A stretch of 64,000 bases of DNA from a bacterium (GTDB lineage: Bacteria; UBP18; UBA7526). The translations under genes and the position numbers were made by a program. Below the pieces are notes generated by a model that searched no databases, had not been told where the DNA came from, and saw nothing but the letters and a program-made list of their open reading frames with translations. The DNA is taken from contig JAUXAI010000001.1 of the NCBI GenBank assembly GCA_030619985.1, positions 8,708 through 72,707 on the forward strand. Reading direction: 5' to 3'. Positions 1 to 64,000 of the stretch are shown here, piece after piece. How positions within the stretch are numbered: the stretch's first letter is position 1; each line of letters opens with the position of its first letter.

Positions 1-168
1 TCTTTGGATTCTACCAAGATCAGGGAATTAGGCTGGAGACCAGAATATAATTTTGAAAAGGCTTTGAGAAAGACGGTCGATTGGTATAGAAATAATGAAT
101 CCTGGTGGCGAAAATTAAAAGTGAAGGCAGAAGAGTTTTTTAAGAAGCAATATGGAGAATTAGAGTAG
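1..168 (+). CDS. rfbB: dTDP-glucose 4,6-dehydratase, C-terminal fragment (5' end outside window)
   Basis: Frame 1 reads ...LDSTKIRELGWRPEYNFEKALRKTVDWYRNNESWWRKLK...*, typical of an RmlB C-terminus. The TAG stop lies 1 nt before the rfbD start. Confidence 0.55.
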   Translation, partial: SLDSTKIRELGWRPEYNFEKALRKTVDWYRNNESWWRKLKVKAEEFFKKQYGELE

Positions 169-169
169 G

Positions 170-1066
170 ATGCGCATACTAATTACTGGTGCCTCTGGAA
201 TGCTGGGCACAGATCTGGTAGAAACCTTATCAAAAGAGCATGAGGTAGTGGGATTAGATATTAAAACTCCACCGTTCACAGTTCACCGTTCACAGTTCAC
301 CGTTTGCGATATTACGAATGAAAAAGAGGTAATGAAAGCGGTCTGTGATGTAAAGCCAGAGGTAGTGATTCACGCTGCAGCCTATACTGATGTCGATGGC
401 TGTGAAAAGAATGAGGATTTAGCCTACAGAGTAAATGGGACTGGTACCCGGAATGTAACCTTAGCCTGTCAAAAGTGCAAAGCAGTTATGGCCTATATCA
501 GCACCGACTTTGTCTTTGATGGAGAAAAGAAAGAGCTCTATCTCGAAAGTGATAAGCCCAATCCTTTGAGCATCTATGGAAAAAGTAAATTAGAGGGAGA
601 GAGATATATTTCTTCCCTTTTAGATAAATACTTCATCATTCGCACTTCTTGGCTATTCGGTAGACATGGAAGAAACTTCGTTAATACTATATTAAAACTC
701 GCTCAGGAAAAGAAGGAACTAAGAATAGTAAATGACCAAATCGGCTCACCCACCTATACCAAAGATCTCGCCCAATCGATCAAAAAACTGATCACCGATC
801 ACTGTTCACAGAGCACCGACTTCGGTATCTACCATATTTCCAATAGTGGTTCCTGCTCTTGGTATGAATTTGCTCAAGAGATATTAAGGGTTAAGGGTTA
901 TGGGTTAAGGGTTAAAGGTATTAGTTCCGAGGAATTGGAACGGCCGGCGAGAAGGCCAAAGTTTTCTGTCTTAGATAACAGTCGCTATATCAAAACTGTG
1001 GGTAAACCATTAAGGCCGTGGCAAAAAGCCCTGAAAGAATATATTGGAAAAATTGAGGCAACATAA
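170..1066 (+). CDS. rfbD: dTDP-4-dehydrorhamnose reductase
   Basis: 298 aa with N-terminal MRILITGASGMLG Rossmann motif and RmlD-like body. It contains two in-frame tandem-repeat insertions. Confidence 0.85.
   Translation: MRILITGASGMLGTDLVETLSKEHEVVGLDIKTPPFTVHRSQFTVCDITNEKEVMKAVCDVKPEVVIHAAAYTDVDGCEKNEDLAYRVNGTGTRNVTLACQKCKAVMAYISTDFVFDGEKKELYLESDKPNPLSIYGKSKLEGERYISSLLDKYFIIRTSWLFGRHGRNFVNTILKLAQEKKELRIVNDQIGSPTYTKDLAQSIKKLITDHCSQSTDFGIYHISNSGSCSWYEFAQEILRVKGYGLRVKGISSEELERPARRPKFSVLDNSRYIKTVGKPLRPWQKALKEYIGKIEAT
272..304. repeat. Heptamer tandem array (CGTTCAC/AGTTCAC x4) inside rfbD, in frame
   Basis: ccgttcacagttca ccgttcacagttca ccgtt; it encodes FTVHRSQFTVHRSQFTV. Confidence 0.8.
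887..919. repeat. Heptamer tandem array (GGGTTAA-like x4) inside rfbD, in frame
   Basis: agggttaagggttatgggttaagggttaaaggt; it encodes RVKGYGLRVKG. Confidence 0.8.
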
Positions 1067-1091
1067 AATTAGTCCTATTGTAGGAGGTAAG

Positions 1092-1433
1092 ATGAAAAAT
1101 CTTAAATTCCTCAGTCCCAAAGAAGAAAAAGCAGTAAAGGAATTTTGCAAAAGCCTGAGGACGAAATACAAAAAGAGAGTGAAGTTTATCAGGATATTTG
1201 GCTCAAAAGTTCACGGCAAAAGTGACAAATTCTCGGACATTGATATATTCATCTTACTGGATAAAAAGGATAAGAGAATAAGGGATTATATTTCTCGGGC
1301 TGCCTGGGAGAGAAGCCTAAAGTATGATGTCGTTCTCTCTCCCATAGTCTATGAAGAGCGCCTATTTCGCAGGCCAGTCATCCAGATTACCCCTTTTATC
1401 AAGAATGTTTTAAAAGAAGGAGCTATGATATGA
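1092..1433 (+). CDS. Nucleotidyltransferase-domain protein (MNT-type antitoxin of a HEPN/MNT pair)
   Basis: GS-x9-DxD motif (FGSKVHGKSDKFSDIDIFILLD). A GGAGGT RBS sits 5 nt upstream of the ATG at 1092. The six-frame ORF extends upstream to 1044. Confidence 0.7.
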   Translation: MKNLKFLSPKEEKAVKEFCKSLRTKYKKRVKFIRIFGSKVHGKSDKFSDIDIFILLDKKDKRIRDYISRAAWERSLKYDVVLSPIVYEERLFRRPVIQITPFIKNVLKEGAMI

Positions 1434-1899
1434 AAAGGGAACTGGTGGATTTAGCAAAGCATAGATTAAAGAGAAGTAAGGAGGCTAAGAGAGACGCCCT
1501 CCTTCTCTTTAAGAAAGGGTCTTACGCCAGTGCCATAAATAAGAACCTGCTGAAGCAGAATCTTGTTTATTCCTTATTTAGATGAGGCAAGTAGAACGCG
1601 TCGTCATAAATAGAGCATATTACGCGATATTCTATGCTACACGCGCCTTACTAGCAACAAAGGAGCTGGATTCTTCTAAGCATTCTGGAGTAATCGCCCT
1701 TTTCAATCGTCATTTTGTTAAGAAAGGATTAGTTCCCAAAGAGTTAAGCAGAATACTCCACACTGCTTTTGAAAAGAGAATAGCCGGGGATTACAAGGAC
1801 TTTCCTGAATTTTCTAAAGAGGAGACTAAAGAAATCCTTTCCAAATGTAAGATATTTTTGAATGGAATTGAAAAGGTTTTAAAGAAATTCCTATCTTGA
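1430..1899 (+). pseudogene. HEPN-domain protein, frameshifted (N-terminal part 1430-1585, C-terminal part 1582-1899)
   Basis: ATGA start/stop overlap with the MNT gene. The N-terminal frame gives MKRELVDLAKHRLKRSKEAKRDALLLFKKGSYASAI... The C-terminal frame gives ...RAYYAIFYATRALL...HSGVIALFNRHFV.... Together they form a full HEPN fold only across a frame change near 1546-1608. Confidence 0.6.
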
Positions 1900-1923
1900 T
1901 AGAATACTCTTGAGGACAAACTG

Positions 1924-2859
1924 GTGAAAGTACTAATAACTGGAGGAGCAGGTTTCTTGGGTTCGCATCTCGTGGACCTTCTCTTAAAAGAGGGCAACGA
2001 GGTCATCTGCCTGGATAATCTAATAACTGGAAGTATGGATAACCTTGCCCATTTACAAGACAATAAAAAGTTTAGGTTCATTAAACAGGATGTAACGGAG
2101 TATATCAAAATAGATGGGCCGATTGACTATGTCTTACATTTCGCCTCACCAGCCAGTCCCATCGATTATCAGAAATATCCCATCCAGACCCTCAAAGTTG
2201 GTGCCTTAGGAGCCCATAAGACTTTGGGTTTGGCAAAAACAAAAACAGCCAAATTCCTTCTGGCCTCGACTTCAGAGGTATACGGGGATCCATTGGTTAA
2301 TCCCCAGAGAGAAAATTACTGGGGGAATGTTAATGCTATAGGGCCGAGGGGAATGTATGATGAGGCAAAACGTTTTGCTGAAGCTATGACTATGGCTTAT
2401 CATAGGTATCACGGAATAGATACCAGAATCGCTCGCATATTCAATACCTTTGGAGAGAGGATGCGGAAGAAAGACGGTCGCGTAGTTCCCACCTTCATTA
2501 CTCAGGCCCTAGCCAATGAGCCCTTAACCGTCTTTGGAGATGGTTCCCAAACAAGAAGTTTTTGTTATGTCTCGGATATGATTGAAGGACTATATAAGTT
2601 AATGCTATCCGTTATTCATGAGCCCATTAATTTAGGCAATCCTCAAGAGATGACCATCTTGGACTTTGCTAAAAAAATAATTGAATTGACTAAGAGTAAG
2701 AGCAAAATAGTCTATAAACCATTGCCCCAGGATGATCCCAAGGTGAGAAGGCCCGATATCTCTAAAGCCAGGAAACTCTTAAAGTGGGAACCAAAAATAA
2801 GTCTGGAAGAGGGACTAAAAAAAACCATTGCTTGGTTCAAAAAGAGCAAAGAAGCATAG
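1924..2859 (+). CDS. uxs: UDP-glucuronate decarboxylase (UDP-xylose synthase)
   Basis: GTG start; [14 protein letters not shown] plus YxxxK SDR-extended features; 311 aa, UXS-like throughout. Confidence 0.8.
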
Positions 2860-2864
2860 CAGAA

Positions 2865-2976
2865 TACAAGTTGACAAGGATACAAGAATACGAAAATAAC
2901 TAAACTTGTTAACTTGTCAACTTATTAACTTGTTAACTTATCAACTAATCAGCTAATCAACTTGTCAACTAATAAG
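2865..2976. repeat. Inverted oligomer-repeat hairpin (ACAAGTTAACAAGG family), empty form
   Basis: Forward acaagttgacaaggatacaag (2865-2891), then reverse complement cttgttaacttgtcaact... arrays (2905-2976). Confidence 0.8.
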
Positions 2977-2992
2977 TATGGGGGTGGAAAGA

Positions 2993-3151
2993 ATGATTGA
3001 CAAGGAATTGTTAGAGATTTTAGCTTGTCCAGTATGCAAAGCAAGTGTAAGATTAGAGCAGAATAAAATTGTCTGTATCAAATGTGGCAGAAGGTATCCC
3101 ATTCGGGACGGTATTCCCGTGATGCTGGAAAGCGAAGCAGAAAAAGAGTGA
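2993..3151 (+). CDS. Trm112-like small protein (UPF0434)
   Basis: 52 aa MIDKELLEILACPVCKASVRLEQNKIVCIKCGRRYPIRDGIPVMLESEAEKE, with the Cys4 zinc-ribbon pattern of the Trm112 family. Confidence 0.6.
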   Translation: MIDKELLEILACPVCKASVRLEQNKIVCIKCGRRYPIRDGIPVMLESEAEKE

Positions 3152-3155
3152 CTGA

Positions 3156-4412
3156 ATGAAGTTTGTCGGCACCTTCGAGAGACAAGTCTCTTTCATATTC
3201 ATTGCTCTCACATTGGGCAATATAGGTAACTTTATATTTCACATTTTTATGGGGCGTCATCTACCAGAAACGGAATATGGAATCCTCTATAGATTGCTTG
3301 CCCTTTTAATGATCGTCTCTGTTCCCGCAACTACTATCCAGACAGTAATTACCAAGTATACTGCCCACTTCAAAGCCTTTAGCCAATATGGTAAGATCCG
3401 TTTTTTATTATTTAATCTTCTCAAGAGGCTCTTCTTCTACGGTTTCCTGGGCTCCCTTATATTTCTGACGGCAAGCGGTAGAATCGCTTCTTGGCAGCAT
3501 TTTCCCTCTAGCAGGCCAGTTATGATCCTGGGAATACTTTTGTTGTTGAGTGTTATCGCCCCAGCAGCAGGAGGAATAATCCAGGGCCTGCAAAAATTTA
3601 ATTACTTAGGATGGAGCACCATATTAGGCACCGCTTCCCGTTTAATATTTGGAATTATCTTTGTCTTCCTCGGTCTGGGAGTAAGTGGGGCTTTAGCTGC
3701 TTCTATTCTCGCCATGCTTGTCGGTATATGCATCCTCTTCTTTCCCCTGAAGTTTCTGTTTAAATCAAAGGAAACAGAGGAGAGGGTAGACTTTAAAGAG
3801 ATCTACAGATATTCTGCTCCGGTTATATTCAGCGTCCTCTTCTTCATGATTCTGACCAACATCGATGCTCTATTAGTGGGAAACTTCTTTAGCCCGGTTA
3901 AAGCAGAAATTTATTCTGCTGCTGCCTTTGTGGGAAGGATGATATTATTTCTTCCCATGCCCATTGTGATTGTCATGTTTCCTAAAGCCTCAGAACTATA
4001 TGCCCAGAGAAGGGACTCTTCCCTTATCTTGAAAAAAAGTCTACTTTACGTTGGCCTCTTAGCGGGTGGAACAACCCTTGTTTGCCTTTTCTTTCCCTCT
4101 CTCATAATTAAGCTTATCTGGGCCGGTAAACATCAAGCAAGTACCCCATTAATTGGAAAGTTCGCCTTAGCCATGGCCCTATTTGGTCTAGTCAATATCC
4201 TTTTCTTCTATCAGCTCTCCATTCATAGGTTTAGATTTTTATATTTAGCAGGCGCTTTCACCCTTTTACAGATAATCGCTATCACTCTATTCCACAATAC
4301 CCTCTCCCAGGTAGTCTGGATCTTGGTGGCCAATGGAGCGTTACTCTTTTTAATTAATCAATTTTTAGTTTGGACACCGAAAAAGATTTCTGAAAAAGTC
4401 AGAAATCTTTGA
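3156..4412 (+). CDS. wzx: Polysaccharide/O-unit flippase (Wzx-like, MOP superfamily)
   Basis: 418 aa, about 12 predicted TM helices, typical polysaccharide-biosynthesis-protein architecture. Confidence 0.65.
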   Translation: MKFVGTFERQVSFIFIALTLGNIGNFIFHIFMGRHLPETEYGILYRLLALLMIVSVPATTIQTVITKYTAHFKAFSQYGKIRFLLFNLLKRLFFYGFLGSLIFLTASGRIASWQHFPSSRPVMILGILLLLSVIAPAAGGIIQGLQKFNYLGWSTILGTASRLIFGIIFVFLGLGVSGALAASILAMLVGICILFFPLKFLFKSKETEERVDFKEIYRYSAPVIFSVLFFMILTNIDALLVGNFFSPVKAEIYSAAAFVGRMILFLPMPIVIVMFPKASELYAQRRDSSLILKKSLLYVGLLAGGTTLVCLFFPSLIIKLIWAGKHQASTPLIGKFALAMALFGLVNILFFYQLSIHRFRFLYLAGAFTLLQIIAITLFHNTLSQVVWILVANGALLFLINQFLVWTPKKISEKVRNL

Positions 4413-4494
4413 TTACAGTGATTAAAAAATAAGATTACACAGATTAGTTATTAACGACGAAATCTGTGTAATCATTCTCAAAATCTGTGTAGTC
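4411..4494. repeat. Inverted 13-mer array hairpin (GATTACACAGATT x2 / AATCTGTGTAATC x2)
   Basis: gattacagtgatt, gattacacagatt ... aatctgtgtaatc, aatctgtgtagtc. The same 13-mer family recurs in frame inside the GT2 gene at 10048-10081. Confidence 0.8.
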
Positions 4495-4552
4495 AGAGCC
4501 CTCTGAAGATTTTTTCAGAGACCTCCGAAAAGAAGATTAGAAAGGATAGAGA

Positions 4553-5296
4553 TTGAAGGAGTTTAAAGGTAAGTTATCCATTCTGGTTCCAGCTCATAAT
4601 GAAGGACCCCATATCTATGGTAATATCCGTGAGATTCAGAGGGTCTTCGATGAAATTGGTTGCCGGTATGAACTCATTATTATTGATGACGGCAGTAAGG
4701 ATGAGACCCATGAGAATGCTCAGAAGGCGGCAAAGGGGTTCAAGAACATTATAGTAAAGAGGATGCGCCAGAACCGGGGCAAAGGAAGAGCCTTGAAGTA
4801 TGGCTTCCGCTTCGCTAAAGGAGATCTGGTGGCCTTTCTCGATGCCGATTTAGATCTCCATCCAGAGCAGATTCAAAACCTCTTCAGGATTATGAATAAA
4901 GAGGAGGTAGATGTAGTCATTGGTTCTAAAAGGCATCCAGAATCAAAATTGAAGTATCCTTGGCATAGGAAAATTATCTCCAATGTTTATTTTTTCTTAG
5001 TCAAGATTATATTCGGTTTACCTCTCAGAGATACCCAGACGGGCATTAAACTCTTTAAATATGAGGTACTTAAGAAAATATTTCCCAAGGTACTTATTAA
5101 AAGATATGCCTTTGACTTAGAATTATTGGTCAATGCCCACCATCTGGGATACAAGATTGCAGAAGCACCCATAACCTTAAATTACCAACGCTTTATGGGA
5201 CGTATTGGTTTAAGAGCCATTTATCACACTTGGTGGGATACCATGGCCATCTACTATCGTATGTATCTCCTGAAATACTACAATGGAAAGAAATAA
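4553..5296 (+). CDS. GT2 family glycosyltransferase
   Basis: LSILVPAHNEG...IIIDDGSKDET N-terminal GT-A motifs; a TTG start is possible. Confidence 0.7.
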   Translation: MKEFKGKLSILVPAHNEGPHIYGNIREIQRVFDEIGCRYELIIIDDGSKDETHENAQKAAKGFKNIIVKRMRQNRGKGRALKYGFRFAKGDLVAFLDADLDLHPEQIQNLFRIMNKEEVDVVIGSKRHPESKLKYPWHRKIISNVYFFLVKIIFGLPLRDTQTGIKLFKYEVLKKIFPKVLIKRYAFDLELLVNAHHLGYKIAEAPITLNYQRFMGRIGLRAIYHTWWDTMAIYYRMYLLKYYNGKK

Positions 5297-6254
5297 TTAT
5301 CCTAAGGTCTCTATTATTATTCCAGTAAAAGAATCTAATGAAAATCTGCAGGAATGCCTTGAACATTGTTTGGAACTCGATTATCCGGATTATGAAATTA
5401 TAGTATTACCAGATAAGATGGAGAGATTATCTTATTCTCAGGTGAAAGTCATCTCTACCGGGACTATTGGGCCTTCTGAAAAGAGGGATATTGGGATTAA
5501 GCATGCTCGAGGGGAGATTCTTGCTTTCTTAGATGATGATACCTTCTCCACCAAGGATTGGCTCAAAAAAGCAATGAAAAACTTTGAGGAGACAAACGTG
5601 GCTGCTGTAGGTGGTCCAGCCGTTACTCCAGAGAGTGACGGTCTAAGACAGCGAGCAAGCGGCTTGGTCTATTCCTCTCTTTTAGCCAGTGGAGGATTCA
5701 CTTACCGCTATATTCCCAAGGAGAAATGTTTGGTAGATGATTATCCTTCCTGTAATTTCCTAATTCGGAAATCGATTATGGAGAAAATAGGAGGCTTTGG
5801 TTCTAAATTCTGGCCGGGGGAAGATACCAAACTCTGCCTTCATATTACTAAAAATTTGGGCAAAAAGATTATCTATGATCCGGAAGTCTTAATCTACCAT
5901 CATCGTCGCCCCCTTTATAAAAAACACTTAAGGCAGGTAGCCAGTTATGCTCTTCATCGGGGTTATTTTGCTAAAAAGTTTCCTGAGACCTCATATAAGA
6001 TATCATACTTTATCCCTTCTCTCTTTGTCATTGGTCTATTCTTTGGTTGGTCATTAGGCTTTATCCATCCTTTCTTTTTCAAGATTTATCTCGGCGTAAT
6101 TTTGTTTTATCTTGTCTGCGTTCTACTTACTGGTTTTAAGCATAGAAATCCTAAACTGGCTTTTCTGGTATCCTCAGGTATTCTGGCTACTAACCTCTCC
6201 TATGGAATCTTCTTTCTTAAGGGTCTATTCTCCCGAAGGCTAAAAGAAGAATGA
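5283..6254 (+). CDS. GT2 family glycosyltransferase with C-terminal TM helices
   Basis: VSIIIPVKESNENL...EIIVLPD, a DDD motif, and C-terminal hydrophobic helices. Confidence 0.7.
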   Translation: MERNNYPKVSIIIPVKESNENLQECLEHCLELDYPDYEIIVLPDKMERLSYSQVKVISTGTIGPSEKRDIGIKHARGEILAFLDDDTFSTKDWLKKAMKNFEETNVAAVGGPAVTPESDGLRQRASGLVYSSLLASGGFTYRYIPKEKCLVDDYPSCNFLIRKSIMEKIGGFGSKFWPGEDTKLCLHITKNLGKKIIYDPEVLIYHHRRPLYKKHLRQVASYALHRGYFAKKFPETSYKISYFIPSLFVIGLFFGWSLGFIHPFFFKIYLGVILFYLVCVLLTGFKHRNPKLAFLVSSGILATNLSYGIFFLKGLFSRRLKEE

Positions 6255-6257
6255 TGA

Positions 6258-6308
6258 ACCCCGCACCTTTAGGCAAGGGCAGAAAATGAATACAAAAAGG
6301 TGCGGGGT
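6258..6308 (+). terminator. Conserved stem-loop element, copy 1 (ACCCCGCACCTTT ... AAAGGTGCGGGGT)
   Basis: 13-bp perfect stem with a loop containing agaaaatgaata. It is near-identical to the element at 58741-58806. Confidence 0.6.
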
Positions 6309-6315
6309 GAAGGTA

Positions 6316-7839
6316 ATGATTTCTTATCCTCCCTTGAAAGGACCAGGATGTCCTTTATTGAGTCAGAACCGTCAGTTTCAATGGTTCCATAATCCTACTT
6401 ATATCTATCCCGTAGTTCCGGCCTGGGCAGCGACGATGCTTAAGAACGCGGGTTATGAGGTCATCTGGAACGACTGTATTGCAGAAAATTGGGACTATAA
6501 AAAGTTTTTGGATTTTGTCCAAAAGGAAAAGCCCGACCTCATTGCCTTTGAAACCAAAACCCCAGTAATAAAGCAGCACTGGCAAATCATCAACGATTTG
6601 AAAAGACCAATCACCAATCACCGATCACCGATCACCGTATTATTCGGTGATCACGTTACTGCTCTACCTGAGGAATCTTTCCACAATTCTCAGGTCGATT
6701 ATGTTCTGACCGGTGGTGACTATGATTTCCTCCTCCTCAACCTCTGTAACTTTTTAGCTACCGATAACCCGATTACCCGATCACCTGATCACCTGATAAC
6801 CCGATTAGAACCCGGCATCTGGTATCGAGAAAGTGGCGAAATTAAGAATTCCGGTCTTTTCCGATTAAATCATGATTTAGATTCTTTACCTTTCATTGAT
6901 CGTGATTTAACTAAATGGAAACTCTATGCTTATGAAAATGGAAATTATAAATTAACCCCCGGGACCTATATTATGGCGGGAAGAGATTGTTGGTGGCGAA
7001 AGGATGGTGGCTGTACCTTTTGCTCCTGGACCGCCCTTTATCCTACCTGGAGGGTGAGGTCGGTAGAGAATGTCTTGGATGAGATGGGCGAGCTTATTGA
7101 GAGATATAAGATTCGGGAGATAATGGATGATACCGGTACTTTTCCGGCTGGGGAGTGGCTGCGAGAGTTCTGTCAGGGGATGATTAAAAGAGGTTATAAT
7201 GAAAGGATTAATTTCGATTGCAATCTGCGTTTTGGAGCATTAACCAGTAAAGATTATAAACTGATGGCCAAGGCGGGATTCAGATTCCTCCTTTATGGGC
7301 TTGAATCGGCGAGCCAAGAAACAATTAATAGATTGAATAAGGAGATAAAGATTGCCGCCATTGAGGAGGAATTAAGAGAGGTCAAAAGGGCAAATAGAGA
7401 GATTAAAGGACATCTCGAACCCCATGTCACCTGTATGGTTGGCTATCCCTGGGAGACAAAAGAGGAGGCAGAGAAGACGATTCAGATGACAAAGGATTTG
7501 TTCAGTAAAGGCTTGATAGACACCCTTCAGGCAACCATTATGATTCCCTACCCAGGAACGGCCCTCTTTAAGGAATGCAGGAAGAATGGATGGTTAAAGA
7601 ACGAGGATTGGGATGGGTTTGATATGAGTCAGCCGGTCATGAAGACTCCTCTGAAGGATGAGGAAGTAATGCGACTCACTCAGGGCATTTATAAATCCTT
7701 TATTACCCCACGCTTCTTATTTAGGAAAATAATATCTATCAGGAATATTGATGGCTTAAAGTTTTTCTGGCGTGCTGGAAAGGCAGTTTTGGGCCATCTC
7801 CGGGACTTTATGAAAAAACAATCTAAATTTTTGACATAG
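6316..7839 (+). CDS. B12-binding-domain radical SAM protein
   Basis: N-terminal Rossmann-like B12-binding region, then a Cys cluster (CWWRKDGGCTFCSW) and a TIM-barrel region. The six-frame ORF start at 6286 lies inside the hairpin, so ATG 6316 is more likely. The CDS carries two in-frame repeat insertions. Confidence 0.65.
   Translation: MISYPPLKGPGCPLLSQNRQFQWFHNPTYIYPVVPAWAATMLKNAGYEVIWNDCIAENWDYKKFLDFVQKEKPDLIAFETKTPVIKQHWQIINDLKRPITNHRSPITVLFGDHVTALPEESFHNSQVDYVLTGGDYDFLLLNLCNFLATDNPITRSPDHLITRLEPGIWYRESGEIKNSGLFRLNHDLDSLPFIDRDLTKWKLYAYENGNYKLTPGTYIMAGRDCWWRKDGGCTFCSWTALYPTWRVRSVENVLDEMGELIERYKIREIMDDTGTFPAGEWLREFCQGMIKRGYNERINFDCNLRFGALTSKDYKLMAKAGFRFLLYGLESASQETINRLNKEIKIAAIEEELREVKRANREIKGHLEPHVTCMVGYPWETKEEAEKTIQMTKDLFSKGLIDTLQATIMIPYPGTALFKECRKNGWLKNEDWDGFDMSQPVMKTPLKDEEVMRLTQGIYKSFITPRFLFRKIISIRNIDGLKFFWRAGKAVLGHLRDFMKKQSKFLT
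6608..6637. repeat. Heptamer array CAATCAC/CGATCAC x4 in frame inside the radical SAM CDS
   Basis: caatcaccaatcaccgatcaccgatcaccg encodes ITNHRSPITV. The same CGATCAC heptamer forms the array at 50912-50939. Confidence 0.8.
6761..6808. repeat. Octamer array CCGATNAC x6 in frame inside the radical SAM CDS
   Basis: ccgataac ccgattac ccgatcac ctgatcac ctgataac ccgattag. Confidence 0.8.
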
Positions 7840-7900
7840 GGCATTCAAGATGTTATGCTAAATCTGGAAAACCGAACTTTATTTCGGAAATCCAAATCAT

Positions 7901-7994
7901 TAAAAGGACGGGAAATATACTCCATACCTAGACGCAGATATAATATCATCAGAAAATGTTATATCTGAATGCGTAGAAAAATGTGGAGAGTAAG
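7901..7994 (+). pseudogene. Duplicated internal fragment of the downstream GT2 gene (9590-10558)
   Basis: It translates to KDGKYTPYLDADIISSENVISECVEKCGE*. The intact gene has RGKYILYLDADMILSKDVISECVEKC; the two are about 75% identical at nucleotide level over roughly 80 nt. Confidence 0.7.
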
Positions 7995-9362
7995 ATGGAT
8001 ATAAAAGCACTAATTAAAGAAGGCGAGTCTGAAGCCTTAGAATTTAAAGAATCTACAGGAGAGTGGAAAGAGATAGTTTCAACTATCTCTGCTTTTGCTA
8101 ATACTAAAGGTGGTAGGATAATTATTGGAGTTTCTAAATCGGGTAAACTATTTGGTGCAGAAATTGGCAAAGATACTATTGAGCGTCTAAGCAATCAAAT
8201 CTCTCAGAATACCGACCCCAAAGTTCATCCCCGCATTACTACAGAGAAGATAAAAGGCAAATCCATAATCATTATTGAAGTAAAAGAGTCATCCGACCAT
8301 TTGATTCTTGCATTTGGTAGGCCATTCAAAAGGGTAGGCAAATCAACTGTCAAAATGTCCAAGGATGAGTATGAAAAGTTGATTTTAGAAAAGCATAGAG
8401 AGAAATTATATTTTGATTCTCAAATTTGTAAAGGTGCGAAGCTAAAAGATATCAATAAGGAAAGATTATTATGGTTTGTTAAGGAAGCAAGGGTTCATAG
8501 GGGTTTGGATGTAGAAGATATGCTTCCCACAGAAGAAATTTTAGAAAGATTAAAACTTTTAAAGGAAAGGAAGTTAACCAATGCCGCTATATTGTTATTT
8601 GGAAAAAATCCTCAGAAGTTTTTTCTTCAGACGATAATAAAAGCAATCAGATTCAAGGGGACTGATGTAACGGAAGATATGCTAGACTTTAAGACCATAG
8701 AAGGAGATATCCTGATTCAGCTTAAGAGGGCTGAAGACTTTATCTTTGAACACATTCCGAAACAGGCATGGATAGAAGAAGGTAAACTTCAAAGACAGGA
8801 AAAATGGTTATACCCGCCTAAAGCGATAAGGGAGGCTTTGGCAAACGCATTAGCGCATAGAGATTATGAGACAACATCAAGTGTTCAGGTTAGAATTTTT
8901 GATGATAGGTTAGAAATATGGAATCCAGGAGGTTTGCCATCAGGACTTACAGTGGAAAAACTAAAGAGAAAACATACTTCCATCCCTCGCAATCCTCTTA
9001 TTGCGAGAGCCTTCTTTTGGGTGAAATACGTAGAAGAAGTTGGCACAGGAACAAATAAGATTATCAAATGGTGTAAAGAGTGGGAGTTACCTGAGCCAGA
9101 ATTTGAAGATACAGGAACAAGTTTTGTATTAACTTTCCGAAAATTCTATGTGAGTGAAAGTTTATTAGAAGTATTGAATGAACGTCAGAAAAAGGCTGTA
9201 GGGTATCTTAGGGAAAAAGGCAAAATAACAAATAGAGAGTATCAAAAACTTTGCGCTGGTGTAAATAGAGAAACCATAAGAAAAGACCTAAATAATTTAA
9301 TTAATAAAAAAATTATTATTAGAAAAGGAGAAAAAAAAGGGGTTTATTACGAACTTATATGA
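7995..9362 (+). CDS. COG2865-type putative regulator/defence-associated protein (AlbA_2 Schlafen-like domain + HATPase_c_4 + C-terminal wHTH)
   Basis: N-terminal ...EFKES...region of the divergent AAA/AlbA_2 type; the central region resembles the RecG-C-terminal-like ATPase fold; the C-terminus is a winged helix. The six-frame ORF starts with GTG at 7983; ATG 7995 is preferred. Confidence 0.6.
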   Translation: MDIKALIKEGESEALEFKESTGEWKEIVSTISAFANTKGGRIIIGVSKSGKLFGAEIGKDTIERLSNQISQNTDPKVHPRITTEKIKGKSIIIIEVKESSDHLILAFGRPFKRVGKSTVKMSKDEYEKLILEKHREKLYFDSQICKGAKLKDINKERLLWFVKEARVHRGLDVEDMLPTEEILERLKLLKERKLTNAAILLFGKNPQKFFLQTIIKAIRFKGTDVTEDMLDFKTIEGDILIQLKRAEDFIFEHIPKQAWIEEGKLQRQEKWLYPPKAIREALANALAHRDYETTSSVQVRIFDDRLEIWNPGGLPSGLTVEKLKRKHTSIPRNPLIARAFFWVKYVEEVGTGTNKIIKWCKEWELPEPEFEDTGTSFVLTFRKFYVSESLLEVLNERQKKAVGYLREKGKITNREYQKLCAGVNRETIRKDLNNLINKKIIIRKGEKKGVYYELI

Positions 9363-9396
9363 TATGCCAACTTTATGCCAACTTTATGCCAACTTT
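9363..9396. repeat. 11-mer tandem array (TTATGCCAACT x3)
   Basis: atgccaactttatgccaactttatgccaacttta, immediately after the COG2865 stop. Confidence 0.8.
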
Positions 9397-9589
9397 AAAG
9401 ATAGTTGTAAAGGAGGGAAGGGTAAGGGAAAATGGTAAACAGAGCATTAAACGGGTGCGAGTTCTCCGCTATCGTGGGGAAGCCGCCAGATAATAATTAT
9501 GCGTCAGATTTGCGCCAGATAGCAGAAATAAAGAATACACGAATTTCACTTTGCGAAAAAGTGAAAATCTGACGCTGAGTGATAAAGGG

Positions 9590-10558
9590 ATGGAAGAATA
9601 TCCAGTGGTTTCTGTAGTAGTTACAACTAAGAATGAAGCAAAGAGCATCGAAAATTGCTTGAGGAGCATAAAAAAACAGACCTATCCACAAAAAAAGATA
9701 GAGATAATCATAGTGGATAATAATTCAACCGATAAAACGAAGGAAATTGCTAAAAGATTTGCAGATAAAGTCTACAATAAAGGTCCAGAAAGATCAGCCC
9801 AAAGGAATTTTGGAGTAGAGAGGGCAAGAGGGAAATACATCTTATACCTTGATGCAGATATGATATTATCAAAAGATGTAATTTCTGAATGTGTAGAGAA
9901 ATGCCTGCCCCGTAGGAAGCCAACCTGCCCCGTAGCTTCCGCCTCGGCGGGATGGTATGGGGAGGCTTTCCTTCGGGGTGAAAACGAAGACTGCGTTGCC
10001 CTATATATTCCCGAACGAATAGTAAATTTATCTTCCGATCAGTTAAATAATCGGTGTAATCTAAATTTTAATCTGCGTAATCAGCGTTTCTGGATAAAGG
10101 TAAGAGATTTTGAGAGAAATTTCTATAATGCCACAGTAATAGATTGTGTGAGATTTATTCAGAGAGATAAATTTTTAAAAATTGGTGGATTTGATGAAAA
10201 ATTAACTGGTCCTGAAGATTGGGATTTTGATCGAAGAATCAAGGAGAAGGGAAAAGTGGACATAATAAACGCTCCTCTGTATCACAACGAAGGAGAATTT
10301 AATCTCAAAGAATATCTAAAGAAAAAAAGTTATTACTCTCGATTTTTCAATAAGTACATTCAGAAATGGGGTAAGGATGATTCTATTATAAGAAAGCAAT
10401 TAGGCCCTTGGTATCGTTTATTTGGAGTTTTTATTGAGAATAGAAAGTGGAAAAGATTCATCAGTAAACCTCATTTAGCTTTTGGCATAATTATATTGAG
10501 ATGTTCAGTTGGGCTAGTATTCTTAGTTTCTAAGATTTCAAAAATTACTCGGCGTTAG
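9590..10558 (+). CDS. GT2 family glycosyltransferase carrying two in-frame repeat insertions
   Basis: VVSVVVTTKNE...IIVDNNSTDKT...LDAD motifs. In-frame inserts are a 12-mer x2 (cctgccccgtag, 9903-9935) and a 13-mer x2 (aatcggtgtaatc / aatctgcgtaatc, 10048-10081). The six-frame ORF starts at 9551. Confidence 0.65.
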   Translation: MEEYPVVSVVVTTKNEAKSIENCLRSIKKQTYPQKKIEIIIVDNNSTDKTKEIAKRFADKVYNKGPERSAQRNFGVERARGKYILYLDADMILSKDVISECVEKCLPRRKPTCPVASASAGWYGEAFLRGENEDCVALYIPERIVNLSSDQLNNRCNLNFNLRNQRFWIKVRDFERNFYNATVIDCVRFIQRDKFLKIGGFDEKLTGPEDWDFDRRIKEKGKVDIINAPLYHNEGEFNLKEYLKKKSYYSRFFNKYIQKWGKDDSIIRKQLGPWYRLFGVFIENRKWKRFISKPHLAFGIIILRCSVGLVFLVSKISKITRR

Positions 10559-10591
10559 ATAAGAAAAATAATAAGATAGGAGAGAAAGAGT

Positions 10592-11311
10592 ATGAAGAAG
10601 AGAATAGATGTTGTGATTCTATGCGGGGGTAAGGGAACCCGTCTCTATCCCCTGACTACCAAGGTCCCCAAACCTATGGTTAAGATCGGTGATTTCCCGG
10701 TTCTGGAACATCTAATAAAGTATTATCAGTATTATGGCTATAAGAACTTTAAATTACTTCTGGGTTATAAAGGAGAGACCATTAAGGATTATTTTAGCAA
10801 TTGCTATAAAGATTTGCATATCGAATATTTGGATACCGGTATTGATAGTGGAACGGCAGAGAGAATTTGGCAGGTAAGAGAAAGGCTCTCCAAGATTTTT
10901 CTACTATCCTACACTGATGTTTTGGCTGATATCAATTTAGAAGAGAAAATGGCGTTTCATTTATCCCATAAAAAGGTGGGAACCATGAGCATTGTTCCCT
11001 TAAAAACCTCCTATGGCGTGGTGGAATTTGATTCTCACAGTATAGCCACTGATTATCTCGAGAAACCAATCTTTTACGATAAATGGATTAACGCCGGTTT
11101 CTTCATCTTTAACTCCACTCTTTTTAATTACTGGAGTTGGGAGAGTAAAAACTTTTCCCGAGGTATGCTGGTGAAGTTGGCTAAATTAGGATTATTGGGA
11201 TGTTTTAAGCATTATGGTTTCTGGGGCAGCATGGATACTATCAAAGAGAATAGCATCTTAAATGAACTCTGGAATAAAGGGGAGGCAAAGTGGGCTCTCT
11301 GGCGAAAGTAA
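10592..11311 (+). CDS. rfbF: Glucose-1-phosphate cytidylyltransferase
   Basis: VVILCGGKGTRLYPLTTKVPKPMV N-terminus; 239 aa, DdhA/RfbF-like. Confidence 0.75.
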   Translation: MKKRIDVVILCGGKGTRLYPLTTKVPKPMVKIGDFPVLEHLIKYYQYYGYKNFKLLLGYKGETIKDYFSNCYKDLHIEYLDTGIDSGTAERIWQVRERLSKIFLLSYTDVLADINLEEKMAFHLSHKKVGTMSIVPLKTSYGVVEFDSHSIATDYLEKPIFYDKWINAGFFIFNSTLFNYWSWESKNFSRGMLVKLAKLGLLGCFKHYGFWGSMDTIKENSILNELWNKGEAKWALWRK

Positions 11312-12258
11312 GGATCTTGGTAAGTGGAGCCAGTGGTTTTATCGGTGCCCATCTTACTTGGAGACTGATTCAGGAAGGGGCTCAAGTCTTTGCTTTAACA
11401 GAAAAGAATCAACTGGGCAATCTTCCCATTTTTCTAAAGGAGCAACTGAAAAAGGTTAACATTTTTCAGGTTGATTTAAAAGATTATCCACAGCTTAAAT
11501 CTATAGCAGAGAAGGTCAGGCCTCAGAAGGTATACCATCTGGCAGCATTTGTTAATCTGGAACGAACTTTCTCTAATGTCCAAAGATGTATTGAAACTAA
11601 TATCAAAGGAACGGTCAATCTCTTACAAGCCTTCGAAAGAGTAGGATGCGAGGTCTTTATTCATTCCGGGACATGTGAGGTCTATGGTAATGGACCTATC
11701 CCCTTTAGGGAAGAGCAACCCATTTATCCCATTTCTCCCTACGCCATTTCTAAGGCCTGCGGAGAGTTCTTCTGCCAAATGTACCAGCAGTTATACCAAT
11801 ATCCAGTCGTTATGTTGCGTCTCTCCACTGTTTATGGACCGGGACAGAACCCAGAAAGGCTAATTCCCTCAGTGATCCTTTCGTGCTTAAGAAAGGAGAA
11901 GATTGAGGTAAGTTCTGGTAAGCAGAAAAGAGACTTTACTTATGTTAAGGATATGGTTGATGGTTTTATTCGGGCCTCGACTACTGAAAGAGCGATTGGC
12001 CAGATTATTAACTTAGGAGACAAGAAAGGATGTAGTATAGAAAGCATAGTAAATAGAATTGTGAGAAAGATAGATCCTTCCTTGAGGCCTGTCTTCGGAG
12101 CCAGAAAAGAGCGTCCGTTTGAGGCCCGGAATTGGTGCTCCAGTAATGATCGAGCTTGGGAACTGCTTGATTGGAAACCCAGGATTAGCCTGGACGAGGG
12201 GTTAGAGAGAACCATTCGTTATTATCGGGAAGTCTCCAGGTGGGGTGAGGATGAATAA
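11290..12258 (+). CDS. NAD-dependent epimerase/dehydratase (candidate CDP-3,6-dideoxyhexose synthase or 2-epimerase, RfbJ/RfbS/RfbE-like)
   Basis: GTG start with a GGGGAGG RBS; ILVSGASGFIGAHL Rossmann motif; it sits between rfbF and rfbH. Confidence 0.55.
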   Translation: MGSLAKVRILVSGASGFIGAHLTWRLIQEGAQVFALTEKNQLGNLPIFLKEQLKKVNIFQVDLKDYPQLKSIAEKVRPQKVYHLAAFVNLERTFSNVQRCIETNIKGTVNLLQAFERVGCEVFIHSGTCEVYGNGPIPFREEQPIYPISPYAISKACGEFFCQMYQQLYQYPVVMLRLSTVYGPGQNPERLIPSVILSCLRKEKIEVSSGKQKRDFTYVKDMVDGFIRASTTERAIGQIINLGDKKGCSIESIVNRIVRKIDPSLRPVFGARKERPFEARNWCSSNDRAWELLDWKPRISLDEGLERTIRYYREVSRWGEDE

Positions 12259-13567
12259 GGGTGAGAAGGTTCGGAAAGAGATCCTGGATAAAGTAGCAGA
12301 ATTTTATCGCTGGCGTAAAAGTCAGGAAAGTTTCATCCCGGATAAATCAAAGGTTCATTATGCAGGTAGAGTCTACGATGAAAAAGAGATGATGAGTTTA
12401 GTAGATGCTTCACTTGACTTTTGGCTAACCGCGGGAAGATTTGCTAATCGGTTCGAAAAAGAATTTGCAGAATTCTTAGGAGTAAAATATTGCCTTCTGA
12501 CCAATTCTGGTTCCTCAGCTAATCTTTTAGCAATTTCTGCTTTAACTTCATCAAAATTTGGAAGCAGAAGACTAAAACCTGGTGACGAAATTGTTACTAC
12601 CGCCTGTGGATTTCCTACTACGTTAAGTCCCATTATCCAGAACAATTTGGTTCCCGTTTTTATTGATGTTGACTTAGGAACATATAATATTCAGGTGGAT
12701 AAAATTGAAAAAGCGATAACAGAAAAAACAAAAGCAATTTTTATTGCTCATACATTAGGCAATCCAGCAAATTTAGGTAAAATTATGAAGATTATAAAGA
12801 AATATAATCTTTGGTTTTGCGAAGATAACTGCGATAGTTTAGGTTCTAGATATAAAGGCAAATATACCGGTACCTTCGGGCACATTTCTACTTGCAGTTT
12901 TTATCCCGCCCATCACATAACTATGGGAGAGGGTGGGGCGGTTTTAACTAATGACCCTTTATTAAAGAAAATCATCCTTTCCTTTCGCGATTGGGGAAGA
13001 GATTGTTGGTGTGAACCAGGCCATGACAATACCTGTGAAAAAAGATTCAGTTGGCAATTGGGTAAACTTCCCTTTGGCTACGATCACAAGTATATTTATT
13101 CTCACATAGGTTACAATCTTAAAGTTACCGATATGCAAGCAGCAGTTGGTGTGGAACAACTAAAAAAACTTCCCGAATTTATAGAAAAAAGAAAAGAAAA
13201 CTTTAAAATACTTTATGATGGATTAAGAAAATATGAAAAGTATTTTATTCTCCCTCAAGCAACAAGAAATTCTGAGCCCAGTTGGTTTGGCTTTCCAATT
13301 TTGGTAAGAGAAGGCACCTCCTTTACACGGGATGAAACTGTGAAATATTTAGAGGAGAACAAAATTGCCACTCGAATGCTTTTTGGTGGAAATTTGACAA
13401 AACAACCTGCTTATGAAAATATAAAATATAGAATCTTCGGGCCATTAGAAAATACCGATTTAGTGATGAATAATCTCTTCTGGATTGGAGTATATCCCGG
13501 TATCAGTCAGGAAGAGATAAGTTTTATCTTGAATAAAATAGGGAAATTTATGAAAGGTTATCGTTAA
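12251..13567 (+). CDS. rfbH: CDP-6-deoxy-D-xylo-4-hexulose-3-dehydrase (DegT/DnrJ/EryC1 family, E1/RfbH-like)
   Basis: About 438 aa PLP-fold aminotransferase-like protein of RfbH length (DegT family members are typically around 370-390 aa), positioned between rfbF and rfbG. Confidence 0.65.
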   Translation: MNKGEKVRKEILDKVAEFYRWRKSQESFIPDKSKVHYAGRVYDEKEMMSLVDASLDFWLTAGRFANRFEKEFAEFLGVKYCLLTNSGSSANLLAISALTSSKFGSRRLKPGDEIVTTACGFPTTLSPIIQNNLVPVFIDVDLGTYNIQVDKIEKAITEKTKAIFIAHTLGNPANLGKIMKIIKKYNLWFCEDNCDSLGSRYKGKYTGTFGHISTCSFYPAHHITMGEGGAVLTNDPLLKKIILSFRDWGRDCWCEPGHDNTCEKRFSWQLGKLPFGYDHKYIYSHIGYNLKVTDMQAAVGVEQLKKLPEFIEKRKENFKILYDGLRKYEKYFILPQATRNSEPSWFGFPILVREGTSFTRDETVKYLEENKIATRMLFGGNLTKQPAYENIKYRIFGPLENTDLVMNNLFWIGVYPGISQEEISFILNKIGKFMKGYR

Positions 13568-13582
13568 TAGGAGGATAATGAA

Positions 13583-14563
13583 ATGGTGAAGAGGAAGTAT
13601 TGGAAGGAGAAAAATGTTTTAGTAACTGGAGCTACGGGCATGCTTGGTTCCTGGCTGACGGCACGCCTGGTAAAGGAAGGAGCCAATGTGGTCTCCTTGA
13701 TCCGGGACTTAACCCCTAAATCTAACTTCTTTTTACTTGGTCTGGATAAGAAAGTAACCATCATTTATGGTGACCTGTGTGATTACCAGATTATAGAGAG
13801 GACTTTGAACGAATACGAAATCGATACCTGTTTCCATTTAGGGGCTCAGGCTCTGGTTCCGGTAGGGAATAGAAATCCTTTATCTACTTTTGAGTCAAAT
13901 ATCCGGGGCACCTGGAATGTACTTGAGGCTTGTCGAAATAGTAAGTTATTGAAGGGGCTGGTTGTTGCCTCAAGCGACAAGGCTTATGGTTCTACTGACC
14001 AGCTGCCCTATACTGAGGAGACCCCCCTCAGGGGATTATATCCTTATGATGTTTCTAAAAGCTGTGCCGATCTTTTAGCTCAGACCTATTTTAATACCTA
14101 TGGCGTGCCCTTGGGCATTGCCAGAAGCGGTAATTTTTTTGGAGGTGGAGATTTTAACCTTAGCAGAATTGTGCCAGGGACGATCCGTTCGGTGCTTAAG
14201 AATGAAAATCCCATTATTAGAAGCGATGGTAGCTATGTTCGTGACTACATATATGTTAAGGATGTTGTAGATGCTTATCTTTGTTTGGCTCAAAAATTAG
14301 ATGATCCATCTATTCAAGGCGAGGCATTTAACTTTAGCAATGAATGCCATTATACGGTTCTAGAACTTGTTAATCTGATATTAAAGTTAATGAATCAAAA
14401 AGACCTAAAGCCAATCATTTTAAACAAAGTCTCACATGAGATAAAGAAGCAGTATCTTTCGGCAAAAAAGGCCCATTCACTTCTAGGATGGAAATCCAAA
14501 TATGATGTTGAAAAAAGTCTTATTGAAACGATAGATTGGTATAAGAGATATCTTAAATGGTAA
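13583..14563 (+). CDS. rfbG: CDP-glucose 4,6-dehydratase
   Basis: VLVTGATGMLGSWL (the GxTGFKGSWL-type motif of CDP-glucose dehydratases); 326 aa. Confidence 0.7.
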   Translation: MVKRKYWKEKNVLVTGATGMLGSWLTARLVKEGANVVSLIRDLTPKSNFFLLGLDKKVTIIYGDLCDYQIIERTLNEYEIDTCFHLGAQALVPVGNRNPLSTFESNIRGTWNVLEACRNSKLLKGLVVASSDKAYGSTDQLPYTEETPLRGLYPYDVSKSCADLLAQTYFNTYGVPLGIARSGNFFGGGDFNLSRIVPGTIRSVLKNENPIIRSDGSYVRDYIYVKDVVDAYLCLAQKLDDPSIQGEAFNFSNECHYTVLELVNLILKLMNQKDLKPIILNKVSHEIKKQYLSAKKAHSLLGWKSKYDVEKSLIETIDWYKRYLKW

Positions 14564-15747
14564 ACTATTTTTCAAATAAAAACTTTCGAATAGTTGTCTT
14601 TAACCATACCCAGTATAGAAATCATAAACCAATACATGGCCCTTCTGACACCATCGTTGATTTTTTGAAGGATAATGTTTCAGGAAGGATTTTTTATGTA
14701 ATGCATTCTATTTATAAAGGTGATGGCTCTTTGCTTCAGACCTATCAAAATGGCCAGGTTCAGAAAGTTGAAAGAAGTGTTTTTTCTAAAAACTTCCCGA
14801 ATATTATGCGTTATGCTATAGACTTTTTTTCTACGTTTAGGTGGTTTATATTTGAGAAACATTTCCATCTTGCCATCGCTGTTGACCCGTTAAATTTTTT
14901 TTATGCCTATGTTCTTAAAAAATTTAGGAAGGTGGATAAGATAATTTATTATACCGTTGATTATGCTTATCGACGTTTTGACAACCCATTTCTTAATAAG
15001 GTTTATCACTGTTTAGATTTGTTTGCCGTTAAAAGGGCAGATATGCTCTGGAATTCTTGCAAAAAGATAAGAGAAGTAAGAAGGAGACAGGGAGTTCATG
15101 ATAGAAAAAATATCTATCTCCCTAACACTCCAATCTCACATGGGGTAAACATAAAAAACGAAAATGAAATTGATAAATTTTCGCTGGTCAATATTTTTTC
15201 AAATCATAAACAGGTTGATTTTGACATCATGTTTGAAGCCCTTTCCCGCCTAATTGAACATTTCCCCCAAATAACCCTCAAACTAATAGGGAGAGGAGAT
15301 TTCGCAAAAGAAGTTATACCCCAGATAAAAGACTCAGGGATACGAGGCCACGTAAAATTTATGGACATATCCTCTCATACTCAAGCTCTTGAGGAAATTA
15401 GTCGAAGTGCAATTGGGTTGGAATGTAACCCTCAGACGGAGTCTCGGAATGAATTTAGGGAGCCAATAAAGATTATGGAGTATATAACTTTCGGTCTTCC
15501 GATTATTTCCAAACCTGGCCACGGAGTTGTAGATGTAATCGTTAGGGAAAAAATTGGCTTTGTGGTCAATAGTTCCAGAGACTTTTTTGAAGCAGTCAAG
15601 GCGTTTTTGAGTGATTATAATTTTTACTGCAAGATGAGAGAAAAAGTGTTAAGGTTAGCGGAAAAGTATAATAAAGAAAAAATTCTGTTTGATGCTTTTA
15701 CCAAACTCGGTATTACGTTAGAGGCAAGGGATCATCATGTTGGATAG
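14557..15747 (+). CDS. GT-B fold glycosyltransferase (GT4-like)
   Basis: 396 aa. The C-terminal half has a Rossmann-like GT-B donor-binding pattern (LIGRGD...GLPIIS...); the N-terminal half is divergent. Confidence 0.45.
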   Translation: MVNYFSNKNFRIVVFNHTQYRNHKPIHGPSDTIVDFLKDNVSGRIFYVMHSIYKGDGSLLQTYQNGQVQKVERSVFSKNFPNIMRYAIDFFSTFRWFIFEKHFHLAIAVDPLNFFYAYVLKKFRKVDKIIYYTVDYAYRRFDNPFLNKVYHCLDLFAVKRADMLWNSCKKIREVRRRQGVHDRKNIYLPNTPISHGVNIKNENEIDKFSLVNIFSNHKQVDFDIMFEALSRLIEHFPQITLKLIGRGDFAKEVIPQIKDSGIRGHVKFMDISSHTQALEEISRSAIGLECNPQTESRNEFREPIKIMEYITFGLPIISKPGHGVVDVIVREKIGFVVNSSRDFFEAVKAFLSDYNFYCKMREKVLRLAEKYNKEKILFDAFTKLGITLEARDHHVG

Positions 15748-16657
15748 CAAATTGTTAAAAATGTTGGTCTGCCCTGTTTGCCGTAATGGTCTAGATTTTA
15801 AACACGGGCAACTTAGATGCAGGAATGCTGCCTGCGGGGCAACCTATACCATTAATGAGGATATTCCGATTATGATACCGTCCCATAAATTAACAAGCGA
15901 TTTAGAATTGACATGGGAAAGATGGGAAAGAAGTTATTCCCATGCCTCTCTTGCTGTCGATTTGGAACATGACCGCGGTCTGCAGGATAGTAACAGATTT
16001 ATTCGTCAATACGCTAATTCCCGGAAAAAGGGGATATATTTTGAAGCTGGCTGCGGACTGGCTAAAAATGCTTTGTTATTGGCCCGTGATGGGTTTACGG
16101 TTGTGGGCTTGGATATTTGCATAGGTGCTTTAAAGAAAGCAAAAGAGATCTTTCAAAGAGAAGGCCAAAGAGGTTTTTTCGTCTGTGGCGATATGAACTG
16201 TATGCCCTTTAGGGATGACTTATTCGGTACCATTTATGCCGGAGGCTCAATCGAACATTTTTCGGATACCTTAAGTTCAGTAAAGGAACTGCATCGGGTT
16301 CTGGCAAAAAACAGTATTTTGATTGCTACAGTTCCATTGGTCTCGTTAAGTACCTTGACCTATGGACAGCTTTCCGGGAACATACCAGATGTGCCATTCT
16401 TGCGCCAGCTGGCCGAGTTTATCCAGATAAGATTATTCAAAAAACGATTAATGATTTATGGGTATGAAAAATCATTTACTATAAGAAAGATATATAATAT
16501 TTTCCAAAAAGCCGGTTTTTCCGAGATCGAATACGGCCCCTATCATACGCATTGGGAAATTAAATTTTTCCGGAATAATTATGTCAAGCGTATAATCCGG
16601 AGAATCTCACGCTGCCGGCCGTTTTGGCCGTTTATTTATATCTTGGCGGAAAAATAA
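15737..16657 (+). CDS. Trm112-like zinc-ribbon domain fused to a class I SAM-dependent methyltransferase
   Basis: N-terminal LVCPVCRNGLDF...CRNAACGATYTINEDIPIM (Trm112-like), then motif I (FEAGCGLAKNALLLARDGFTVVGLDI). Confidence 0.65.
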   Translation: MLDSKLLKMLVCPVCRNGLDFKHGQLRCRNAACGATYTINEDIPIMIPSHKLTSDLELTWERWERSYSHASLAVDLEHDRGLQDSNRFIRQYANSRKKGIYFEAGCGLAKNALLLARDGFTVVGLDICIGALKKAKEIFQREGQRGFFVCGDMNCMPFRDDLFGTIYAGGSIEHFSDTLSSVKELHRVLAKNSILIATVPLVSLSTLTYGQLSGNIPDVPFLRQLAEFIQIRLFKKRLMIYGYEKSFTIRKIYNIFQKAGFSEIEYGPYHTHWEIKFFRNNYVKRIIRRISRCRPFWPFIYILAEK

Positions 16658-16660
16658 GAT

Positions 16661-18178
16661 ATGAGAATTACCTTTGTACAATCCGAAAGTGAAAATTTAG
16701 CTGTCGAATACTTATCAAGTATCTTGAAATCTCACGGACATTCGGTATATTTAGCCTTTGATTCCAAACTATTTAGTACCACTATCATAAAAAATACTCT
16801 CGGGAAGAAACTATTAGATATAAAGGATATTTTGATAAAAGAGATCGTTTTATCTAAGCCGGATTTGGTTGCCTTTTCCGTCCTTACAGGTGATTATTTA
16901 TGGGCAATAGATACCGCTAAGTCTCTCAAAGAAAAAATTAATACCCCAATTATATTTGGCGGTATCCATCCGACCTCGGTACCCGAGGAGGTAATAAGCA
17001 ACGAATGTGTTGATATAGTCTGCATTGGAGAAGGTGAGCATCCCTTAGTTGAATTAGCCGATAGCCTTAAATCAGGTCTTGATTATAGTATAAAGAATTT
17101 GTGGTTTAAAAAGAACGGTAAGGTCATCAAAAATGAAATGAGACCCCTTTTAGATTTAGATAGCCTTCCATTTCTTGATAAAGAAATCTTCTATAGCAAA
17201 GTGCCACTTTATAAAAAGATCTATGTCACGATGGTCAGTCGGGGCTGTCCTTACGAATGCACATTCTGCTGCAACAATATTTTAAAAAAGATTTATAAAG
17301 GGAAAGGCAGATATTTCAGAATTAGAAGTGTAGAAAATGTAATGGAAGAACTTAATGTAGCCAAAGAAAAGTATAAACCTAAATATTTTTCTTTTCCTGA
17401 TGATATATTTACGTCGAATAGAGCGTGGCTTGAACAGTTTATTACAAGATACAAAAAAGAAATCAATAAGCCGTTTCTTTGTTATACCCATACCAAATTC
17501 ATTAATGAAGAAATCGCCAAATTATTAAAATACGGTGGATGTTTCTGGTTAAATATCGGTATTCAGACAGCTTCGGAGAATAATCGTCGCAAGATCTTAA
17601 AGAGAATTGAATCCAATGAAGAGATAGCCCAAGCAGCCGAGAGTTGTCATAAAGCAAAATTAAAATTCTCTATCGACCATATCTTTAACATTCCTTACGA
17701 GGGAGAAAAAGAATACATCGAAGCACTTAATTTTTACAATAAATTGCGTCCCAGCATAATAAATTCTTTTTACTTAAGATATTATCCTAAAACAGAAATT
17801 ATCGATGTGGCCAAAGAAGCAGGAATTATTAATAATGATGTAGTCAAAGATATTGAGAGAGGTAGGTATTTTATACCTTTTACAGTTAGTATTGGTGGGG
17901 GTTCTCAGTCAAAATTCTATAACAAAGAAAAGACACATAATAATTTCCTTTTCCTTTTTTCTGCACTCCCTTTAATTCCTAAAAAGTTAATGGATAAGAT
18001 AATCGAAAAAAAATGGTATAATTTATTTTCATCATTTCCTGTGGCTTTTGCTATTTTGGTAAAGTTTATCGTGAGATTAAGAATCAATCAATGGTATCTA
18101 TATACAGATGAAATAAAAAGATTAGTCTACTTTGCTTTTCAAAATTTAAAACTAAAGACCGCATCCCGTAATTTTTAG
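16661..18178 (+). CDS. B12-binding-domain radical SAM protein
   Basis: N-terminal B12-binding-like domain, then the canonical CxxxCxxC (RGCPYECTFC). Confidence 0.75.
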   Translation: MRITFVQSESENLAVEYLSSILKSHGHSVYLAFDSKLFSTTIIKNTLGKKLLDIKDILIKEIVLSKPDLVAFSVLTGDYLWAIDTAKSLKEKINTPIIFGGIHPTSVPEEVISNECVDIVCIGEGEHPLVELADSLKSGLDYSIKNLWFKKNGKVIKNEMRPLLDLDSLPFLDKEIFYSKVPLYKKIYVTMVSRGCPYECTFCCNNILKKIYKGKGRYFRIRSVENVMEELNVAKEKYKPKYFSFPDDIFTSNRAWLEQFITRYKKEINKPFLCYTHTKFINEEIAKLLKYGGCFWLNIGIQTASENNRRKILKRIESNEEIAQAAESCHKAKLKFSIDHIFNIPYEGEKEYIEALNFYNKLRPSIINSFYLRYYPKTEIIDVAKEAGIINNDVVKDIERGRYFIPFTVSIGGGSQSKFYNKEKTHNNFLFLFSALPLIPKKLMDKIIEKKWYNLFSSFPVAFAILVKFIVRLRINQWYLYTDEIKRLVYFAFQNLKLKTASRNF

Positions 18179-18189
18179 AAAACAGAAAA

Positions 18190-19182
18190 ATGAAATCAAA
18201 AGATCCTTTAGTAAGCATAATTATTGTGAATTATAATGGACGAAGATTTTTAAAAGAATGTTTTAATTCGTTGAAAAACATAAGTTACCCAAATTATGAA
18301 ATCTTATTTGTTGATAATGCTTCAACTGATGGAAGTATAGCTTTCATTAAACAAAATTATCCACAGACAAAAATAATAAGAAATAGAAAAAATCTTGGTT
18401 TTACTATTGCAAATAATAATGCTTCATATATGGCAAAAGGGAAATACTTGTTCTTTCTAAATAATGATACAAAAGTTGATCCGAAAGTACTCTCAAGATC
18501 AGTAGAAAAGATGGAAGAGGATCCTACTGTTGGTATTTGTGCCTGCAAAATCATGACTTATGATGGAAAGAGCCAGTTTCATGCTGGCACGGGACTGGAT
18601 ATTTATGGTTACCCTGTAGTGGGCAGGAAAATTTTTTACGCAGAAGGGTCTAGCCTGATGATAAGGAAAGTATTATTTCATAGGTTGGGCGGTTTTGACC
18701 CAAAATATTTTATGTTCCATGAGGATATAGACCTTGCCTGGAGGACTTGGTTGATGAACTATCAGGTAGTCCCAATTCCTGAGGCCATTATTTACCATAT
18801 GCATGGAGGTAGCGCTGGCGGTGCAGTAGTAGGAGGCAGATATGTTTCAACGCTATTTAGAAGATATCTATCAGAGAGAAATAATATCAGGACAATATTA
18901 AAGAATTACAGTCTAAAGACTCTGGCAACAGTTCTACCCAGGTATATTCTGATAAATCTATGTGAAATATTCTTATTTTTGGTTACTTTGCAATTTAAGG
19001 CGGTGCTTTGCTATCTGAAAGCATATTACTGGAATATGACCAACCTTAGGGATACTATAGAAAGAAGAAGAGAGATCAGGCAGATCAGGCAAATTTCTGA
19101 CAGAGAGCTTGTGAAAAGAATGCATAAAGGCAGTGGGAAATTTCTCGTGTTTAAAGAAACTGGTATTCCAAGGTTTAAATGA
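18190..19182 (+). CDS. GT2 family glycosyltransferase
   Basis: VSIIIVNYNG...EILFVDNASTDGS, plus DxD. Confidence 0.75.
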   Translation: MKSKDPLVSIIIVNYNGRRFLKECFNSLKNISYPNYEILFVDNASTDGSIAFIKQNYPQTKIIRNRKNLGFTIANNNASYMAKGKYLFFLNNDTKVDPKVLSRSVEKMEEDPTVGICACKIMTYDGKSQFHAGTGLDIYGYPVVGRKIFYAEGSSLMIRKVLFHRLGGFDPKYFMFHEDIDLAWRTWLMNYQVVPIPEAIIYHMHGGSAGGAVVGGRYVSTLFRRYLSERNNIRTILKNYSLKTLATVLPRYILINLCEIFLFLVTLQFKAVLCYLKAYYWNMTNLRDTIERRREIRQIRQISDRELVKRMHKGSGKFLVFKETGIPRFK

Positions 19183-19186
19183 TTTA

Positions 19187-19798
19187 ATGCTCAAGAAAGA
19201 TTATAAAATAGATCGTTTTGTAAATAGTAGCCACAGTATAATCTTTAACCTGATAGGGAATGGCGTTAAGGTATTAGATGTTGGCTGTGCGAGTGGTTTT
19301 TTAGCAGAACGACTAAAAAATGAAAAACAGTGTACAGTCGTAGGAATAGAGTTTAACCCAGAATTAGCAAATCAGGCAAGAACATATTGCAAAGAAGTAT
19401 TTAGTGGCGATGTGGAAGAAATAGACATTCGTTATCCTGAGGATTACTTTGATACTATTATCTTTGGCGACATTTTAGAACATACCAAGGATCCTAAAAA
19501 GGTAATTATGAGGTATAAGAAGTATGTAACAAAAGATGGAAGGATAATAATATCACTCCCCAACATAGCTTTTTGGAGTATAAGGTTGAATTTATTATTC
19601 GGCAGGTTCGATTATCGGGAGAAAGGTATCCTGGATAAAACTCATCTGAGGTTTTTTACTATTAAGTCTGCCCAGAGACTGATCCGAGACTGCGGATTAA
19701 AAATCTTAGAAACTAAATATGCCGGCAGAATGATATATTATCTAAGGTTATTTCCCACCCTATTTGCTTACCAGAGTATTAATGTGTGTAAAAAATGA
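19187..19798 (+). CDS. Class I SAM-dependent methyltransferase
   Basis: Motif I VLDVGCASGFLAERL. The ATG at 19187 is preferred over the upstream overlapping ORF start at 19133. Confidence 0.65.
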   Translation: MLKKDYKIDRFVNSSHSIIFNLIGNGVKVLDVGCASGFLAERLKNEKQCTVVGIEFNPELANQARTYCKEVFSGDVEEIDIRYPEDYFDTIIFGDILEHTKDPKKVIMRYKKYVTKDGRIIISLPNIAFWSIRLNLLFGRFDYREKGILDKTHLRFFTIKSAQRLIRDCGLKILETKYAGRMIYYLRLFPTLFAYQSINVCKK

Positions 19799-20964
19799 CA
19801 ATCAAACCTTATATAGTTTATTTAAGTGGTGGTGGTAGAAAGACAAACAGAGAGAGATTACTAACCCTATGTTGCTTTTGGTCAAAAATCAGTAGCCGGG
19901 TTAGAATTTTGACAACGGAGGCAACAGCCAATGTTCTCTATAACGAGATAAAGGGATTGAGGTCAAATATAATGATTGATCGGATTCTTTTTTCTAATAG
20001 AGAACCAGCTGCATATTGGGAGATATTTTTGGAGACGATTAAAAGGGCTATCCTGGGAAGCATCAAAAAGGTTCCTAAAGATATAAATTTGATTTATTCT
20101 ATGACTGGAATAATCACAGAGGTTATGCCCGGATTTTTCTTTAAGATGAGAAATTCAAAATTAAGATGGGTAGTCTTAATGGATAACCTCGTACTCCCCC
20201 CTTCCCAAAGGCCCGGGAATTATTTCGTCAATCTGTTAGCATATTTAGGATTTAGGCTCTCAGTTTTGCTATCAAAAAAGGCGGACATTATTTTACAATG
20301 CAATTCATCAGTTAAGAAAGAGTTATTGAAGCTTGGAATTACTGAGGAAAAAATTAAGCCGACCAGCAATGGTATTATGTTGAATGATATCAGGCAAATT
20401 GCCGAGCCTATTGTCAAGAAATATGAGGCGGTTTTTTTGGGCAGATTACATTATACCAAAGGGATTTTTGATTTGGTAAAAATATGGGCTAACATTATCA
20501 AAATTAAACCCCGAGCAAAATTAGCTTTAATTGGGGACGGAGAAAAAGCGATAGTTATAAAATTAAAAAGAGAGATTAAAAAAAATAATTTAGAAAACAA
20601 CATTCTATTTCTGGGATATCTAATCAGAAAAGAGAAATTCAAGGCTTTAAAAGAGGGAAGGATTTTTGTCTTCCCCAGCAGTGACGAAAGTTGGGGCGTA
20701 GCCGTTATGGAGGCCCTGGCCTGTGGATTACCAGCAGTCGTCTATGATTTAGCGATATACAGAGAAATTTATTCTCCTCACTTATTACAGAGGGCGCAGA
20801 TAGGGAACCTTGAAAAGTTTACTAATCAAGTATTAACTCTATTAAATAATAGAAGAATGAGAGAGAAGCTATCAGATGGGGGGAAAGAAGAAGTAGAACA
20901 TTTCAGCTGGGATGCCATAGTGCAGAAAGAGATAGTTCTTCTCCGAAGACTCTTAAAGGATTAA
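19795..20964 (+). CDS. GT4 family glycosyltransferase (GT-B)
   Basis: C-terminal EAVFLGRLHYTKG...FPSSDESWGVAVMEALACGLPAVVYD, the typical GT4 E-x7-E region. Confidence 0.7.
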   Translation: MTIKPYIVYLSGGGRKTNRERLLTLCCFWSKISSRVRILTTEATANVLYNEIKGLRSNIMIDRILFSNREPAAYWEIFLETIKRAILGSIKKVPKDINLIYSMTGIITEVMPGFFFKMRNSKLRWVVLMDNLVLPPSQRPGNYFVNLLAYLGFRLSVLLSKKADIILQCNSSVKKELLKLGITEEKIKPTSNGIMLNDIRQIAEPIVKKYEAVFLGRLHYTKGIFDLVKIWANIIKIKPRAKLALIGDGEKAIVIKLKREIKKNNLENNILFLGYLIRKEKFKALKEGRIFVFPSSDESWGVAVMEALACGLPAVVYDLAIYREIYSPHLLQRAQIGNLEKFTNQVLTLLNNRRMREKLSDGGKEEVEHFSWDAIVQKEIVLLRRLLKD

Positions 20965-21166
20965 CTTGAGAATAATTGTCAAAATGCTTCAATTATACTA
21001 CTAATTGCCAGTTAGGATGGAGAAAACCAACTTTTATAAGATTAGAAATATATCTTTAGTAAGAAGGCCGAGGAGGTTGCGAAACCTAATATTCTCAGAA
21101 CGGTTGGTATGCCTAAATTTGAATGAGAGGGCTCAGTTTTAGTGCACCATTCTTTAAGAGAGAGGA

Positions 21167-22057
21167 GTGAATGAGATGGATCCGACGGTAACTGTAATTG
21201 TCCCCTTTTTTAACGAAGAGAATGCCCTACCAAAGGTCTTAAAAGAATTAAAGGCTTTGAATAGAAACTATGAGGTTATTCTGGTAGACGATGGTTCGAC
21301 AGATAAAAGTTATATGCTGGCTGAACGATCTAAACTAAAGATCGTACGTCATCATAGGAATAAGGGGTATGGGGCTTCCCTGAAGAGTGGAGCAAAAAAG
21401 GCAAAAGGAGATCTATTGGTTTTCTTTGACGGCGATGGTCAACATAAAACAGAAGGCATCTCTAAGCTTGTGGAATCGATAAAGGAAAATGATTTAGTCA
21501 TCGGCCAAAGAATTAATCAAAGAAAGGTTGCCCCTATGAGGGCCCCAGCAAAATTCATATTAAACCGCATTGCCAACTATCTGACAGGTGAGAAGATACT
21601 CGATCTCAATTCGGGATTTAGAATCATAAAAAGAAAACTTTTTTTAAGATTTATGCATCTCTTTCCTGACGGTTTTTCTTGTTCCACCACCATGACTATA
21701 TTTTTCAGCAAATTCGATTATAAAGCCGCATATTGTCCAATAACTATCAGGAGACGTTATGGCAGAAGCACGGTCAATCCGTTAGTAGATGGATATAACA
21801 CCATTCTTTTGATAATGAGATTAATTGCCCTCTTCGATCCCCTGAGGATTTTTTCTCCGGTGGCCATTTCCCTAATTGTTAGTGGTTTTGCATACGGCTT
21901 CTATAAACTTTTACGTAATCAGTTTGGTTTCACTGTTGGCGCCCTACTCCTCTCTTTATCGGGGGTGGTAATCTTCTTTTTCGGAATTCTATGCGATCAG
22001 GTCTCCAGCCCCAGGTTGCATAAATTCATTGAACATGATTCCAAGCATCAGGATTAG
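21167..22057 (+). CDS. GT2 polyprenyl-phosphate glycosyltransferase (GtrB/ArnC/DPM1-like) with C-terminal TM helices
   Basis: VTVIVPFFNEE...VILVDDGSTDKS...DGDGQH; two C-terminal TM helices. Confidence 0.7.
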   Translation: MNEMDPTVTVIVPFFNEENALPKVLKELKALNRNYEVILVDDGSTDKSYMLAERSKLKIVRHHRNKGYGASLKSGAKKAKGDLLVFFDGDGQHKTEGISKLVESIKENDLVIGQRINQRKVAPMRAPAKFILNRIANYLTGEKILDLNSGFRIIKRKLFLRFMHLFPDGFSCSTTMTIFFSKFDYKAAYCPITIRRRYGRSTVNPLVDGYNTILLIMRLIALFDPLRIFSPVAISLIVSGFAYGFYKLLRNQFGFTVGALLLSLSGVVIFFFGILCDQVSSPRLHKFIEHDSKHQD

Positions 22058-22059
22058 AA

Positions 22060-23946
22060 ATGTGTGGTCTTTGCGGAGTCTTTAATTTCAGAAAGGGCGT
22101 TCCTGTTATCCCATCTTCTATAGAGAAGATGGTCAACATCCTTAGACATCGCGGACCGGATGAGAGTGGCTTATATTGTCGAGGTAGAATTGGGTTGGGG
22201 TCTTGTCGATTAAGCATTATCGACCTAAAAAAGGGGCATCAGCCACTCCATAATGAGGATAACTCTATCTGGATTGTATGTAATGGCGAAATATATAACT
22301 ATCTGGAGTTGAGAGACGAACTGAAGAAAAAGGGTCACACTTTCTATACCAAAAGCGATACCGAAGTTATCGTCCACTTATATGAGAAGTATGGGGAAAG
22401 ATGCTTAGATTATTTGAATGGAATATTCGCCTTTGCTATCTGGAATAAAAGAAAGAAAAAACTTTTTCTCGCTCGCGATCGATTAGGAGTAAAGCCCTTA
22501 TTCTACTATCGCGACAAAGATAAATTAATATTTGCCTCCGAGATTAAAGCCATTCTTCAAGAACCAACCCTAAAGAGAGAAGTCAATCAGGAAGCCCTTT
22601 ATCACTTTTTGTCCCTTAATTATATACCTTCACCTTTGACTATATTTAAAAATATATATTCCCTTCCCGCAGGACACATGCTCATGTGTTCTGATAAAAA
22701 CTTCAAAGTTTTGAAGTATTGGGACGTCTCTTTTGAAGAGACATATGATTTGGGCAAAATGGAATTTATTGAACAGCTCAAGGATTATTTAGATAGATCG
22801 ATAAAGATGCAACTGATAAGTGATGTTCCTATCGGGGCATTCTTAAGTGGTGGGATTGATTCCAGCACTATCGTTAATTTTATAAGAGAAAATTCCAATG
22901 AAGCAATTAAAACTTTCAATGTAAGGTTCCAAGAACCATCGTATGACGAATCCTGCTATGCGACCCAAGCTTCTAAATTATTTAACACGCAGCATTATGA
23001 AATATTCTGTAAGCCTCAGGACTATATAAATTTTTTACCAAAGATTATCCGGCATGCAGATAATCTTACTACGGATGTCTCAATGCTTCCCTTATATTTA
23101 GTCTCCCAATTGGCAAGTCAGCATGTAAAGGTAGTCTTATCTGGAGATGGAGCAGATGAGTTATTTGCGGGTTATTCAACCTATGCAGCAGATAAATTAG
23201 CCTGTCTTTATCGATACTTACCAGGAGTTGTTACTACCAAACTTATTCCTTCTTTGGTTAGCAGATTACCTCTTTCAAGCCGGAAAATGAGTTTCGAATT
23301 TAAAGCCAAAAGATTTATCCAAGGAGTAAATTTATCACCGGAAGAGGCACATTACTCCTGGCGGACAATTTTTTCTGAGGAGGAAAAGAAAAAACTCCTT
23401 GTCAAAGATTTTTTGAATGATAGTTTTAGAGACACTTTCCAGGTCTACCGGAAATTTTATCAAGATACTTACTCCTGGGAAACTTTAAGTAGACATCAAT
23501 ATGCAGATATGAAGGTCTGGCTGGTAGATAGTATTTTAGCTAAAGTAGATTCTATGAGTATGGCAAACTCCTTAGAGGTGCGGGTTCCCTTCCTTGATCA
23601 TCGATTAGTTGAATTTGCGGCGAAAATACCAGCCAAACTTAAACTGAATGGTTTGGTCAATAAATACATTCTTAAAAGGGCAATGAAGGATAAACTACCG
23701 AGTTCTATATTGAAGAGAACCAAGGCTGGTTTTGATATTCCGATAGGAAAGTGGCTCAGGACGGACTTAAAAAAATTAATGACCGATATCTTAAACAAGA
23801 CAACTGTAGATAGGGTTGGTTATTTTAATTGGGAATACATAAAAAAACTAATGGACGATCACTCATCCCTGAAGAGAGATAATGGCTTTAAACTGTTAGG
23901 TTTGATTCATTTTTCTCTATGGCATGATTTTTATATTAAGGGATAG
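22060..23946 (+). CDS. asnB: Asparagine synthetase B-like glutamine amidotransferase
   Basis: N-terminal MCGLCGV Ntn Cys, the SGGIDSS PP-loop, 628 aa. Confidence 0.8.
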   Translation: MCGLCGVFNFRKGVPVIPSSIEKMVNILRHRGPDESGLYCRGRIGLGSCRLSIIDLKKGHQPLHNEDNSIWIVCNGEIYNYLELRDELKKKGHTFYTKSDTEVIVHLYEKYGERCLDYLNGIFAFAIWNKRKKKLFLARDRLGVKPLFYYRDKDKLIFASEIKAILQEPTLKREVNQEALYHFLSLNYIPSPLTIFKNIYSLPAGHMLMCSDKNFKVLKYWDVSFEETYDLGKMEFIEQLKDYLDRSIKMQLISDVPIGAFLSGGIDSSTIVNFIRENSNEAIKTFNVRFQEPSYDESCYATQASKLFNTQHYEIFCKPQDYINFLPKIIRHADNLTTDVSMLPLYLVSQLASQHVKVVLSGDGADELFAGYSTYAADKLACLYRYLPGVVTTKLIPSLVSRLPLSSRKMSFEFKAKRFIQGVNLSPEEAHYSWRTIFSEEEKKKLLVKDFLNDSFRDTFQVYRKFYQDTYSWETLSRHQYADMKVWLVDSILAKVDSMSMANSLEVRVPFLDHRLVEFAAKIPAKLKLNGLVNKYILKRAMKDKLPSSILKRTKAGFDIPIGKWLRTDLKKLMTDILNKTTVDRVGYFNWEYIKKLMDDHSSLKRDNGFKLLGLIHFSLWHDFYIKG

Positions 23947-23950
23947 ATAG

Positions 23951-25039
23951 ATGATAGATTATGCTGCTTGGTATAAAAGAATTTTAAAGCTATATTCGTT
24001 TCTACCTTATTCTTTATTCAAAGGATATGCCTTTCCCCCTTTAACAGTTCAGATGGAAGTTACTCATCGGTGTAATCTCAATTGCTCCTTCTGTTTTCTA
24101 GAGAAAAGTGCCAACTCCTCCTTAGAATTAACTTATGAAGAAATTAAAGAAATCATCGACCAAATACCTCCCTGGTCCCTTTTAACCTTTACTGGTGGCG
24201 AGCCCTTTGTAAGGAAAGATTTTTTTAAAATATTACAGTATGCTTTAGATAAAGGTAAATGTAATGTGGTAACCAATGCCGATTTAATAACCGATGAGTT
24301 TATTGATCTATTTCTTAGTAAAAATTTATTATTAATGGGGATATCCTTGGATGGTGTGGGAAAAATTCATGATAAGTTAAGGGGTAAGAATGGGTTATTC
24401 GATGTTGTAATTGACGCCATTAAAAGAATTCAAATAGCAAAGAAGAAACAAGGGAAGCGGTATCCACTAATTGATATAAAGACTGTTATCCTTGAGCAAA
24501 ATTTGACCTGCCTTTTCAAAATCCTAGAATTAGCCGATAAATTAAAAGTTGATTTTTTTACAGTTTCATTACCCAAACTTTCTGATATCCAATTTACCCC
24601 TCCCTATTATGATGAATTTCGACAAAATAAATTTTTCTCCCCTCCCTACAAAAAAGGCATCAATAAATCTGTAAACCTTAAGATATTAAAAGAAGAATTA
24701 GATTTAATCAGAGAATATTCTGGTTCTGTATCAGTGCGATTTTATCCCTATAATATGCTAAATGATTATGCTATCAGGCAATATTATAATGGCGAATTAA
24801 AAATTAGCGATTTTTACCCTTGTTTTGTACCCTGGACCACAGTTTGTATTTCACCATATGGGGATATGTATCCTTGTTTGGCCTATCGGATTGGGAATTT
24901 AAGGGAGCACAGATTTAAAGAATTATGGAACAGTCAGCGTTTTAGAACGTTCAGACAATCCTTAAGAAAAGCAGGTATCTTACCAAGTTGTCTGGGGTGT
25001 TGCTATTCAGAGTTTAAATCCGAAGTTATTCCTGAATAA
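23951..25039 (+). CDS. Radical SAM protein with C-terminal SPASM/twitch-like Cys cluster
   Basis: HRCNLNCSFCF (CxxxCxxC) plus C-terminal CFVPWTTVCISPYGDMYPCL...SCLGCC. Confidence 0.65.
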   Translation: MIDYAAWYKRILKLYSFLPYSLFKGYAFPPLTVQMEVTHRCNLNCSFCFLEKSANSSLELTYEEIKEIIDQIPPWSLLTFTGGEPFVRKDFFKILQYALDKGKCNVVTNADLITDEFIDLFLSKNLLLMGISLDGVGKIHDKLRGKNGLFDVVIDAIKRIQIAKKKQGKRYPLIDIKTVILEQNLTCLFKILELADKLKVDFFTVSLPKLSDIQFTPPYYDEFRQNKFFSPPYKKGINKSVNLKILKEELDLIREYSGSVSVRFYPYNMLNDYAIRQYYNGELKISDFYPCFVPWTTVCISPYGDMYPCLAYRIGNLREHRFKELWNSQRFRTFRQSLRKAGILPSCLGCCYSEFKSEVIPE

Positions 25040-25107
25040 AGAATTTAGTGTGGCAGAGAAATGGTAATAGCTGGTGTGGATACGCCCAAAAGATAAGGGG
25101 GTAAAAT

Positions 25108-25974
25108 ATGGGTGGTAAAGGTGTTTCTATCATTATTCCCGTTTACAATGAAGAGAAAGGGTTGGCCGTTATGCTTGACGAACTTAAGGCTTCAGTTAAG
25201 GATTGGCCTTTTAAGCCCGAGATTATCGTAGTAGACGATGGCTCTGATGATAACACTAGTTTGGTGGCAGAAAAGAGAAAAGTGAAAGTAATCAAGCATC
25301 CTCGTAATTTTGGATACGGTATGGCAATCAAAACTGGAATCTTAGCCGCTAACCATAATTATCTTGTCACGATAGATGGTGATAATAGTTACTCTGTGGA
25401 AGATATACCCAAATTAGTAGCAGAATTAGACAAATATCATTTAGTATTAGGGACAAGGAGTGGAAAACATTATTGGGATAGATTTTTTAAGTATCCCATG
25501 AGATTTATTTACAGTTCCTTAGTGAGATATGTTACTGGAGAAAGGGTTCCAGATGCCAATACTGGTCTACGCGCCTTCCGTAGAGATATAGCCTTAAGAT
25601 TTTTAGGGCGTCTTTGCACAGGATTTTCTTTCTCTACTACCATGACCCTCGTCTTCATGCTCAATACTTATTTTGTAGGTTTTGTACCAGTAGATTATAA
25701 AGGTAGAATTGGTAAATCAAAGATAAGACTGGTTCACGATACCTTGAGAACCAGTCAGATTTTGACCTCAGCGATAATGCTTTATAACCCGATAAAAGTA
25801 TTCTTACCTATCAGCCTCTTAGCCTTCTTATTTGGCTTAGGTTTTTTAATTAGATATATAATTTTACCTGAGAAAATAATTTTACTAATTGGCGTTTTAC
25901 TCATATTAGCATCACTTTTATTCTTTGCTTTTGGACTTTTAGCCGATCTGATAAGTCAATTAAGAAAAAAATAG
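25108..25974 (+). CDS. GT2 polyprenyl-phosphate glycosyltransferase (GtrB-like) with C-terminal TM helices
   Basis: VSIIIPVYNEE...EIIVVDDGSDDNT; C-terminal hydrophobic helices. Confidence 0.7.
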   Translation: MGGKGVSIIIPVYNEEKGLAVMLDELKASVKDWPFKPEIIVVDDGSDDNTSLVAEKRKVKVIKHPRNFGYGMAIKTGILAANHNYLVTIDGDNSYSVEDIPKLVAELDKYHLVLGTRSGKHYWDRFFKYPMRFIYSSLVRYVTGERVPDANTGLRAFRRDIALRFLGRLCTGFSFSTTMTLVFMLNTYFVGFVPVDYKGRIGKSKIRLVHDTLRTSQILTSAIMLYNPIKVFLPISLLAFLFGLGFLIRYIILPEKIILLIGVLLILASLLFFAFGLLADLISQLRKK

Positions 25975-26035
25975 TCCAAAGAAAAACATTTTCCAGCCTG
26001 CTTGGGATGTTGTTATCTTAAACAGAAGAAATAAA

Positions 26036-27442
26036 ATGAAGATTGTTTTAATTAATCCAGCAAGCCAAGAGAAAGTTTACGGTAAAATCCATAAACATCT
26101 TCCTCCAACAGCACCCTCTCTAGGTGTGTTGTATTTAGCTGCCGTTTTAGAGGAAAACAAAATTCCTGTTTATGTTATTGATGCTTACGGAGAAAATTAT
26201 AATTTAGAGAGGACAGTAGAAGAAATTAAAAGATTAAAACCTGATATCGTTGGTTATACTGTAATGACGACTGTTTTGGGAGTGGTGGTGGAGTTAGCAA
26301 GAAGAGTCAAAGAAGACCTCCCTTGTAGTTTAAACATAGTTGGCGGGCCACATATAACAGCGATGCCAGTCGAATCCTTGATAAATTATCCCTTTTTAGA
26401 TATCAGCGTTATTGGGGAAGGTGAATATACACTTTTAGAAATTGCCCAGGGAAGAAATTTAAATGAAATTAAAGGCATTGCTTACCGTCAAAAAGACGGA
26501 GAGGTGGTTTTAAATCCTCCTAGGGAAGGATTTATTGATGTAGATAAACTTCCCCTTCCAGCTAAACATCTTATTGACCTTGCGAAATACCACCATGCTT
26601 TATTCGAAAGTTATGGAAAACCTCTAACCACTCTTTTGACGAGCCGAGGTTGTCCCTACCAATGCACTTTTTGTTCCTCTCAGGTGACTTTCGGCCGAAG
26701 AATTCGCTTTCGGAATGTGGAAAGCGTAATGGCTGAGGTCGATTCTTTGATCGAAAAATATAGAATTAAAGCAATTGAATTTCGGGATGATGTCTTTACA
26801 GTGAATAAAGCAAGAGTTATTAAACTTTCGGAAGAGTTAGGAAAGAGAAAGATCGCTTGGATTGCTAATGCTCGGCTGGATATAATTGATGATGATATGG
26901 TAAAGGCGATGAAGGAAGGTGGTTGCAAACTTTTAGAAGTAGGAGTTGAATCCGGGAGCCAAAAAATTCTTGACGAGTACCGGAAGGGAATAAAAATTGA
27001 GCAGATCCTGAAAGCTTTTGAGATTTTTAACCGTTACAAAATTGACACATTAGCTTTTTTTATTTTTGGGGCCCTTTCAGAAACTGCTAAGACAGCCCAA
27101 AAGACGATTGACCTTGCCAAAAAAATAAAGCCCACCTTTGTAGAGTTTTTCATTCTTAACCCAATGCCTGGTTCCCCCGCTTATAAAACAGCCTTAGAGA
27201 AAGGAATGATGAAATCGATTGACTGGACGGAGGTTTCTTCGCCCCAGTTTTTTAAACCAATTATTAAACATCCAAATTTCTCAGAAGAGGAATTAGTCGG
27301 GCTAATTAAACGTGCTTACAAGGAATTCTATTTGCGTTTTTCTTATATTTTAAAAATCGCTCTGAGGATGAATTCTCCTTTAAGGATACGAACTTATGTA
27401 AGGCTTCTGCCGGCAATTTTGAAATTGTCAGGAGTAGAATAA
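26036..27442 (+). CDS. B12-binding-domain radical SAM protein
   Basis: B12-binding-like N-terminal domain; SRGCPYQCTFCSS. Confidence 0.75.
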   Translation: MKIVLINPASQEKVYGKIHKHLPPTAPSLGVLYLAAVLEENKIPVYVIDAYGENYNLERTVEEIKRLKPDIVGYTVMTTVLGVVVELARRVKEDLPCSLNIVGGPHITAMPVESLINYPFLDISVIGEGEYTLLEIAQGRNLNEIKGIAYRQKDGEVVLNPPREGFIDVDKLPLPAKHLIDLAKYHHALFESYGKPLTTLLTSRGCPYQCTFCSSQVTFGRRIRFRNVESVMAEVDSLIEKYRIKAIEFRDDVFTVNKARVIKLSEELGKRKIAWIANARLDIIDDDMVKAMKEGGCKLLEVGVESGSQKILDEYRKGIKIEQILKAFEIFNRYKIDTLAFFIFGALSETAKTAQKTIDLAKKIKPTFVEFFILNPMPGSPAYKTALEKGMMKSIDWTEVSSPQFFKPIIKHPNFSEEELVGLIKRAYKEFYLRFSYILKIALRMNSPLRIRTYVRLLPAILKLSGVE

Positions 27443-27444
27443 TT

Positions 27445-27582
27445 ATGAAAATTTCAATTACTATCCCTGCTTTTAATGAAGAAGAGGGAATTGAGGAGAT
27501 TCTTGATGAGGTTATGGAAGTAAACGACCTAACTAAAAATCATTTAATATGTTTTCTGAAAAGTTTGGTTCTCACTCACTGA
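27445..27582 (+). pseudogene. GT2 N-terminal remnant (46 codons)
   Basis: MKISITIPAFNEEEGIEEILDEVMEVND... then a stop; only the first GT-A motif is present. Confidence 0.55.
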
Positions 27583-27683
27583 ATTTGGGAACAAACTGAG
27601 AAAAAGGTTACCATGAATCTTGGTCTAACGCTGTGGTCTTTTGGACTATTCCGCATATTTGCTCGAGGGAGGTAAAGAAAAGC

Positions 27684-29768
27684 ATGTTAAGAAGAAAGTT
27701 ATTTAGTAAATATTTAATATTGATACTCTTAATCTTTATTATATTGAAGAGCTGCCTTGGATGGCCTATGGAAAAGGTGATTCAGGTTATAAGATATTTT
27801 GGTTTTACTTTAATCCCGGAGTTGTTTATTCTATTTTTTATCATCTCCTTATCGTTTCTTATAGGTAATAAACTACTGAGCGTTTTTCGTCTCAATTGGA
27901 ACTCTTTTTTAGAAGAATCCTTAATATCCTTGGGTCTGGGGTTTGGCATTATTGCTTTTGCAAATTTTATTCTTGGTCATTTTGGGCTTTTATATAGTTG
28001 GTTGTATTGGGTCATTTTAATCATTCTCCTTCCCAAGACATTTTCGCATATATATTCCTTTGGGTCTCGTCTCAGAGATAAAATACCTGACTTAACCAGT
28101 ATTAAGAGATCAAAATTTGAATTGGGTTTAATAATTATCCTTTTAATACATATATTTATGGCTGTTACTCTGAGTATGGTTCCTGATCGTGGAGAAGGAT
28201 CTGCTGTCCACTTGGCCATGGCAAGTTATTACAGAATGCATCATGGAATAGTTCATATTCCATTTATGTTCTATGGGGAACAGCCTCATCTGACGGAGAT
28301 GATTTGGCTGAGTTGTATTATGTTATTGAAGAGTTCTGTCCTCTGTAAATTGATGAATTTTACCGCTTATCTTTTAGTCCTGGGTACTATCTACGCCATC
28401 TCAAGAAGGATTCTTTCCAGGAAGTATGCATTATTAGGTTGTGCTATTTTTTCCATAACTACTGAAATAATTTTTGTTTATTTTCATACTTGCAAAGAGG
28501 AATTTTTCTTAACCTTCTTTACTCTTCTCAGCTTTCTCGTTCTACTCTCATATTTCAAAGAAAGAAAAATAGGATATCTATTCCTCCTGACTATAATTCT
28601 TGGCTATGCTACCGGCTGTAAGCTTCTCTTCGGTTTCATTCCCAGCTTGGCGATCATTCCCTTACTCCTGTCAAGAGAAATAGTCGCTCATAAAAAACAC
28701 AGATGGAAGGTAATCTCCAGTTGTATCCTAATATCAGTATCTGTAATTATTTTAGCTTTTCCCTGGTATATGAGACAGCAGATTTATCATCATAGCCTAT
28801 TTTATCCCTTAAAACCAATCAAGACGGTAACTACTGGAGATCGTTCTTCTGTAGGCTTTATTGAAGAAGATCAGGAAGCCTTTACTGTCAAATCGGACCA
28901 ATTGGTCTTTAGACACACTATCCCTTTCCGAGGGTCAAGGGGAGATAAAGTTAAGGGAATCGTTAAGGGTTATTTTCTATTTCTCTGGCGCATGGTAAAT
29001 GAGCCAAAATCCTTTGGGGGAACCTCAGCCAGCATCCTCTTCCTCATCCTCTTGCCTGGCCTACTGTTCTTAAAGCATCCTTTACCCAACGAATATAAAT
29101 ACCTTCTACTCTTTGGACTGTTATTGTATACCTTGAATTTCTTATGTCCAGCAATGATTCAAAGATTCTTCCCCTTAATGGCAGTGTTATCAATGATATG
29201 CGCCTACATTTATTACAACCTGTCAAAAGCTTCAAGAGCAATTAACCTTTTCCTGCTTCTGATAGTGGGGACGATTTTAATAACATTGACAATTACTAAA
29301 AATATAAATCATAAGGTCATCAGTGGTTTCAAAAGCTATTGGCCAGTCGCCTTTGGGGCAGAGACCAGAAAAGAACACCTGGAGAGGACAACGTATGGTA
29401 CATGCTCAACGGCTAATTTTATTTCTGAGAACTTGACTAAAGATGCGAAGCTGTTTTTCTATGCTCTAGCGCAAGGATTTTATTATGAAAACGATTACAT
29501 ATGGGGAGATAAGTTGCATGCCGGGGAATTTATGCAGTACTCCAGAATGAATTGTGCAGAGGATCTGCTTAGGCGATTACATTCTCTGGGGATTACCCAC
29601 TTAGTCATCAGTGCTGGATACTGGCCCCCCCGGAAAGGATATAATGAAGAGAATATACACGCCTGGGTGAAGCAAATTGCAGCACAATACTCTACCAAGC
29701 TCTTCGAAGATAAGTATATCTCCCTCTATGAGATTGATTATTCGAAAAAGGTTGGGGCAGGAGAATAG
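27684..29768 (+). CDS. Large polytopic membrane protein, putative GT-C fold glycosyltransferase (ArnT/PMT-like)
   Basis: About 695 aa with at least 12 predicted TM helices and a C-terminal soluble domain. A GAGGGAGG RBS sits before ATG 27684; the six-frame ORF starts at 27633. Confidence 0.45.
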   Translation: MLRRKLFSKYLILILLIFIILKSCLGWPMEKVIQVIRYFGFTLIPELFILFFIISLSFLIGNKLLSVFRLNWNSFLEESLISLGLGFGIIAFANFILGHFGLLYSWLYWVILIILLPKTFSHIYSFGSRLRDKIPDLTSIKRSKFELGLIIILLIHIFMAVTLSMVPDRGEGSAVHLAMASYYRMHHGIVHIPFMFYGEQPHLTEMIWLSCIMLLKSSVLCKLMNFTAYLLVLGTIYAISRRILSRKYALLGCAIFSITTEIIFVYFHTCKEEFFLTFFTLLSFLVLLSYFKERKIGYLFLLTIILGYATGCKLLFGFIPSLAIIPLLLSREIVAHKKHRWKVISSCILISVSVIILAFPWYMRQQIYHHSLFYPLKPIKTVTTGDRSSVGFIEEDQEAFTVKSDQLVFRHTIPFRGSRGDKVKGIVKGYFLFLWRMVNEPKSFGGTSASILFLILLPGLLFLKHPLPNEYKYLLLFGLLLYTLNFLCPAMIQRFFPLMAVLSMICAYIYYNLSKASRAINLFLLLIVGTILITLTITKNINHKVISGFKSYWPVAFGAETRKEHLERTTYGTCSTANFISENLTKDAKLFFYALAQGFYYENDYIWGDKLHAGEFMQYSRMNCAEDLLRRLHSLGITHLVISAGYWPPRKGYNEENIHAWVKQIAAQYSTKLFEDKYISLYEIDYSKKVGAGE

Positions 29769-29770
29769 GA

Positions 29771-30502
29771 ATGGGTAGTGAAGGAATTATTTTGTCCATA
29801 GTTGCTCCAGTTTACAATGAAGAGAGGAACATTGAGGAAGTAGTCAGATACTGGAACAAAGTCTTAATGAATAGCAAATTAACCGGAGAGATTGTGGTGA
29901 CTAATGATGGCTCAACGGATAGAACAGGTGATATCTTAAGTAGGCTCGAGAACGAATTAGCCAACCTGGTTGTAATAAATAAGGAACACGGCGGATATGG
30001 CCGGGCATTAGCAGCCTCCGTTTCTGCTTCAAGGGGGAGATACGTCATGACCATCGATTCCGATGGGCAGTTCGATGCTGGAGAGTATCACCTACTATTG
30101 ACCAAATTAGAGGAAGAGAATTTAGATCTGGTGACCGGTTATCGCAAGGGAAAGAAGGACTCCCTCTTTAAGGTGGTGGCCGACAGGATTCTCAACCTGA
30201 TAATCAGGATTTTATTCGGTTTAAGATTAAAGGATACTAACTGTGCCTTAAAGCTTGGGAAAGGGGAGATATTAAGGAAGATCGATATCGAGGCCATGGG
30301 ATATCCTACCCCCACAGAAATTATCATAAAGTTGGCCGCCTCAGGGGCTTCCCTTGGGGAGGTGGGGATTAGTCATCTTCCCAGAGCAGGTGGTATCTCT
30401 AAATTAAGACCGGTAAAAACCGCAATTGAGATGTTAAAGTTCCTCCTCTATTTAAAGTTTAAACTTCACCTCTCCAAATCCAGAGTCATCGCTAAAATCT
30501 AA
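29771..30502 (+). CDS. GT2 family glycosyltransferase (DPM1-like)
   Basis: LSIVAPVYNEERNI...VVTNDGSTDRT...DSDGQ. Confidence 0.7.
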   Translation: MGSEGIILSIVAPVYNEERNIEEVVRYWNKVLMNSKLTGEIVVTNDGSTDRTGDILSRLENELANLVVINKEHGGYGRALAASVSASRGRYVMTIDSDGQFDAGEYHLLLTKLEEENLDLVTGYRKGKKDSLFKVVADRILNLIIRILFGLRLKDTNCALKLGKGEILRKIDIEAMGYPTPTEIIIKLAASGASLGEVGISHLPRAGGISKLRPVKTAIEMLKFLLYLKFKLHLSKSRVIAKI

Positions 30503-30514
30503 ATTGAAGGATGG

Positions 30515-31477
30515 GTGACAGAAATGAAGGAGAAGATAGTTGGCGTTATCTTGGCGGCCGGGAAGGGGACCCGCCTTACCCCCTTAAGCATTAAGTATCC
30601 CAAGCCCCTGCTGCCCGTTTGCAACAAGCCCATTATGCAGTATCAAATCGAGTTAATGAAGGAAGTGGGCATCAAAGAGATTATCATTGTAGTCGGTCAT
30701 CTCAAAAAGGAGATAATCAACTATTTCGCTGACGGGGCAAAGCTGGGGGTAAAGATTACTTACGTTAAACAAGGCGAGACGCTGGGCCTGGCCCATGCGG
30801 TGGGTCGCTTAGAGGAGTATATCAAGACCCCCTTTCTCCTATTTCTTGGGGATATCTTCTTGATTCCCAGAGATTTTTCCCGAATGATAGCCGGTTTTGA
30901 AGGAAAGAATATGGCGGCGGTCCTCGCTGTCAAGACCGAGCCAGACACTGAAGCAATCAAGAAAAATTTCGCCGTAGTATTAGATAAGAACGACCTGGTT
31001 AAACAGGTCATAGAAAAACCGAGGTATGTAGTCAATAGATTAAAGGGTTGCGGTGTCTATCTTTTTGACCTTCCTATATTCGACGCCATCAGACAAACCC
31101 CGAGAACTGCCATGCGCGATGAATACGAAATTACTACCTCTATTCAGATCCTTATCGGGGAAGGATATGGGGTATGTGCTAGAAAAGTCGTGGACTGGGA
31201 TATGAATGTGACTGTGGTCTGCGATATTCTGGAGTGTAACCTGAAACAACTCTCCCTGCTTAGAAAGAAGAATCTGATATCCTCCTCCGCTAGAGTACAT
31301 CCTAAAGCTCGGGTGGTGAATTCAATAATAGGGGAGCACTCCCAGGTTGTCTATCCCATCGAAATCAGGGATTCGGTTATTTTCCCCAGAATAAAAGTTA
31401 ATACTAGGGATTCTATTTCTCAAAGCGTGGTTATCCCCCACATGACCGTGAAGTGTCCCCAGGAGAGGAAAAGATGA
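30515..31477 (+). CDS. Sugar-1-phosphate nucleotidyltransferase with C-terminal left-handed beta-helix
   Basis: GVILAAGKGTRLTPLSIKYPKPLLPV; C-terminal hexapeptide-repeat-like region. Confidence 0.7.
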   Translation: MTEMKEKIVGVILAAGKGTRLTPLSIKYPKPLLPVCNKPIMQYQIELMKEVGIKEIIIVVGHLKKEIINYFADGAKLGVKITYVKQGETLGLAHAVGRLEEYIKTPFLLFLGDIFLIPRDFSRMIAGFEGKNMAAVLAVKTEPDTEAIKKNFAVVLDKNDLVKQVIEKPRYVVNRLKGCGVYLFDLPIFDAIRQTPRTAMRDEYEITTSIQILIGEGYGVCARKVVDWDMNVTVVCDILECNLKQLSLLRKKNLISSSARVHPKARVVNSIIGEHSQVVYPIEIRDSVIFPRIKVNTRDSISQSVVIPHMTVKCPQERKR

Positions 31478-32433
31478 GGTATAAAAAGGCATTAGTGACT
31501 GGAGGGGCAGGGTTTATCGGTTCTCACCTCGCCCGGGAACTATTGAGGCATAATTTAGAGGTAGTAGTCATAGATAACCTCCTCACTGGCAAGCGAGAGA
31601 AGGTTCCTCCAGCAGCAGAGTTTATCAAGGGAGATATTCTCAATACCGAATTAATAGAAAGGATTACCTCTCAGGTTGATATTGTCTTCCATCTAGCAGC
31701 CGTGGTGAGTGTGCGCTCCTCAGTTAGAGAATTTTACCCTGATGCCCAGACCAATATTATGGGTACTCTAAATCTGCTCCAAGCCGCTATCAAGAGTAAG
31801 AGGGTCAGAAAATTTATTTACGCTTCTTCTATGGCGGTCTATGCCGATTCTTCCCATCCTTCCCCCATTGATGAAACATATACTACTGAGCCTCTTTCTC
31901 CTTACGGGGTTTCCAAGCTGGCCAGCGAGAAATATGTGCTTCGAGTGGGCCGGCAAAAGAATTTTGACACGGTCATTTTGCGCTACTTCAATACCTATGG
32001 ACCAGGACAGACTTTTACTCCCTATGTAGGGGTGATTACCATCTTCATCAATCGTCTTTTAGCCGGCAAACCACCCATCATCTTTGGTGACGGAGAACAG
32101 AGAAGAGATTTTATTTATGTGGGCGATGTGGTGGAGGCCACTATCCAGGCTATGGAGGAGGATGTCACTGGGGAGATCTGCAATGTCGGTACCGGGATAA
32201 CCACCTCGGTCAACGAAATCGCCCAGTTACTTTGTGCAAAGATAGCCCCGGGGATCAAACCAGTACATGCTGAGGAACAACCAGGTGAGTTAAGGAACTC
32301 TATAGCCGATATTTCAAAGGCAAGCAGAATATTGAAGTTCTCCTCCAAATTTAGGATAGAGGAAAAGATTGATGAAGTAATAGAATCAATCAGAAATCGC
32401 AGGCGAAGAATAGGAGGAAGCGACTATGTTTAA
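31474..32433 (+). CDS. NAD-dependent epimerase/dehydratase (GalE/UDP-sugar 4-epimerase-like)
   Basis: ALVTGGAGFIGSHL, YxxxK; ATGA overlap with the upstream gene. Confidence 0.7.
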   Translation: MRYKKALVTGGAGFIGSHLARELLRHNLEVVVIDNLLTGKREKVPPAAEFIKGDILNTELIERITSQVDIVFHLAAVVSVRSSVREFYPDAQTNIMGTLNLLQAAIKSKRVRKFIYASSMAVYADSSHPSPIDETYTTEPLSPYGVSKLASEKYVLRVGRQKNFDTVILRYFNTYGPGQTFTPYVGVITIFINRLLAGKPPIIFGDGEQRRDFIYVGDVVEATIQAMEEDVTGEICNVGTGITTSVNEIAQLLCAKIAPGIKPVHAEEQPGELRNSIADISKASRILKFSSKFRIEEKIDEVIESIRNRRRRIGGSDYV

Positions 32434-35400
32434 ATTTGATACTAAAAATTTAATCTGTATCGTTTTTCTCCTCCTTCTCTGTTCTCTCTTTTTCCTCTCC
32501 CCCTGGCCCAATGATTTGGGGGATATAGGGATGAGCTTTTTCTCCAACAATTCCCTTTTATTGAAAGCCCACCAATCCAAAATCCCCTTTTCCAAGTTTG
32601 TAATCGAAAAATATGGTGAACCCTCTCGTGGTTATGCCTTAACCTATTATCAGACCACTTTTGCCTATGCTCTCGGTGTTATCGTCCCTTATCTCATCAG
32701 TGCTTTCCTCCATATCTCACCATTTCATAGCCTTCTGATAACTATGATACTTTGTGCCTTTGCCACAGTCTTGGTCAGTTTTTATCTTGGATCGCTTCTA
32801 TATAACCGTCTCTTTGGTTTAGTCTTCGCCATATTAATAGGCACAGACATATACTTCAATATTAATATCAGAACAGGGGCACCAATCTTCGTCTTGCCCA
32901 TTCCTCTTATTCTCCTCACTTGTTATTTCTTTTTGAGGGCCCACCTTAATGGGGAGAGAAAGATAATCTGGATTATTGCCGCTGGCCTCTTCTCATCCCT
33001 CTGTCTACTTCACGGATATCCTGAGACCTATATCGTATTCCCCATCTTAATCCTGTTTCTCATCCTCGCATTGGCCATTAAGCCTCTGATGAAGTTAAAA
33101 ATCCTAAAATCCTCCCAGCGAAGTTATCGCCTCTTACCAGTTACTTATTATCTTCTCTTTTTCCTCTTGACCGCTACCCTCTACCTTTCTTTCTCCTTCG
33201 CCTGGGATGCTTATAACCAGGTTCCATTATTGACTACTCATCAGTGGATCAGCAAGTGTAATTGGGGCCGTTACTCTGGAATGTTCTCTATCGGCTTACC
33301 AGAGTTGAAGACCAGGGTCGCAAAGTTCTTAGAATGTATCTTTATTGATATGGATAAGAACGCCTACTTTGCTGGAGGCGGTGTCCACTCAGATACCTCT
33401 TTCCCTGGCCAGCCTGTTCTGCCTTTCTTCTCCTCCCTCTTCTTTATCCTGGGCATGATATCCATATTTAGAAAGAGGAGAGAAAATGACCTCTTCCTTT
33501 TTCTGCTCTTTATCCTGACCTCTTTCGTTTTAATATTTCTATTTAAACCCTATACTCCGAGGGTCTACATCTTTTCTACCCCGTTTCTCTTACTGGTCTC
33601 AAGTTTAGGATATGTGGAGGTACTAAATCACCTCTCAGCGAGAATTAAGTTTCTTAATAAATATCCCAATATAGCTCTGTCCTTTCTCATTGCCTGTTTC
33701 CTACTAATCAATATTCCCCACTACCATAAGATTAGTAGAACCTTTGTAATTGACCGAGGTGGCCAGAAAATCTGGCATAATGGATGGCCAAGGATCTATC
33801 GCTATCTGCAGAAGGAAAGAGTTGATGATAAGAATCTAGTGGTCTTTGGTATCGGCTTTAGTGGTGTTTACGACTGGCTGCAGGAGCTTTATGTAGATGG
33901 CCATGGAATTGAGACCCAATTCTTTTATAAAGAAAAGGAGATGAGGGAAAGATTTCATCACTGGAGAAATAAACAACTTGAGACTTATGAAAGCATCTAC
34001 TTCATATTTCCCTCCGAATATTATCATATGGAGAAGCCCGGGCTAAATTACGCCTTTATTAGCATGCGAGGGGCCCGGGATTCATTCCGTGAATCAAACC
34101 CAAACCTGCAGCCGATTAAGACAATCTATTCAAGAAAGGGTATACCTCTGCACTATATCTATAAATTAGAAAAAGAACCCAGGCAATTGACTAAGAAAGT
34201 AAGATTAGCCATAAGCAGAGGGGAAGCCGTTAGAATAGGGACAGATAAGGTCTATTCTGGAAAGGCGATCTATATAAGAGGGCCGGCTAAGAGCATAGTA
34301 TTCAAGAGTGATGGTGGAGAGCAGAGGATTCCGCTAAATATCACTCGCAACATGGGTATCTACCTCAATTTTAAGGGCAACAGCTGGGTAGAATTCTTTC
34401 CCAATTTCGATGAGGAAAGAGAGGCCTTTGAGAATGTATATAGTAGAGAACGTATTCAACTGAAAAGGGGAAGAGGGGGATTTAACTGGCTGGAGATTAT
34501 GCCTCCCCATAACCAGGGCACACTGACCTATAAAATAGAGTTACCCTACAGAATTATTAGGTTAGATCTGCGCACTAACCCCAGGATATTCAACGATTAT
34601 CTAAAAAGAAATAGGGTCGAGGCCTACTATTCTCTAAATGGCAAAGATTATGAAAAAATATATGAAATAATTAGCAATGGCAATGGACGATACGGAAAAC
34701 TAATCCTTCCCGGACGGGGCGGAGACCGGGATACAAGAATAGATCGGGCTGGGTTTGATGAATACTCCACTTATGATATCCTATATCCAGATTCAGGAAT
34801 ACTGTATATAAAGTTCATCTTAAAAAGTCCCTTCTCCGGTAGCAATGCTCAGTTGATATCCCATGGGAAGACGATGTTCCTCAGGGCCAGGATAGATACC
34901 CAGGATATGGAGGAACCAATTATCGAAGATGATACAGAAATCACGATTGAAAGAGACGATGAGTATGAGACAAAAACAGAGGTGGCTATCACTCTATGCG
35001 AAATGGGTTATACCTCGGGATTAATGGAGGGTAAGAAGAAAAGCGAGACAATAAAGAATCTCCTACCTAACGGAGATTTTGAGGTATGGTCAAACTACTC
35101 TGGTCCGGGAAAGAATATTGCCCCTGATGGGTGGAAACCCGGAGGTGATGTCATTGTCTCTCGTGAGGAGGAGGTTACTCTCACTGGAAACTCTGCCCTA
35201 AAACTTAGCGGTGCCCCATCCGGTGCTGCTAATATTAGTTACCCTTACTACAAGATCCAAACTCTGGCGGGAAAGATTATAAATTTAGATGCCTATGTAA
35301 AGACGAATGTAGCCAATATAGCCAGACTGAGACTATCTGAGGTCACGAAGCAGGGGGAGGTCACTACGGTTTATTCGGACTTTCATTCAGGTTCTGGCAA

Positions 35401-35560
35401 TTGGGAGCTCCTGAGAGTTTCAAAGAGGTTAGGACAATCCCCAAGTATGATTCTAGTCACCATTTTCAATAGTAGTAGCTTTCCCGAAGATTCTGTGTAC
35501 CTCGATAAAGCTGTCTGTTATAAGGGCAAACCAAGAAGAACGGTTTACTATCTGGATTAA
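32426..35560 (+). CDS. Very large polytopic membrane protein (GT-C-like N-terminal half) with C-terminal carbohydrate-binding-module-like beta-sandwich
   Basis: 1044 aa. The N-terminal roughly 430 aa are multi-TM. The C-terminus (LPNGDFEVWS...) matches the start of CBM4/9/22-type modules. Confidence 0.45.
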   Translation: MFKFDTKNLICIVFLLLLCSLFFLSPWPNDLGDIGMSFFSNNSLLLKAHQSKIPFSKFVIEKYGEPSRGYALTYYQTTFAYALGVIVPYLISAFLHISPFHSLLITMILCAFATVLVSFYLGSLLYNRLFGLVFAILIGTDIYFNINIRTGAPIFVLPIPLILLTCYFFLRAHLNGERKIIWIIAAGLFSSLCLLHGYPETYIVFPILILFLILALAIKPLMKLKILKSSQRSYRLLPVTYYLLFFLLTATLYLSFSFAWDAYNQVPLLTTHQWISKCNWGRYSGMFSIGLPELKTRVAKFLECIFIDMDKNAYFAGGGVHSDTSFPGQPVLPFFSSLFFILGMISIFRKRRENDLFLFLLFILTSFVLIFLFKPYTPRVYIFSTPFLLLVSSLGYVEVLNHLSARIKFLNKYPNIALSFLIACFLLINIPHYHKISRTFVIDRGGQKIWHNGWPRIYRYLQKERVDDKNLVVFGIGFSGVYDWLQELYVDGHGIETQFFYKEKEMRERFHHWRNKQLETYESIYFIFPSEYYHMEKPGLNYAFISMRGARDSFRESNPNLQPIKTIYSRKGIPLHYIYKLEKEPRQLTKKVRLAISRGEAVRIGTDKVYSGKAIYIRGPAKSIVFKSDGGEQRIPLNITRNMGIYLNFKGNSWVEFFPNFDEEREAFENVYSRERIQLKRGRGGFNWLEIMPPHNQGTLTYKIELPYRIIRLDLRTNPRIFNDYLKRNRVEAYYSLNGKDYEKIYEIISNGNGRYGKLILPGRGGDRDTRIDRAGFDEYSTYDILYPDSGILYIKFILKSPFSGSNAQLISHGKTMFLRARIDTQDMEEPIIEDDTEITIERDDEYETKTEVAITLCEMGYTSGLMEGKKKSETIKNLLPNGDFEVWSNYSGPGKNIAPDGWKPGGDVIVSREEEVTLTGNSALKLSGAPSGAANISYPYYKIQTLAGKIINLDAYVKTNVANIARLRLSEVTKQGEVTTVYSDFHSGSGNWELLRVSKRLGQSPSMILVTIFNSSSFPEDSVYLDKAVCYKGKPRRTVYYLD

Positions 35561-35613
35561 ATATGCTTCTTCAGTAACTCTTCCCAAATTTTAAGGATGG
35601 TGAACTCTTCATT

Positions 35614-37716
35614 ATGAAGATATTGTTCATTATGCCCCTGGATTACTCCGTCTATCCCTTTCAGATAGGGGCACTATCTGCCTTTCTAAAAAAACATAAA
35701 CACAAGACAGATTATTTAGAACTCATATTAGGCAGAGAATTCAACCAGGATGATGCCCTCCTGGTTGCCCGTAAAATAGAATCGTTTCAACCTCATCTGA
35801 TAGGTTTCAGTTCCTATGAAATGAGTTTTGAATGGATCAAGGATATTGCAGGTTTCATTAAGGCAGAATATAATCTACCGATTATTGTTGGTGGATATCA
35901 TGCTACCTTAGTGCCTGAGGAGGTGATTAACCACTCTTCGATTGATATGGTCTGTCGTGGAGAAGGGGAATATGCCCTCTTAGAACTATTGGAAGGAATG
36001 GAACAAGATAGAGAGACGGTAGCCATCAAGAATATCTGGTTCAAGAGGAATGGGAAGATCATTAGAAATGGAATGAGACCACTCATTGAGGATTTGGACA
36101 GGTTACCTTTCTTAGATAGAAACTCCTTTAATTATCAAGAGCAACTTAATAGATATGGGCCAAAGAGATATTTAGGAATGATGGGCAGTCGGGGATGCCC
36201 CTTTAACTGTAGCTATTGTTCTAACCATGCCTTTAGAATGCTCTACCCCAACAAGGAAAGATACTTTCGCTGGAGGTCTGTCGATCATGTCCTGAATGAA
36301 ATTGAAGAATGCCGAAGAGAATTTCTCTTTGGGGGAATTAGCTTTGAAGACGATATTTTTACTGGAATCGGGGGTTGGCTTGAAGAATTCTGTGAAAAAT
36401 ACCCCAAGAGGTTTGCCCTTCCTTTTCGCTGTAATGCCCGACCGGAGACAGCCACCTTTGAAAGAATGACCATGCTCAAGGAGGCGGGCTGCGAGAGCGT
36501 CTCTTTTGGTATCGAATCGGGAGACGAAAGGATTCGAAAGGAGGTGCTACGCAGAGACATTTCCAATTCTCAGATCAGAGAGGCCTTCAGAAACGCTAAG
36601 AGGGCGGGATTGAAGGTGAGGTCATACAGTATGGTTGGCCTGCCCCACGAGACCCGTTCTTCTCTACTGAGGACCATTCTCCTGAATTTCAAGGTGGCTC
36701 CCCATGAGGTTCAAACCACGGTCTTTTATCCCTTCCAAGGCACCTCCCTAGGTAAATTATGTTATGAGAAAAACTGGGTAGACTGGGAAAGAAAAAAAGA
36801 GGCAAAAATATACGCCAATGATTCCATCTTGAATCTGCCCACTATTTCCCGCCGGGAGATCCAGATAGCCAAGTGGATAAATTCTGCTACTGCCTTGCGG
36901 AGTGGCAACCTTAAGATTGCCAAGGCAGGAATAGGTCTTATTATCTCCAGGTTGAAGACAGTGTTGAGGAGAAAGAAGGTAGGGGGATGGAAAGAAAACG
37001 ACAGCTATAAAGTTGAAAAAAAGAGATTAATGTTGATGAAGAGCACTAATAAATTTTCTGAGTTCAATGTCCAGAAGTTCACCAAACCTATTAATTATTC
37101 CTCTTCAGATTTTAGGCTAAAGGAAGTTCTCGATTTGATTGGTACCGGGAAAAAGGTTTTGGATATTGGCTGTTATGATGGTACGGTTACAAAGTTGATT
37201 AAGGATAAAGGGAATGATGTTACGGGTCTCGAAATTTCGGATGAGGCAATAGTTTTGGCGAAAGTAAAAGACCTGCAAATTATTAAAGCAGACCTTTCAC
37301 AAGAATTTCCTGTGCCTGATAATGCTTTTGATGTGGTTTTCGCAGGAGAGGTTATAGAGCATATTTTTGACACAGACGGCTTTCTGCAGGAGATAAGTAG
37401 AGTATTAAAAAACAATGGCCATTTGGTCTTGACCACCCCAAACTTAGCTACCTTTGGCAGAAGACTGCTTTTGTTATTTGGCAAGAACCCTCTTATTGAA
37501 AATTCTATTCGAGACAAAAACTCTTCAGGTCATATTAGGTATTTTACTAAAGGTAGTTTGTCAGAATTGTTGTGCTCTAACGGGTTTAAGATAGATAAGT
37601 TAGTATCGAATGTTGTGAATTTTAATTTAAGCGGAACATTGAGGAGCAGGTTATTAGCTAAGCTTTTTCCAACCTTAGGAAGCATACTTATACTCAAAGC
37701 ATCTAAGAGGTTTTGA
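35614..37716 (+). CDS. B12-binding radical SAM domain fused to a C-terminal class I SAM methyltransferase
   Basis: SRGCPFNCSYCSN; C-terminal VLDIGCYDGTVTKL motif I and VVFAGEVIEH motif II. Confidence 0.75.
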   Translation: MKILFIMPLDYSVYPFQIGALSAFLKKHKHKTDYLELILGREFNQDDALLVARKIESFQPHLIGFSSYEMSFEWIKDIAGFIKAEYNLPIIVGGYHATLVPEEVINHSSIDMVCRGEGEYALLELLEGMEQDRETVAIKNIWFKRNGKIIRNGMRPLIEDLDRLPFLDRNSFNYQEQLNRYGPKRYLGMMGSRGCPFNCSYCSNHAFRMLYPNKERYFRWRSVDHVLNEIEECRREFLFGGISFEDDIFTGIGGWLEEFCEKYPKRFALPFRCNARPETATFERMTMLKEAGCESVSFGIESGDERIRKEVLRRDISNSQIREAFRNAKRAGLKVRSYSMVGLPHETRSSLLRTILLNFKVAPHEVQTTVFYPFQGTSLGKLCYEKNWVDWERKKEAKIYANDSILNLPTISRREIQIAKWINSATALRSGNLKIAKAGIGLIISRLKTVLRRKKVGGWKENDSYKVEKKRLMLMKSTNKFSEFNVQKFTKPINYSSSDFRLKEVLDLIGTGKKVLDIGCYDGTVTKLIKDKGNDVTGLEISDEAIVLAKVKDLQIIKADLSQEFPVPDNAFDVVFAGEVIEHIFDTDGFLQEISRVLKNNGHLVLTTPNLATFGRRLLLLFGKNPLIENSIRDKNSSGHIRYFTKGSLSELLCSNGFKIDKLVSNVVNFNLSGTLRSRLLAKLFPTLGSILILKASKRF

Positions 37717-37717
37717 T

Positions 37718-40162
37718 ATGTATTTTATATTTAGAAAGGCGAAATTATTTTTTCTTTTTTGCAAGGTACACCCGGTAGTTGATTTAATATTTATCCTCCT
37801 GGTTGGATTACATATTTTTAGTTGGTTCCATGGAGACTTTTTATATATCGGAGGTGACTACCTCATTCCTCTTAATCCCATTGAAAATTTGCAGCACCTC
37901 TATACCTGGAAGACCCAGCTGGGCGGTGTTGAATCCTGGGGCTTAAATCAAATCTTAGTAAATGGGTTCTTTGCTCTCTTCCATTTTCTTGGTTTTTCCC
38001 TGCCAACCATACAGCAATTCTATATCTATTTCAGTCATATTTTAGCTGGTTTATTTATGTATTATTTAGCGTCAACCTTTGCCTCTGGTGAGAAGGATAG
38101 ACGAGCGGTGAGCCTGATAGCCGCCTTTTTCTATATGTTTAGTCCCTTTATGCTCGGCCTGGGCCAGATAAATGTCTACCTTCCCTATGTCTTCATGCCC
38201 CTGGTGCTGGCTTTCTATGTAAGAGGGCTGTCAGATAGAACAAATCAGATTAGATATGCTTTCTTTACTGCCTTAGCCTTATTAGGCTTTATCGGGGAGC
38301 TTCCTCAGTATAAAATGCTTAGTATAGCGATTGCTTTAATTCTCTTATATACCTTATTTCATATCCTTTTCCTTAGAGGAAGTATCCGGCATTGTGCTAA
38401 ATTTTTACTGATTATTATCGTCTTGGCATTCGCCTTGACTGCCTGGTTTATCCTCCCTTATTTTCGAGTCATTACCTACACCGGCCTGATCGAGACTGCC
38501 CGGGCTGCAACATCGAGGATAGGATCAGTAAGAGGCTTTGGAGACTATGGCTTTGCCACATTGAAGGAGCTTTTCAGAATATTGGGTAGCGCTGGATTCT
38601 ACTATGGGTCAACCTATTCCCGACCCTATTTCCATAATCCATTTCTAATTCTAATCAGCTATCTCATTCCTCTCTTAGCGTTTAGTTCTCTGATATTCAA
38701 ACCTAAATCCAAGAACGTTATCTTCTTCGCTACTGTTTCATTATTCTTTCTCTTTTGCGCTAAAGGCACCAATCCACCCTTTGGCTACATCTATAAATGG
38801 ATTGTAAATTATATTCCCTTTGCCAGGGTTTACAGGACTTCCTGGACTCTACTTCTGGGCGCAGTAATAGGATACGCTTTCCTCATAGGAGTTGCTACAA
38901 TAAGCATCTATAATAAGTTACGTCACCGTAAACCTTACCTGGCCAGAATTTTTATCTTAGTAGTTATCGCCGTTATTCTTACCAATGCCTGGCCATTAGT
39001 AACCGGGGCTTACCTCGAAAATCTCAATAATCCCCCTGATTATAAAGGAGTGGAAATTCCTCCATCATACTATGCGGCCAATGTCTTTTTGAATACCCAG
39101 GGCACCGAGGATTCTAAATTCCTGGTATTACCACCGAGCGCTAGTTATCTGATCACAGATTGGGGCTATCTGGGCAGTGCCCATTTGCTACCCTTTATTT
39201 TCTCAAAGCCCCTGATATACGGTTACCACACAATAACCTTGACTCAGGCCGTTACCAAGCTCGCCTATCATTCATTCATCCAAGAGGATTTTAATCAAGC
39301 CAGTAAGATCTTAGGCCTGCTCAACGTTCGCTATTTGCTCTTGGATAATAGTATCGATACCGCCAGCAAGATTATTATTGCGGAATATCCCTTAGAAAGA
39401 TATCGAGAAGGGTTGAAGTCGCAGAAAGGAATCCATTTTAAGAGAAGTTTTGGAAAGTTAGACCTCTATCGGGTTGACAATTGTTTACCCCATATCTTTG
39501 CCTCCTCTCACACTACATTAGTAGACGGGAGCAGCGAGGCTTTGGTTCCCCTGAGTAATACCAAGTATCTAAGGGAAAAACCATGCCTCCTCTTCTTAGA
39601 ACAGCTCCCTGGCTACCAGCAGAGAAAACTTATGAATAGAACAGATGTTCTAATTACTTTCAAGAAGGAAAGTCTAAAAATAAAACCAGTTACCTTTAAG
39701 AAAAAAACACCCCCTGAAGTCTCTTTTGAAAGGATTAATCCCACCAGGTATGTGGTGAAGTTGAGGAGGATAAAGGAGCCTTTCTGGTTGGTCTTTTTGG
39801 AGAGTTTTCATAAGGGGTGGAAGGCATACATGCTTCAAACTCCAAACTCTAAGCTCAAAACTCAAAATAGACGGGAATGGTCGGCGTTGGTGAGTGCTTG
39901 GAAGGATAGGGGGAGGAGGATTGAACTGAAAGAGCATTATGTAGTGAATGGGTATGCTAATGGATGGTGGATAGATCCGTCCAAAGTCAAAGAAATAGAG
40001 ATTGTGTTGGAGTATATGCCTCAAAGACTGGTTGAAGTTGGAATTCTAATATCAGGATTGACTTTTTTGGGATGTATTGGATATTTAGCGGGGACTGGAA
40101 TCAGGAGGAAACGGAGAAAGTTAGCTGATGAAAAAGTTAGCGATCGAGCGGAGAATTTCTAA
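37718..40162 (+). CDS. Large polytopic membrane protein (GT-C-like / YfhO-like) with C-terminal soluble domain
   Basis: 814 aa; N-terminal roughly 450 aa multi-TM; one C-terminal TM anchor. Confidence 0.4.
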   Translation: MYFIFRKAKLFFLFCKVHPVVDLIFILLVGLHIFSWFHGDFLYIGGDYLIPLNPIENLQHLYTWKTQLGGVESWGLNQILVNGFFALFHFLGFSLPTIQQFYIYFSHILAGLFMYYLASTFASGEKDRRAVSLIAAFFYMFSPFMLGLGQINVYLPYVFMPLVLAFYVRGLSDRTNQIRYAFFTALALLGFIGELPQYKMLSIAIALILLYTLFHILFLRGSIRHCAKFLLIIIVLAFALTAWFILPYFRVITYTGLIETARAATSRIGSVRGFGDYGFATLKELFRILGSAGFYYGSTYSRPYFHNPFLILISYLIPLLAFSSLIFKPKSKNVIFFATVSLFFLFCAKGTNPPFGYIYKWIVNYIPFARVYRTSWTLLLGAVIGYAFLIGVATISIYNKLRHRKPYLARIFILVVIAVILTNAWPLVTGAYLENLNNPPDYKGVEIPPSYYAANVFLNTQGTEDSKFLVLPPSASYLITDWGYLGSAHLLPFIFSKPLIYGYHTITLTQAVTKLAYHSFIQEDFNQASKILGLLNVRYLLLDNSIDTASKIIIAEYPLERYREGLKSQKGIHFKRSFGKLDLYRVDNCLPHIFASSHTTLVDGSSEALVPLSNTKYLREKPCLLFLEQLPGYQQRKLMNRTDVLITFKKESLKIKPVTFKKKTPPEVSFERINPTRYVVKLRRIKEPFWLVFLESFHKGWKAYMLQTPNSKLKTQNRREWSALVSAWKDRGRRIELKEHYVVNGYANGWWIDPSKVKEIEIVLEYMPQRLVEVGILISGLTFLGCIGYLAGTGIRRKRRKLADEKVSDRAENF

Positions 40163-42300
40163 TGACGTTAGCTAAATTACGCAATATAATGGATATATTT
40201 CCAAAAAAAGTAATATACCTATTGACAATAAAAGTGTTGCCTATAGCGCATAAAACTCTTCGATTCCTTCTCCATAAACAGAGGAAGATTGAATTATTTC
40301 TGGTGCTATTGTTTGTTCTATTTACTCTTTTAAATGGCATTAAACTAATTGACAAAATTTTTGAGCAAAATATTGGCTACGCAGATACTATGGCTAAGAT
40401 TCGTAGTTCTGACATAATCCTTGATGGCCAGGTTCCTTTCAGGGATTTCTATCGTCCCCGGGGACCGCTCCTTCTCTACCTGGAGACCCCATTATATAAG
40501 GTGTTTGGGAGAAATCATTTCGCCAGTTTCTTTAGCCATTTTTCTCTGCTTCCTGCCATTTCTCTCATCCTTCTCTATCTCTGGGCAAAGATATTCCTGA
40601 AGAGTCCCTTCCTCCCCATAGCATTTCTTATCGCTGTCTCACTCCAGAACCTGTTCTGGGCTGGTGATCCTACCCTCCGTATCTTAGCCGCTGCCTTTGC
40701 CTTAGGACTATTTCTCCTCGCTCGGCAGAGACTAAAAAAGAGATACTTCTATCTTTCTGGCTTTCTTTGCGGCTGTTCTTTATTGATTGATCTTGGATTC
40801 GGCATTGCTGCCCTGCTTACCATTATGCTCCTGCTAATTGGTGAGGGATTAATGAGGAAATTTCCTTTTAGGTTTTCTTTCCTCTGGATATTGGGTATAG
40901 TATCCATAGTATTGCCCTTTTCCATCTTTTTTCATTATCAGGAAGCATTATTCCCCTATCTAAGATATACCCTGAAGTTTATGCATCGCTTCGCAACCGG
41001 TTATGCAAAGCCTTTCCCTTTTCCAGGAGAAGACTTCAGATTCTATCTGCCGCCCCTTCTCTATTTCTTCTCCTTTCTACTGGTAATCTTTACCATTAAA
41101 AGGAAGGGCTGGGAGGAACTCAGGCGTTCCCTATTAGCACTTACCATATTTGGACTCCTGATTTATAAAAGAGCATTTTCTACTCCAGAATTTGGCTACC
41201 TTCTCGCAGTCATACTTCCCGCCACCACTATCTGTTTCATTCTGATTGAGAGGACATCCTTCGGGATTAAGGACTGTCTCTCCCATAAGAAGATAGGAAG
41301 ACTATCCCTCTCCTTTCTTTTTATCTTTATCCTCCTTTTCGGGATATATGCTACAAAAGAGAAATTAAGGGTATATAATCTTTTAAAGATACACCAATTA
41401 GCCAACCCAAAATTTTGGATTTCTAAACATAGGGATTTAGTATTTTATGACCGGGTAGGTTACTTTATATCCCAAGGGGCAGCTAAAGAATATGAAAGAA
41501 TAATAGAATATATCCAACTTCACACTGATAAAGACGATTTTATCTATGTTTTCCCCTGGGGACCATATAACCATTTTACCGGAAGGCCCAGCCCAGTAAA
41601 AATGGAGGTCCTTCTATGTAATGTGGCAGATCCGGAATACTACAACCGCGAAATAGTAGAAGAACTGGAGAAGAACAAGCCTAAATATGTTATTCTCAAC
41701 CTGTACAATGGCCAGGGAATGGTGGGCTGGAATAAGAGAAGGAATGTGCAGGATTATATCGGCTGGAAGACAGAAGATAGCCCAAATTTCGTTGTTTCTA
41801 TTGAGCAAGAACCGATTGTTGAAGAATATATCCTTGAGAATTATCATACAGAGGCCAGGTTCAGATACGCAGCAATTATGGTCAGGAACGAGAAGAGGAA
41901 AGAGTACCACCGCTGCTTCGAGAAAGTATTCTCTCAGGGTGGATTCCAGATCGAAAGGAAGCATTCTTACATTTTGATAAAGACCGGAAAAATAGTCGAA
42001 GCCACCCATCTGGAATTGAAATACAAGATGGACATTCCCAAATTGATGAAATTTCTCAGCCACAAGTACCTTGTCAAGTTAAAAATCTTCTTTTTCCTTC
42101 CGGGAGAGAAAGGCGAATGCGTGGGGAATCTAAACCTCTCTGCTGATGGTAATTTTCATACCCTTAGACTTGGCTTCTACGGTATACATAAAAAGACAGA
42201 TACGATTATGTTGAGTCTCGAGTCTCCTGGCGCTTTTAACTTCCTACCAAGAACCTTTGAGGCGGAATATCTGAATCTTTGCTGTGAAAAGGAGGACTGA
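40162..42300 (+). CDS. Large polytopic membrane protein (GT-C-like) with C-terminal soluble domain
   Basis: 712 aa; N-terminal roughly 380 aa multi-TM. Confidence 0.4.
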   Translation: MTLAKLRNIMDIFPKKVIYLLTIKVLPIAHKTLRFLLHKQRKIELFLVLLFVLFTLLNGIKLIDKIFEQNIGYADTMAKIRSSDIILDGQVPFRDFYRPRGPLLLYLETPLYKVFGRNHFASFFSHFSLLPAISLILLYLWAKIFLKSPFLPIAFLIAVSLQNLFWAGDPTLRILAAAFALGLFLLARQRLKKRYFYLSGFLCGCSLLIDLGFGIAALLTIMLLLIGEGLMRKFPFRFSFLWILGIVSIVLPFSIFFHYQEALFPYLRYTLKFMHRFATGYAKPFPFPGEDFRFYLPPLLYFFSFLLVIFTIKRKGWEELRRSLLALTIFGLLIYKRAFSTPEFGYLLAVILPATTICFILIERTSFGIKDCLSHKKIGRLSLSFLFIFILLFGIYATKEKLRVYNLLKIHQLANPKFWISKHRDLVFYDRVGYFISQGAAKEYERIIEYIQLHTDKDDFIYVFPWGPYNHFTGRPSPVKMEVLLCNVADPEYYNREIVEELEKNKPKYVILNLYNGQGMVGWNKRRNVQDYIGWKTEDSPNFVVSIEQEPIVEEYILENYHTEARFRYAAIMVRNEKRKEYHRCFEKVFSQGGFQIERKHSYILIKTGKIVEATHLELKYKMDIPKLMKFLSHKYLVKLKIFFFLPGEKGECVGNLNLSADGNFHTLRLGFYGIHKKTDTIMLSLESPGAFNFLPRTFEAEYLNLCCEKED

Positions 42301-42303
42301 GTT

Positions 42304-42570
42304 ATGGAGATTTCAATAGTTGTCCCAGCTTTTAATGAAAAGAAAAATCTTAAGTTGCTCTATATGGAGCTAAAAGATGAGTAGACTCTCATTTAATTTA
42401 AGTTTAATCGTTCCCTGTTATAATGAAGAGAAAAATACTGACAGAGAGCATGGTTCAAGTGTGCGATGTTCTTAACCTGACTAAATTGAAATACGAAATT
42501 ATTTTTGTTGACAATATCGTCAATGGCAATATGCTTGCCCTGAAAAAGGGAACAAATTAAGGAAAATTCC
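42304..42570 (+). pseudogene. Two tandem decayed GT2 N-terminal remnants
   Basis: MEISIVVPAFNEKKNL...* at 42304-42384, then MSRLSFNLSLIVPCYNEEKNT...* at 42378-42476, followed by a frameshifted ...YEIIFVDN... segment. Confidence 0.55.
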
Positions 42571-42588
42571 CGCAGAAAAGAGGAAGAG

Positions 42589-43305
42589 ATGGTCCCCAAA
42601 GGTGAATCAATCTCCGTTGTTTTACCTGCCTATAATGAGAGAGATAATATTGAGAAAGCAGTGAGGAATGCTCAGGCAGCCCTTAAACTGATAGGCAGAA
42701 GATATGAGATTATCATTGTTGATGATGGCTCAACTGATGGAACAAGGGAAATCTGTGATGAAATAAGAAAAAAGGATCCAAGCAGAATAAGAGTAATTCA
42801 TCACCAGAAAAACATGGGCTACGGCGCTGCCTTGCGCCATGGTTTTGCCCAAGCTAAGTACGAGCTTATCTTCTATACCGACTCTGATAACCAGTTTGAT
42901 ATCTTTGAGTTGCGCTACTTCTTGCCCTTGCTCGATAGCTATGATATTGTTGTTGGTTTTCGTATCTTTCGTAAGGATAACAGACTGCGCAAGTTCATCT
43001 CCTGGGGATATGATAGAATTATTGGTAGATTACTCTTTAAACTGCAGATGCACGATATAAACTGCGCCTTCAAGTTATTTAAAAAGAAGGTTCTGGACCA
43101 GATTGAGATAGAATCAGATAATTTCTTCGTCGATCTTGAACTCCTGGCCAAGGCAAGGAAGCTGGGTTTTAAAATAAATGAGGTTGGGGTACGCCATTTT
43201 CCCAGACTAAAGGGACGGACCACCGTTGGTCACCACCATATTCTCAAAACTATAAGAGAGACCATTAAAATCTGGCGCAGCCTGCGTTCAAAAGATGAGA
43301 AATGA
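42589..43305 (+). CDS. GT2 family glycosyltransferase
   Basis: ISVVLPAYNERDNI...IIIVDDGSTDGT...DSD. Confidence 0.75.
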   Translation: MVPKGESISVVLPAYNERDNIEKAVRNAQAALKLIGRRYEIIIVDDGSTDGTREICDEIRKKDPSRIRVIHHQKNMGYGAALRHGFAQAKYELIFYTDSDNQFDIFELRYFLPLLDSYDIVVGFRIFRKDNRLRKFISWGYDRIIGRLLFKLQMHDINCAFKLFKKKVLDQIEIESDNFFVDLELLAKARKLGFKINEVGVRHFPRLKGRTTVGHHHILKTIRETIKIWRSLRSKDEK

Positions 43306-44027
43306 AGAGACAGAGAAGATATTATGAAATGGGAGAGGATTACTGGTGGTTTGCCAATAAATATAATATTGTCTCTAAATACCTTGATAGGTTAGCTAAA
43401 GGCGGTTCCCAGAGAATCCTTGATTTTGGTTGTGGCCCGGGAAACCTGATAATGCGGCTCTTAAAATATGGAGAAATCTATGGAGCAGATATCTCTCTGG
43501 ATGCTCTGCGCTACTGCAGAAATAAGAGGCAGCATTATGTCTTTCAGATAGAGGAAGGGGCAAGAGTTCCCATCAGAGCTAACTCCTTTGATTTTGTCAT
43601 CGCTTTAGATGTCTTGGAACATATTGAGGATGATTTCCACGCATTATTAGAGTTGTATCGTATCTGTAAAGTGGGTGGAAGAATAATGCTCACTGTTCCC
43701 GCCTATCCCTTTCTCTGGGGAAGTCATGACGAATTAGATGGCCATAAGCGAAGATATCAGAAATCCAAATTGGAAAGGATGATGAAAAAAGCCAATTTTA
43801 AAGTAGAGAAGATTTCTTATGTTTATATTCTATTCTTCATTCCCCTTTATCTCTTAAGGAAGTTTAAGAAATTTTTAGGGATTAAGAAAGACGATTTTAC
43901 TAAGGTCTCTCCGGGCTTAAATAGATTATTACTCTGGCTCAATGGTCTGGAGTTACATTTTCTGACCAAGTTCAATCTCCCCTTTGGAACCTCAATATTC
44001 TGTATTGGTGAAAAGGTTAGGGAATAA
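43302..44027 (+). CDS. Class I SAM-dependent methyltransferase
   Basis: ILDFGCGPGNL motif I and ALDVLEHIED motif II. Its 3' end lies in the left direct repeat. Confidence 0.7.
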   Translation: MKRQRRYYEMGEDYWWFANKYNIVSKYLDRLAKGGSQRILDFGCGPGNLIMRLLKYGEIYGADISLDALRYCRNKRQHYVFQIEEGARVPIRANSFDFVIALDVLEHIEDDFHALLELYRICKVGGRIMLTVPAYPFLWGSHDELDGHKRRYQKSKLERMMKKANFKVEKISYVYILFFIPLYLLRKFKKFLGIKKDDFTKVSPGLNRLLLWLNGLELHFLTKFNLPFGTSIFCIGEKVRE

Positions 44028-44168
44028 CATGAGATTCAAAAATCCAATTTTCTCCATCCCATGCTATGATTATAATAAAGAATACTATTCTACGCTGGGG
44101 ACTAAAGAGGGAATCCTGAAGAAAGTTAAAGAAGTGATGCGCTTTGTGGGACTAAAGGAGGGGATGAA
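43757..44168. repeat. Left copy of a roughly 400-bp direct repeat (methyltransferase 3' end + start of a small ORF)
   Basis: Aligns with 45810-46210 (e.g. ...ctggctcaatggtctggagttacattttctgaccaagttcaatctcccctttgg...) with a few percent mismatches and small indels. Confidence 0.8.
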
Positions 44169-44430
44169 TGTTCTGGGCATCGGCACGGGAAGGGGCGAAT
44201 TGGCCATAGAGTATCCTAGAAAAGGATACTGGGTGAAGGCCATCGATTTCATCTCCCAGGCTACAGAACTGGCTAAGGAGAATCTGCAGGAATCCGACTT
44301 TGCCATGACGAGACCGGGTTTCTGGAATGATCTCTTTGCCCGGGTATTCTCCTTTGAAAGACATTTTATGGGAAGAATCAGGTTTCCCCTGGGGGTATCG
44401 ATCATCATCGTGGCGGAGAAGAAGCTATGA
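44029..44430 (+). CDS. Chimeric small ORF: native N-terminus (within the repeat) fused to a GC-rich methyltransferase motif-I fragment
   Basis: MRFKNPIFSIPCYDYNKEYYSTLGTKEGILKKVKEVMRFVGLKEGM | NVLGIGTGRGELAIEY.... Composition switches at about 44168. Confidence 0.4.
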   Translation: MRFKNPIFSIPCYDYNKEYYSTLGTKEGILKKVKEVMRFVGLKEGMNVLGIGTGRGELAIEYPRKGYWVKAIDFISQATELAKENLQESDFAMTRPGFWNDLFARVFSFERHFMGRIRFPLGVSIIIVAEKKL

Positions 44431-45812
44431 GGATTGCTCTTATCCGTCCTCCACGGCCGTTTGACCGTGCATTTCTTTCGATTCAGACCCCTATCAATCT
44501 GGCCGCCCTTGCCGCCTACTTAATCCGGGAGGGACACGAATGCCGGATCTGGGATTTTGAGGTGGAATCCCGGGATTTACTGGGGGAGAAGATCGCGGCA
44601 TTTCAGCCTGATTTTGCGGGTATAACCTGTATGACTCATTCCGTGGTGGAAGGGGCCCGAATAGCAGAGAGAATAAAAGGCCTTGATCCTTCGATCCGGA
44701 TTGTAACTGGCGGACCACACCCCTCGGCCCTGCCTGAACGCACACTCAAGGAGTTTGAAGCCTTTGACATAGCTGTGGTGGGGGAGGGGGAGATTCCACT
44801 GGCAGATCTCGCAGGAGGGAAAGACCTGGAAGAGATACCGGGGGTCGTTTACAGAAAAGAAGGAGAAATTGAAAAAGGGCCCGATCCCCACCTGATAGAG
44901 GATCTCGATTCTCTTCCTTTTCCTAACAGGAGTCTTTTCAGCACCGGGGGTAAGGGCTATCGCCATCCTACGCGGGGGATTTCCTTTTCTGCCCGTAAAA
45001 TCACGCAGGTGTTTACATCCAGGGGCTGTTCCTTCAAGTGTATATTCTGTGCCATTCACCCGACCCTTACTCACAGGGTCAGGTACAGAAGCGTGGATAA
45101 TGTTATGGCGGAAATTGAGGAGTGTATAAAGGAATGGGGGATTGAACATTTTATCTTCCAGGATGATATCTTTACGCTTATGCGGGAGCGGACGCTTAAG
45201 ATATGCCGGGCATTGAAGAAGTTGGGAATCTCATGGTCATGTGACGGCCGTGTGGATACAGTCGATCTGGAAATGCTTGAAGAGATGAAGAATGCAGGAT
45301 GCAGGAAGATAACCTTTGGTGTAGAGGCAGGAAGTCCTCGGATCCAGGAACTGAACAGGAAAGGTATTACGAGCGAACAAGTGAGGGACGCATTCCGTTG
45401 GGCAAGGACCGCAGGTATTGAATTGATTGAGGGTTCCTTTATGCTCTGCAGCCACCCATCCGAGACAGAAGAGGAAATAAGGATGACCATGGACCTTGCA
45501 AGGGAGGTGGAACCGGATATCTTTTTTTTATCCGTGGCGGTACCATATCCTGGAACAGAACTCTACAGGATCATGACCGAAAAGGGATATATTCATGAAC
45601 TCAACTGGCCCTCCTTCACCATGTATGCGGAGAAACCGTGCTGGAAGACAGAACATTTTTCTTCCATGGACCTTGTCCGGTCTCAGAGAAAATATCTGAA
45701 TATCTATTATTTTAGACCGAGGTATATTTTGAATAGAATAAAAAAGACAAGGAATATGAAAGATTTAGCCTATTGGATAGCACAGGGGATGAGGTATTTA
45801 TGGAACCCATGA
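44427..45812 (+). CDS. B12-binding-domain radical SAM protein on a GC-rich island
   Basis: SRGCSFKCIFCAIH. The local GC is visibly above 50%, against roughly 38-40% in the flanks. Confidence 0.75.
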   Translation: MRIALIRPPRPFDRAFLSIQTPINLAALAAYLIREGHECRIWDFEVESRDLLGEKIAAFQPDFAGITCMTHSVVEGARIAERIKGLDPSIRIVTGGPHPSALPERTLKEFEAFDIAVVGEGEIPLADLAGGKDLEEIPGVVYRKEGEIEKGPDPHLIEDLDSLPFPNRSLFSTGGKGYRHPTRGISFSARKITQVFTSRGCSFKCIFCAIHPTLTHRVRYRSVDNVMAEIEECIKEWGIEHFIFQDDIFTLMRERTLKICRALKKLGISWSCDGRVDTVDLEMLEEMKNAGCRKITFGVEAGSPRIQELNRKGITSEQVRDAFRWARTAGIELIEGSFMLCSHPSETEEEIRMTMDLAREVEPDIFFLSVAVPYPGTELYRIMTEKGYIHELNWPSFTMYAEKPCWKTEHFSSMDLVRSQRKYLNIYYFRPRYILNRIKKTRNMKDLAYWIAQGMRYLWNP

Positions 45813-46210
45813 AATCCAGGGATTGGAAAGAATGATGAAGAAAGCCAGTTTTAAAGTAGAGAAGATTTCTTATATTTACATTCTGCTCTTTATTCCCCCC
45901 TATCTCCTGAGGAAAGCAAAAATTTTTTTGAGAGTTTAAAAGGATGATTTTACAAAAGTTCCTCCAAGCTTAAATAAACTATTACTCTGGCTCAATGGTC
46001 TGGAGTTACATTTTCTGACCAAGTTCAATCTCCCCTTTGGGACCTCAATATTCTGTATTGGTGAAAGGGTTGGAAGATAATATGAGAGTAACGAATCCGT
46101 CCCCAGATTCTTTTTATGATAAAGAATACTATTCTACCTCGAGTACCAGGAAAGAGACCCTGAGAAAAGTAAGGGAGGCACTAAGTCTGGTAGAATTGAA
46201 GGAGGGGATG
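45810..46210. repeat. Right copy of the roughly 400-bp direct repeat (degenerate; the methyltransferase 3' fragment has internal stops)
   Basis: See the left copy. Confidence 0.8.
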
Positions 46211-46324
46211 AGATCGCAATTGAGAAGGGTTCGTAAAATAATTGATAAAGTTAAGAAGCGATGTCAGGAAAAAATGAAAAAAGAAATTAAAGTAGCTTTT
46301 GTAGGTTGTGGTAAACATTCCTGA
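46082..46324 (+). CDS. Small hypothetical protein (native paralog of the N-terminus of 44029-44430)
   Basis: MRVTNPSPDSFYDKEYYSTSSTRKETLRKVREALSLVELKEGM... It diverges from the 44029 copy after LKEGM. Confidence 0.3.
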   Translation: MRVTNPSPDSFYDKEYYSTSSTRKETLRKVREALSLVELKEGMRSQLRRVRKIIDKVKKRCQEKMKKEIKVAFVGCGKHS

Positions 46325-46429
46325 TATCCGGGTATCCGGCTATCCTAGTTCCTGATCACCGGTTCGTCAGCTGACCTTAACTGTTCAGCAATAACCGGCA
46401 AACTCACAAAAGTTAGTTGTTAACTTTGG

Positions 46430-47587
46430 GTGAGGGAGATGAAAGAGATAATTGAGTTTCTAAGACAGAGGCGGAATGTGAAATATTCTGTCTGGATGAT
46501 TATTTTTGGGTTAATATTTGCTTTTAGTTTCCAGGCGAATAAAGTCCAGATTCCCCAAATTTTAGAGAAACCTATCAGAATAGTTCCCGGTACCAAAGGA
46601 AGCAAGCAGTATTTAGTTTCTGGCTGGCAGGGTGCTTATGCTAAAGGAAGAAGATCTATTCTTAGAGTTTCACTTCCCGAAGAAAAAACTTATCCGATGG
46701 TTATAAGGGCCTTTTCCTGTAGTCCTCCTGATGCCCGAGATCAAAGAATGGAGGTGCATTTTAATGATGTTGCTCTTGATAGACTGAAATTCAGAAAAAC
46801 TTCCAAGTGGCAAAAGTTTTCGGTAGATATTCCTTCTTATCTTATCAAAGAGACCAATACCATAAAGTTTGTCTATACTCAGGATACTCATCTATCTCCA
46901 ATTGCTTTTGATTATCTTGAATTTAGAAACTATATCTTCCGTATTAAAAGCCTCTATCTTTTGTTTGATCTTCCGGGACGGATTAATTATTTAACCTCTC
47001 GAGCGATTGGTTATTCCTTTGCCTTTGCTCTTTTCTTTCTATTCTTCTGGCTATTCTATTCTCGTTTTCTTTCCTTTGCTGTCAAGATAAAATTTTCCCG
47101 AGCAATAAGAATCGATTTTTTGAATTATCTTCCCAGTATTATCCTTCTTTCTACCTTCGCCTTATACTCTTTCTTTTCTCCTTGTCATTTCGTTTATTCC
47201 CTTAAGACCTTCTTCGTTCTGGCTATTGTTCCTACCGCGGTCTTAAAACTTTTCCCCTACAGAGATTTACCTTTACGGCTTGCCAGGATTGTCTTTAGAT
47301 TTATTCTCCGCAATATAGAAAAAACTTTCCTGGAGGTTAAAAGGGCTTTTTCTTTTTTGAAAACCCAAGGCAATACTTTTAGAAAGTTTCTCATTCGATA
47401 TCATAAGAAAAACTATGCTCTCGCCTTCATCCAAGATTTTATGATTTTGCTTCTTTTGTGTCTCCTCCTATCAATAATGAGAGCTAAAAAAATTGCTGAA
47501 GGGGTAGCCATTCTGGCCTATTTTCTATTGGTTATGGGGGTGGCTGTCAGGCTGAAAGAACTATTTAGGGAAAACAAGAGAGAGTAG
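46430..47587 (+). CDS. Hypothetical membrane protein (N-terminal TM, predicted beta-rich exoplasmic domain, C-terminal multi-TM region)
   Basis: 385 aa; no recognisable family motif. Confidence 0.4.
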   Translation: MREMKEIIEFLRQRRNVKYSVWMIIFGLIFAFSFQANKVQIPQILEKPIRIVPGTKGSKQYLVSGWQGAYAKGRRSILRVSLPEEKTYPMVIRAFSCSPPDARDQRMEVHFNDVALDRLKFRKTSKWQKFSVDIPSYLIKETNTIKFVYTQDTHLSPIAFDYLEFRNYIFRIKSLYLLFDLPGRINYLTSRAIGYSFAFALFFLFFWLFYSRFLSFAVKIKFSRAIRIDFLNYLPSIILLSTFALYSFFSPCHFVYSLKTFFVLAIVPTAVLKLFPYRDLPLRLARIVFRFILRNIEKTFLEVKRAFSFLKTQGNTFRKFLIRYHKKNYALAFIQDFMILLLLCLLLSIMRAKKIAEGVAILAYFLLVMGVAVRLKELFRENKRE

Positions 47588-47592
47588 TATCT

Positions 47593-48561
47593 ATGAGAAG
47601 CAAGAAGCCCTTTAAAAAAGTAACTTTAAGGACGATTGCTGCCTTAGTTGCAATGATAATGGGCTTATTCATCTGGTTAATTCTGCCCAGTAAGGGGATC
47701 GAAATAACCCAGCTCGTTCCTCAGGAGACATTTACCTTTCTCTCCTTAAAGATAGACTCGAAGGATTCTGGGACTTCTGAGTTGCTCAATAATTTCAACT
47801 GGAGGATTAGGTGGGGGGTACGCCTTCTGGGCCCGGTGGAAATTGCGGCCCTTGCTGCCCCGACGGTTAACAAAGAAGAACCAGACTATCTCTTTCTGGT
47901 CAAGAATGGCCGGCTCATTAGAGTTGTCCGACTCTTCAGAAGATCAATAGATAAAGCAATGATTGATGAGGAGTCGTTTGAGAGAATCGATTATAGGGGC
48001 TGCCGCATCCTTCACCTGAAGGGTTTAGGGAAAGAGGATGAAGTCTCTTCCTACACCCTCTTTAGAGATATTGCCCTTGCTTCAAATAATCTTTCTTTGC
48101 TCAAGGCCTCCTTAGACCAATATGGAGGAGAGGCTACCTTCATATCTGGGGAGGCCTTGGACGACTTCGGGAAATGGAGAGAATTAGGGGATGGCATGCT
48201 CTTTATCAGTAACATTCATTTTGATCTCTCATATCTTATAAAAAGTCTGGAAGAAAAAAGCGTCTACGCTATATTTCCATCTGTGAATTCGGTGCAATGG
48301 CTGGGGGGCTACTTTGATATTCTCGATGCTGATAATTCAAGGGGGGCTTTAACCTTTAAATATAAAGAGGAAGCAGATATGAAAAAGGGTGAGGGAGATG
48401 TCCGTTTTTTAGCTGGAATCCTGCGACGATTATGTAAAGCTCATGATATAAATTTCACTTACGGAATAATGACAGACAATAATTATATAAATTTGAATTT
48501 TAAGATTTCTGGATTGAGATTACTAACCACCAATCTTTTAATAAAGGAGGAGAAAAAGTAG
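47593..48561 (+). CDS. Hypothetical N-terminally anchored protein, paralog of 48562-49785
   Basis: Shared C-terminal motifs: ...DILDADNSRGALTFKYKE...YINLNFKISGLRLL versus ...DIVDPDTARGKMVFESGNE...YVTLNFEVMGLKPL. Confidence 0.45.
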   Translation: MRSKKPFKKVTLRTIAALVAMIMGLFIWLILPSKGIEITQLVPQETFTFLSLKIDSKDSGTSELLNNFNWRIRWGVRLLGPVEIAALAAPTVNKEEPDYLFLVKNGRLIRVVRLFRRSIDKAMIDEESFERIDYRGCRILHLKGLGKEDEVSSYTLFRDIALASNNLSLLKASLDQYGGEATFISGEALDDFGKWRELGDGMLFISNIHFDLSYLIKSLEEKSVYAIFPSVNSVQWLGGYFDILDADNSRGALTFKYKEEADMKKGEGDVRFLAGILRRLCKAHDINFTYGIMTDNNYINLNFKISGLRLLTTNLLIKEEKK

Positions 48562-49785
48562 ATGAAGAGTAAAATCTTTGTTAGTATTCTGTTTATTTTG
48601 ATAGCTACCTTAAGGCTATCTGGAGCGAGTAGAGCTGGGGAAGACTTGGTTAGTCTCATACCTGATGATGTAATGGTTGTTATGGCCATAAATAGTATCA
48701 AAAGTGATCTTGGACTGTCTTACCTAATGGAGTTAGGAAGAGAGCAATCAAAACGCAAAGAAAGCAGTCAAAATGTGGCGGCCATAGAGAAAGTATATGC
48801 CAGAATGGACCCTCTTCAGGTTGTGGGGGCAGTATTGGCTGAACCTGAAGAAAATATTTTCAGGTATATCATCGCTGTGAACATAACCGACGCTAGCAAG
48901 GAACAAGAAAAATATAGGATTTTGCTCCAGGCCCTGAATACCCTGCTAACAAGGGAAGTGGAACTTCAAACCCTAACTTACCAGGGCCATAAAATTACCT
49001 ATAGTGTTGATCGGTGGCAAAGAGATCCTGAGGATATATCGGCCTATACTTGTATCAATGGAAATGTGATACTGGGTTCAGGCATCGATGTGCTCAAGAG
49101 AGTAATTATGGTCGTTGAAGGTAAGGACCGGCCGGTACTGCAGACTAAGAAGTTTATTAATATGAAGACGAGACTTGCTAAAGGGTTGGACGGGTTTATA
49201 TATCTAAATAATAGGGATAGAAAATTTACTAAGATTTTGCGCCAATGGGAAAAAGAATGGCATATGACCTTGTTACTCTCTGCAGAGTCTATAGAGTCCA
49301 TGGGCCTTTCATTTGATATAGTTGACCCAGATACAGCCAGAGGAAAGATGGTATTTGAATCTGGTAATGAGCAAGCCCTACCCGATATTCGGGATGATGC
49401 AGAGTTCGTAGGAGAAGCAATAATGCGGAAATTCATTGCAGAAAAGATCGAGTATACCCGCAGGGTGGCCATCGATGAAGAATATGTTACCCTGAATTTT
49501 GAAGTCATGGGACTAAAACCATTATGGGCAAGAGCATTTGGGAAAGAACCAGAGATAAAAGTGGTAGAACACAGAGAAGAACCAAAGATGAAAGAAAGAA
49601 AGAAAGAAGTTGAGAAAGAACCAGAAATAAAAGAGGTGGCAGAGGAGGAGGTTGAACCTGTTTCTGAGGAGACTCCAGAGAAAATAAAGAAGACCTCATA
49701 TTTACCAAAAGTGATGCTTCTCTTATGGATGCTCGTCATAGCATTGGTAATTATTTTAGTGAAAAGGGAGAGGTCACGGAAGTAA
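48562..49785 (+). CDS. Hypothetical secreted/anchored protein: signal peptide, paralogous core, Glu/Lys-rich linker, C-terminal TM anchor
   Basis: The signal-like N-terminus MKSKIFVSILFILIATLRLSGA and the C-terminal ...KVMLLLWMLVIALVIILVKRERSRK. Confidence 0.45.
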   Translation: MKSKIFVSILFILIATLRLSGASRAGEDLVSLIPDDVMVVMAINSIKSDLGLSYLMELGREQSKRKESSQNVAAIEKVYARMDPLQVVGAVLAEPEENIFRYIIAVNITDASKEQEKYRILLQALNTLLTREVELQTLTYQGHKITYSVDRWQRDPEDISAYTCINGNVILGSGIDVLKRVIMVVEGKDRPVLQTKKFINMKTRLAKGLDGFIYLNNRDRKFTKILRQWEKEWHMTLLLSAESIESMGLSFDIVDPDTARGKMVFESGNEQALPDIRDDAEFVGEAIMRKFIAEKIEYTRRVAIDEEYVTLNFEVMGLKPLWARAFGKEPEIKVVEHREEPKMKERKKEVEKEPEIKEVAEEEVEPVSEETPEKIKKTSYLPKVMLLLWMLVIALVIILVKRERSRK

Positions 49786-50892
49786 GTGAAAATGCCAATA
49801 TTAGCTAAATTCAAACACCAGCGAACTGAAATCCTAATTTTCTCATTTTTTGGTATTCTGAGTCTAATGGCTACCCATCCTATGATCTTTAAAATGAAGA
49901 GTCATATCTACGGATATCCTGGTGATCCCTTAGGAAGTATATGGAGAATTTGGTGGTATAAATTTTCCTGGGTACATCATATTTCTTCTCGGTTTATTAT
50001 CATAATAGCCCATCCCTTTGGAGTTGATTTGAGTCAGGAAATAAGCAGTGCTCCTTTTAATTATTTAGTTTTCTTAATGGCTTTACTTAGTAATGAAATC
50101 TTTACTTATAATTTTATTCTTCTATGTGGGTTTCTACTATCAGCAATTACTATGTACTTCTTGGTTTACCACTTGACCAGAAATAGGGGAGCAAGTACTA
50201 TGGCTGGAGTGCTCTATGCCTTCTGTCCTTGGCACTTTGCTCATGCCGGGCAACATCTTTCCTTGGCTTCTATTCAATGGCTACCCCTTTACGGACTATT
50301 TCTCTTTAAACTGTTTAATAAAAGAACCTATAGAAATGCCTTTCTCTGTGCTCTGGGATTTTCCTTAGTCATTTTTACTGATTTTTCCTATGTCTTTCTA
50401 ATTTCGATTTTTACTACTGCCTTCATTGTATGGGGGTTATGGTTTACCTTGGGTCCCAACCGTAGATTCTACCCTACAAGTTCTAAGGCCTCACTTTTAA
50501 AGACAAGTATAGTAATTCTGGTAACTTTTCTCATTGCTTTGGCTATGATACTTCCTTTTACCTATTCTACTTTTAAGACCGCTCTTACGCTGCCTAAAGT
50601 AGAGTCCATGGCTATCTTAAGATACGCCAAGCCTTTTCGAGATCTTACTTCTAATTCTGCCCGGCCTTTGGGTTATCTTTTACCCTCTCAAGATAACCCA
50701 TTTTTTGGCAGGGTCACTAAAAAATTCATTAAAAGTCCCTTCTATGGTAGCCATCCTACGGAACATACCCTTTATCTGGGATGGGTGGGGATTGTGCTTT
50801 CGATTGTCGCGATAAGGGAATGGAGGAGAAAAAATAGGAAGCAGAGGATAGAGAAAAGAGGTCATCAGGTCATCAGGTCATCAGGTCATTAA
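49786..50892 (+). CDS. Polytopic membrane protein, N-terminal part of a gene apparently split by a tandem-repeat tract
   Basis: 368 aa, about 9 TM helices. It ends ...GHQVIRSSGH* inside the octamer array. Confidence 0.5.
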   Translation: MKMPILAKFKHQRTEILIFSFFGILSLMATHPMIFKMKSHIYGYPGDPLGSIWRIWWYKFSWVHHISSRFIIIIAHPFGVDLSQEISSAPFNYLVFLMALLSNEIFTYNFILLCGFLLSAITMYFLVYHLTRNRGASTMAGVLYAFCPWHFAHAGQHLSLASIQWLPLYGLFLFKLFNKRTYRNAFLCALGFSLVIFTDFSYVFLISIFTTAFIVWGLWFTLGPNRRFYPTSSKASLLKTSIVILVTFLIALAMILPFTYSTFKTALTLPKVESMAILRYAKPFRDLTSNSARPLGYLLPSQDNPFFGRVTKKFIKSPFYGSHPTEHTLYLGWVGIVLSIVAIREWRRKNRKQRIEKRGHQVIRSSGH

Positions 50893-50939
50893 GAGGAATA
50901 GACAGACAGACCGATCACCGATCACCGATCACCGATCAC
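50858..50939. repeat. Octamer array (AGGTCATC x4, 50858-50889) followed by heptamer array (CGATCAC x4, 50912-50939)
   Basis: Units that are not multiples of 3, lying at the junction of two overlapping reading frames. Confidence 0.85.
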
Positions 50940-50974
50940 GGAAAGGGATAAGCTTCTTTCTCTTTGCTGGGATT

Positions 50975-51658
50975 GTGGCTTTGCTATTTTCTCATTCCCC
51001 CTATACAGAAATTGGTCCTTTTCGAATACTCTTCCCTTCTTACTTTATGTATAGAATTGCTCCTATGTTTCGCTGTTATGCCCGATTTGGTATTGTTGTT
51101 ATGCTTTGTGTGAGTGCCTTAGCAGGGATTGGTCTTGCTTCAATTTTAGAGAAGATAAGGAGTAGTAAAAGAAGAAGAATTTTTCTTTCTGTAATTTTTT
51201 TACTTATTTTTATTGAATTTGCTCCTGCTCTGCCAGCCCCCATGGTTAATGCAGTTGATCCTCCTCCAGTCTATGAATGGCTCGCTAAACAAGAAGGCGA
51301 TTTTACTATTGCTGAGTATCCCTTAGAAGATGATCAGGAGTACTTCTTTTGGCAGAGGATCCACCAGAAGAGATTAGTCAATGGTGCTCAACCAGGAACC
51401 TACGCTGATGAGGTAAGGAAAGAGATCATTGATATCTTGAAGCCAGAAACTCCGGGTATTCTAAAATATTTAGGAACGAGGTATATCATTTTTCATCCTG
51501 ATAAGTATCTGAAGAGTGAGGATGTCCCAGTAATTGGCGAGGTTCCAGATGTAAGCAAGCAAAGGGGGCTAAAACTCATTAAGACTTTTGAAGATGCGGG
51601 AGTCTATGAGGTGGTAGTGGAGCCGATTAAGCCCAAGACGCGAATTAACGCGAACTGA
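50975..51658 (+). CDS. C-terminal part of the split membrane protein (its frame is open from 50852)
   Basis: The frame is open upstream through both repeat arrays to 50852, overlapping the first ORF by 41 nt. It continues with TM helices and then a soluble domain. Confidence 0.45.
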   Translation: MALLFSHSPYTEIGPFRILFPSYFMYRIAPMFRCYARFGIVVMLCVSALAGIGLASILEKIRSSKRRRIFLSVIFLLIFIEFAPALPAPMVNAVDPPPVYEWLAKQEGDFTIAEYPLEDDQEYFFWQRIHQKRLVNGAQPGTYADEVRKEIIDILKPETPGILKYLGTRYIIFHPDKYLKSEDVPVIGEVPDVSKQRGLKLIKTFEDAGVYEVVVEPIKPKTRINAN

Positions 51659-51860
51659 AAAGCGAGGACGCAAGATAATCGGCACGCGAATTATCGCGAA
51701 TTAAAAGCAGTTACCAAGCTATCAAGTGATTGAGCTATCGAATTGGATGGTTGGATGGTTAGCCTGTTAACCAGTTTGCTGGTTAGCCAGTTTGCCAGTT
51801 GAATTTGGGGGAGAGCAGAGAAAAGAGCTACCAAGCTATCGAGCTATCAAGTAAGGAGTA
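51644..51860. repeat. 45-nt direct-repeat copy 1 (51644-51690) plus a complex inverted oligomer-repeat region
   Basis: cgcgaactgaaaagcgaggacgcaagataatcggcacgcgaatt recurs at 52862-52905. It is followed by accaagctatcaag/gagctatcga and ccagtttg arrays. Confidence 0.75.
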
Positions 51861-51938
51861 GTAAGATAATAAATTGTGGTTGAGTCAGAAATATGGTATA
51901 TTAAGTAGTAATCACAAAGAGAAGAGGAGGAGTGATTT

Positions 51939-52772
51939 ATGAGAAGGACATTAGGTTTTGTTTTAATCTTGGGTGTTTTAGTGGTAAGTGGATGCGTGAG
52001 AAGGGAACTTCTTGTTCTCCCTGAGGCACCAGAGGTAGGGGTGTTAAAGCCGGTTACCAGGCCAGGGACAGCGGCCTTCAGGGGAGGGGAAAAACTAACC
52101 TTCTTAGCTAAGTTCCGGTTTATTCCTGCTGGAGAGGTGACTATGGAAGTAAGGGAGATGAGATATAGGGGCCATGAGGTCTACAGTCCTTTAATAACTA
52201 TGAAGGCGGCTAAGTTATTTTCTTTTTTCTGTCCAGCAGAGGTAAATATCAGGTCCTATCTCGATGCCCGTACCTTAGATAGTCTACGTTATGAGGAGCA
52301 TACCATAATGGGTCGCCATACCTATGAACGCTTGACGGTCTATGACCAGAGGAATCGATTGGCGACGTATGATGCGCCAGTCTATGATAGAATGGGCAAG
52401 ACAATCAGGATTTATAAGAAGAAGGTAAGGATTCCACCCCATACCCAGGATATGTTATCTGCCTTCTATTATATTCGAACCCAGGAATTAAAAGAGGGAA
52501 AGATTCTAACCATCAATGCCAATGAGCGACACAAGAATTATAGAGTGAAGATAAAGGTCTTGAGGAAAGAGAAGGTTACTGTTCCAGCAGGAACCTTCCT
52601 CACCTGGGTGATAGAGCCGATTTCCATACAGAGATTGGATAAAGAAAAAGAAGGGGAAAAAGGAACAGGTCTTATCTATCTCAGCGCAGATGAGAGGAAG
52701 CTACCAGTCTTAATGAAAGCCAAGACAAAATTAGGCTCGGTTACTGTTCAACTAATAGACGTTAAACTTTAA
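51939..52772 (+). CDS. DUF3108-like lipoprotein
   Basis: Signal peptide with lipobox (VVSGC); beta-rich body consistent with DUF3108 family members. Confidence 0.45.
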   Translation: MRRTLGFVLILGVLVVSGCVRRELLVLPEAPEVGVLKPVTRPGTAAFRGGEKLTFLAKFRFIPAGEVTMEVREMRYRGHEVYSPLITMKAAKLFSFFCPAEVNIRSYLDARTLDSLRYEEHTIMGRHTYERLTVYDQRNRLATYDAPVYDRMGKTIRIYKKKVRIPPHTQDMLSAFYYIRTQELKEGKILTINANERHKNYRVKIKVLRKEKVTVPAGTFLTWVIEPISIQRLDKEKEGEKGTGLIYLSADERKLPVLMKAKTKLGSVTVQLIDVKL

Positions 52773-52774
52773 CG

Positions 52775-52915
52775 CGAATAATCGCGAACTGCAAAGCAAA
52801 GAACGAAACAAAGTAAACAGGACGCGAATTAACGCGAATAAAAGAGGGACGCGAATAGACGCGAACTGAAAAGCGAGGACGCAAGATAATCGGGACGCGA
52901 ATCAACGCGAATGAA
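52775..52915. repeat. ACGCGAA-type oligomer arrays including 45-nt direct-repeat copy 2
   Basis: ttaacgcgaataatcgcgaactg...gacgcgaattaacgcgaat...cgcgaactgaaaagcgaggacgcaagataatcgggacgcgaatc. Confidence 0.8.
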
Positions 52916-53306
52916 AACAGAAACAAAAATATTATATAAGGAGTTAGCTTACCAAATAGTAGGAGCTTTTTACGAAGTATATAATACTCTGGGGCCAGGT
53001 TTTAAAGAGTCCATTTACCATAACGCTTTAGCCATTGAATTTACTTTACGGAAAATATCCTTTGAAACTAATAAGAGACTCACCATCAAGTATAAAAAGC
53101 AAAAGGTTGGAATTTATGAACCAGACTTCGTTATAGATAATAAGATTCTTGTTGAAATCAAAGCTGTTCCCAGGATGCCCAGAGTTTACGAAAAGCAGTT
53201 ATATTACTATCTGAAGGGTACAGAATATAAATTGGGTTACTTAGTAAATTTTGGAGCTGATAAATTAGAAATCAAGCGTAGAATCTACGAAAGGATTCGC
53301 GTTTGA
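52911..53306 (+). CDS. GxxExxY family protein
   Basis: AYQIVGAFYEVYNTLGPGFKESIYHNAL..., the family-defining G-x2-E-x2-Y N-terminus; 131 aa. Confidence 0.75.
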   Translation: MKTETKILYKELAYQIVGAFYEVYNTLGPGFKESIYHNALAIEFTLRKISFETNKRLTIKYKKQKVGIYEPDFVIDNKILVEIKAVPRMPRVYEKQLYYYLKGTEYKLGYLVNFGADKLEIKRRIYERIRV

Positions 53307-53318
53307 AGGAGGTTTGAG

Positions 53319-53747
53319 ATGGCTTTTGTATTACTCTTTGCTTCTATATTTTTGGCAGTGGTGGGACAGTTATTGCTGAAGAAGGGGATGTGGACGGTGG
53401 GGATTGTCTATTTCCATTTCTCCCATCTCTGGTCTACCTTCCTTAAAGTCTTTTCTAACTGGTATGTTATCTTTGGATTCGTCTTTTTTGTTTTAAGTGC
53501 CCTTCTGTGGTTGGCGGTCTTATCAAGATTGGATATTAGCAAGGCCTATCCCATGGTGGCCGCGGGCTATATTCTGGTTCTTTTAGCTTCCAGGTGGGGA
53601 ATAATTGTGACTAGAGAACCAGTCTCTCCCATCAGATGGATAGGGGCCCTGGTGATTTGTTTCGGTGTTTACCTTATTTCGCGCACTGATTTCGCGCAGT
53701 TGATTAAGGACTTATCAACTTTAATCTTCTGGAGGAAGCATGGTTAA
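53319..53747 (+). CDS. Small EamA/SMR-like membrane protein (ArnE/ArnF-like undecaprenyl-phosphate-sugar flippase subunit family)
   Basis: 142 aa, 4 TM helices, GQLLLKKG motif near the N-terminus. Confidence 0.5.
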   Translation: MAFVLLFASIFLAVVGQLLLKKGMWTVGIVYFHFSHLWSTFLKVFSNWYVIFGFVFFVLSALLWLAVLSRLDISKAYPMVAAGYILVLLASRWGIIVTREPVSPIRWIGALVICFGVYLISRTDFAQLIKDLSTLIFWRKHG

Positions 53748-54819
53748 GGCGGTCATTATTGCTGGGGGGAGGGGAGAGAGGTTTTGGCCTAAGAGTAGGA
53801 TTAGAACACCGAAGCAACTCCTTCCCATAGCCTCTAAAAAGAGTATGATCTATGAGACGGTGAAGAGGATAAGCCCTTTGGTGACATCAAAGGATATTCT
53901 GATTATTGCCAGAAGAGGTTTGGGGGCAAGAATCAAGAAAGATCTTCCTAAGATCCCCACTAAGAATATTATCTCCGAGCCCTTTGGGCGGGATACTGCA
54001 GCAGCAGTCGGCTTAGGAGCAATATTAGCGGAGAAGAAAGACCCAGATAGCGTTATGGTTGTCTTACCCGCAGATCATGTAATTGGTGAGCCGAAGAAGT
54101 TTCTAAAAACTTTAAGAGTGGCCATCAAGGCTGCCCGAGATACAGATAATTTAGTGACTATGGGAATCAAACCTAACAGGCCAGAGACGGGGTATGGGTA
54201 TATAGAAATTGGTTCGCCAGTTCGCCAGTTCGCCAGTTCGCCAGTTTATGAGGTGAAGAGGTTTGCAGAAAAGCCGGATAGGAAAAAAGCATTAAAGTTT
54301 ATGAAGAGCGGGAGGTATCTCTGGAATAGTGGAATGTTTATCTGGAGAACCTCTGTTATCCTGAAAGCGATGAGAAAACATATGCCCCAACTATATAGAG
54401 GCCTTTTGGAGATTCAGGAGGCCTTGGGTACTTCTCAAGAAAAGAAAGCGATTGAAAAGGTCTACAAAAAGTTGGACAAAATATCCATAGATTATGGTAT
54501 AATGGAGAAGGCAAAAAATACATTGGTGGTGAAGGCAGATTATCTCTGGGATGATGTGGGGAACTGGCAGGCCCTGGAAAGAATCTCAGTTAAAGATAAA
54601 GAGAGGAATATTACCAAGGGAGAAGTCTCTTCTTTAGATACGAGAGATTCCATTATTCTCTGTGACAAAGGAATGGTAGGAACAATCGGTATAAAAGATT
54701 TAATCATCATCTCAACAGAAGATGCTACTTTAATCTGCCCTAAAGATAGGGCCCAGGAAGTAAAGGAACTGGTCCACAAGCTTGGTAAGAATAAGAAATT
54801 AAAGAAATACATTAAGTAA
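53740..54819 (+). CDS. manC: Mannose-1-phosphate guanylyltransferase (nucleotidyltransferase domain only)
   Basis: AVIIAGGRGERFWPKSR...PKQLLPI...GYGYIE; 359 aa. It carries an in-frame octamer repeat insertion. Confidence 0.75.
   Translation: MVKAVIIAGGRGERFWPKSRIRTPKQLLPIASKKSMIYETVKRISPLVTSKDILIIARRGLGARIKKDLPKIPTKNIISEPFGRDTAAAVGLGAILAEKKDPDSVMVVLPADHVIGEPKKFLKTLRVAIKAARDTDNLVTMGIKPNRPETGYGYIEIGSPVRQFASSPVYEVKRFAEKPDRKKALKFMKSGRYLWNSGMFIWRTSVILKAMRKHMPQLYRGLLEIQEALGTSQEKKAIEKVYKKLDKISIDYGIMEKAKNTLVVKADYLWDDVGNWQALERISVKDKERNITKGEVSSLDTRDSIILCDKGMVGTIGIKDLIIISTEDATLICPKDRAQEVKELVHKLGKNKKLKKYIK
54213..54246. repeat. Octamer array CGCCAGTT x4 in frame inside manC
   Basis: It encodes SPVRQFASSPV. 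A related CCAGTTTG array lies intergenically at 51766-51800. Confidence 0.8.
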
Positions 54820-54910
54820 GGTTCACGGTTAACGGTTTACGGTTAACCGTAAAAAAACGGTAAACGGTAAACAGCGACAAACAAGGTGAGGAGCGGGTAA
54901 ACTGTAAACT
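54820..54910. repeat. Inverted heptamer-array hairpin (CGGTTAA/CGGTTTA ... CGGTAAA)
   Basis: cacggttaacggtttacggttaaccgtaaaaaaacggtaaacggtaaacag; it contains the perfect palindrome acggttaaccgt. Confidence 0.8.
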
Positions 54911-54932
54911 ATCCGAGCGAAGCGAGGAGAGA

Positions 54933-56345
54933 ATGGAGAGAATAAAGTTTGGTACTGATGGCTGGAGAGGAGTGATCTCAAAGGATTTTACCTTTGAGAA
55001 TGTCAAGATCGTCTCCCAGGCCATGGCCGATTATCTAAAGAAAGAAAAGATTGGGGAGAGGGAGATCATCATAGGATATGATGCTCGTTTTCTCTCTAAG
55101 GAGTATGCCCAGCTTGTGGCCTCTGTCTTAGCCGGGAATGGAATAAGGGCTATCTTGAGCGACAGAATCCAGCCCGTTCCTTGTGTCTGTTTCGCCATAA
55201 AGGATAGGGAGGCTGCTGGGGGGATAATGATTACTGCCAGCCATAACCCCTTTCAATATAATGGAATAAAGTTCAAAGGAGAGTATGCGGGAAGCGCAGA
55301 TGATACAACAACTAAGAAGATCGAGAATTTCTTGTATAAGAATAAACCGAAAGAAATAGATTTTGAGGCGGAAGAAAAGAAAGAACTCATCCGGACAATA
55401 GATCTTACTCCGCCCTATCTCCAGTTTCTAAAATCCTTCGTCAATTTGGAATTAATAAAAGAAGCGTCGCTTAAAATAATTGTTGATTCCATGTATGGTG
55501 CAGGAAAGGATTATACTGCCCAGGTCTTAAAAGAAGGGAAGTGTCAGGTCATCACTATTCGGGGCGAGGAGAACCCCTCTTTCAGGGGAGTGAACCCCGA
55601 GCCCATTGCTCAGAACTTAGGCGCCTTAATAGATAAGATAAAGGAAGAGAAGGCAGATTTAGGACTGGCCACAGATGGGGATGGGGATCGGTTAGGAGTC
55701 ATGGATAGTGAAGGCAACTTTGTCAATCCCCATCAGGTTCTTTCATTACTTACCCTTCATTTGATTGAGAGCAGGGGATGGTCGGGAGGAATAGTGAAGA
55801 CCATATCTACCACCTCCTTGTTGAATAAAATAGCAGAAAAGTATAAGAGAAAAATCTATAAGACCCCGGTAGGCTTTAAGTATATCTGTGAGTTGATGCT
55901 AAAGAAGGATATCCTGATTGGAGGAGAAGAATCAGGAGGGATCGGAGTCAAGAATCATGTTCCGGATAGGGATGGTCTATTATCTGGTCTACTTCTTCTT
56001 GAGATGTTAGCCTTGAAGAAGAAACCCTTATCCCAGATTCAGGAGGAGATGAGAAAAGAGTTTGGCACCTATCTTTATCAAAGGATTGATAGTGAGTACC
56101 CTCTGGACAAAAGAGACATCTTGATTTCTACCTTAAAGAAAAATCCACCAAAAGAATTGGCGGATATTGAGGTAAGAAAAATAGATGCTTCAGATGGAAT
56201 AAAGTTTATTCTGGAGGATAATAGCTGGCTCTTGTTTCGCACCTCGGGGACAGAACCCATCATTAGAATCTATGCTGAATCAGACGAAGAAGGAAAGTTA
56301 GAAAAGATTATGGAAGCAGGAAAGGAGTTGGCCTTCTCTATCTAA
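54933..56345 (+). CDS. manB: Phosphomannomutase/phosphoglucomutase
   Basis: Active-site TASHNP, the GEESGG sugar-binding loop, 470 aa. Confidence 0.85.
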   Translation: MERIKFGTDGWRGVISKDFTFENVKIVSQAMADYLKKEKIGEREIIIGYDARFLSKEYAQLVASVLAGNGIRAILSDRIQPVPCVCFAIKDREAAGGIMITASHNPFQYNGIKFKGEYAGSADDTTTKKIENFLYKNKPKEIDFEAEEKKELIRTIDLTPPYLQFLKSFVNLELIKEASLKIIVDSMYGAGKDYTAQVLKEGKCQVITIRGEENPSFRGVNPEPIAQNLGALIDKIKEEKADLGLATDGDGDRLGVMDSEGNFVNPHQVLSLLTLHLIESRGWSGGIVKTISTTSLLNKIAEKYKRKIYKTPVGFKYICELMLKKDILIGGEESGGIGVKNHVPDRDGLLSGLLLLEMLALKKKPLSQIQEEMRKEFGTYLYQRIDSEYPLDKRDILISTLKKNPPKELADIEVRKIDASDGIKFILEDNSWLLFRTSGTEPIIRIYAESDEEGKLEKIMEAGKELAFSI

Positions 56346-56475
56346 AGTTAACAAGGATACAAGTTAACAAGAAACTTATCAACTTATTTCTGAGTGGTAA
56401 CGAAGAAACAAGGTTCTGCGAAGCAGGTTCTTATTAACTTGTCAACTTGTCAACTAATCAACTTGTCAACTTTTT
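56346..56475. repeat. Inverted oligomer-repeat hairpin (ACAAGTTAACAAGG family), empty form
   Basis: agttaacaaggatacaagttaacaag ... cttgtcaacttgtcaactaatcaacttgtcaac. Confidence 0.8.
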
Positions 56476-56500
56476 AACTCACTGAGTAAGGAGAATTCGC

Positions 56501-57742
56501 ATGAGATACAAAGTGGCTCTACGCAATGAGACCAGGCACAGGCTGCGTACCAAGATAAAGAGGGCAGACATCGTGGTTGGTATTCCCTGTTACTATGATG
56601 AGGATACCATCGGCTATGTCATCCAGCAGGCAGCAGAAGGATTGGCCAAGTATTTCCCTAAGTATAAGAAGGTCATCCTGGTCTCTGACGGTGGCTCCTT
56701 AGACGATACCAGGGAGATCATCATCGCTGCCCCAGTTCCCAAGGTAGTGGATAAGATGTTCTTCATCTATAGGGGCCTTCCAGGAAAGGGGACCGCCTTC
56801 AGATCTGTCTTCGAAGCAAGCAAGATATTAGGAGCAAAGGTCGTTCTAACCCTGGATTCTGATTTAAGAAGCATTACTCCCCTCTGGATAAAGCTCATGG
56901 CCCATCCCGTCTTAAGCGGGAAGTATGATTATGTTACTCCTTACTATCTTCGCCATAAATACGACGGAACGATATCGAATAACATCACCTATCCCTTAAT
57001 CAGGGCCTTATATGGCCTAAGGATCAGACAGCCCATGGGAGGAGACTTCGCTCTCTCTGGAGACTTAGCCAAGGCCTACCTCATAGAGGATGTCTGGATG
57101 GGGGTTGTGGCTCGCTTCGGTATTGATAGCTGGATGACTACTGAAGCCATAAATAAGGGATATAGGATATGTCAAGTAGCCCTGGGAACAAAGATTCACA
57201 ATCCCAAGGAGCCTTCCCTGAAATTAGGTTCTATGTTTCGAGAAGTGGTGGGAACCTTATTCAGCCTAATGGAGAAGTATGAATATAATTGGATGCAGGT
57301 AAAGGGTTCCCAACCAGTAAAAACCTATGACCATCGCCAGATTGTGGAACCCGAAGCACTCTTAGTAGATGTAGAAGGGATGATCGGCCAGCTTGCCCAT
57401 CACTACTCCGACTGTCATGACATCTGGAGGGAGATCATGCCTGAGGATAACTTTCGGGCGGTAAGGGAACTGGCCCATACCAAAGAGATAAGAAACTTTA
57501 AGTTCCCTCTCGACCTCTGGGCAAGGATTGTCTATGACTTTGCCGTTGCCTATCATCAGAAGGAAATCTCCCCAGATGATGTTTTGGACCTTTTTGCCCC
57601 CCTCTACTTTGCCAAGACCGGCTCCTTTGCTCAGGAGACCTTGAGGATGAGCAGTAAGGAGGCGGAGAGGGTAGTTGAGGCCCAAGCCAAGGCCTTTGAG
57701 AAAGAAAAACCCTATTTGATCGAGAGGTGGGAAGAGGTATGA
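56501..57742 (+). CDS. GT78-like glycosyltransferase resembling mannosylglycerate synthase (candidate mannosyl-glucosylglycerate or mannosylglycerate synthase)
   Basis: Motif order PGKGTAF..LDSDL..ITPLWI...QPMGGDF...FGIDSW, as I recall it for Rhodothermus-type mannosylglycerate synthase (MGS); the assignment is from memory. About 400 aa GT-A domain plus helical C-terminal extension. Confidence 0.5.
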   Translation: MRYKVALRNETRHRLRTKIKRADIVVGIPCYYDEDTIGYVIQQAAEGLAKYFPKYKKVILVSDGGSLDDTREIIIAAPVPKVVDKMFFIYRGLPGKGTAFRSVFEASKILGAKVVLTLDSDLRSITPLWIKLMAHPVLSGKYDYVTPYYLRHKYDGTISNNITYPLIRALYGLRIRQPMGGDFALSGDLAKAYLIEDVWMGVVARFGIDSWMTTEAINKGYRICQVALGTKIHNPKEPSLKLGSMFREVVGTLFSLMEKYEYNWMQVKGSQPVKTYDHRQIVEPEALLVDVEGMIGQLAHHYSDCHDIWREIMPEDNFRAVRELAHTKEIRNFKFPLDLWARIVYDFAVAYHQKEISPDDVLDLFAPLYFAKTGSFAQETLRMSSKEAERVVEAQAKAFEKEKPYLIERWEEV

Positions 57743-58731
57743 GCAAGGTAGAAAAGTGGTTTAAGAACCGCACCTTCCATCACTCCCAGTTCTCTGACAT
57801 CAAGGAACTGGTGAGATTAAAGAGGAAGAAAAACCTAACCATAAGCGTAGGCCTTCCCACCCTGAATGAGGCAGAGACCATTGCTACGGAGCTTATCGTG
57901 ATCAAGAGTGAGCTCATGGATAAGCATCACTTAATAGATGAGTTAGCCATCATAGACTCTGGCTCAACAGATAAGACCAGAGAGATTGCAGCAAAGTATG
58001 GGGCAGATGTCTATTTGACAGACGATTATTTAAAAGAGGAAGGAATCTATTCTGGCAAAGGAGAGAACCTTTGGAAGAGTCTCTATCTCCTAAAAGGAGA
58101 TATCATCCTATGGCTCGATGCCGACATTAAGAACATCCATCCCAAGTTTGTCTATGGGTTACTGGGTCCCCTTCTAACCAATAGTCGAATAGGTTATGTC
58201 AAGGCCTTCTATGAGAGACCAATAAAGTTAGAGACAGAGAAGACCCTGAGGGCTTCTGGAGGAGGGAGGGTGACAGCACTTATGCTTCGTCCTATCTTCA
58301 ATCTTTTCTTTCCTGAACTTTCGGGACTTATTCAACCCTTAAGTGGAGAGTATGCCGGAAGAAGGGAAATACTAGAGAAAGTTCCCTTCTTTATCGGCTA
58401 TGGGGTAGAGACAGGACTGTTAATCGACATCTATAAGAAGTTTGGTTTAAACTCCATTGCCCAGGTCGACCTGGATCAACGCATCCACCGGAATCATACC
58501 CTTCCCACATTATCTAAGATGGCCTTCACTATCCTGCAGGTGGCTCTAAACCGTGCTGGGGATCTGTGGAAACTGAAGATGTTAGAAGAATTAAATCCCA
58601 GCATGAGGCTCATTAAAAGGAAGGGGAATAGGTATTCCTTTGAGATCTTTGAGAGGAAGGTCGTGGAGCGCCCCCCCATGATTACTGTGAAAGCCTATCG
58701 GGAGAAAAGGAAGAAGCAAAAGAGATCCTAA
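57739..58731 (+). CDS. gpgS: Glucosyl-3-phosphoglycerate synthase (GT81)
   Basis: GKGENLWKSL, GGGRVTAL, QPLSGEYAG, GYGVETGLLID, IAQVDLDQRIHRN. These blocks align one-to-one with the characteristic mycobacterial GpgS motifs; ATGA overlap with the upstream gene. Confidence 0.7.
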   Translation: MSKVEKWFKNRTFHHSQFSDIKELVRLKRKKNLTISVGLPTLNEAETIATELIVIKSELMDKHHLIDELAIIDSGSTDKTREIAAKYGADVYLTDDYLKEEGIYSGKGENLWKSLYLLKGDIILWLDADIKNIHPKFVYGLLGPLLTNSRIGYVKAFYERPIKLETEKTLRASGGGRVTALMLRPIFNLFFPELSGLIQPLSGEYAGRREILEKVPFFIGYGVETGLLIDIYKKFGLNSIAQVDLDQRIHRNHTLPTLSKMAFTILQVALNRAGDLWKLKMLEELNPSMRLIKRKGNRYSFEIFERKVVERPPMITVKAYREKRKKQKRS

Positions 58732-58740
58732 TAAAAAAGA

Positions 58741-58806
58741 ACCCCGCACCTTTTATCTATTCAAAGTAGCAACCTAAAGAAATGAATATTAAAAAGGTGC
58801 GGGGCT
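58741..58806 (+). terminator. Conserved stem-loop element, copy 2 (ACCCCGCACCTTTT ... AAAAGGTGCGGGG), then T-run
   Basis: Same stem and partly conserved loop (agaaatgaata) as 6258-6308; followed by cttttc. Confidence 0.6.
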
Positions 58807-58817
58807 TTTCTCTATCT

Positions 58818-58928
58818 AAATTCTGATTATCTTCTTTTCTTCTTTCCCTTCCTTGCCTTTTTCTTCTTTCTCCTTACAACCTTCTTTCTTTTCACAACCT
58901 TCTTTTTCCTCTTCGCCTTCTTCTTTCT
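58818..58928 (-). CDS. Candidate 36-aa hyper-basic peptide (MAKRKKKAKRKKKVVKRKKVVRRKKKKARKGKKKRR)
   Basis: A minus-strand GTG start preceded by AAGGAGAGGAGGG 6 nt upstream. It lies in a 150-nt polypyrimidine (plus-strand) tract, and its purine-rich composition could be coincidental. Confidence 0.25.
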
Positions 58929-59054
58929 TTTCGCCACTTTTTCCCTCCTCTCCTTAAATTTAGTTTAATAATATCACACTAAATCTCCATTTGTCAAGCC
59001 TTTTTTTGATTTTTATTGAATTTATTGATAGAATGGAAAAGGAAAGAGAATGAG

Positions 59055-59630
59055 ATGACCAAGATCATCCTGGTGCGCCATGGGGAGACGGCCTGGACTC
59101 CAGTAAATAGGATTCAAGGTTGGCTGGATATAGAGTTAAATGAGCGAGGGCTAAGACAGGCAAAAAGAATTGCAAGAGAATTAAAGAGAAAGAAGATAGA
59201 CGCCATCTATTCTAGTGAACTCTCTCGGGCTTATGAGACAGCAAAGATTATTGCCAAACCACATAAATTAAGAGTAAAGAAGGATATTAATCTCAATGAG
59301 CTTAACCAGGGAAAGTGGCAAGGGCTTCTGGTAAAAGAGGCCAGAAGAAAGTATAAGGAACTTTACCGAAGATGGGAAGAAGAACCCTTAAGCGTCAGGC
59401 CTCCTGGAGGGGAGAGCATCCTGGACCTTTACGAAAGGGCAATCCATATTTTAAGAGAGATTACCAAGAAATATCCCAAAGGGAAGGTAGTCATCGTGGG
59501 ACATAAGGTGATAAATACGGTATTAAAATGCTATTTGTTGGGAATAAATCTCTCTAATGTCTGGAAACTACTGCCTAAGGAAGCAAGCTGGGAGGAAATC
59601 AAAATTCCCCAATCAAGAGTCAGAAAATGA
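59055..59630 (+). CDS. Histidine phosphatase (phosphoglycerate-mutase superfamily), candidate glucosyl-3-phosphoglycerate phosphatase
   Basis: LVRHGET with catalytic His, about 190 aa, adjacent to gpgS. Mycobacterial GpgP belongs to this superfamily. ATG 59055 is preferred; the six-frame ORF starts at 59016. Confidence 0.55.
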   Translation: MTKIILVRHGETAWTPVNRIQGWLDIELNERGLRQAKRIARELKRKKIDAIYSSELSRAYETAKIIAKPHKLRVKKDINLNELNQGKWQGLLVKEARRKYKELYRRWEEEPLSVRPPGGESILDLYERAIHILREITKKYPKGKVVIVGHKVINTVLKCYLLGINLSNVWKLLPKEASWEEIKIPQSRVRK

Positions 59631-59672
59631 GTTAACAAGTATACAAGTTAACAAGGATACAAGTTGACAAGG
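59631..59672. repeat. Forward oligomer array (GTTAACAAG / ATACAAGTTAACAAGG) left of a four-helix-bundle gene
   Basis: gttaacaagtatacaagttaacaaggatacaagttgacaagg. Confidence 0.8.
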
Positions 59673-59682
59673 AAGGTGGAAG

Positions 59683-60057
59683 ATGGAAAGAGGTTTTGAA
59701 GGTTTAAAGGTTTGGCAATTGGGAAGGAAATTCCGCAAAAAGATTTATGAGATAAGTAGAAAGTTCCCAAAGGAAGAGATATATTGCCTAGTTCAGCAAA
59801 TTCGTAAAGCAGCAATATCCATAACTGCCAATATCACAGAAGGTCATGGTAGGTATCATTATCAGGAAAATATTCAGTTTTGTCGGGTTTCAAGAGGCTC
59901 GATAAATGAAGTCTTAGATCATCTATATACTGCTATAGACGAAAAATATATTGTTGAAAAAGAGTTCCAGCAATTATACTCTCAGGGCAGAGAAGTAGAA
60001 AAAGTGCTCAACGGTTACATCGGTTACCTTCACAAAAGACTCAGCGAGAAAAGTTAA
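59683..60057 (+). CDS. Four-helix-bundle protein (TIGR02436; '23S rRNA intervening-sequence protein' family)
   Basis: 124 aa ...LKVWQLGRKFRKKIYEISRKFPKEE...ITANITEGHGRYHYQENIQFCRVSRGSINEVLDHL... Confidence 0.8.
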   Translation: MERGFEGLKVWQLGRKFRKKIYEISRKFPKEEIYCLVQQIRKAAISITANITEGHGRYHYQENIQFCRVSRGSINEVLDHLYTAIDEKYIVEKEFQQLYSQGREVEKVLNGYIGYLHKRLSEKS

Positions 60058-60094
60058 ACTTGTCAACTAATCAACTTGTTAACTTATCAACTAT
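60056..60094. repeat. Reverse-complement oligomer array right of the four-helix-bundle gene
   Basis: aacttgtcaactaatcaacttgttaacttatcaactatc, the reverse complement of the 59631-59672 family. Confidence 0.8.
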
Positions 60095-60110
60095 CTGAAA
60101 GGAGTTTATC

Positions 60111-61331
60111 ATGTCTAAACCAAGAATTGCTATCGTTCATTATTCCTCTCCTCCAGTAATCGGAGGGGTGGAGTTCATCTTGGAGGCTCATGCCAGAGAG
60201 ATGCTCAAGCATGGCTATAAGGTGAAGGTTGTTGCAGGGAGAGGGGAGAAATTTCATAAGAAGATCCCGATTGTTATTATTCCCGAGGCGGATTCTCTCT
60301 CAAAGACGAATAAGAGAATAGATGCGGAACTTGAGAAGAATCTTGTGAGTGCTAAATTTCATCAATTAACAGATAGAATCTACGGGAAACTAACTCGAGA
60401 GTTTAAAAATGTCGATCTTGTCATCATCCATAATGTCCTGACCATGCACTTCAACCTCCCCCTTACTGCTGCTTTAGAGAGATATATTAGAGAACATAAG
60501 AAGAAAAAGTACATCGCCTGGTGCCACGATGCCACCTTCAAGGACCCGGTCTATAAGAAGAAGGCCAAGAATAAATACCCCTGGAATGTGATCTCCAAGC
60601 CCATTCCAAAAGTAAGGTATGTTGCCATCTCTTGTGAGCGCCAGAAGCAGCTCTCTCACCTCTTCCGAGTCAATCCCAAGAAGATAACCGTGGTTCCTGA
60701 CGGAATCGATCATAAAAGCTTCTTAGATTTAAATGGGGATGCCCTGGAAGTCTTCAAGAGGTTTAATCTCTTTAATCAGGATCTGGTTATGCTTCTGCCC
60801 ACCAGGATTGTGAAAAGAAAAAATCTGGAACTGGCAATAAAGATCACTAAGGAATTGAATAAGATACTCAAGGCTGTTTTAATTATTACTGGGCCTCCTG
60901 ATCCCCATAATATCGACTCTATGAGGTATTATCGCTCTCTGAAAGACTTAAGGAATAAATCCCGGATGAAGAGGAAGGTCATCTTTCTCTATGAGGAGGG
61001 AATAAAGGTAGGATATTCTATGCTGAGGAGCCTCTATCTATTATGTGATATGCTCCTATTTCCCAGTGCCCAGGAAGGCTTCGGCATCCCCCTATTGGAA
61101 TCTGGATTGGTTAACCTTCCCATCGCTTGTGCCAACATCCCTCCCTTGAAGGAAGTGGGAGAGAAAGACGTTCACTATCTTGACTTAAAGAAGAACCCCA
61201 GAGAACTTGCCTCAGGGATAATTAAGTATTACCAAAGACAGCCCACTATCCCTATGTTCAAGAAGGTATTGAGGAACTATACCTGGGAATCCATCTTCAC
61301 GCAAAAGATAGAACCATTGTTAAAGGGGTGA
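60111..61331 (+). CDS. GT4 family glycosyltransferase (GT-B)
   Basis: N-terminal IAIVHYSSPPVIGGVEFIL; C-terminal ...FPSAQEGFGIPLLESGLVNLPIAC (the E-x7-E region). Confidence 0.65.
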   Translation: MSKPRIAIVHYSSPPVIGGVEFILEAHAREMLKHGYKVKVVAGRGEKFHKKIPIVIIPEADSLSKTNKRIDAELEKNLVSAKFHQLTDRIYGKLTREFKNVDLVIIHNVLTMHFNLPLTAALERYIREHKKKKYIAWCHDATFKDPVYKKKAKNKYPWNVISKPIPKVRYVAISCERQKQLSHLFRVNPKKITVVPDGIDHKSFLDLNGDALEVFKRFNLFNQDLVMLLPTRIVKRKNLELAIKITKELNKILKAVLIITGPPDPHNIDSMRYYRSLKDLRNKSRMKRKVIFLYEEGIKVGYSMLRSLYLLCDMLLFPSAQEGFGIPLLESGLVNLPIACANIPPLKEVGEKDVHYLDLKKNPRELASGIIKYYQRQPTIPMFKKVLRNYTWESIFTQKIEPLLKG

Positions 61332-61362
61332 CAGGGGTGGCAAGGGTGACAGGGGTAACAGG
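61322..61362. repeat. Forward nonamer-like array (GTGACAGGG/GTGGCAAGG/GTAACAGGG) left of the second four-helix-bundle gene
   Basis: ggggtgacaggggtggcaagggtgacaggggtaacaggg. Confidence 0.8.
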
Positions 61363-61363
61363 G

Positions 61364-61732
61364 ATGAAAAGTAAAAGAGAGCCCGGCTATAAGAGATTAA
61401 TTGTCTGGCAGAATACCTATAAACTGCGCAAATTAATCTATAAGATAACCGCTCACTTCCCAAGAAGTGAAATGCGACGGGTCAGTCATATGAGAGATAG
61501 TGCCCGCTCAGCAAAGCAGAATATCCAAGAGGGTTATAAGCGTGCCTCTCGTGGAATATATATTCACTTTTTAACCATTTCTCAGGGCTCTTTAGGAGAA
61601 TTGAAGGGCGATGTAGAAGATTCTTTTGAAGATGGATTGATGAGTAAGGAAGAATATGAAGAAGTAGATGCTTTAATCTGCAAAACCGATTATTTATTTA
61701 CTCGCCTGATCAATTCATTAAGGAAGAAATAA
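61364..61732 (+). CDS. Four-helix-bundle protein (TIGR02436 family)
   Basis: MKSKREPGYKRLIVWQNTYKLRKLIYKITAHFPRSE...AKQNIQEGYKRASRGIYIHFLTISQGSLGEL...; ATG 61364 is preferred over the six-frame ORF start at 61328 inside the repeat. Confidence 0.8.
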   Translation: MKSKREPGYKRLIVWQNTYKLRKLIYKITAHFPRSEMRRVSHMRDSARSAKQNIQEGYKRASRGIYIHFLTISQGSLGELKGDVEDSFEDGLMSKEEYEEVDALICKTDYLFTRLINSLRKK

Positions 61733-61785
61733 ACCCTTGTACCCCTTATATCCCTTGTTCCCCCCGTAACCCCTGTGGAGTACTA
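61733..61785. repeat. Reverse-complement array right of the second four-helix-bundle gene
   Basis: aaacccttgtaccccttatatcccttgttccccccgtaacccctgtgg, the reverse complement of the ACAGGGG/ACAAGGG units. Confidence 0.75.
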
Positions 61786-61787
61786 GA

Positions 61788-63563
61788 ATGACTACCGAGA
61801 GGATTAGAAATTTCTCTATTATTGCCCATATCGACCATGGAAAGAGCACCTTGGCAGATAGACTATTGGAGTATACCAAGACCCTTCCTTCCCGAAAGAT
61901 GAGGGAGCAGGTATTGGATGAGATGGAACTTGAGAGGGAGAGGGGGATTACCATAAAGGCCAAAGCGGTGAGACTGAGGTACAAAGATTATATATTAAAT
62001 CTCATAGATACTCCGGGCCATGTGGACTTCTCCTATGAGGTCTCCAGGTCTCTTGCTGCCTGTGAGGGAGTCTTATTGATCATCGATGCCAGCCAGGGGG
62101 TTCAGGCCCAGACCTTAGCCAATGCCTACTTAGCAAGGGAAGCCAACCTCGCCATCATCCCCATTATAAATAAGATAGACCTTCCCAATGCCCGGCCAGA
62201 AGAGACAGAGAAACAGATAAAAGATGTCCTGGGATTAGAGGACCCCATCTTTACCAGTGCCAAGAAGGGAATGGGAACAGAGGATGTCCTGGAAGCAATA
62301 GTTGAGAGGATCCCCCCACCAAAAGGGGAGATCAATAAGCCCCTTCAGGCCTTGATCTTCGACTCTATCTATAATCCCTATCAGGGGGTAGTGGTCTATA
62401 TCCGGGTTGTTCAGGGTTCCATTAAACCAAGAGATAGGATTAGGCTTATGGGAAGGGGCAGGGATTTTGAAGTGAATGAAGTGGGGATCTTCTCTCCAGA
62501 GATGAGAAAGGTGGAGGGGCTCTCTCCAGGTGAGGTGGGCTACCTAATGGCGAATATAAAGAACCTTCAAGATGCCAAGGTGGGGGATACTATTACTGGT
62601 GCCCAAAATCCGGCCCAGAAGTCTCTTCCCGGATATAAGGAGGTGAAGCCCTTTGTCTTCGCCAGCCTCTATCCTGTAAGAAGCGAGGATTTTGGATCAC
62701 TGAAGGAGGCTTTGGAGAAGCTGAAACTGAATGACGCTTCCTTTAGTTATATAGAGGAAAGCTCCCCAGCCTTGGGCCCTGGTTTCAGATGCGGATTCTT
62801 AGGCCTCTTACATATGGAGATCGTCCAAGAGAGATTGGAGAGGGAGTATGACCTGGATCTGATAACTACGGCACCCAGCGTGGTCTACAGAGTAATCACC
62901 AAAGAGGGTGAAATTAAAAGGGTAGAGAACCCTTCTAGACTCCCTTCTCCCGCTGAGATTAAAGAGATTCAGGAGCCCTATATTAAGGCGATCATCATTA
63001 CTCCCGCCGAATACTTAGGACCCATTATGCAGTTAGTTCAGGGAAGAAGGGGAGTATATAGAGATACCAGGTATCTGGCCCCCAATACCGCCTCTTTGAC
63101 CTATGAATTCCCCCTATCTGAGGTGATCCTCGACTTCTATGATAGGCTGAAGTCTGTCTCCCGAGGTTATGCCTCCTTTGACTATGAGCATATCGGTTAT
63201 CGAAAGACGGATTCGGTAAAGGTCGATGTCCTCTTAAATAATGAGAAGGTGGAAGGATTATCCTTCATTACCCATAAGGAAAAGGCCTATCATAGGGCAA
63301 GCGAGTTGGTAGCAAGATTAAAGGAGGTCATTCCTCAGCACCTCTTTCCTGTTGCCATACAGGGGGCGATAGGGAAGAAAATCATCGCCCGGGAGACAGT
63401 AAAAGCTTTGAGAAAGGATGTCACCGCTCCCTTATACGGAGGGGATGTCACCCGGAAGAGGAAGCTTTTGGAGAAGCAGAAGAGGGGTAAGAAGAGAATG
63501 AAGAGAATTGGAAAAGTCTCTCTTCCCCAAGAAGCTTTCTTAAGCATTCTGAAGGTGGATTAG
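61788..63563 (+). CDS. lepA: Elongation factor 4 (translational GTPase LepA)
   Basis: [17 protein letters not shown]1 motif, [12 protein letters not shown]; 591 aa with LepA-specific C-terminal domain. Confidence 0.9.
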
Positions 63564-63564
63564 G

Positions 63565-63720
63565 AAATTAGGTGGACTAGGATATTAGGTGGATTAGATT
63601 TAGTATACTGGTTAAATTAGGATACTAGTTGGATTACACCCCTATTCCAACTAATTCACCAATTTCCTAATATACTAAACCAATCCAACTATTCCACCAA
63701 ATCCAACTATTTCACTAAAA
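63565..63720. repeat. Long inverted oligomer-repeat hairpin (ATTAGGTGGA arrays / reverse complement)
   Basis: Forward ggaaattaggtggactaggatattaggtggattag...; reverse ...ctaatatactaaaccaatccaactattccaccaaatccaac. Confidence 0.75.
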
Positions 63721-63722
63721 AC

Positions 63723-63751
63723 TTGACAGGTGATTTTTTTTGTGCTAAATT
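63723..63751 (+). promoter_or_regulatory. Sigma-70-type promoter (-35 TTGACA, 17-nt spacer, -10 TAAATT)
   Basis: cTTGACAggtgattttttttgtgcTAAATT, directly upstream of CIRCE. Confidence 0.55.
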
Positions 63752-63755
63752 ATTG

Positions 63756-63782
63756 TTAGCACTCTTATTTAATGAGTGCTAA
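63756..63782 (+). promoter_or_regulatory. CIRCE operator (HrcA binding site), perfect consensus
   Basis: TTAGCACTC-ttatttaat-GAGTGCTAA. Confidence 0.9.
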
Positions 63783-63793
63783 GGGAGCTAGGA

Positions 63794-64000
63794 ATGCTTA
63801 ACGAGAGGAAAAAGAAGATATTAAAGGCCGTAGTTTATAACTACATTACTACTGCTATACCTGTGGGCTCGAGAACCGTTGCCAAGAAATACAGATTCGA
63901 CCTCTCTCCAGCTACCATAAGGAATTGTATGGCGGATTTGGAAGAGTCGGGCTATCTTACTCACCCCCATACCTCGGCAGGAAGGATCCCTACAGATAAG
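63794..64000 (+). CDS. hrcA: Heat-inducible transcription repressor HrcA, N-terminal fragment (3' end outside window)
   Basis: MLNERKKKILKAVVYNYITTAIPVGSRTVAKKY...SPATIRNCMADLEESGYL...HTSAGRIPT; AAGGGAG RBS. Confidence 0.85.
   Translation, partial: MLNERKKKILKAVVYNYITTAIPVGSRTVAKKYRFDLSPATIRNCMADLEESGYLTHPHTSAGRIPTDK

Follow-up and report, generated by a model that had tools for sequence, protein, structure and literature searches.

Why does a surface-glycan locus carry so many class B radical SAM enzymes, and what might they do to its sugars? We addressed this in a 64,000-nucleotide stretch of DNA (the window) from an uncultured subsurface or sediment bacterium, for which a preliminary description had proposed a co-directional glycan locus of about 45 kb (positions 170-45812) encoding a heavily C-methylated or otherwise modified surface glycan.

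Class B enzymes and the extent of the island

A Pfam scan confirmed five proteins with Radical_SAM and B12-binding domains, here named rSAM-a to rSAM-e. A SPASM-type radical SAM enzyme paired with an AsnB-like amidotransferase was also found as first described, and class I methyltransferases lie among these genes:

6286..7839 (+): rSAM-a, class-B-type radical SAM enzyme, Cx7CxxC (Pfam, conserved Cys, AlphaFold model)
15737..16657 (+): class I methyltransferase with N-terminal Trm112p-like zinc ribbon, ending 3 nt before rSAM-b
16661..18178 (+): rSAM-b, class-B-type, CPYECTFC (PF02310 58 bits, PF04055 69 bits)
19133..19798 (+): MetW-like class I methyltransferase (PF07021 75 bits)
22060..23946 (+): glutamine-dependent AsnB-type amidotransferase (TIGR01536 541 bits, cut-off 267)
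23951..25039 (+): radical SAM/SPASM enzyme (PF04055 77 bits, PF13186 55.5 bits), starting 4 nt past AsnB
26036..27442 (+): rSAM-c, class-B-type, CPYQCTFC (PF02310 74 bits, PF04055 81 bits; HpnJ 242 bits, cut-off 577.6)
35614..37716 (+): rSAM-d, class-B-type, fused to a MetW-like class I methyltransferase (Pfam)
42589..44027 (+): short ArnC-like GT2 whose gene overlaps that of a class I methyltransferase (43302)
43984..44430 (+): truncated methyltransferase remnant that weakly matches methyltransferase models in their N-terminal half only
44427..45812 (+): rSAM-e, class-B-type (PF02310 81 bits, PF04055 96 bits)

None of the six radical SAM ORFs is disrupted, and each has a complete cluster motif. 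In each class-B-type ORF a B12-binding-type domain at the N-terminus precedes the radical SAM core, an architecture from which cobalamin binding is not readable by sequence. The preliminary description had made its assignment depend on a cobalamin-binding fold; B12-binding scores lie above the gathering threshold of 32.1 bits in four of the five (58-81 bits), while the rSAM-a domain scores slightly under it (31.8 bits) but is backed by an AlphaFold model (pLDDT 89) that superposes full length on MgmA, AprD4, TsrM, OxsB and TokK. The Cx7CxxC cluster motif runs throughout the rSAM-a family, with C235, C243 and C246 invariant. Together with the rSAM-e model (pLDDT 92.7), the rSAM-a model matches MgmA, TsrM, OxsB, TokK, CysS and AprD4 full length, and the N-terminal domains align in sequence with the cobalamin domains of TokK, CysS and MgmA. 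A cobalamin riboswitch was looked for and none is present.

Pairwise identity among the five is only 24-36%, which marks them as old paralogs and not recent duplicates. They account for 5 of ~36 genes, against what we take, from the size of UniProt, to be roughly 0.03% of known proteins; given this excess and the mutual divergence of the enzymes, the class B load at the locus is beyond chance. The class itself numbers 83,589 UniProt IDs (2026 review).

The four class I methyltransferases originally counted also stand (15737, 19133, 43302 and the C-terminal domain of rSAM-d, residues 500-665), in addition to the remnant at 43984-44430, and such an enzyme is adjacent or fused to four of the five class B proteins. 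The rSAM-d fusion is rare: about four of the best 150 representatives exceed 700 aa, the length expected of the fused form. In L001, L004 and L015 a gene of its own, next to the radical SAM gene, encodes the methyltransferase, and fusion or adjacency in several lineages points to functional coupling.

While the co-directional character of the locus holds, its boundaries do not. The island spans at least 61 kb and passes both ends of the 170-45812 interval:

1..169 (+): 3' end of an rmlB-like dTDP-glucose 4,6-dehydratase gene, frame-0 translation ending ...WYRNNESWWRKL
170..1066 (+): RmlD, dTDP-4-dehydrorhamnose reductase (PF04321 340 bits), with three in-frame 7-nt repeat tracts
46430..49785 (+): three ORFs without a family match, of which 47593 and 48562 are distant paralogs; homologs in L067
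51939..61331 (+): conserved 3' flank with DUF3108, PD-(D/E)XK nuclease, small 4-TM EamA-like protein, ManC, PMM, two GT2, His_Phos phosphatase and GT4

The rmlB-like fragment places the start of the locus upstream of the window (the rml order in the relative L070 is NT, isomerase, SDR, RmlD), and glycan genes extend to 61331. The 3' flank is syntenic in L065, L066 and L067 at 67-97% identity, and a search for related loci recovered conserved flanks on both sides in close relatives, with a different island middle. The locus is the variable core of a cell-surface glycan island between conserved flanks. Misassembly, raised initially as an objection, is unlikely on a gross scale, since the orthologs of rSAM-a and LepA lie 51.5 kb apart in an independently assembled congener, compared with 55.5 kb in the window.

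Gene order and a proposed lipid-linked route

The remaining island genes supply sugar nucleotides, glycosyltransferases and membrane proteins:

1924..2859 (+): UDP-xylose synthase (UDP-glucuronate decarboxylase), matching human UXS1 (2B69/4GLL) over its full length at 355 bits, E 3e-105
2978..3151 (+): small Trm112p-like zinc-ribbon protein, 57 aa, before the flippase gene (ORF search)
3156..4412 (+): MOP/Wzx-type flippase, cassette gene 1 (PF01943 64 bits; ~10 TM segments)
4553..5296 (+): short GT2, ArnC/PpgS-like, resembling polyprenyl-phosphate sugar synthases, cassette gene 2 (PF00535; NCBIfam best ArnC and PpgS, below cut-off)
5283..6254 (+): GT2 with C-terminal TM segment, cassette gene 3, directly upstream of rSAM-a
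9551..10558 (+): GT2 (PF00535 94 bits)
10592..14563 (+): partial CDP-3,6-dideoxyhexose-type pathway (nucleotidyltransferase, SDR, RfbH 3-dehydrase, CDP-glucose 4,6-dehydratase-like SDR)
14557..15747 (+): GT4 (PF00534)
18190..19182 (+): GT2 (Pfam)
19795..20964 (+): GT4 (Pfam)
21167..22057 (+): GT2 of the polyprenyl-phosphate sugar synthase type (GtrB/ArnC/AglJ-like), with a C-terminal pair of TM helices
25108..25974 (+): GT2 of the polyprenyl-phosphate sugar synthase type, likewise with two TM helices at the C-terminus
27633..29768 (+): GT-C glycosyltransferase, PMT_2/ArnT type, ~12 TM segments (PF13231 33.5 bits, threshold 26.1)
29771..30502 (+): short GT2 (ArnC-like), 2 nt past the GT-C gene 27633
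30515..32433 (+): sugar-1-phosphate nucleotidyltransferase and SDR epimerase/dehydratase
32426..35560 (+): 1044-aa protein, 12 N-terminal TM segments and ~600-aa soluble C-terminal domain, GT-C-like or polymerase-like by topology only
37718..40162 (+): GT-C glycosyltransferase, AftD N-terminal GT-C type (PF11847 38.6 bits, threshold 26), 1 nt past rSAM-d
40162..42300 (+): 712-aa protein, 9 TM segments, GT-C-like by topology only
49786..51658 (+): YfhO/DUF6311-type GT-C gene split in two frames (49786/50975); single ORF in L069, L067, L001 and L008

Pathways to dTDP-rhamnose, UDP-xylose (supporting the original assignment), GDP-mannose and, in part, a CDP-deoxyhexose are encoded. The CDP-3,6-dideoxyhexose pathway claimed earlier survives in its RfbH (739 bits, passing the cut-off of 423) but not as a complete set: glucose-1-phosphate cytidylyltransferase (175 bits, cut-off 300) and CDP_4_6_dhtase (219 bits, cut-off 278) fall short, and a search for an RfbI/E3 gene found none. 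The tally of at least ten GT2 and three GT4 is reached over the whole window only, with eight and two inside 170-45812. Pfam supports two of the four GT-C-like proteins first listed (27633, PMT_2; 37718, AftD), whereas 32426 and 40162 resemble GT-C proteins by topology only; neither has detectable homology to anything, and 32426 matched nothing in Pfam or the PDB. The locus showed no recognisable initiating phosphoglycosyltransferase, Wzy, WaaL or export gene.

Since the island holds about five ArnC/GtrB-like GT2 genes and five genes for GT-C-like membrane proteins, we propose, at a probability of roughly 0.6, that the radical SAM enzymes and methyltransferases of this surface-glycan island tailor lipid-linked sugars, which would be transferred by GT-C enzymes outside the cytoplasm. 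The short ArnC/GtrB/PpgS-like GT2 proteins (4553, 21167, 25108, 29771 and 42589) would load sugars onto polyprenyl phosphate; their best matches are ArnC, PpgS, AglJ or Dol-P-hexose transferase, all below cut-off, and two of the five (21167 and 25108) have the typical C-terminal TM helix pair. The radical SAM enzymes encoded next to them, in many cases together with a methyltransferase partner, might then remodel the sugar at unactivated carbons by C-methylation, deoxygenation, ring rearrangement or epimerisation. The flippase would carry the lipid-linked donor across the membrane, and GT-C-type transferases (27633, 37718, the split 49786/50975, possibly 32426 and 40162) would attach the sugar to an extracytoplasmic glycan or protein acceptor, so that the surface glycan would be highly decorated and differ from strain to strain. 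Tailoring on a lipid has a precedent in HpnI/HpnK/HpnJ (PMC12324291), HpnJ being the best family model for all five enzymes here, and in three-component systems auxiliary epimerases modify the sugar while it is on the lipid carrier, ahead of transfer by GT-C enzymes (PMC11127046). Nucleotide sugars or the completed polymer are equally conceivable substrates of the radical SAM enzymes.

Gene order is conserved around rSAM-a. The cassette flippase-GT2-GT2-rSAM-a occurs in seven loci from several phyla: the GT2 5283 ortholog adjoins rSAM-a in all seven loci examined, orthologs of GT2 4553 (37-92% identical) do so elsewhere, and the GT2 9551 ortholog follows rSAM-a in L004 and L069. The Trm112p-like gene keeps its place before the flippase gene, and its orthologs in L069 and L070 carry PF03966. 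More than 6,400 rSAM-a homologs were found, and identity of 60-87% across phyla indicates strong purifying selection on the cassette. Elsewhere in the island, the GT-C gene 27633 and the GT2 gene 29771 are 2 nt apart, the radical SAM-methyltransferase fusion and the next GT-C gene 1 nt apart, and rSAM-c lies between a GT2 and a GT-C gene.

A role of the radical SAM genes in making something other than a glycan is very improbable, be it a membrane or carrier lipid (of ladderane, GDGT or hopanoid-methylase-like kind) or a peptide matured by an AsnB-like cyclase and a SPASM maturase. Weak matches to rSAM_ladder_B12, HpnR, ApyD and rSAM_ocin_1, the lasso-cyclase score of AsnB (297 bits, cut-off 525) and one non-glycan context, that of a 46%-identical rSAM-e homolog (L062), would fit such a role. 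However, glycosyltransferase or sugar genes flank every radical SAM gene, often within a few nucleotides, and the association recurs in unrelated lineages; AsnB passes the true asparagine-synthase equivalog model with its glutaminase domain intact, and no lipid-synthesis or obvious precursor-peptide genes were seen in the locus. The SPASM gene, likely translationally coupled to AsnB, reached no NCBIfam family.

Predicted chemistry of the class B enzymes

Of the original prediction of a heavily C-methylated or modified glycan, the surface-glycan locus stands and C-methylation is not established. None of the five enzymes scores up to the cut-off of a curated family; HpnJ is the top family model for all of them (109-242 bits, cut-off 577.6), and AprD4 is the nearest solved relative of three, so that C-methylation becomes one option among several. 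HpnJ is not a methylase but contracts a sugar ring, by which it gives a lipid-bound sugar its cyclitol ether head group (PMC12324291), and AprD4 dehydrates sugar 1,2-diols without binding cobalamin.

On these grounds it is doubtful that the five, or most of them, are C-methyltransferases of the GenK/Fom3 type that depend on cobalamin and act on nucleotide sugars. C-methyltransferases do occur in every functionally characterised group of the class B network (2026 review), and the above-threshold B12-binding domains, their alignment to true cobalamin domains and the several sugar-nucleotide pathways encoded nearby all fit that reading; however, the gene order ties the enzymes to GT2 and GT-C genes and not to sugar-nucleotide genes. 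According to the same review, non-methylating members, which belong to the largest class B group, are indistinguishable from alkylating ones by sequence or structure.

Non-methylating sugar chemistry in some or all of the five is possible, if on the tentative side: AprD4-like 1,2-diol dehydration to deoxy sugars, HpnJ/OxsB-like ring contraction, or epimerisation, with the neighbouring class I methyltransferases, present for four of five, giving ordinary O-, N- or enolate C-methylation. AprD4 is both the best sequence match (25-26% identity) and the best fold match (TM 0.77) of rSAM-e. The likeness is limited to the radical SAM core, whereas the island N-terminal domains are nearer true cobalamin domains; scores stay far under the HpnJ and AprD4 cut-offs, and no AprD3-like partner reductase lies beside the best AprD4-like genes.

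Possible cassette turnover, repeats and recurrence

The island also bears possible marks of recent rearrangement. rSAM-e, whose nearest non-self homolog is 46% identical, differs in GC content (0.465, ~0.39 in its flanks) and is bracketed by two copies of a 277-nt segment comprising the methyltransferase gene 3' end and the start of the next ORF (43769-44045):

45822..46098 (+): second copy, 83% identical (repeat comparison)

From these features rSAM-e looks like a recently inserted cassette. Given the gene remnants around it and the frameshifted GT-C gene, some of the island may not be active, or its genes may contribute to more than one glycan. We consider it unlikely, nevertheless, that the density mostly reflects exchangeable cassettes piled up in a recombination hotspot with no coherent pathway and several inactive members. 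The rSAM-e repeats and remnants, the broken YfhO-like gene, the Schlafen/AlbA, PD-(D/E)XK and four-helix-bundle genes scattered within the island and the differing middle in congeners would favor this, but the radical SAM ORFs are all intact, most genes are tightly packed on a single strand (+), the rSAM-a cassette is under the selection described above, and functional O-antigen or capsule loci normally turn over cassettes as well.

Tandem repeats of 7-8 nt also occur inside island genes, and the rSAM-a N-terminal domain region holds two hypervariable repeat tracts. One array is intergenic:

2903..2973 (+): tandem array of octamers (AACTTGTC and variants), immediately 5' of the Trm112p-like and flippase genes

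Its octamer has 16 matches against 0.03 expected, and the array, with ~9.5 units here and ~5 in the congener L069, is a candidate regulatory or phase-variable element. The YfhO-like gene breaks frame at a repeat-rich linker (50859-50939), where one extra AGGTCATC unit restores a 626-aa ORF; the L069 ortholog is a Pfam YfhO protein in a single ORF. Two frameshifts were seen in island genes, and since each is repairable by a one-unit repeat change, repeat-based phase variation of island genes is suggested.

The preliminary description held this density of class B enzymes to be an undescribed system. We found no such published system in the open-access literature, but the locus is not unique, as comparable or denser arrays, of three to six class B genes, recur in glycan loci of Omnitrophota, Planctomycetota and DPANN. 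Six rSAM-b homologs stand in tandem in the Omnitrophota locus L002; another, L064, has five B12-radical SAM genes beside a PMT_2 gene, a short GT2 and a polysaccharide deacetylase. Four to five such genes occur in L001; L003 and L017 hold three each, accompanied by PMT_2/YfhO-like and MOP flippase genes; L063 combines B12-radical SAM, SPASM and AsnB genes within a glycan locus. Similar islands in other uncultured microbes suggest an unstudied route of chemical surface-sugar remodelling.

Radical SAM enzymes of class B architecture

The Pfam scan covered all ORFs of at least 150 aa taken to be genes in the window, and every one of them lies on the + strand. Five of them encode class-B-type radical SAM proteins, here called rSAM-a to rSAM-e (other genes are named by the start position of their ORF):

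6286-7839, + strand: rSAM-a, N-terminal PF02310 domain and PF04055 core
16661-18178, + strand: rSAM-b, N-terminal PF02310 domain and PF04055 core
26036-27442, + strand: rSAM-c, N-terminal PF02310 domain and PF04055 core
35614-37716, + strand: rSAM-d, N-terminal PF02310 domain, PF04055 core and C-terminal MetW-like class I methyltransferase
44427-45812, + strand: rSAM-e, N-terminal PF02310 domain and PF04055 core

Pfam domains and cysteine motifs agree with the five B12-type radical SAM ORFs counted in the preliminary description. PF04055 passes its Pfam threshold in all five, while PF02310 scores 58-81 bits in rSAM-b to rSAM-e (threshold 32.1) and 31.8 bits, slightly under, in rSAM-a. The canonical CxxxCxxC motif is present in four of the five; rSAM-a instead carries Cx7CxxC, which is invariant in an alignment of 58 members of its family. 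Pairwise identity among the five is only 24-36%, indicating that they are old paralogs rather than a recent amplification and ruling out recent tandem duplication as their origin. As the weakest case by its PF02310 score, rSAM-a was modelled with AlphaFold (pLDDT 89.0, pTM 0.91), as was rSAM-e (pLDDT 92.7, pTM 0.91). Both models superpose full-length on MgmA/QCMT, TsrM, OxsB and TokK, and that of rSAM-e also on CysS; AprD4 is likewise superposed by both. The cobalamin-binding-type fold, on which the B12 assignment hung, is kept in both models and, because these confident predictions match solved class B enzymes over their full length, domain content and modelling together establish class B architecture for the five.

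None of the five reaches a curated NCBIfam cut-off for any family. The methylase models in NCBIfam (PhpK, KedN5, HpnR, the MCR-Gln methylase, the RiPP C-methyltransferases and the TsrM type) all score far under their cut-offs, and matches to TokK and CysS have E-values of only 1e-10 to 1e-4. The proposal that these proteins are C-methyltransferases thus holds as far as class B architecture and fails for membership of any characterised methylase family. Enzymes of the GenK/GenD1 type act on sugars beside class I methyltransferases, in secondary-metabolite clusters, and their substrates are soluble pseudo-oligosaccharides. GenK and GenD1/GntE, from aminoglycoside pathways, share the two-domain class B architecture of the five; unlike them, the window genes lie in a surface-glycan island beside GT2 and GT-C genes and have no close relationship to any characterised methylase. 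Both are listed among the class B enzymes, in whose largest group the non-methylating members have no features that separate them from alkylating ones (PMC12931638). To judge from sequence, C-methylation by the five would be one possibility among several.

AprD4, from apramycin biosynthesis, is a radical SAM 1,2-diol dehydratase of an aminoglycoside sugar. The enzyme has no cobalamin bound, and a 2026 review lists it explicitly as an architecture that is unrelated but was drawn into the class B network (PMC12931638). AprD4 resembles the window enzymes in its sugar substrate and (PDB 6FD2) as the nearest solved relative of rSAM-c (E 7e-26), rSAM-d (6.5e-22) and rSAM-e (5e-35), as well as the top structural match of rSAM-e (TM 0.77, 25-26% identity). 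The similarity is, however, confined to the radical SAM core, as are the matches to the AprD4 family model NF033070 (best 145.8 bits against a cut-off of 500), while the N-terminal domains align with the cobalamin domains of TokK, CysS and MgmA. Together with the good PF02310 scores, this N-terminal similarity is a partial defence of real cobalamin use, and cobalamin dependence of the five is likely. We know of no diagnostic sequence motif for cobalamin binding. The window contains no riboswitch detectable with Rfam, for cobalamin or otherwise, and no tRNA detectable with ARAGORN.

A further radical SAM gene, at 23951-25039, encodes a PF04055 domain (77 bits) and a C-terminal SPASM domain (PF13186, 55.5 bits), and reaches no named NCBIfam subfamily. 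It starts 4 nt past the end of an AsnB-type amidotransferase gene, so the pairing described earlier is borne out by both domains and by the spacing. A reading of AsnB/SPASM as a lasso-peptide or RiPP module was rejected: AsnB satisfies the asparagine-synthase equivalog model, and its glutaminase domain is intact. By analogy with sugar-acting twitch/SPASM enzymes and WbpS-type amidotransferases, the pair would probably oxidise or epimerise, and then amidate, a sugar acid.

The glycan island and its relatives

The numbers of GT2 and GT4 genes first given for the interval 170-45812 apply to the whole window only; the interval itself contains 8 GT2 and 2 GT4. Five GT-C-like membrane proteins are encoded in the window: 27633 (PMT_2) and 37718 (AftD GT-C), both of which exceed Pfam thresholds, a YfhO/DUF6311-type protein split over 49786 and 50975, and the proteins 32426 and 40162. 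Of the four GT-C-like proteins in the preliminary description, Pfam backs 27633 and 37718, whereas 32426 and 40162 went unassigned by Pfam to E 1, by a PDB sequence search and by BLAST against the other membrane proteins of the window. These two polytopic proteins could conceal a polymerase. The UDP-xylose synthase is secure, at 355 bits to human UXS1. For the CDP-3,6-dideoxyhexose pathway, RfbH scores well above its cut-off (739 against 423), whereas the RfbF-like (175 against 300) and RfbG-like (219 against 278) proteins fall short, and family models found no RfbI (E3) among the window ORFs. The Wzx-type flippase 3156 matches PF01943 with 64 bits (threshold 28.2) and has about 10 TM segments. 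At its 5' end the locus extends outside the window, which opens with the 3' end of an rmlB-like gene.

Genes of other kinds are interspersed. A Schlafen AlbA_2/HATPase_c_4/HTH gene at 7983-9362 (AT skew 0.197), unrelated to glycan synthesis, occupies the place that a MetW-like methyltransferase has after rSAM-a in L004 (L-numbers denote loci in other genomes). Small accessory genes are dispersed (1044-1433, 1582-1899, 52911-53306, 59683-60057 and 61328-61732); two appear by eye to form a nucleotidyltransferase/HEPN-like pair, one encodes a PD-(D/E)XK nuclease (PF13366), and two are of the four-helix-bundle '23S rRNA intervening sequence' type, as annotated for an L065 homolog. For three consecutive ORFs at 46430-49785 (385, 322 and 407 aa) no family was matched; 47593 is distantly paralogous to 48562 (E 6e-14), and homologs of 46430 and 47593 adjoin a YfhO-like gene in L067.

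LepA has relatives of 80-99% identity only in subsurface and marine-sediment records, while its hits from named taxa, in many phyla, reach at most 64%. The syntenic loci that the preliminary description had proposed to seek in related metagenome-assembled genomes (MAGs) were found in L065 and L069 (both from the congener GCA_030615855.1, LepA 95% identical), L066 (80%), L067 and L070. Their common 5' part comprises rml genes, UXS, a small Trm112p-like gene, a flippase, GT2 and rSAM-a, and their common 3' part a YfhO-like gene, DUF3108, ManC, PMM, two GT2, a phosphatase, GT4 and LepA, at identities from about 40% (DUF3108) up to 97%. The middle varies between relatives, yet again holds B12-type radical SAM genes with methyltransferase or SPASM partners (L069 18350-20559; L070 18995-21527). 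From rSAM-a to LepA the distance is 51.5 kb in the congener and 55.5 kb in the window, a conserved spacing that counts against gross misassembly; with synteny also conserved, large-scale misassembly, the objection the preliminary description had raised against itself, is rejected. The comparison of gene orders indicates a glycan island that varies from strain to strain while its flanks are conserved, with class B radical SAM genes as regular cargo. A scan of metagenomes with the YfhO-like half found only two short loci.

The best homolog of rSAM-e is at most 46% identical, and the GC content of the gene is 0.465 against about 0.39 around it. Two direct repeats of 277 nt (43769-44045 and 45822-46098, 83% identical) enclose rSAM-e together with a truncated methyltransferase ORF; they contain a methyltransferase 3' end and the start of the next ORF, and truncated methyltransferase remnants lie beside rSAM-e. 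In sequence, rSAM-e looks like a recently inserted cassette, with the repeats as its scar. Elsewhere, 70-nt direct repeats (51637-51706 and 52848-52917, 91% identical), rich in ACGCGAA, flank the DUF3108 gene; the array at 52772-52917 is related to them, and a similar ACGCGAA-rich spacer lies at 660-730 of L069.

Recurrence in more distant genomes was assessed by a scan with the fusion protein rSAM-d against one genome per species, followed by tblastn of all window ORFs. Two Omnitrophota loci are denser than the window: a MAG with six tandem rSAM-b-like genes (L002, 8332-19406) and a contig with five B12-radical SAM genes in a row (L064, 3690-11416). In L064 the flanking genes encode a PMT_2-TPR GT-C, a short GT2, a polysaccharide deacetylase and another radical SAM protein. 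A Planctomycetales MAG (L001) has four to five class B radical SAM genes, and an Omnitrophota MAG (L003) and a nanoarchaeal MAG (L017) have three each; the glycan locus L063 combines a B12-type radical SAM gene with two SPASM genes and AsnB. Membrane proteins of the array loci include PMT_2-like and YfhO-like proteins and MOP flippases. The fusion itself is rare, with about 4 of the best 150 representatives at 50% identity exceeding 700 aa, the length expected for a fusion; in L001, L004 and L015 a MetW-like methyltransferase is a separate neighbouring gene. That it is fused or adjacent in several loci points to functional coupling with the radical SAM enzyme.

The rSAM-a family is very large, with more than 6,400 hits at E <=1e-20, and its conservation is unusual: homologs from CPR (Shapirobacteria), Candidatus Hakubella and Omnitrophota are 60-87% identical. 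In all seven readable contexts a 4553-like and a 5283-like GT2 gene precede rSAM-a in that order, and at least five of the contexts (the window, L069, L070, L071 and L072) also have a MOP flippase gene upstream. The enzyme class and the logic of glycan assembly are already known. No account of class B radical SAM arrays in surface-glycan loci was found in the searchable literature on O-antigen, capsule, S-layer or Omnitrophota, in keeping with the earlier statement that this is not a described system. The association of glycan loci with radical SAM tailoring enzymes is real, recurrent and not yet characterised.

Lipid-linked sugars as candidate substrates

Five short GT2 proteins (4553, 21167, 25108, 29771 and 42589) have their best matches in ArnC, PpgS, AglJ and Dol-P-hexose transferase, all below cut-off, and two of the five have paired C-terminal TM helices. 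Candidate donor flippases are the MOP-family protein 3156 and the weakly EamA/TMEM234-like protein 53319. The latter ORF (53319-53747; 142 aa, four TM segments; E 5e-4 and 3e-3 for the EamA/TMEM234 matches) overlaps the start of ManC and is 75-93% identical in relatives; its sequence makes it a possible small flippase of the ArnE/F type, acting on lipid-linked sugars. Gene spacing ties GT2, radical SAM enzymes and GT-C proteins together: GT2 25108, rSAM-c and GT-C 27633 follow one another, GT-C 27633 is separated from GT2 29771 by 2 nt and the radical SAM-methyltransferase fusion from GT-C 37718 by 1 nt, and gaps of 3 and 11 nt separate methyltransferase 15737, rSAM-b and GT2 18190. By analogy, these pairings match the layout of three-component extracytoplasmic glycosylation, with its donor synthase, flippase and GT-C.

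In the GtrA/B/C, ArnC/ArnD/ArnT, CsbB/YfhO and GT136 pentofuranose systems, a polyprenyl-phosphate sugar synthase is combined with a flippase and a GT-C, and the window has matching types and pairings. It differs in its unusually high number of parallel modules (about five) and in GT2 assignments that stay below cut-offs, and the known systems, where they tailor the donor, do so by epimerases or deformylases, not by radical SAM enzymes. ArnD exemplifies tailoring of the donor on its lipid carrier, and auxiliary epimerases of three-component systems do the same (PMC11127046). In the HpnI/HpnK/HpnJ pathway, a GT2 puts a sugar on a lipid and the class B enzyme HpnJ, which is required for making the cyclitol ether head group out of lipid-bound glucosamine, remodels it (PMC12324291). 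HpnJ (TIGR03471) is also the top NCBIfam model for all five window enzymes, at 109-242 bits against a cut-off of 577.6. Unlike in the hopanoid pathway, the carrier in the window is presumed to be polyprenyl phosphate, and Pfam detected no hopanoid genes (SHC, HpnH) among the window ORFs.

Taken together, the three-component layout, the precedents for tailoring on the carrier and the HpnI/HpnK/HpnJ case lead us to propose a model in which polyprenyl-phosphate-linked (or nucleotide-linked) sugars would be remodelled by the radical SAM enzymes, in many cases together with a methyltransferase, and then attached by GT-C enzymes to some acceptor. Several observations weaken this proposal: Pfam, applied to the ORFs of at least 150 aa and to five shorter ones, recognised neither an initiating phosphoglycosyltransferase nor a Wzy polymerase, chain-length regulator, ligase or exporter, the assignments of the short GT2 proteins are sub-threshold, and one rSAM-e homolog lies in a non-glycan context.

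Repeat tracts and a possible place for radical SAM tailoring in surface glycans

In the window, 18 tandem-repeat arrays reach a TRF score of 50 or more, where simulated sequence gives about 0.4, and most of their units are 7-9 nt long. Many arrays are intergenic in addition to the following:

270-304, 790-819 and 884-919, + strand: in-frame tracts in RmlD (TRF)
6606-6637 and 6761-6805, + strand: in-frame tracts in rSAM-a (TRF)
54212-54246, + strand: in-frame tract in ManC (TRF)
50859-50939, + strand: tract at the end of ORF 49786 (TRF)
2903-2973, 56436-56478 and 60057-60092: octamer arrays (AACTTGTC, AACTTATC, AACTAATC)
59630-59673: related inverted octamer array

The octamer arrays lie just upstream of the Trm112p-like/flippase genes and of two downstream glycosyltransferase genes, and the octamer pattern (AACTTGTC and variants) has 16 matches against 0.03 expected. 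The array before the Trm112p-like/flippase genes has about 9.5 units in the window and about 5 in the congener. At the sites of the tracts inside genes, close relatives hold different repeat units. Two genes are split exactly at repeat tracts. One is the YfhO/DUF6311-like GT-C gene (49786-51658), in which one added AGGTCATC unit yields a 626-aa ORF and whose orthologs are single ORFs in four other loci; the other is the rSAM-a gene of the congener (L069 9718-11206), in which removal of one AAACTCA unit restores the ORF. The pattern of tracts is that of slipped-strand phase variation, for which the two genes are candidates; fixed pseudogenes or assembly errors at the repeats may also explain the breaks.

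The simple-sequence-repeat loci of Haemophilus influenzae, with tetranucleotides in LOS genes and heptanucleotides at the hmw promoters, offer a parallel to the candidate slipped-strand switching here: the window tracts too lie in or upstream of surface-structure genes, and a change of one unit switches the frame. They differ in that the window units, of 7-8 nt, fall within protein loops, preserve the reading frame and vary in sequence at a given site between close relatives, and in that the host is an environmental uncultured bacterium. Tracts with units of 6-9 nt are rarely reported in bacteria (PMC4692102).

The widest reading of these observations is that class-B-type radical SAM enzymes form a regular, unrecognised tailoring layer of prokaryotic surface glycans, in which a cassette would make and export a remodelled lipid-linked sugar, GT-C enzymes would install it outside the cell and, in the lineage of the window, 7-8-nt tracts within the genes would turn the system on and off; we give this reading about one chance in four. 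The cassette would consist of a MOP flippase, an ArnC-like GT2, a second GT2 and the Cx7CxxC radical SAM enzyme, represented in the window by 3156, 4553, 5283 and rSAM-a, and would have thousands of members, among them cassettes in CPR bacteria, Omnitrophota, actinobacterial-like lineages and others. To our knowledge, the surface glycans of uncultured phyla are essentially unknown. More than 80,000 class B radical SAM enzymes are known, most of them without known function and the largest groups unexplored (PMC12931638). Should these enzymes tailor lipid-linked or nucleotide sugars, a physiological role would be found for a large set of radical SAM genes now labelled 'hypothetical', environmental bacteria and archaea would be expected to contain new sugars that are branched, deoxy or rearranged, and enzymes for carbohydrate C-H functionalisation would be gained; the highly conserved four-gene cassette is a compact target that expression could test. 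If the repeat tracts are truly phase-variable, contingency-locus biology would reach bacteria that live free in the subsurface, and the tracts would suggest that the cell surface is under selection, by phages or grazers for instance.

Follow-up and report, generated by a model that had tools for sequence, protein, structure and literature searches.

Genes and repeat arrays in the window

The window, which is the whole 64-kb stretch of DNA analysed, is a gene run with every gene on one strand. It includes rfbD, a radical SAM gene, manC, lepA and several glycosyltransferase genes, and its central 39 kb form a lower-GC glycan island. Tandem arrays with units of 7, 8 or 9 bases and runs of about 35 bases are scattered through the genome of this uncultured sediment bacterium (Table 1). 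In the window, 24 arrays were counted. Nine were located in ORFs (three in rfbD, two in the radical SAM gene, one in manC and the rest in others) and 15 were intergenic, although non-coding DNA accounts for only 6.8% of the window. Nine of the 15 intergenic arrays start no more than 10 nt from a stop codon.

The arrays are in clear excess over expectation. With a period of 7-8 and a TRF score of at least 40, 13 arrays were detected in the window and none in 30 dinucleotide shuffles. The background, determined at the manC loci of 80 genomes of other phyla, was three comparable arrays in 507 kb, or about 0.06 per 10 kb, compared with 3.7-6.9 per 10 kb in clade relatives. The central island held a single array (0.26 per 10 kb versus 7.6-10.5 in the flanks) and serves as a natural control for array density. 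TRF recovered each tandem array that had been listed in a sequence-only reading of the window, with deviations of 0-3 nt, and those listed as intragenic all sit within intact ORFs and are translated. That list was incomplete, lacking rfbD 790-819, the GT-C array at 39837-39867, the array at 50859-50889 and many intergenic ones.

Table 1. Positions of repeat arrays, hairpins and cassettes in the window, with z-scores of predicted folds.
Feature	Position	Strand	Description	Fold z-score
rfbD site 1	270-304	+	TRF: heptamer CACCGTT/CACAGTT x5, GGTTYAC family; translated PPFTVHRSQFTV	
rfbD site 2	790-819	+	TRF: degenerate ACCGATC heptamer x4.3; translated ITDHCSQSTD	
rfbD site 3	884-919	+	TRF: heptamer TTAAGGG x5.1; translated LRVKGYGLRVKG	
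Inverted octamer arrays	2861-2973	+	Intergenic; GACAAGTT-type (2861-2891) and AACTTGTC x8.5 (2903-2973); hairpin begins 2 nt past stop codon	-3.2
Nested hairpin	4411-4494	+	Intergenic; four 13-mer copies, GATTACACAGATT / AATCTGTGTAATC; fold -33.2 kcal/mol	-7.3
Radical SAM site 1	6606-6652	+	TRF: ACCAATC/ACCGATC x4.6 (array 6606-6637); translated PITNHRSPITV	-2.8
Radical SAM site 2	6761-6805	+	TRF: octamer CCGATAAC x5.6; translated TDNPITRSPDHLITR	
11-mer array	9363-9397	+	TRF: TATGCCAACTT x3.2; intergenic, begins 1 nt past stop codon of Schlafen/AlbA_2 gene	
GT2 insertion 1	9905-9990	+	Palindromic GC-rich stretch carrying the 12-mer CTGCCCCGTAG twice; about 24 extra residues in frame	-1.8
GT2 insertion 2	10049-10082	+	Two direct AATCKGYGTAATC 13-mers, 21-nt period; within insertion of about 22 aa	
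GT-C glycosyltransferase gene	39837-39867	+	TRF: weak heptamer AAACTCA x4.4; sole array of central 39 kb	
C-terminus of ORF 49786-50892 and spacer	50859-50939	+	AGGTCATC x3.9 (50859-50889) forming C-terminal end and stop codon, then intergenic ACCGATC x4.3 (50910-50939)	-2.4
Octamer array cluster	51743-51848	+	TTGGATGG, GTTAGCCA/CCAGTTTG-like x5.4 (51758-51800, TRF), GAGCTATC; intergenic	-2.0
manC array	54212-54246	+	TRF: octamer GTTCGCCA x4.4, 100% perfect; translated SPVRQFASSPV; beta-hairpin loop	
Hairpin after manC	54820-54872	+	GGTTNAC x4 from 1 nt past stop codon, then inverted arm ACGGTAA x2.6	-2.4
PGM-GT2 spacer hairpin	56345-56472	+	Inverted octamer arrays AAGTTAAC... / AACTTGTC x4.6; begins at PGM stop codon	-3.1
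Cassette 1	59630-60093	+	Octamer array, four-helix-bundle (23S rRNA IVS protein) gene 59683-60057, inverted octamer array	
Cassette 2	61324-61776	+	9-mer array AGGGGTGAC x4.9, second four-helix-bundle gene 61328-61732, inverted 9-mer array	
Inverted 17/18-mer arrays	63553-63719	+	Downstream of lepA; TRF: AGGTGGATTAGGAAATT x2.6, AATCCAACTATTCCACCA x2.1	-3.5

Arrays in coding sequences

All three rfbD sites vary between relatives. The peptide encoded at site 1 is shorter than had been reported from the sequence alone, and relatives carry GGTTCAC/GGTTTAC (L083), GGATCTN (L081) or AAGTCCA at this position; the rfbD of P0010 has no array there. Site 2 corresponds to a perfect ACCGATC array in L083 and to CATCACA in L081. 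At site 3, TCACGAG x5 stands in register in place of TTAAGGG in L087, within flanks that are 99.8% identical; this contig and L086 are short, low-coverage metagenome contigs and possibly chimeric across shared arrays. In the AlphaFold model of rfbD, site 1 comprises a loop (31-40) and a strand (41-45), and site 2 a helix end and loop in which pLDDT dips to 71.

The manC loop holds five unit families across 15 alleles. The same codons carry GGTTYAC x5 in L085 and others, AATGCAA x8 in L089 and AAGTCCA in P0248 and P0251. The 8-mer of the window and the 7-mer of L085 give the same total length between flanks of about 87% identity, and no intermediates of this period switch were found. In the radical SAM gene, one complementary unit lies 3' of the site 1 array inside conserved GDH codons and forms a predicted within-gene hairpin. 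The L083 ortholog shares the site 1 array and has the heptamer GCGACCC x4.7 in place of the octamer at site 2.

The GT2 repeats had been described as tandem. Instead, a 12-mer and a 13-mer each occur twice with 8 nt between the copies, and they sit in two insertions of about 24 and 22 aa relative to homologs. Insertion 1 was evident against seven homologs and folds weakly better than shuffles. Insertion 2 looks like one arm of the hairpin type at 4411-4494. At 4411-4494 the 13-mer AATCTGYGTAATC is present in four copies that make up two nested inverted pairs, and GT2 has a further two copies at 10049-10082. Allowing up to two mismatches gave nine matches where 3.0 were expected, a number not attained in any of 100 shuffles.

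Insertion does not describe every site. The length at rfbD site 3 is unchanged relative to solved RmlD structures. Compared with Thermotoga GMP, the manC array adds only 4 aa, and nearer outgroups have a loop that is longer than the array. At these sites native residues have been overwritten, among them part of a helix and a strand. The claim that insert length is always a multiple of 3 failed, on the coordinates given with it, for two of six segments, 10048-10081 and 54213-54246, which are both 34 nt long. What is divisible by 3 is the net length difference from homologs, as it has to be in any intact ORF. The rule is a tautology and a selection filter, not a property of the element. Stop codons are avoided: the coding orientation is stop-free in 14 of 16 unit families, and the remaining two have substitutions exactly where stop codons would fall. 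At rfbD site 3, one unit reads TTATGGG precisely where an in-frame TAA would arise, and at radical SAM site 2, CGATCA is present where CGATAA would make a stop codon.

Intergenic hairpins and cassettes

Intergenic arrays were mainly inverted pairs, predicted to form hairpins that start at stop codons, with fold z-scores from -2 to -7.3. The same unit families were found in these hairpins and inside genes, as the sequence-only reading had proposed. At 50859-50939, the AGGTCATC and ACCGATC arrays pair imperfectly. The site orthologous to 2861-2973 has about 4 units in L081 versus 8.5 in the window. L085, L088 and L089 share the hairpin after manC, which in these relatives has 2.5-4.5 units. In the PGM-GT2 spacer, L085 has a GGTTTAC-family hairpin instead (z-score -8.9). 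L084 has an identical 17/18-mer structure downstream of lepA; in L085 an unrelated hairpin takes its place.

Two array-bounded cassettes each enclose a four-helix-bundle gene with weak similarity to Avd. A copy of cassette 1 with about 95% identity is located at another locus in L088, upstream of manC, and the homology extends no further than the outer array ends. Cassette 2 is missing in L084, a 97% identical strain in which GT4 and lepA lie 8 nt apart. No target-site duplication was recognised at this single empty/filled pair.

Restriction to the clade and origin of the arrays

Homologs outside the clade, with at most 61% identity, are without the repeats, and clade members hold other repeats at the same sites. 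As the sequence-only reading had claimed, the repeats are lineage-specific and do not represent conserved native sequence. LepA shares at most 68% identity with anything outside the clade, whose entries are named 'bacterium', 'subsurface metagenome' and 'marine sediment metagenome'. Between relatives with 87-99.8% identical flanks, unit families of different sequence and even different period are swapped at the same codons.

We consider it reasonably probable that the arrays form the arms of small palindromic, STRR-like repeat elements, a dispersed population with fast turnover that extends across the lineage. They probably are mobile and behave as fast-changing selfish DNA, not as on/off gene switches. 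An arm would measure about 30-45 nt and comprise 4-5 units of 7, 8 or 9 nt from a limited palette of families. In a complete element, a loop would separate an arm from its inverted counterpart, and some elements would enclose a four-helix-bundle (IVS-protein) gene. Complete elements would occupy intergenic spacers, beginning at the stop codon of the preceding gene or close beside it, and would form hairpins in the polycistronic transcript. Close relatives may gain, lose, move and exchange elements, with slippage altering copy number. Single arms would also arrive in coding DNA or extend across it; that these are arms of hairpin elements we infer, because a complementary partner lies nearby for only one of eight intragenic arrays. 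Purifying selection would retain only copies with a stop-free orientation or stop-removing substitutions, with a net length compatible with frame and fold and in permissive segments, so that the same few protein sites would be reused. The sequences themselves show the array excess, the hairpins, the confinement to the clade, the replacement at fixed sites, the recurring palette, the presence or absence of one cassette, the two loci of another and the avoidance of stop codons. Dispersal may proceed by copy-paste via hairpin or single-strand intermediates or by short-patch recombination, and the encoded peptides appear to be tolerated passengers rather than adaptive features.

A purely local origin is unlikely. 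A lineage-specific replication or repair bias with uncorrected 7-9-nt slippage would turn unconstrained DNA into arrays in place, and units would drift by point mutation and within-array homogenisation, with no movement between loci. This would agree with arrays occupying just those stretches that are free of constraint (from the stop codon on, loops and linkers), with the varying copy number of orthologous spacers and with neighbouring alleles whose unit variants are one mutation apart (CACCGTT, CACGGTT and TACGGTT at rfbD site 1; TTAAGGG, TTACGAG and TCACGAG at site 3). The genes of the 64-kb window include no transposase, RAYT or reverse transcriptase, nor any other candidate for a mobilising enzyme. 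However, a palette of units (GGTTYAC, ACCGATC, AAGTCCA, TTAAGGG, AATGCAA and AACTTGTC) recurs at unrelated loci, and the unit-encoded peptides GLRFTVY, KSKVQSP, LRVKGxG, NAKCKMQ and TDHRSPI are common to rfbD and manC alleles. An identical 30-mer, with unit variants in the same order, is present at two unlinked L085 loci. The comparison covered about 130 kb of this clade, on which unit sharing between loci far beyond chance is already indicated. The manC period switch and the cassettes that are present or absent, or located at different loci, likewise argue against arrays made in place.

Selection of the hairpins as functional RNA or DNA elements is similarly doubtful as the explanation, and it is compatible with dispersed selfish elements. 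The hairpins would punctuate operons as RNase III processing stems, REP/BIME-like stabilisers of mRNA 3' ends or sites for RNA-binding proteins, with intragenic copies as by-products. Orthologous spacers keep the hairpin architecture despite replacement of the unit family, arrays stand directly 3' of stop codons in a one-strand gene run, and small genes are bracketed by IVS-type stems, an arrangement like that of 23S rRNA intervening sequences. Against this, only the hairpin shape is conserved and not the sequence, and the GT4-lepA spacer is plainly empty in L084. The array hairpins had no match in Rfam, canonical intrinsic terminators were not enriched and the arrays were not called as terminators. 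A regulatory role in mRNA processing or stability, if true, would make the intergenic hairpins more than selfish DNA.

The sequence-only reading had taken the arrays for latent phase-variation sites, hypermutable 7-/8-nt tracts in which gain or loss of a single unit switches genes for surface glycans. Unit lengths that are not multiples of 3, the perfect manC tract of 4.4 units, the role of the genes in surface polysaccharide synthesis, a classic target of phase variation, and the varying intergenic copy numbers all speak for such contingency loci. This reading is nevertheless very improbable. Copy number inside genes was conserved or changed in frame. The manC of L088 (about 90% protein identity) has the same octamer in the same copy number with two point substitutions, and three arrays are identical in L084 (97% DNA identity). 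Every length difference keeps the frame, both in the 17 rfbD and 15 manC alleles of the clade and across about 35 close alleles overall, for example 7 aa corresponding to three heptamers. L091, the only metagenome-scan match from a separate contig, also has in-frame spacing, albeit in an allele without an array at the site. Tracts comprise 4-5 units and are mostly imperfect, arrays are mostly intergenic, housekeeping genes of relatives (a Mur-ligase/FolC-like gene, for example) also carry them, and the glycan island is almost free of them.

A diversity-generating retroelement or similar system, with Avd-like four-helix-bundle genes and rewriting of short target-protein segments, is close to refuted. 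Hypervariable short segments in otherwise near-identical genes and the nearby four-helix-bundle genes recall such systems, but the window lacks both a reverse transcriptase and a template/variable repeat pair. Nor are the differences confined to adenines, as each unit of rfbD site 3 shows T>C, A>C and G>A between the window and L087. The targets are cytoplasmic enzymes, and non-coding DNA carries the same arrays. An assembly or sequencing artefact is hardly credible: repeats shared between loci can cause chimeric metagenome joins, as in L086 (1.7x coverage), where an unrelated gene is joined to rfbD at an array, but the arrays are shorter than one read, ORFs remain intact and independent NCBI, JGI, ENA and Logan assemblies carry arrays at the same sites.

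Comparison with known repeats

The arrays of the window, cyanobacterial STRR and the widespread bacterial heptamer repeats share a general kind. The likeness to STRR that had been noted is apt, and the host is non-cyanobacterial. The intragenic, non-cyanobacterial setting is real here but not novel, as intragenic heptamer arrays outside cyanobacteria were already described in Beggiatoaceae (PMC4679880), and such arrays are also known in Xanthomonas and Nostoc (PMC4692102). The palindromic elements favoured here would belong to a kind that is already known though poorly understood, the bacterial heptamer repeats; within it they would form a new variant of unusual density, and their lineage is unclassified.

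Array inventory and excess over chance

Array calls were obtained with Tandem Repeats Finder (TRF) across the full window. Every tandem array listed in the sequence-only reading was recovered, with ends shifted by a few bases (table). The genes affected were identified with Pfam and solved structures as those for RmlD (rfbD), a B12-binding radical SAM enzyme, a GT2 glycosyltransferase and a mannose-1-phosphate guanylyltransferase (manC). Their ORFs were intact across the repeats, and the repeats are translated, as claimed. A net length in multiples of three is forced by this intactness; the claim that each insert has such a length failed, since two of the six segments measured 34 nt by that reading's own coordinates. 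The peptide quoted for rfbD site 1 was longer than the actual one, and the GT2 repeats were not tandem but interspersed, with 8-nt spacers. Two copies of the 13-mer AATCTGYGTAATC lay within the GT2 gene (10049-10082) in addition to the four of the inverted structure.

Tandem arrays, inverted pairs and cassettes (window positions unless a relative's fragment is named)
Feature	Position	Unit or content	Copies	Call
rfbD array, site 1	270-304	CACCGTT/CACAGTT	5	TRF
rfbD array, site 3	884-919	TTAAGGG	5.1	TRF
B12-binding radical SAM array, site 1	6606-6637	ACCGATC	4.6	TRF
B12-binding radical SAM array, site 2	6761-6805	CCGATAAC	5.6	TRF
manC array	54212-54246	GTTCGCCA, perfect	4.4	TRF
Intergenic array	50910-50939	ACCGATC	4.3	TRF
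Intergenic array	51758-51800			TRF
Inverted pair	2861-2891 / 2903-2973			
Inverted pair	54820-54872			
Inverted pair	56345-56472			
Inverted pair	63553-63719			
13-mer structure, inverted	4411-4494	AATCTGYGTAATC	4	
First cassette	59630-60093	octamer arrays around gene 59683-60057		
Second cassette	61324-61776	9-mer arrays around gene 61328-61732		
Third cassette	L085 8002-8520	GGTTACTAA-type arrays		

With a period of 7 or 8 and a TRF score of at least 40, 13 arrays were found in the window and none in 30 dinucleotide-preserving shuffles. The background consisted of 507 kb around manC from 80 genomes of other phyla, located by a genome contig scan for manC relatives of at most 50% identity and used only as a control. 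It held three such arrays (0.06 per 10 kb). Fragments of clade relatives carried 3.7-6.9 period-7/8 arrays per 10 kb. Units of 8 and 9 nt were as common in the window as units of 7 nt. Its arrays preferred four to five units, the median tract being 32 nt. Single-linkage clustering of units at no more than one mismatch was discarded as evidence for super-families, as it chained unrelated heptamers by chance. One of the 80 background loci, from an unrelated uncultured-bacterium MAG (L004), had the heptamer arrays GGATACT and GATCCTG directly 3' of a manC of 48% identity (4099-4175), and may represent another array-rich lineage. Pyrimidine-rich, TTCTTCTTTCTCCTCACAAC-like repeats with a period of 18-24 nt, a type different from the 7-9-nt arrays, occupied 58835-58944 between the second GT2 gene and a histidine phosphatase gene. 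This region was conserved in the clade fragment L085 (7085-7195).

Host lineage and distribution of arrays

The LepA protein encoded at 61788-63563 had relatives of 80-99% identity, followed by matches of 68% at most. The first named matches (63-64%) belonged to Nitrospirota, Bacillota, Atribacteria and other phyla. The gap argues for an unclassified, deep-branching, non-cyanobacterial host lineage. Syntenic relatives were represented by the fragments L081 and L085, both from GCA_030615855.1 (LepA 95% identical), and by L083 from a JGI metagenome. L084 shared 97% DNA identity with 59875-64000, and L087, L088 and L089 were also fetched. All fetched relatives were rich in like arrays. A Mur-ligase/FolC-like housekeeping gene of L081 contained two of them (318-349 and 938-975), which shows that arrays are not restricted to glycan genes.

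All called genes of the 64-kb window were on the + strand. The central part (10500-49700) was a 39-kb glycan-biosynthesis island with many GT2 and GT4 genes, five B12-binding radical SAM genes, methyltransferases and asparagine synthase. Its GC content was lower, with 34-39% at 14-28 kb. The central 39 kb held one weak array (0.26 per 10 kb), and the flanks held 7.6 and 10.5 per 10 kb. The island looks like a recently acquired, strain-specific block. Its paucity of arrays would fit lineage-specific accumulation in resident DNA rather than targeting of glycan genes.

Intergenic hairpins

Of the 24 arrays, 15 lay in non-coding DNA, which made up 6.8% of the window. For nine of these 15, the start was no more than 10 nt from the preceding stop codon, and most of the 15 formed inverted pairs. 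Compared with shuffled sequence, the folds of inverted arrays were more stable (z-scores -2.0 to -7.3). In orthologous spacers the hairpin shape was kept and the unit family replaced. The PGM-GT2 spacer comprised octamers in the window versus GGTTTAC heptamers in L085 (z-score of the latter -8.9), and the structure 3' of lepA was likewise replaced between relatives. Spacer copy number varied, with 8.5 versus about 4 units at one spacer and 2.5-4.5 units at another.

The array hairpins were not called as intrinsic terminators, and terminator-like sites were not enriched, so that a terminator function was rejected. Neither the window nor a conserved 75-nt nested element matched an Rfam family, and tRNA and rRNA genes were not present in the window. 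In relatives, this element of about 75 nt, GAAGGGCGGGCAAATTGAATAATAATTATTCACCAGCGGGGCAAGTGAAACGCACCGCTCAAC, occurred nested in GTAAAC arrays, at a different locus in each of three fragments (L085 9905-9985, L088 7113-7190 and L089 320-400); it was absent from the window.

Probable dispersal and array-bracketed cassettes

Two unlinked spacers of L085 contained the same 30-mer, GTTTACGGTTAACGGTTTACGGTGTACGGT, in which the unit variants also followed the same order. Inverted arrays also bracketed two genes in the window annotated as four-helix-bundle "23S rRNA intervening sequence protein" (PF05635/TIGR02436). Another four-helix-bundle gene, at L083 6508-6891, had no bracketing inverted repeats. 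In the 97%-identical L084 there was no second cassette (about 460 nt), and 8 nt separated the GT4 stop from the lepA start (1451-1470). This single empty/filled pair showed no recognisable target-site duplication. The first cassette was about 95% identical to L088 5520-5995, a different locus upstream of manC. Since the homology stops exactly at the outer ends of both arrays, the octamer-bracketed cassette appears to behave as a discrete mobile unit, for which no transposase was recognised. Genes for a transposase, RAYT or reverse transcriptase were not found with Pfam/NCBIfam among 50 window ORFs, a set that excludes 47593-48561, 54933-56345, 56501-57742 and 57727-58731. Among the features that define REP, REPIN and MITE elements, multi-copy spacer hairpins with conserved sequence and presence/absence or relocation between strains were both observed.

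Other small genes of variable occurrence were present nearby. A nucleotidyltransferase/HEPN toxin-antitoxin-like pair was located between rfbD and the next epimerase gene (1044-1899); the pair occurred in L087 but not, at this position, in L081 or L083. Relative to L083, the interval from the radical SAM gene to the GT2 gene contained an inserted Schlafen/AlbA_2, HATPase_c_4 and HTH gene (7983-9362), directly followed by an 11-mer array (9363-9397). A small GxxExxY/PDDEXK_3 gene (52911-53306) was preceded by four or five ACGCGAATNAACGCGAA motifs with periods of 27 and 73 (52772-52925). The same motif was found at 51640-51703, overlapping the end of the ORF 50975-51658. A PDDEXK_3 gene in L083 was bracketed by a 41-nt inverted repeat.

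Replacement of arrays at fixed sites in conserved enzymes

Alignments comprised 23 RmlD homologs and 21 ManC homologs. Outside the clade (identity of at most 61%), ordinary non-repetitive residues were found at the array positions, where clade members carried repeat-encoded peptides. The arrays in these two proteins are therefore lineage-specific and not conserved native sequence. That they were inserted, as the sequence-only reading put it, applies to the GT2 gene, to rfbD sites 1 and 2 (the latter at 790-819) and to manC relative to Thermotoga GMP, but not to rfbD site 3 or to manC relative to nearer outgroups. Compared with solved RmlD structures, site 1 was longer by 5-11 residues and site 2 by about 5, and the length of site 3 was unchanged. 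The manC segment had four residues more than Thermotoga GMP, yet was shorter than the loop in nearer outgroups. In GT2 the segments were genuine insertions, one of about 24 residues and one of about 22. In the AlphaFold model of RmlD (pLDDT 89), site 1 comprised a loop and strand 41-45. Site 2 and site 3 each took in a loop and the end of a helix, and site 3 also strand 247-251. On the evidence of this model, arrays can overwrite secondary structure and not surface loops alone.

At fixed codons the unit family changed between relatives. The manC site held the octamer in the window versus the heptamer GGTTYAC in five copies in L085, with equal total array length and flanks of about 87% identity. 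Further manC alleles contained AAGTCCA, a TTAAGGG-like unit, or AATGCAA of the AATCGAA type in eight copies, which added seven residues. The heptamer family differed among the window, L081 and L083 at each of the three rfbD sites, and the RmlD homolog P0010, in which the site 1 array was missing, was shorter by exactly seven residues, equal to three heptamers. Radical SAM site 2 was an octamer array in the window versus the heptamer GCGACCC in L083. The short metagenome contig L087 was 99.8% identical to 388-2000 except for the 36-nt rfbD site 3 array, which was swapped in register from five TTAAGGG to five TCACGAG units. Further upstream, it carried a patch of about 130 nt including site 1 that was 99% identical to the L081 allele. 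The register swap and the L081-like patch point to short-patch recombination between alleles, with the caution that so short a metagenome contig calls for.

The allele peptides GLRFTVY, GSRFTVH, KSKVQSP, LRVKGxG, NAKCKMQ, TDHRSPI, SRVTSHE and HHTSHIT were exact three-frame translations of units. Repeat-encoded peptides recurred in both RmlD and ManC; therefore, a small palette of units is reused at unrelated loci. GC-rich palindromes nested in heptamer arrays were also translated, giving ALAPRSGAG, RSRASAEDG and RGETSLQARRGETS. They were seen in the clade fragment L086 (400-440), in the proteins P0008, P0009, P0014, P0016 and P0017, and at 9905-9990 of the window.

Selection in coding DNA and alternative explanations

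In the orientation found in genes, 14 of 16 unit families were free of stop codons in all frames, and for nine of these 14 the reverse complement had stops. The two stop-producing families carried a substitution exactly at the would-be stop, with TTATGGG for TTAAGGG in rfbD and CGATCA for CGATAA in the radical SAM gene. The arrays are probably dispersed, fast-turnover, STRR-like palindromic repeat elements that purifying selection filters in genes, and not contingency loci. Single arrays in genes would survive only where purifying selection permits.

It is quite unlikely that the arrays are written by an active, lineage-encoded process other than slippage or ordinary transposition. Drawing on a few 7-9-nt templates, such a process would write tracts of about 35 nt over unconstrained DNA and so replace spacers and permissive segments of proteins in register. 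It might operate by templated synthesis or hairpin-mediated copy-paste, possibly in connection with four-helix-bundle (Avd-like) or GxxExxY cassettes bracketed by arrays. If true, the clade would expose the mechanism behind the unexplained heptamer excess across prokaryotes.

Phase-variable contingency loci, proposed in the sequence-only reading as latent frame switching through gain or loss of units, found no support. Non-triplet units do lie inside ORFs; however, relatives showed no frame-shifting length difference, copy number being kept or changed in frame, and length differences were in frame throughout about 35 alleles. The perfect manC tract had the same copy number in L088 and had gained two substitutions instead, and three arrays were identical in the window and L084. 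Tracts were short and often imperfect, and arrays extended beyond surface-related genes. When metagenomes were scanned for manC loops of other lengths, only in-frame spacing was found, from just two contigs and with little power. Rare slippage within the population may occur. An apparently frameshifted rfbD allele (P0016/L086) had a junction to an unrelated gene at the array and 1.7x coverage, and was set aside as a probable assembly chimera. A diversity-generating retroelement was rejected, as no reverse transcriptase was found among the window ORFs scanned and the substitutions T>C, A>C and G>A lacked an adenine bias. Fold-back from nearby complementary native sequence was also rejected, with a partner for one of eight intragenic arrays (radical SAM site 1, 9 nt). 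The observation made in the sequence-only reading was confirmed overall, and its interpretation was borne out in part, with phase variation removed.

For repeats of the heptamer kind, this clade is an unusually dense case and a tractable one, with many 7-9-nt families and relatives that allow events to be reconstructed: family replacement at fixed sites, gain and loss of cassettes, and cassettes at new loci. The array-poor, seemingly foreign island serves as an internal control. Even in conserved cytoplasmic enzymes, arrays can take the place of native segments, secondary structure included, giving strain-specific peptides at a few hot spots. Such repeat segments can mislead alignment, phylogeny and annotation of metagenome enzymes, and arrays common to several loci are likely points of chimeric assembly.

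Comparison with known systems

The contingency loci of Haemophilus, Neisseria and Campylobacter are phase-variable simple sequence repeats. They share with the window non-triplet units inside glycan biosynthesis genes, but the window tracts were short and often imperfect, lacked frame-switching polymorphism and were not confined to surface genes. REP/BIME, REPIN and MITE elements are short dispersed palindromes in operon spacers after stop codons and are polymorphic in presence between strains; for REP elements, in-frame colonisation of coding sequence is not usual. The window arrays are likewise short dispersed palindromes in operon spacers past stops and polymorphic between relatives. They differ in their tandem-periodic arms and many families, and no RAYT or transposase gene was found among the ORFs scanned. 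Intervening sequences of 23S rRNA carry a PF05635/TIGR02436 four-helix-bundle ORF and inverted repeats that form a long stem, and occur sporadically among strains; they sit in a helix of the 23S rRNA and are cut out by RNase III. The cassettes resemble them in having a small four-helix-bundle gene within stem-capable inverted repeats and a sporadic distribution. In contrast, they lie between protein-coding genes and not in 23S rRNA, and their repeats are cassette-specific tandem arrays of 8-10-nt units.

Cyanobacterial STRR, reportedly described by Mazel and colleagues in 1990, are short tandemly repeated repetitive heptamers. Several families are said to occur per genome, short, dispersed and mostly intergenic in operons, with some in ORFs. 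We know of no established origin or function for them. Shared with the window are head-to-tail 7-nt (here also 8-9-nt) arrays of few copies in several dispersed, mostly intergenic families. The non-cyanobacterial host, the 8- and 9-nt units, the arms of inverted pairs and the family replacement at the same codons set the window apart. The nested GC-rich palindromes recall the small dispersed repeats that, according to Elhai and colleagues in 2008, reportedly lie within cyanobacterial heptamer arrays. Tandem dimers of CCCCAGT, TTGGTCA, CAACAGT, TAACTGA, GGGAATC and GGGGAYT were not present in the window in any rotation or on either strand.

TAACTGA direct repeats form heptamer arrays of two to six copies in Beggiatoaceae, cyanobacteria and Bacteroidetes and often overlap stop codons or adjoin start codons (MacGregor 2015, PMC4679880). 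A minority lies in ORFs, in a stop-free orientation and mostly at the protein periphery; horizontal spread was suspected, with no mechanism known (PMC4679880). That system has one dominant unit, whereas the window has many units, arrays in enzyme interiors and inverted pairs. The repeats GGGAATC of Xanthomonas and GGGGAYT of Nostoc prefer about four units, lie within 50 bp of stop codons, some overlapping them, and are 7-32% intragenic, with a function acknowledged as unknown (Rehm et al. 2015, PMC4692102). Both are rich in G, and G-quadruplex formation was offered as the reason for the four-unit preference (PMC4692102). The window units have no G-tracts, yet show a similar preference for four to five units, which argues against G-quadruplexes as its general cause. 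In a survey of 7006 genomes, no intergenic periodic repeat was more abundant than tandem heptamers, for whose function there was "no clear clue" (Mori et al. 2018, PMC6344855).

In Beggiatoaceae, which are not cyanobacteria, heptamer arrays are already known, and some of these are intragenic and stop-free (PMC4679880). What appears to be new is the very high array density in an unclassified lineage and the mixture of 7-, 8- and 9-nt units as inverted arms. Family replacement at fixed codons of conserved enzymes, including changes of period, also appears new, as does the use of arrays as terminal inverted repeats of small four-helix-bundle cassettes that vary in presence and location.

Follow-up and report, generated by a model that had tools for sequence, protein, structure and literature searches.

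Orphaned 3'-remnant arrays at T6SS and Rhs loci have been explained by homology-facilitated illegitimate recombination (PMC5361080). The locus described here resembles those T6SS (Vibrio cholerae) and Rhs/CDI arrays in several respects: displaced 3' remnants lie behind a conserved upstream part, each still joined to its former downstream neighbour, integrases and transposases are not involved, and the module is common to otherwise different loci. It departs from them in that its genes encode glycan-modifying enzymes and not toxins with their immunity proteins, and in that there are two remnants only; moreover, deletions alone could equally well have produced the locus.

Mosaic surface-polysaccharide clusters, with remnants of genes where modules meet, provide a second comparison. 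Like O-antigen and capsule-type clusters, the region is a large one-strand set of sugar-nucleotide, glycosyltransferase, flippase and modification genes, with heterogeneous GC content, truncated remnants at junctions and cassettes common to unrelated clusters. Unlike them, it encodes unusually many (five) B12-radical SAM enzymes, belongs to an uncultured host and has no IS or H-repeat-like elements at the junction. With HpnJ and other class B radical SAM proteins the enzyme at the centre of the locus shares an N-terminal B12-binding domain and a radical SAM core with CxxxCxxC, but it reaches 240 bits against the HpnJ cutoff of 578, and no hopanoid genes lie near it. Finally, a segment deviant in GC content between direct repeats that is absent from one relative recalls a classical genomic island; however, diverged gene fragments of 400 bp stand in place of short identical att sites, integrase, tRNA and mobility genes are missing, and codon usage is not deviant.

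The window, i.e. the whole 64-kb stretch of DNA that was analysed, holds a glycan cluster with five B12-radical SAM (rSAM) genes and at least eight GT2 genes, all on one strand together with several methyltransferases and GT-C enzymes. At the locus itself the order on the plus strand is a GT2 glycosyltransferase gene (42589-43305; PF00535, E 2.6e-34), the intact gene of the 241-aa class I SAM methyltransferase MT1 (43302-44027; matches to Methyltransf_11/23/25), the 87-aa head of a second methyltransferase, MT2, joined to a 45-aa MT1' tail, an intact rSAM gene, an MT1'' tail (85 aa, one stop), an MT2'' head (43 aa), and unrelated DNA. There are breakpoints at three positions, namely about 44290, 45812 and 46210. 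Intact MT1 scores 287-297 bits against an MT1-family HMM that we built from 113 homologues, and scanning the full 64 kb in six frames located the tail of this family in three places only, within 2.3 kb; besides the intact gene these are the orphaned 3' remnants T2 and T3, described below. Integrase or transposase domains were absent from the ORFs between 42589 and 47587, the 64-kb window contained neither tRNA genes nor Rfam matches, and a viral-contig scan using the repeat core gave no match.

The gene at 44427-45812 is complete, as had been proposed, and its 461-aa product is a class B (B12-binding) radical SAM enzyme. Its coverage against homologues is 99%, with a C-terminus 5-10 aa shorter than that of most of them, and it combines an N-terminal cobalamin-binding domain (PF02310, E 8.1e-23, aa 19-128) with a radical SAM core (PF04055, E 3.9e-27, aa 197-358) that contains the CxxxCxxC motif GCSFKCIFC. 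The top NCBIfam match was HpnJ (TIGR03471; 239.6 bits, E 6.6e-71), below the curated cutoff of 577.6. The product most likely still performs cobalamin-dependent radical modification of the glycan or its lipid carrier, and the chemistry of this modification is probably C-methylation. Its best external homologue is 46% identical, and the homologues at this level occur in unrelated contexts, with ribosomal or RNase genes or a LUD domain gene. A recent origin by paralogy was rejected, since the window's other four B12-rSAM genes are at best 34% identical to it; a foreign origin of the gene is plausible. Minus-strand ORFs of 190, 139 and 107 aa (the longest at 44577-45149) lie entirely within this well-supported plus-strand gene and have no Pfam match, in agreement with the earlier opinion that they are spurious.

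The direct repeats of about 400 bp predicted around the rSAM gene are real. The copies, at 43769-44167 and 45822-46210, are offset by 2053 nt, and the window contains a 50-nt core in two exact copies, whereas none of 100 shuffles yielded it. Their content is also as anticipated, namely the methyltransferase 3' end (MT1 codons 156-241) and, from the ORF that follows, the initial ~45 codons; in the left copy these are T1, the tail of intact MT1, and ~46 codons from the start of the MT2 head. The copies had been called nearly identical, which they are not: identity is about 78% over the whole repeat and 83% in its ungapped core (43769-44045 and 45822-46098, 277 nt), from which homology extends to 44167 and 46210 if one 9-nt indel is allowed. 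The MT2-head part is 65% identical and the MT1-tail part 85%, the latter made up of blocks at 92%, 69% and 97%. Within this tail, an 87-nt tract (43927-44013 against 45980-46066) is 99% identical, with one mismatch and a 61-nt exact run.

Adjacent to this tract is a block of ~98 nt (43829-43926) in which left and right copies are 69% identical, and each is nearer to another organism's gene (82% and 76%) than to the other copy. Quartet-informative sites in the block group the left copy with locus L007 and the right copy with locus L009 in 10 cases, versus 3 and 2 for the other groupings, whereas in the next block left and right group together in 7 cases versus 0 and 1; this change of topology is significant (Fisher p = 0.003). 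Because the copies of the 69% block group with different organisms, the two long repeats are old homologues with different nearest relatives, patched by gene conversion, and not a fresh duplication. Homogenisation by gene conversion or crossover extended over ~90-150 nt, and the 87-nt tract is probably such a tract. Mismatches between the copies are enriched at third codon positions (22/12/7), with 17 synonymous and 16 non-synonymous codon differences. The third-position bias indicates that both copies diverged as working genes.

The fusion ahead of the rSAM gene is an ORF of 133 aa (44029-44430) in which the first ~87 codons of MT2, including motif I, are joined in frame to an MT1-family C-terminal tail. 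According to the original prediction, a native N-terminus was fused to a foreign motif-I fragment. We found instead that residues 1-87 form one contiguous MT2 head with the SAM-binding motif I (N1, 44029-44289), that the junction lies at about 44290 and not at 44168, and that the fused piece (T2, 44290-44430) is the C-terminal ~45 codons of another MT1-family methyltransferase. The GC step at 44168 was rejected as a recombination breakpoint, as a matching motif-I GC peak is present in the MT2 of L006, a locus which retains the full-length 267-aa protein. N1 is 55-57% identical to aa 1-106 of that protein, and T2 matches positions 194-244 of the MT1-family HMM with 23-31 bits; its stop codon TGA overlaps the rSAM start ATG (ATGA).

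The two halves of the chimeric ORF were told apart by an exhaustive HMMER search of 1.84 billion representatives, in which aa 81-131 of the query matched only the extreme C-termini of methyltransferases (175-264 aa, 50-57% identity). One weak match alone spanned the junction (P0255, 172 aa, 41%), and by eye it lacks the MT2 head; the 133-aa architecture did not recur among these representatives; a word-indexed homologue search returned the self-match only. The best matches of the T2 tail were methyltransferases rich in Ala, Arg, Gly and Pro, and one fetched locus had 68% GC. MT2 is inactivated at this locus, and the chimeric ORF probably merely keeps translation coupled into the rSAM gene.

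On the right-hand side, homology to MT1 starts at the rSAM stop codon. The remnant T3 (45817-46068) lacks MT1 codons 1-155 and scores 54-64 bits against HMM positions 157-243. It was thought to have decayed through internal stops; the MT1 tail is indeed interrupted, by a single in-frame TAA (45937-45939) and not by several, and there is no frameshift. The MT2-head remnant N2 (46082-46210, about aa 1-43), contained in the ORF 46037/46082-46324, is 61% identical to aa 13-45 of the L006 MT2, and N1, N2 and the L006 head are about equidistant at the nucleotide level (65%, 65% and 69%). Past the breakpoint, unrelated sequence (46211-46429) consists of a 38-codon small-ORF tail and a non-coding gap without a significant family match, followed by the gene for a 385-aa membrane protein. 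A fourth methyltransferase head suspected at 46232-46315 (KVAFVGCG) was rejected at -2.5 bits. Being fusion remnants, neither the 133-aa ORF nor the ORF of 80-95 aa should be annotated as a protein.

In a relative, the L006 cluster has the order GT2, MT1, full-length MT2 (the same sequence as P0242) and then GT4; its nucleotide homology to our window spans 42536-44276 (74% identical), with GT2 proteins at 75% aa identity. L006 is otherwise non-syntenic, its flanks are unrelated beyond the shared block, and the rSAM gene is absent from the matching site; it is the sole syntenic comparator. MT1 homologues reach 68-79% aa identity. In L007 the MT1 homologue (80.6% at the nucleotide level) is 5'-truncated and lies beside IS110 and IS256-type transposases, and in L009 MT1 is preceded by a GT2 C-terminal remnant only. 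Pairs of GT2 followed by an MT1-family gene are widespread in other loci, and the GT2-MT1(-MT2) block is common to different clusters, as expected of a conserved upstream anchor in sequential displacement. A genome-contig scan with MT1 yielded one distant locus only (45% identity over 80 aa), and among the matches listed in a metagenome scan with the MT1 alignment relatives were at most 42% identical. As no rSAM homologue was found near any of the 80 distant MT1-family loci (matches listed; flanks up to 6 kb), the pairing of MT1' with a following rSAM gene is without outside parallel. Contig look-ups and the genome-contig and metagenome scans revealed no parental or intermediate arrangement.

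In our opinion the locus is quite probably a mosaic junction in a modular surface-glycan cluster, pieced together from three or more homologous modules, each consisting of GT2, an MT1-family gene and a downstream gene. The best reading is that at least three recombination or deletion events took place among homologous GT2-methyltransferase modules. It is favoured by the ancestral-type order of GT2, MT1 and full MT2 in L006, by the clustering of the three MT1 tails, by shuffling in L007 and L009 and by paralogy in the window's own cluster; against it count the single syntenic comparator, the absence of any rSAM relative above 46%, the lack of a parental or intermediate arrangement and of an outside parallel for MT1' with rSAM in the scans described, and the origin of the sequence from a metagenome contig whose 61-nt exact repeat could have misled the assembler. 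The breakpoints could have arisen by two routes. Incoming GT2-MT1 cassettes may have displaced the residents one by one, each being anchored upstream by homology and joined illegitimately downstream, which would leave 3' remnants of the resident gene; the GT2-MT1-MT2 head block would then be the newest and the unit of MT1' tail and rSAM gene older. Alternatively, internal deletions may have occurred within a once longer array. The 61-nt identical run could also permit RecA-mediated loss of the 2053-bp segment, with MT1 kept intact.

It is conceivable, by analogy with the remnant arrays, that the GT2-MT1 pair serves as a conserved recombination anchor for swapping the downstream glycan-modifying enzyme by sequential displacement, but we regard this as doubtful. 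If it were true, exchange of cassettes bearing a class I methyltransferase or a B12-radical SAM enzyme would diversify surface glycans in uncultured bacteria, and the flanking 61-nt tract would let some members of a population lose the rSAM unit.

The strongest alternative, although an improbable one, is that of the original prediction, in which recombination at the MT1/MT2 junction brought in a foreign, GC-richer rSAM segment in a single step; a circularised homeologous fragment with its own MT1 tail and MT2 head, for instance, would upon a single crossover become flanked by direct repeats. The A-B-cargo-A'-B' geometry is what such an event would produce, crossover could have taken place in the near-identical tract of 87 nt, and the gene is missing from the equivalent position in L006. 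The rSAM relatives are also more distant (at most 46%) than those of MT1 (68-80%), and the composition of the best T2-tail matches points in the same direction. However, a 2-kb non-replicating fragment would have to circularise, a donor MT2::MT1' fusion and a recipient MT2 stub would have to pre-exist (about four events in all), the donor MT1 tail would have to match the AT-richness of the resident one (about 33-36% GC), and integrases, transposases, tRNA genes and att-like features are all missing.

Base composition, which had been cited for horizontal acquisition, speaks on both sides. The region 44170-45810 has 48.9% GC versus 40.1%, the highest in the window, and also the highest GARP content. 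The rise in GC is real, although values above 50%, supposed to hold between the repeats, occur only around 44100-44800 (500-nt peak 54%). Among 1.4-kb segments the rSAM region ranks first (z about +3), but values of 48-49% are found in other genes too. Codon usage did not single the gene out: its GC3 is 0.52 (z +1.5; other genes up to 0.57), its Karlin codon bias has z +1.05 (rank 9/47), both within the range of other genes, and its tetranucleotide distance (z 2.65) is below that of LepA (61788-63563). The excess sits in GC1/GC2, i.e. in amino-acid composition, and a GC 'island' of this kind is insufficient to call horizontal transfer, for which GC is weak evidence here. The original observation is partly confirmed and its interpretation partly supported, the latter by the recombinant nature of the region, the absence of the rSAM gene from L006 and the GC maximum.

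A separate problem is whether two co-occurring populations were joined, or the repeat mis-threaded, by the assembler at the 61-nt identical tract, in which event the copies would not be 2 kb apart in a single genome. The sequence is a metagenome-assembled contig from NCBI (73 kb), and the exact run exceeds 55, the largest default k-mer of metaSPAdes. On the other hand, the copies have distinct diverged flanks, which means that both sequences were present in the sample; reading frames and the ATGA coupling are coherent across 44027-44430, and the sequence to either side agrees with the rest of the cluster in gene order, strand and GC. We consider an artefact unlikely.

In-situ tandem duplication of the stretch between MT1 codon 156 and the end of the rSAM gene, with most of the second copy deleted and long neutral decay, would explain the head-to-tail copies, the junction exactly at the rSAM stop codon and MT1 tails that over their whole length are mutual best matches (85%), but it is very improbable, as in 43829-43926 the copies are nearer to other organisms' genes, the MT2 heads are as distant from each other as from L006, the third-position bias shows that selection was acting while the differences accumulated, unlike in a dead copy, and pseudogene fragments rarely last to about 35% divergence in prokaryotes. 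The copies are neither near-identical nor each other's closest relatives over their full length, as a recent segmental or tandem duplication, or duplication of a target site, would require, and form a mosaic of 65-97%; duplication of the methyltransferase/small-ORF junction, invoked originally, likewise conflicts with the 65-85% identity of its parts and with quartet sites that split the copies.

The methyltransferase leftovers around the rSAM gene are what repeated shuffling of gene modules ordinarily leaves behind, and not the borders of a clean foreign island. The locus as such is an ordinary feature, one more case in which modules were shuffled within one of the very large, rSAM-rich glycan clusters that uncultured bacteria carry, and its main value lies in annotation and method; further cases, if accumulated, could show how such clusters diversify. 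Promoter and terminator scans gave no significant enrichment, the single terminator-like site falling inside the rSAM gene. A second adjacency of a methyltransferase gene and a following rSAM gene is present in the window at 15737-18178.

The region reads, on the plus strand, as the glycosyltransferase gene GT2 (42589..43305), the intact class I SAM methyltransferase gene MT1 (43302..44027, 241 aa), the head of a second methyltransferase, MT2 (87 aa), fused to an MT1-type tail (T2, 45 aa), the complete B12-binding radical SAM gene (rSAM, 44427..45812), another MT1-type tail (T3, 85 aa, one stop), a second MT2 head (43 aa, 46082..46210) and unrelated DNA. This layout needs at least three breakpoints, which map to about 44290, 45812 (where the rSAM gene has its stop codon) and 46210. 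The locus is an unremarkable scar left by recombination within a modular glycan cluster and represents no novel type of element; its recognition helps to correct annotation and is of modest evolutionary interest. A six-frame scan of the 64 kb found MT1-type tails at only three sites, all within 2.3 kb: in intact MT1, at 44272-44424 (T2) and at 45817-46068 (T3). The last lacks the first 155 codons, and its anticipated decay comes down to one in-frame stop (TAA, 45937-45939) instead of several.

A direct repeat (offset 2053 nt) does span MT1 codons 156-241 and some 45 codons of the ORF that follows. Its ungapped core, 43769-44045 versus 45822-46098, is 277 nt long with 83% identity, and homology reaches 44167 and 46210 once one 9-nt indel is allowed; a 50-nt core sequence has exactly two occurrences in the window and none in shuffled sequence. 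Contrary to the original prediction, the copies are not nearly identical: the MT1-tail part matches at 85% (213/250) and the second-gene part at 65% (85/130). Identity is 92% over 43769-43828, 69% over 43829-43918, 97% over 43919-44012, which contains an exact run of 61 nt, and 65% in the MT2 head. Where identity is 69%, the nearest match of the left copy is the MT1 homologue of locus L007 (82%) and that of the right copy the one of locus L009 (76%); quartet-informative sites in this block prefer (left,L007)|(right,L009) by 10 versus 3 versus 2, whereas in the following block they prefer (left,right) by 7 versus 0 versus 1, a significant contrast (Fisher p = 0.003). In the MT2 head, both copies and the syntenic locus L006 are roughly equidistant. 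Differences between the copies fall at third codon positions in 22 cases and at the other two in 12 and 7, with 17 synonymous and 16 non-synonymous codon changes, which indicates that most divergence arose while both copies were working genes. On these patterns the copies are old paralogues or xenologues, not a duplication, and were partly homogenised later through gene conversion or a crossover. An identical run of 61 nt is long enough for homologous recombination, and a crossover there could remove the 2053-bp unit, MT1 staying intact.

The ORF at 44029-44430 is indeed a two-part fusion; its motif I, however, is no foreign fragment but belongs to a single contiguous MT2 head (the first ~87 residues), and the fused part is an MT1-family C-terminus (the last ~45 residues; positions 194-244 of an HMM made from 113 MT1 homologues, 23-31 bits). 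When 1.84 billion representatives were searched exhaustively with HMMER, query residues 1-108 matched N-termini of ~270-aa methyltransferases and residues 81-131 matched the very C-terminal ends of methyltransferases 175-264 aa long (50-57% identity), and no other instance of the 133-aa architecture was found; the one junction-spanning match, protein P0255 (172 aa, 41% identity, weak), has by eye no MT2 head. The T2 stop codon overlaps the rSAM start codon (ATGA). MT2 is presumably inactivated here, and the chimeric ORF probably merely keeps translational coupling. A short imperfect tandem motif, GATATCCGGGTATCCGGCTATCC, lies at 46325-46350, directly 3' of the remnant-ORF stop codon.

The rSAM gene proved complete, as predicted, with PF02310, PF04055, a GCSFKCIFC motif and alignment to homologues across 99% of its length; its C-terminus is 5-10 residues shorter than in most homologues, in keeping with a breakpoint at the 3' end of the gene. 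Its top curated match is HpnJ, whose cutoff is 578 bits and against which it scores 240, and it is a generic class B enzyme, predicted to carry out cobalamin-dependent radical modification of a sugar or lipid-linked intermediate, most likely C-methylation. Among the matches listed, in 0/80 loci did a gene of this rSAM family follow one of the MT1 family.

A rise in GC content is present at the gene, but the expected jump beyond 50% is not sustained: the segment 44170-45810 has 48.9% GC against a window mean of 40.1%, the highest 1.4-kb window (from 44101) reaches 50.4% (z about +3) and the 500-nt peak 54%, while other genes attain 48%, e.g. LepA and the gene at 56501-57742. GC3 of the rSAM gene (0.522; mean 0.414, sd 0.072, maximum 0.568), its Karlin codon bias (z +1.05, rank 9/47) and its tetranucleotide distance (z 2.65; LepA, 3.1) are not extreme among the genes of the window, whereas its GC1, GC2 and GARP amino-acid fraction (0.275) are the window's highest. 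This is a genuine yet moderate anomaly that sits mainly at the protein level. The other four B12-rSAM paralogues have ordinary GC (0.33-0.43). MT2 of L006 has the same GC peak at motif I (0.55-0.72), so part of the step at ~44168 belongs to the gene itself. The data are compatible with an acquisition some time ago from a lineage of higher GC, as are the best matches of T2, with their high content of Ala, Arg, Gly and Pro (the one with a fetched locus has 68% GC), and the closest rSAM homologue, merely 46% identical, where MT1 has relatives at 68-80%. All this falls short of proof of acquisition.

The key comparator, and the sole syntenic one, is L006, a 121-kb JGI metagenome contig, in which a block of GT2, MT1 and full-length MT2 (267 aa) shows 74% nucleotide identity to 42536-44276 (protein identity 75%, 68% and 55%, respectively); the remainder of its cluster is unrelated. 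The region's best sigma-70-like match (42508-42535, TTGACA-16-TATGCT, 10/12) immediately precedes the start of this homology, within the 290-bp gap upstream of GT2. L007 (GCA_030019215.1, labelled an Actinomycetota MAG, 7407-10522) carries a 5'-truncated MT1 homologue, 80.6% identical at the nucleotide level to 43582-44014; transposase genes of the IS256 type (Transposase_mut) and of IS110 stand immediately upstream of it, and the rest of the locus resembles the window just distantly. This suggests that MT1 moves between lineages. In L009 (1-378), GT2 is reduced to its last ~20 codons (…RTIRETTRMW…KDK) between unrelated coding sequence and a 75%-identical MT1 homologue; this is another module-boundary remnant. 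Pairs in which GT2 is followed by an MT1-family gene, with overlapping stop and start codons, are widespread.

We favour recombination among homologous GT2-MT1-family modules, supported by the cassette common to L006's different cluster, the truncated MT1 beside transposases, the GT2 remnant and the widespread pairs. One variant would be sequential displacement, a process put forward to explain the orphan arrays of T6SS and Rhs loci (PMC5361080). The conserved upstream part would serve as a pairing site for incoming cassettes, whose far ends would be joined illegitimately within the resident MT1-family gene, its 3' remnant and the downstream gene being shifted along; the GT2-MT1-MT2 head block would be newest and the T2-rSAM unit older. 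Internal deletions within a once-longer tandem array of modules would account for the present data equally well. A one-step insertion of the rSAM island, as originally envisaged, is less likely and requires more ad hoc steps. Simple tandem duplication of the repeated segment is disfavoured by the mosaic identity, the differing nearest relatives of each copy and their divergence as working genes. A misjoin at the 61-nt repeat of this metagenome-derived contig is a less likely alternative.

A surface-glycan supercluster on a single strand takes up about 55 kb of the window, with RmlD, epimerases, nucleotidyltransferases, a Wzx-like flippase, at least 8 GT2 genes, GT-C, PMT_2 and AftD-like enzymes, AsnB, a SPASM rSAM and five B12-rSAM genes (starts 6286, 16661, 26036 and 44427, and a fusion gene). 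The last (35614-37716) encodes a 700-aa natural fusion of B12-binding, radical SAM and C-terminal class I methyltransferase domains (aa 504-662). The 256-aa ORF at 49044-49814 (minus strand), antisense to a 407-aa plus-strand ORF (48562-49785), gave no match in a Pfam search and is probably spurious, as are the antisense ORFs over rSAM. Amid the glycan biosynthesis genes, a Schlafen/AlbA_2 and HATPase_c_4 gene at 7983-9362 (GC 0.35, GC3 0.29) is a possible insertion, either a regulator or a gene of the defence type.
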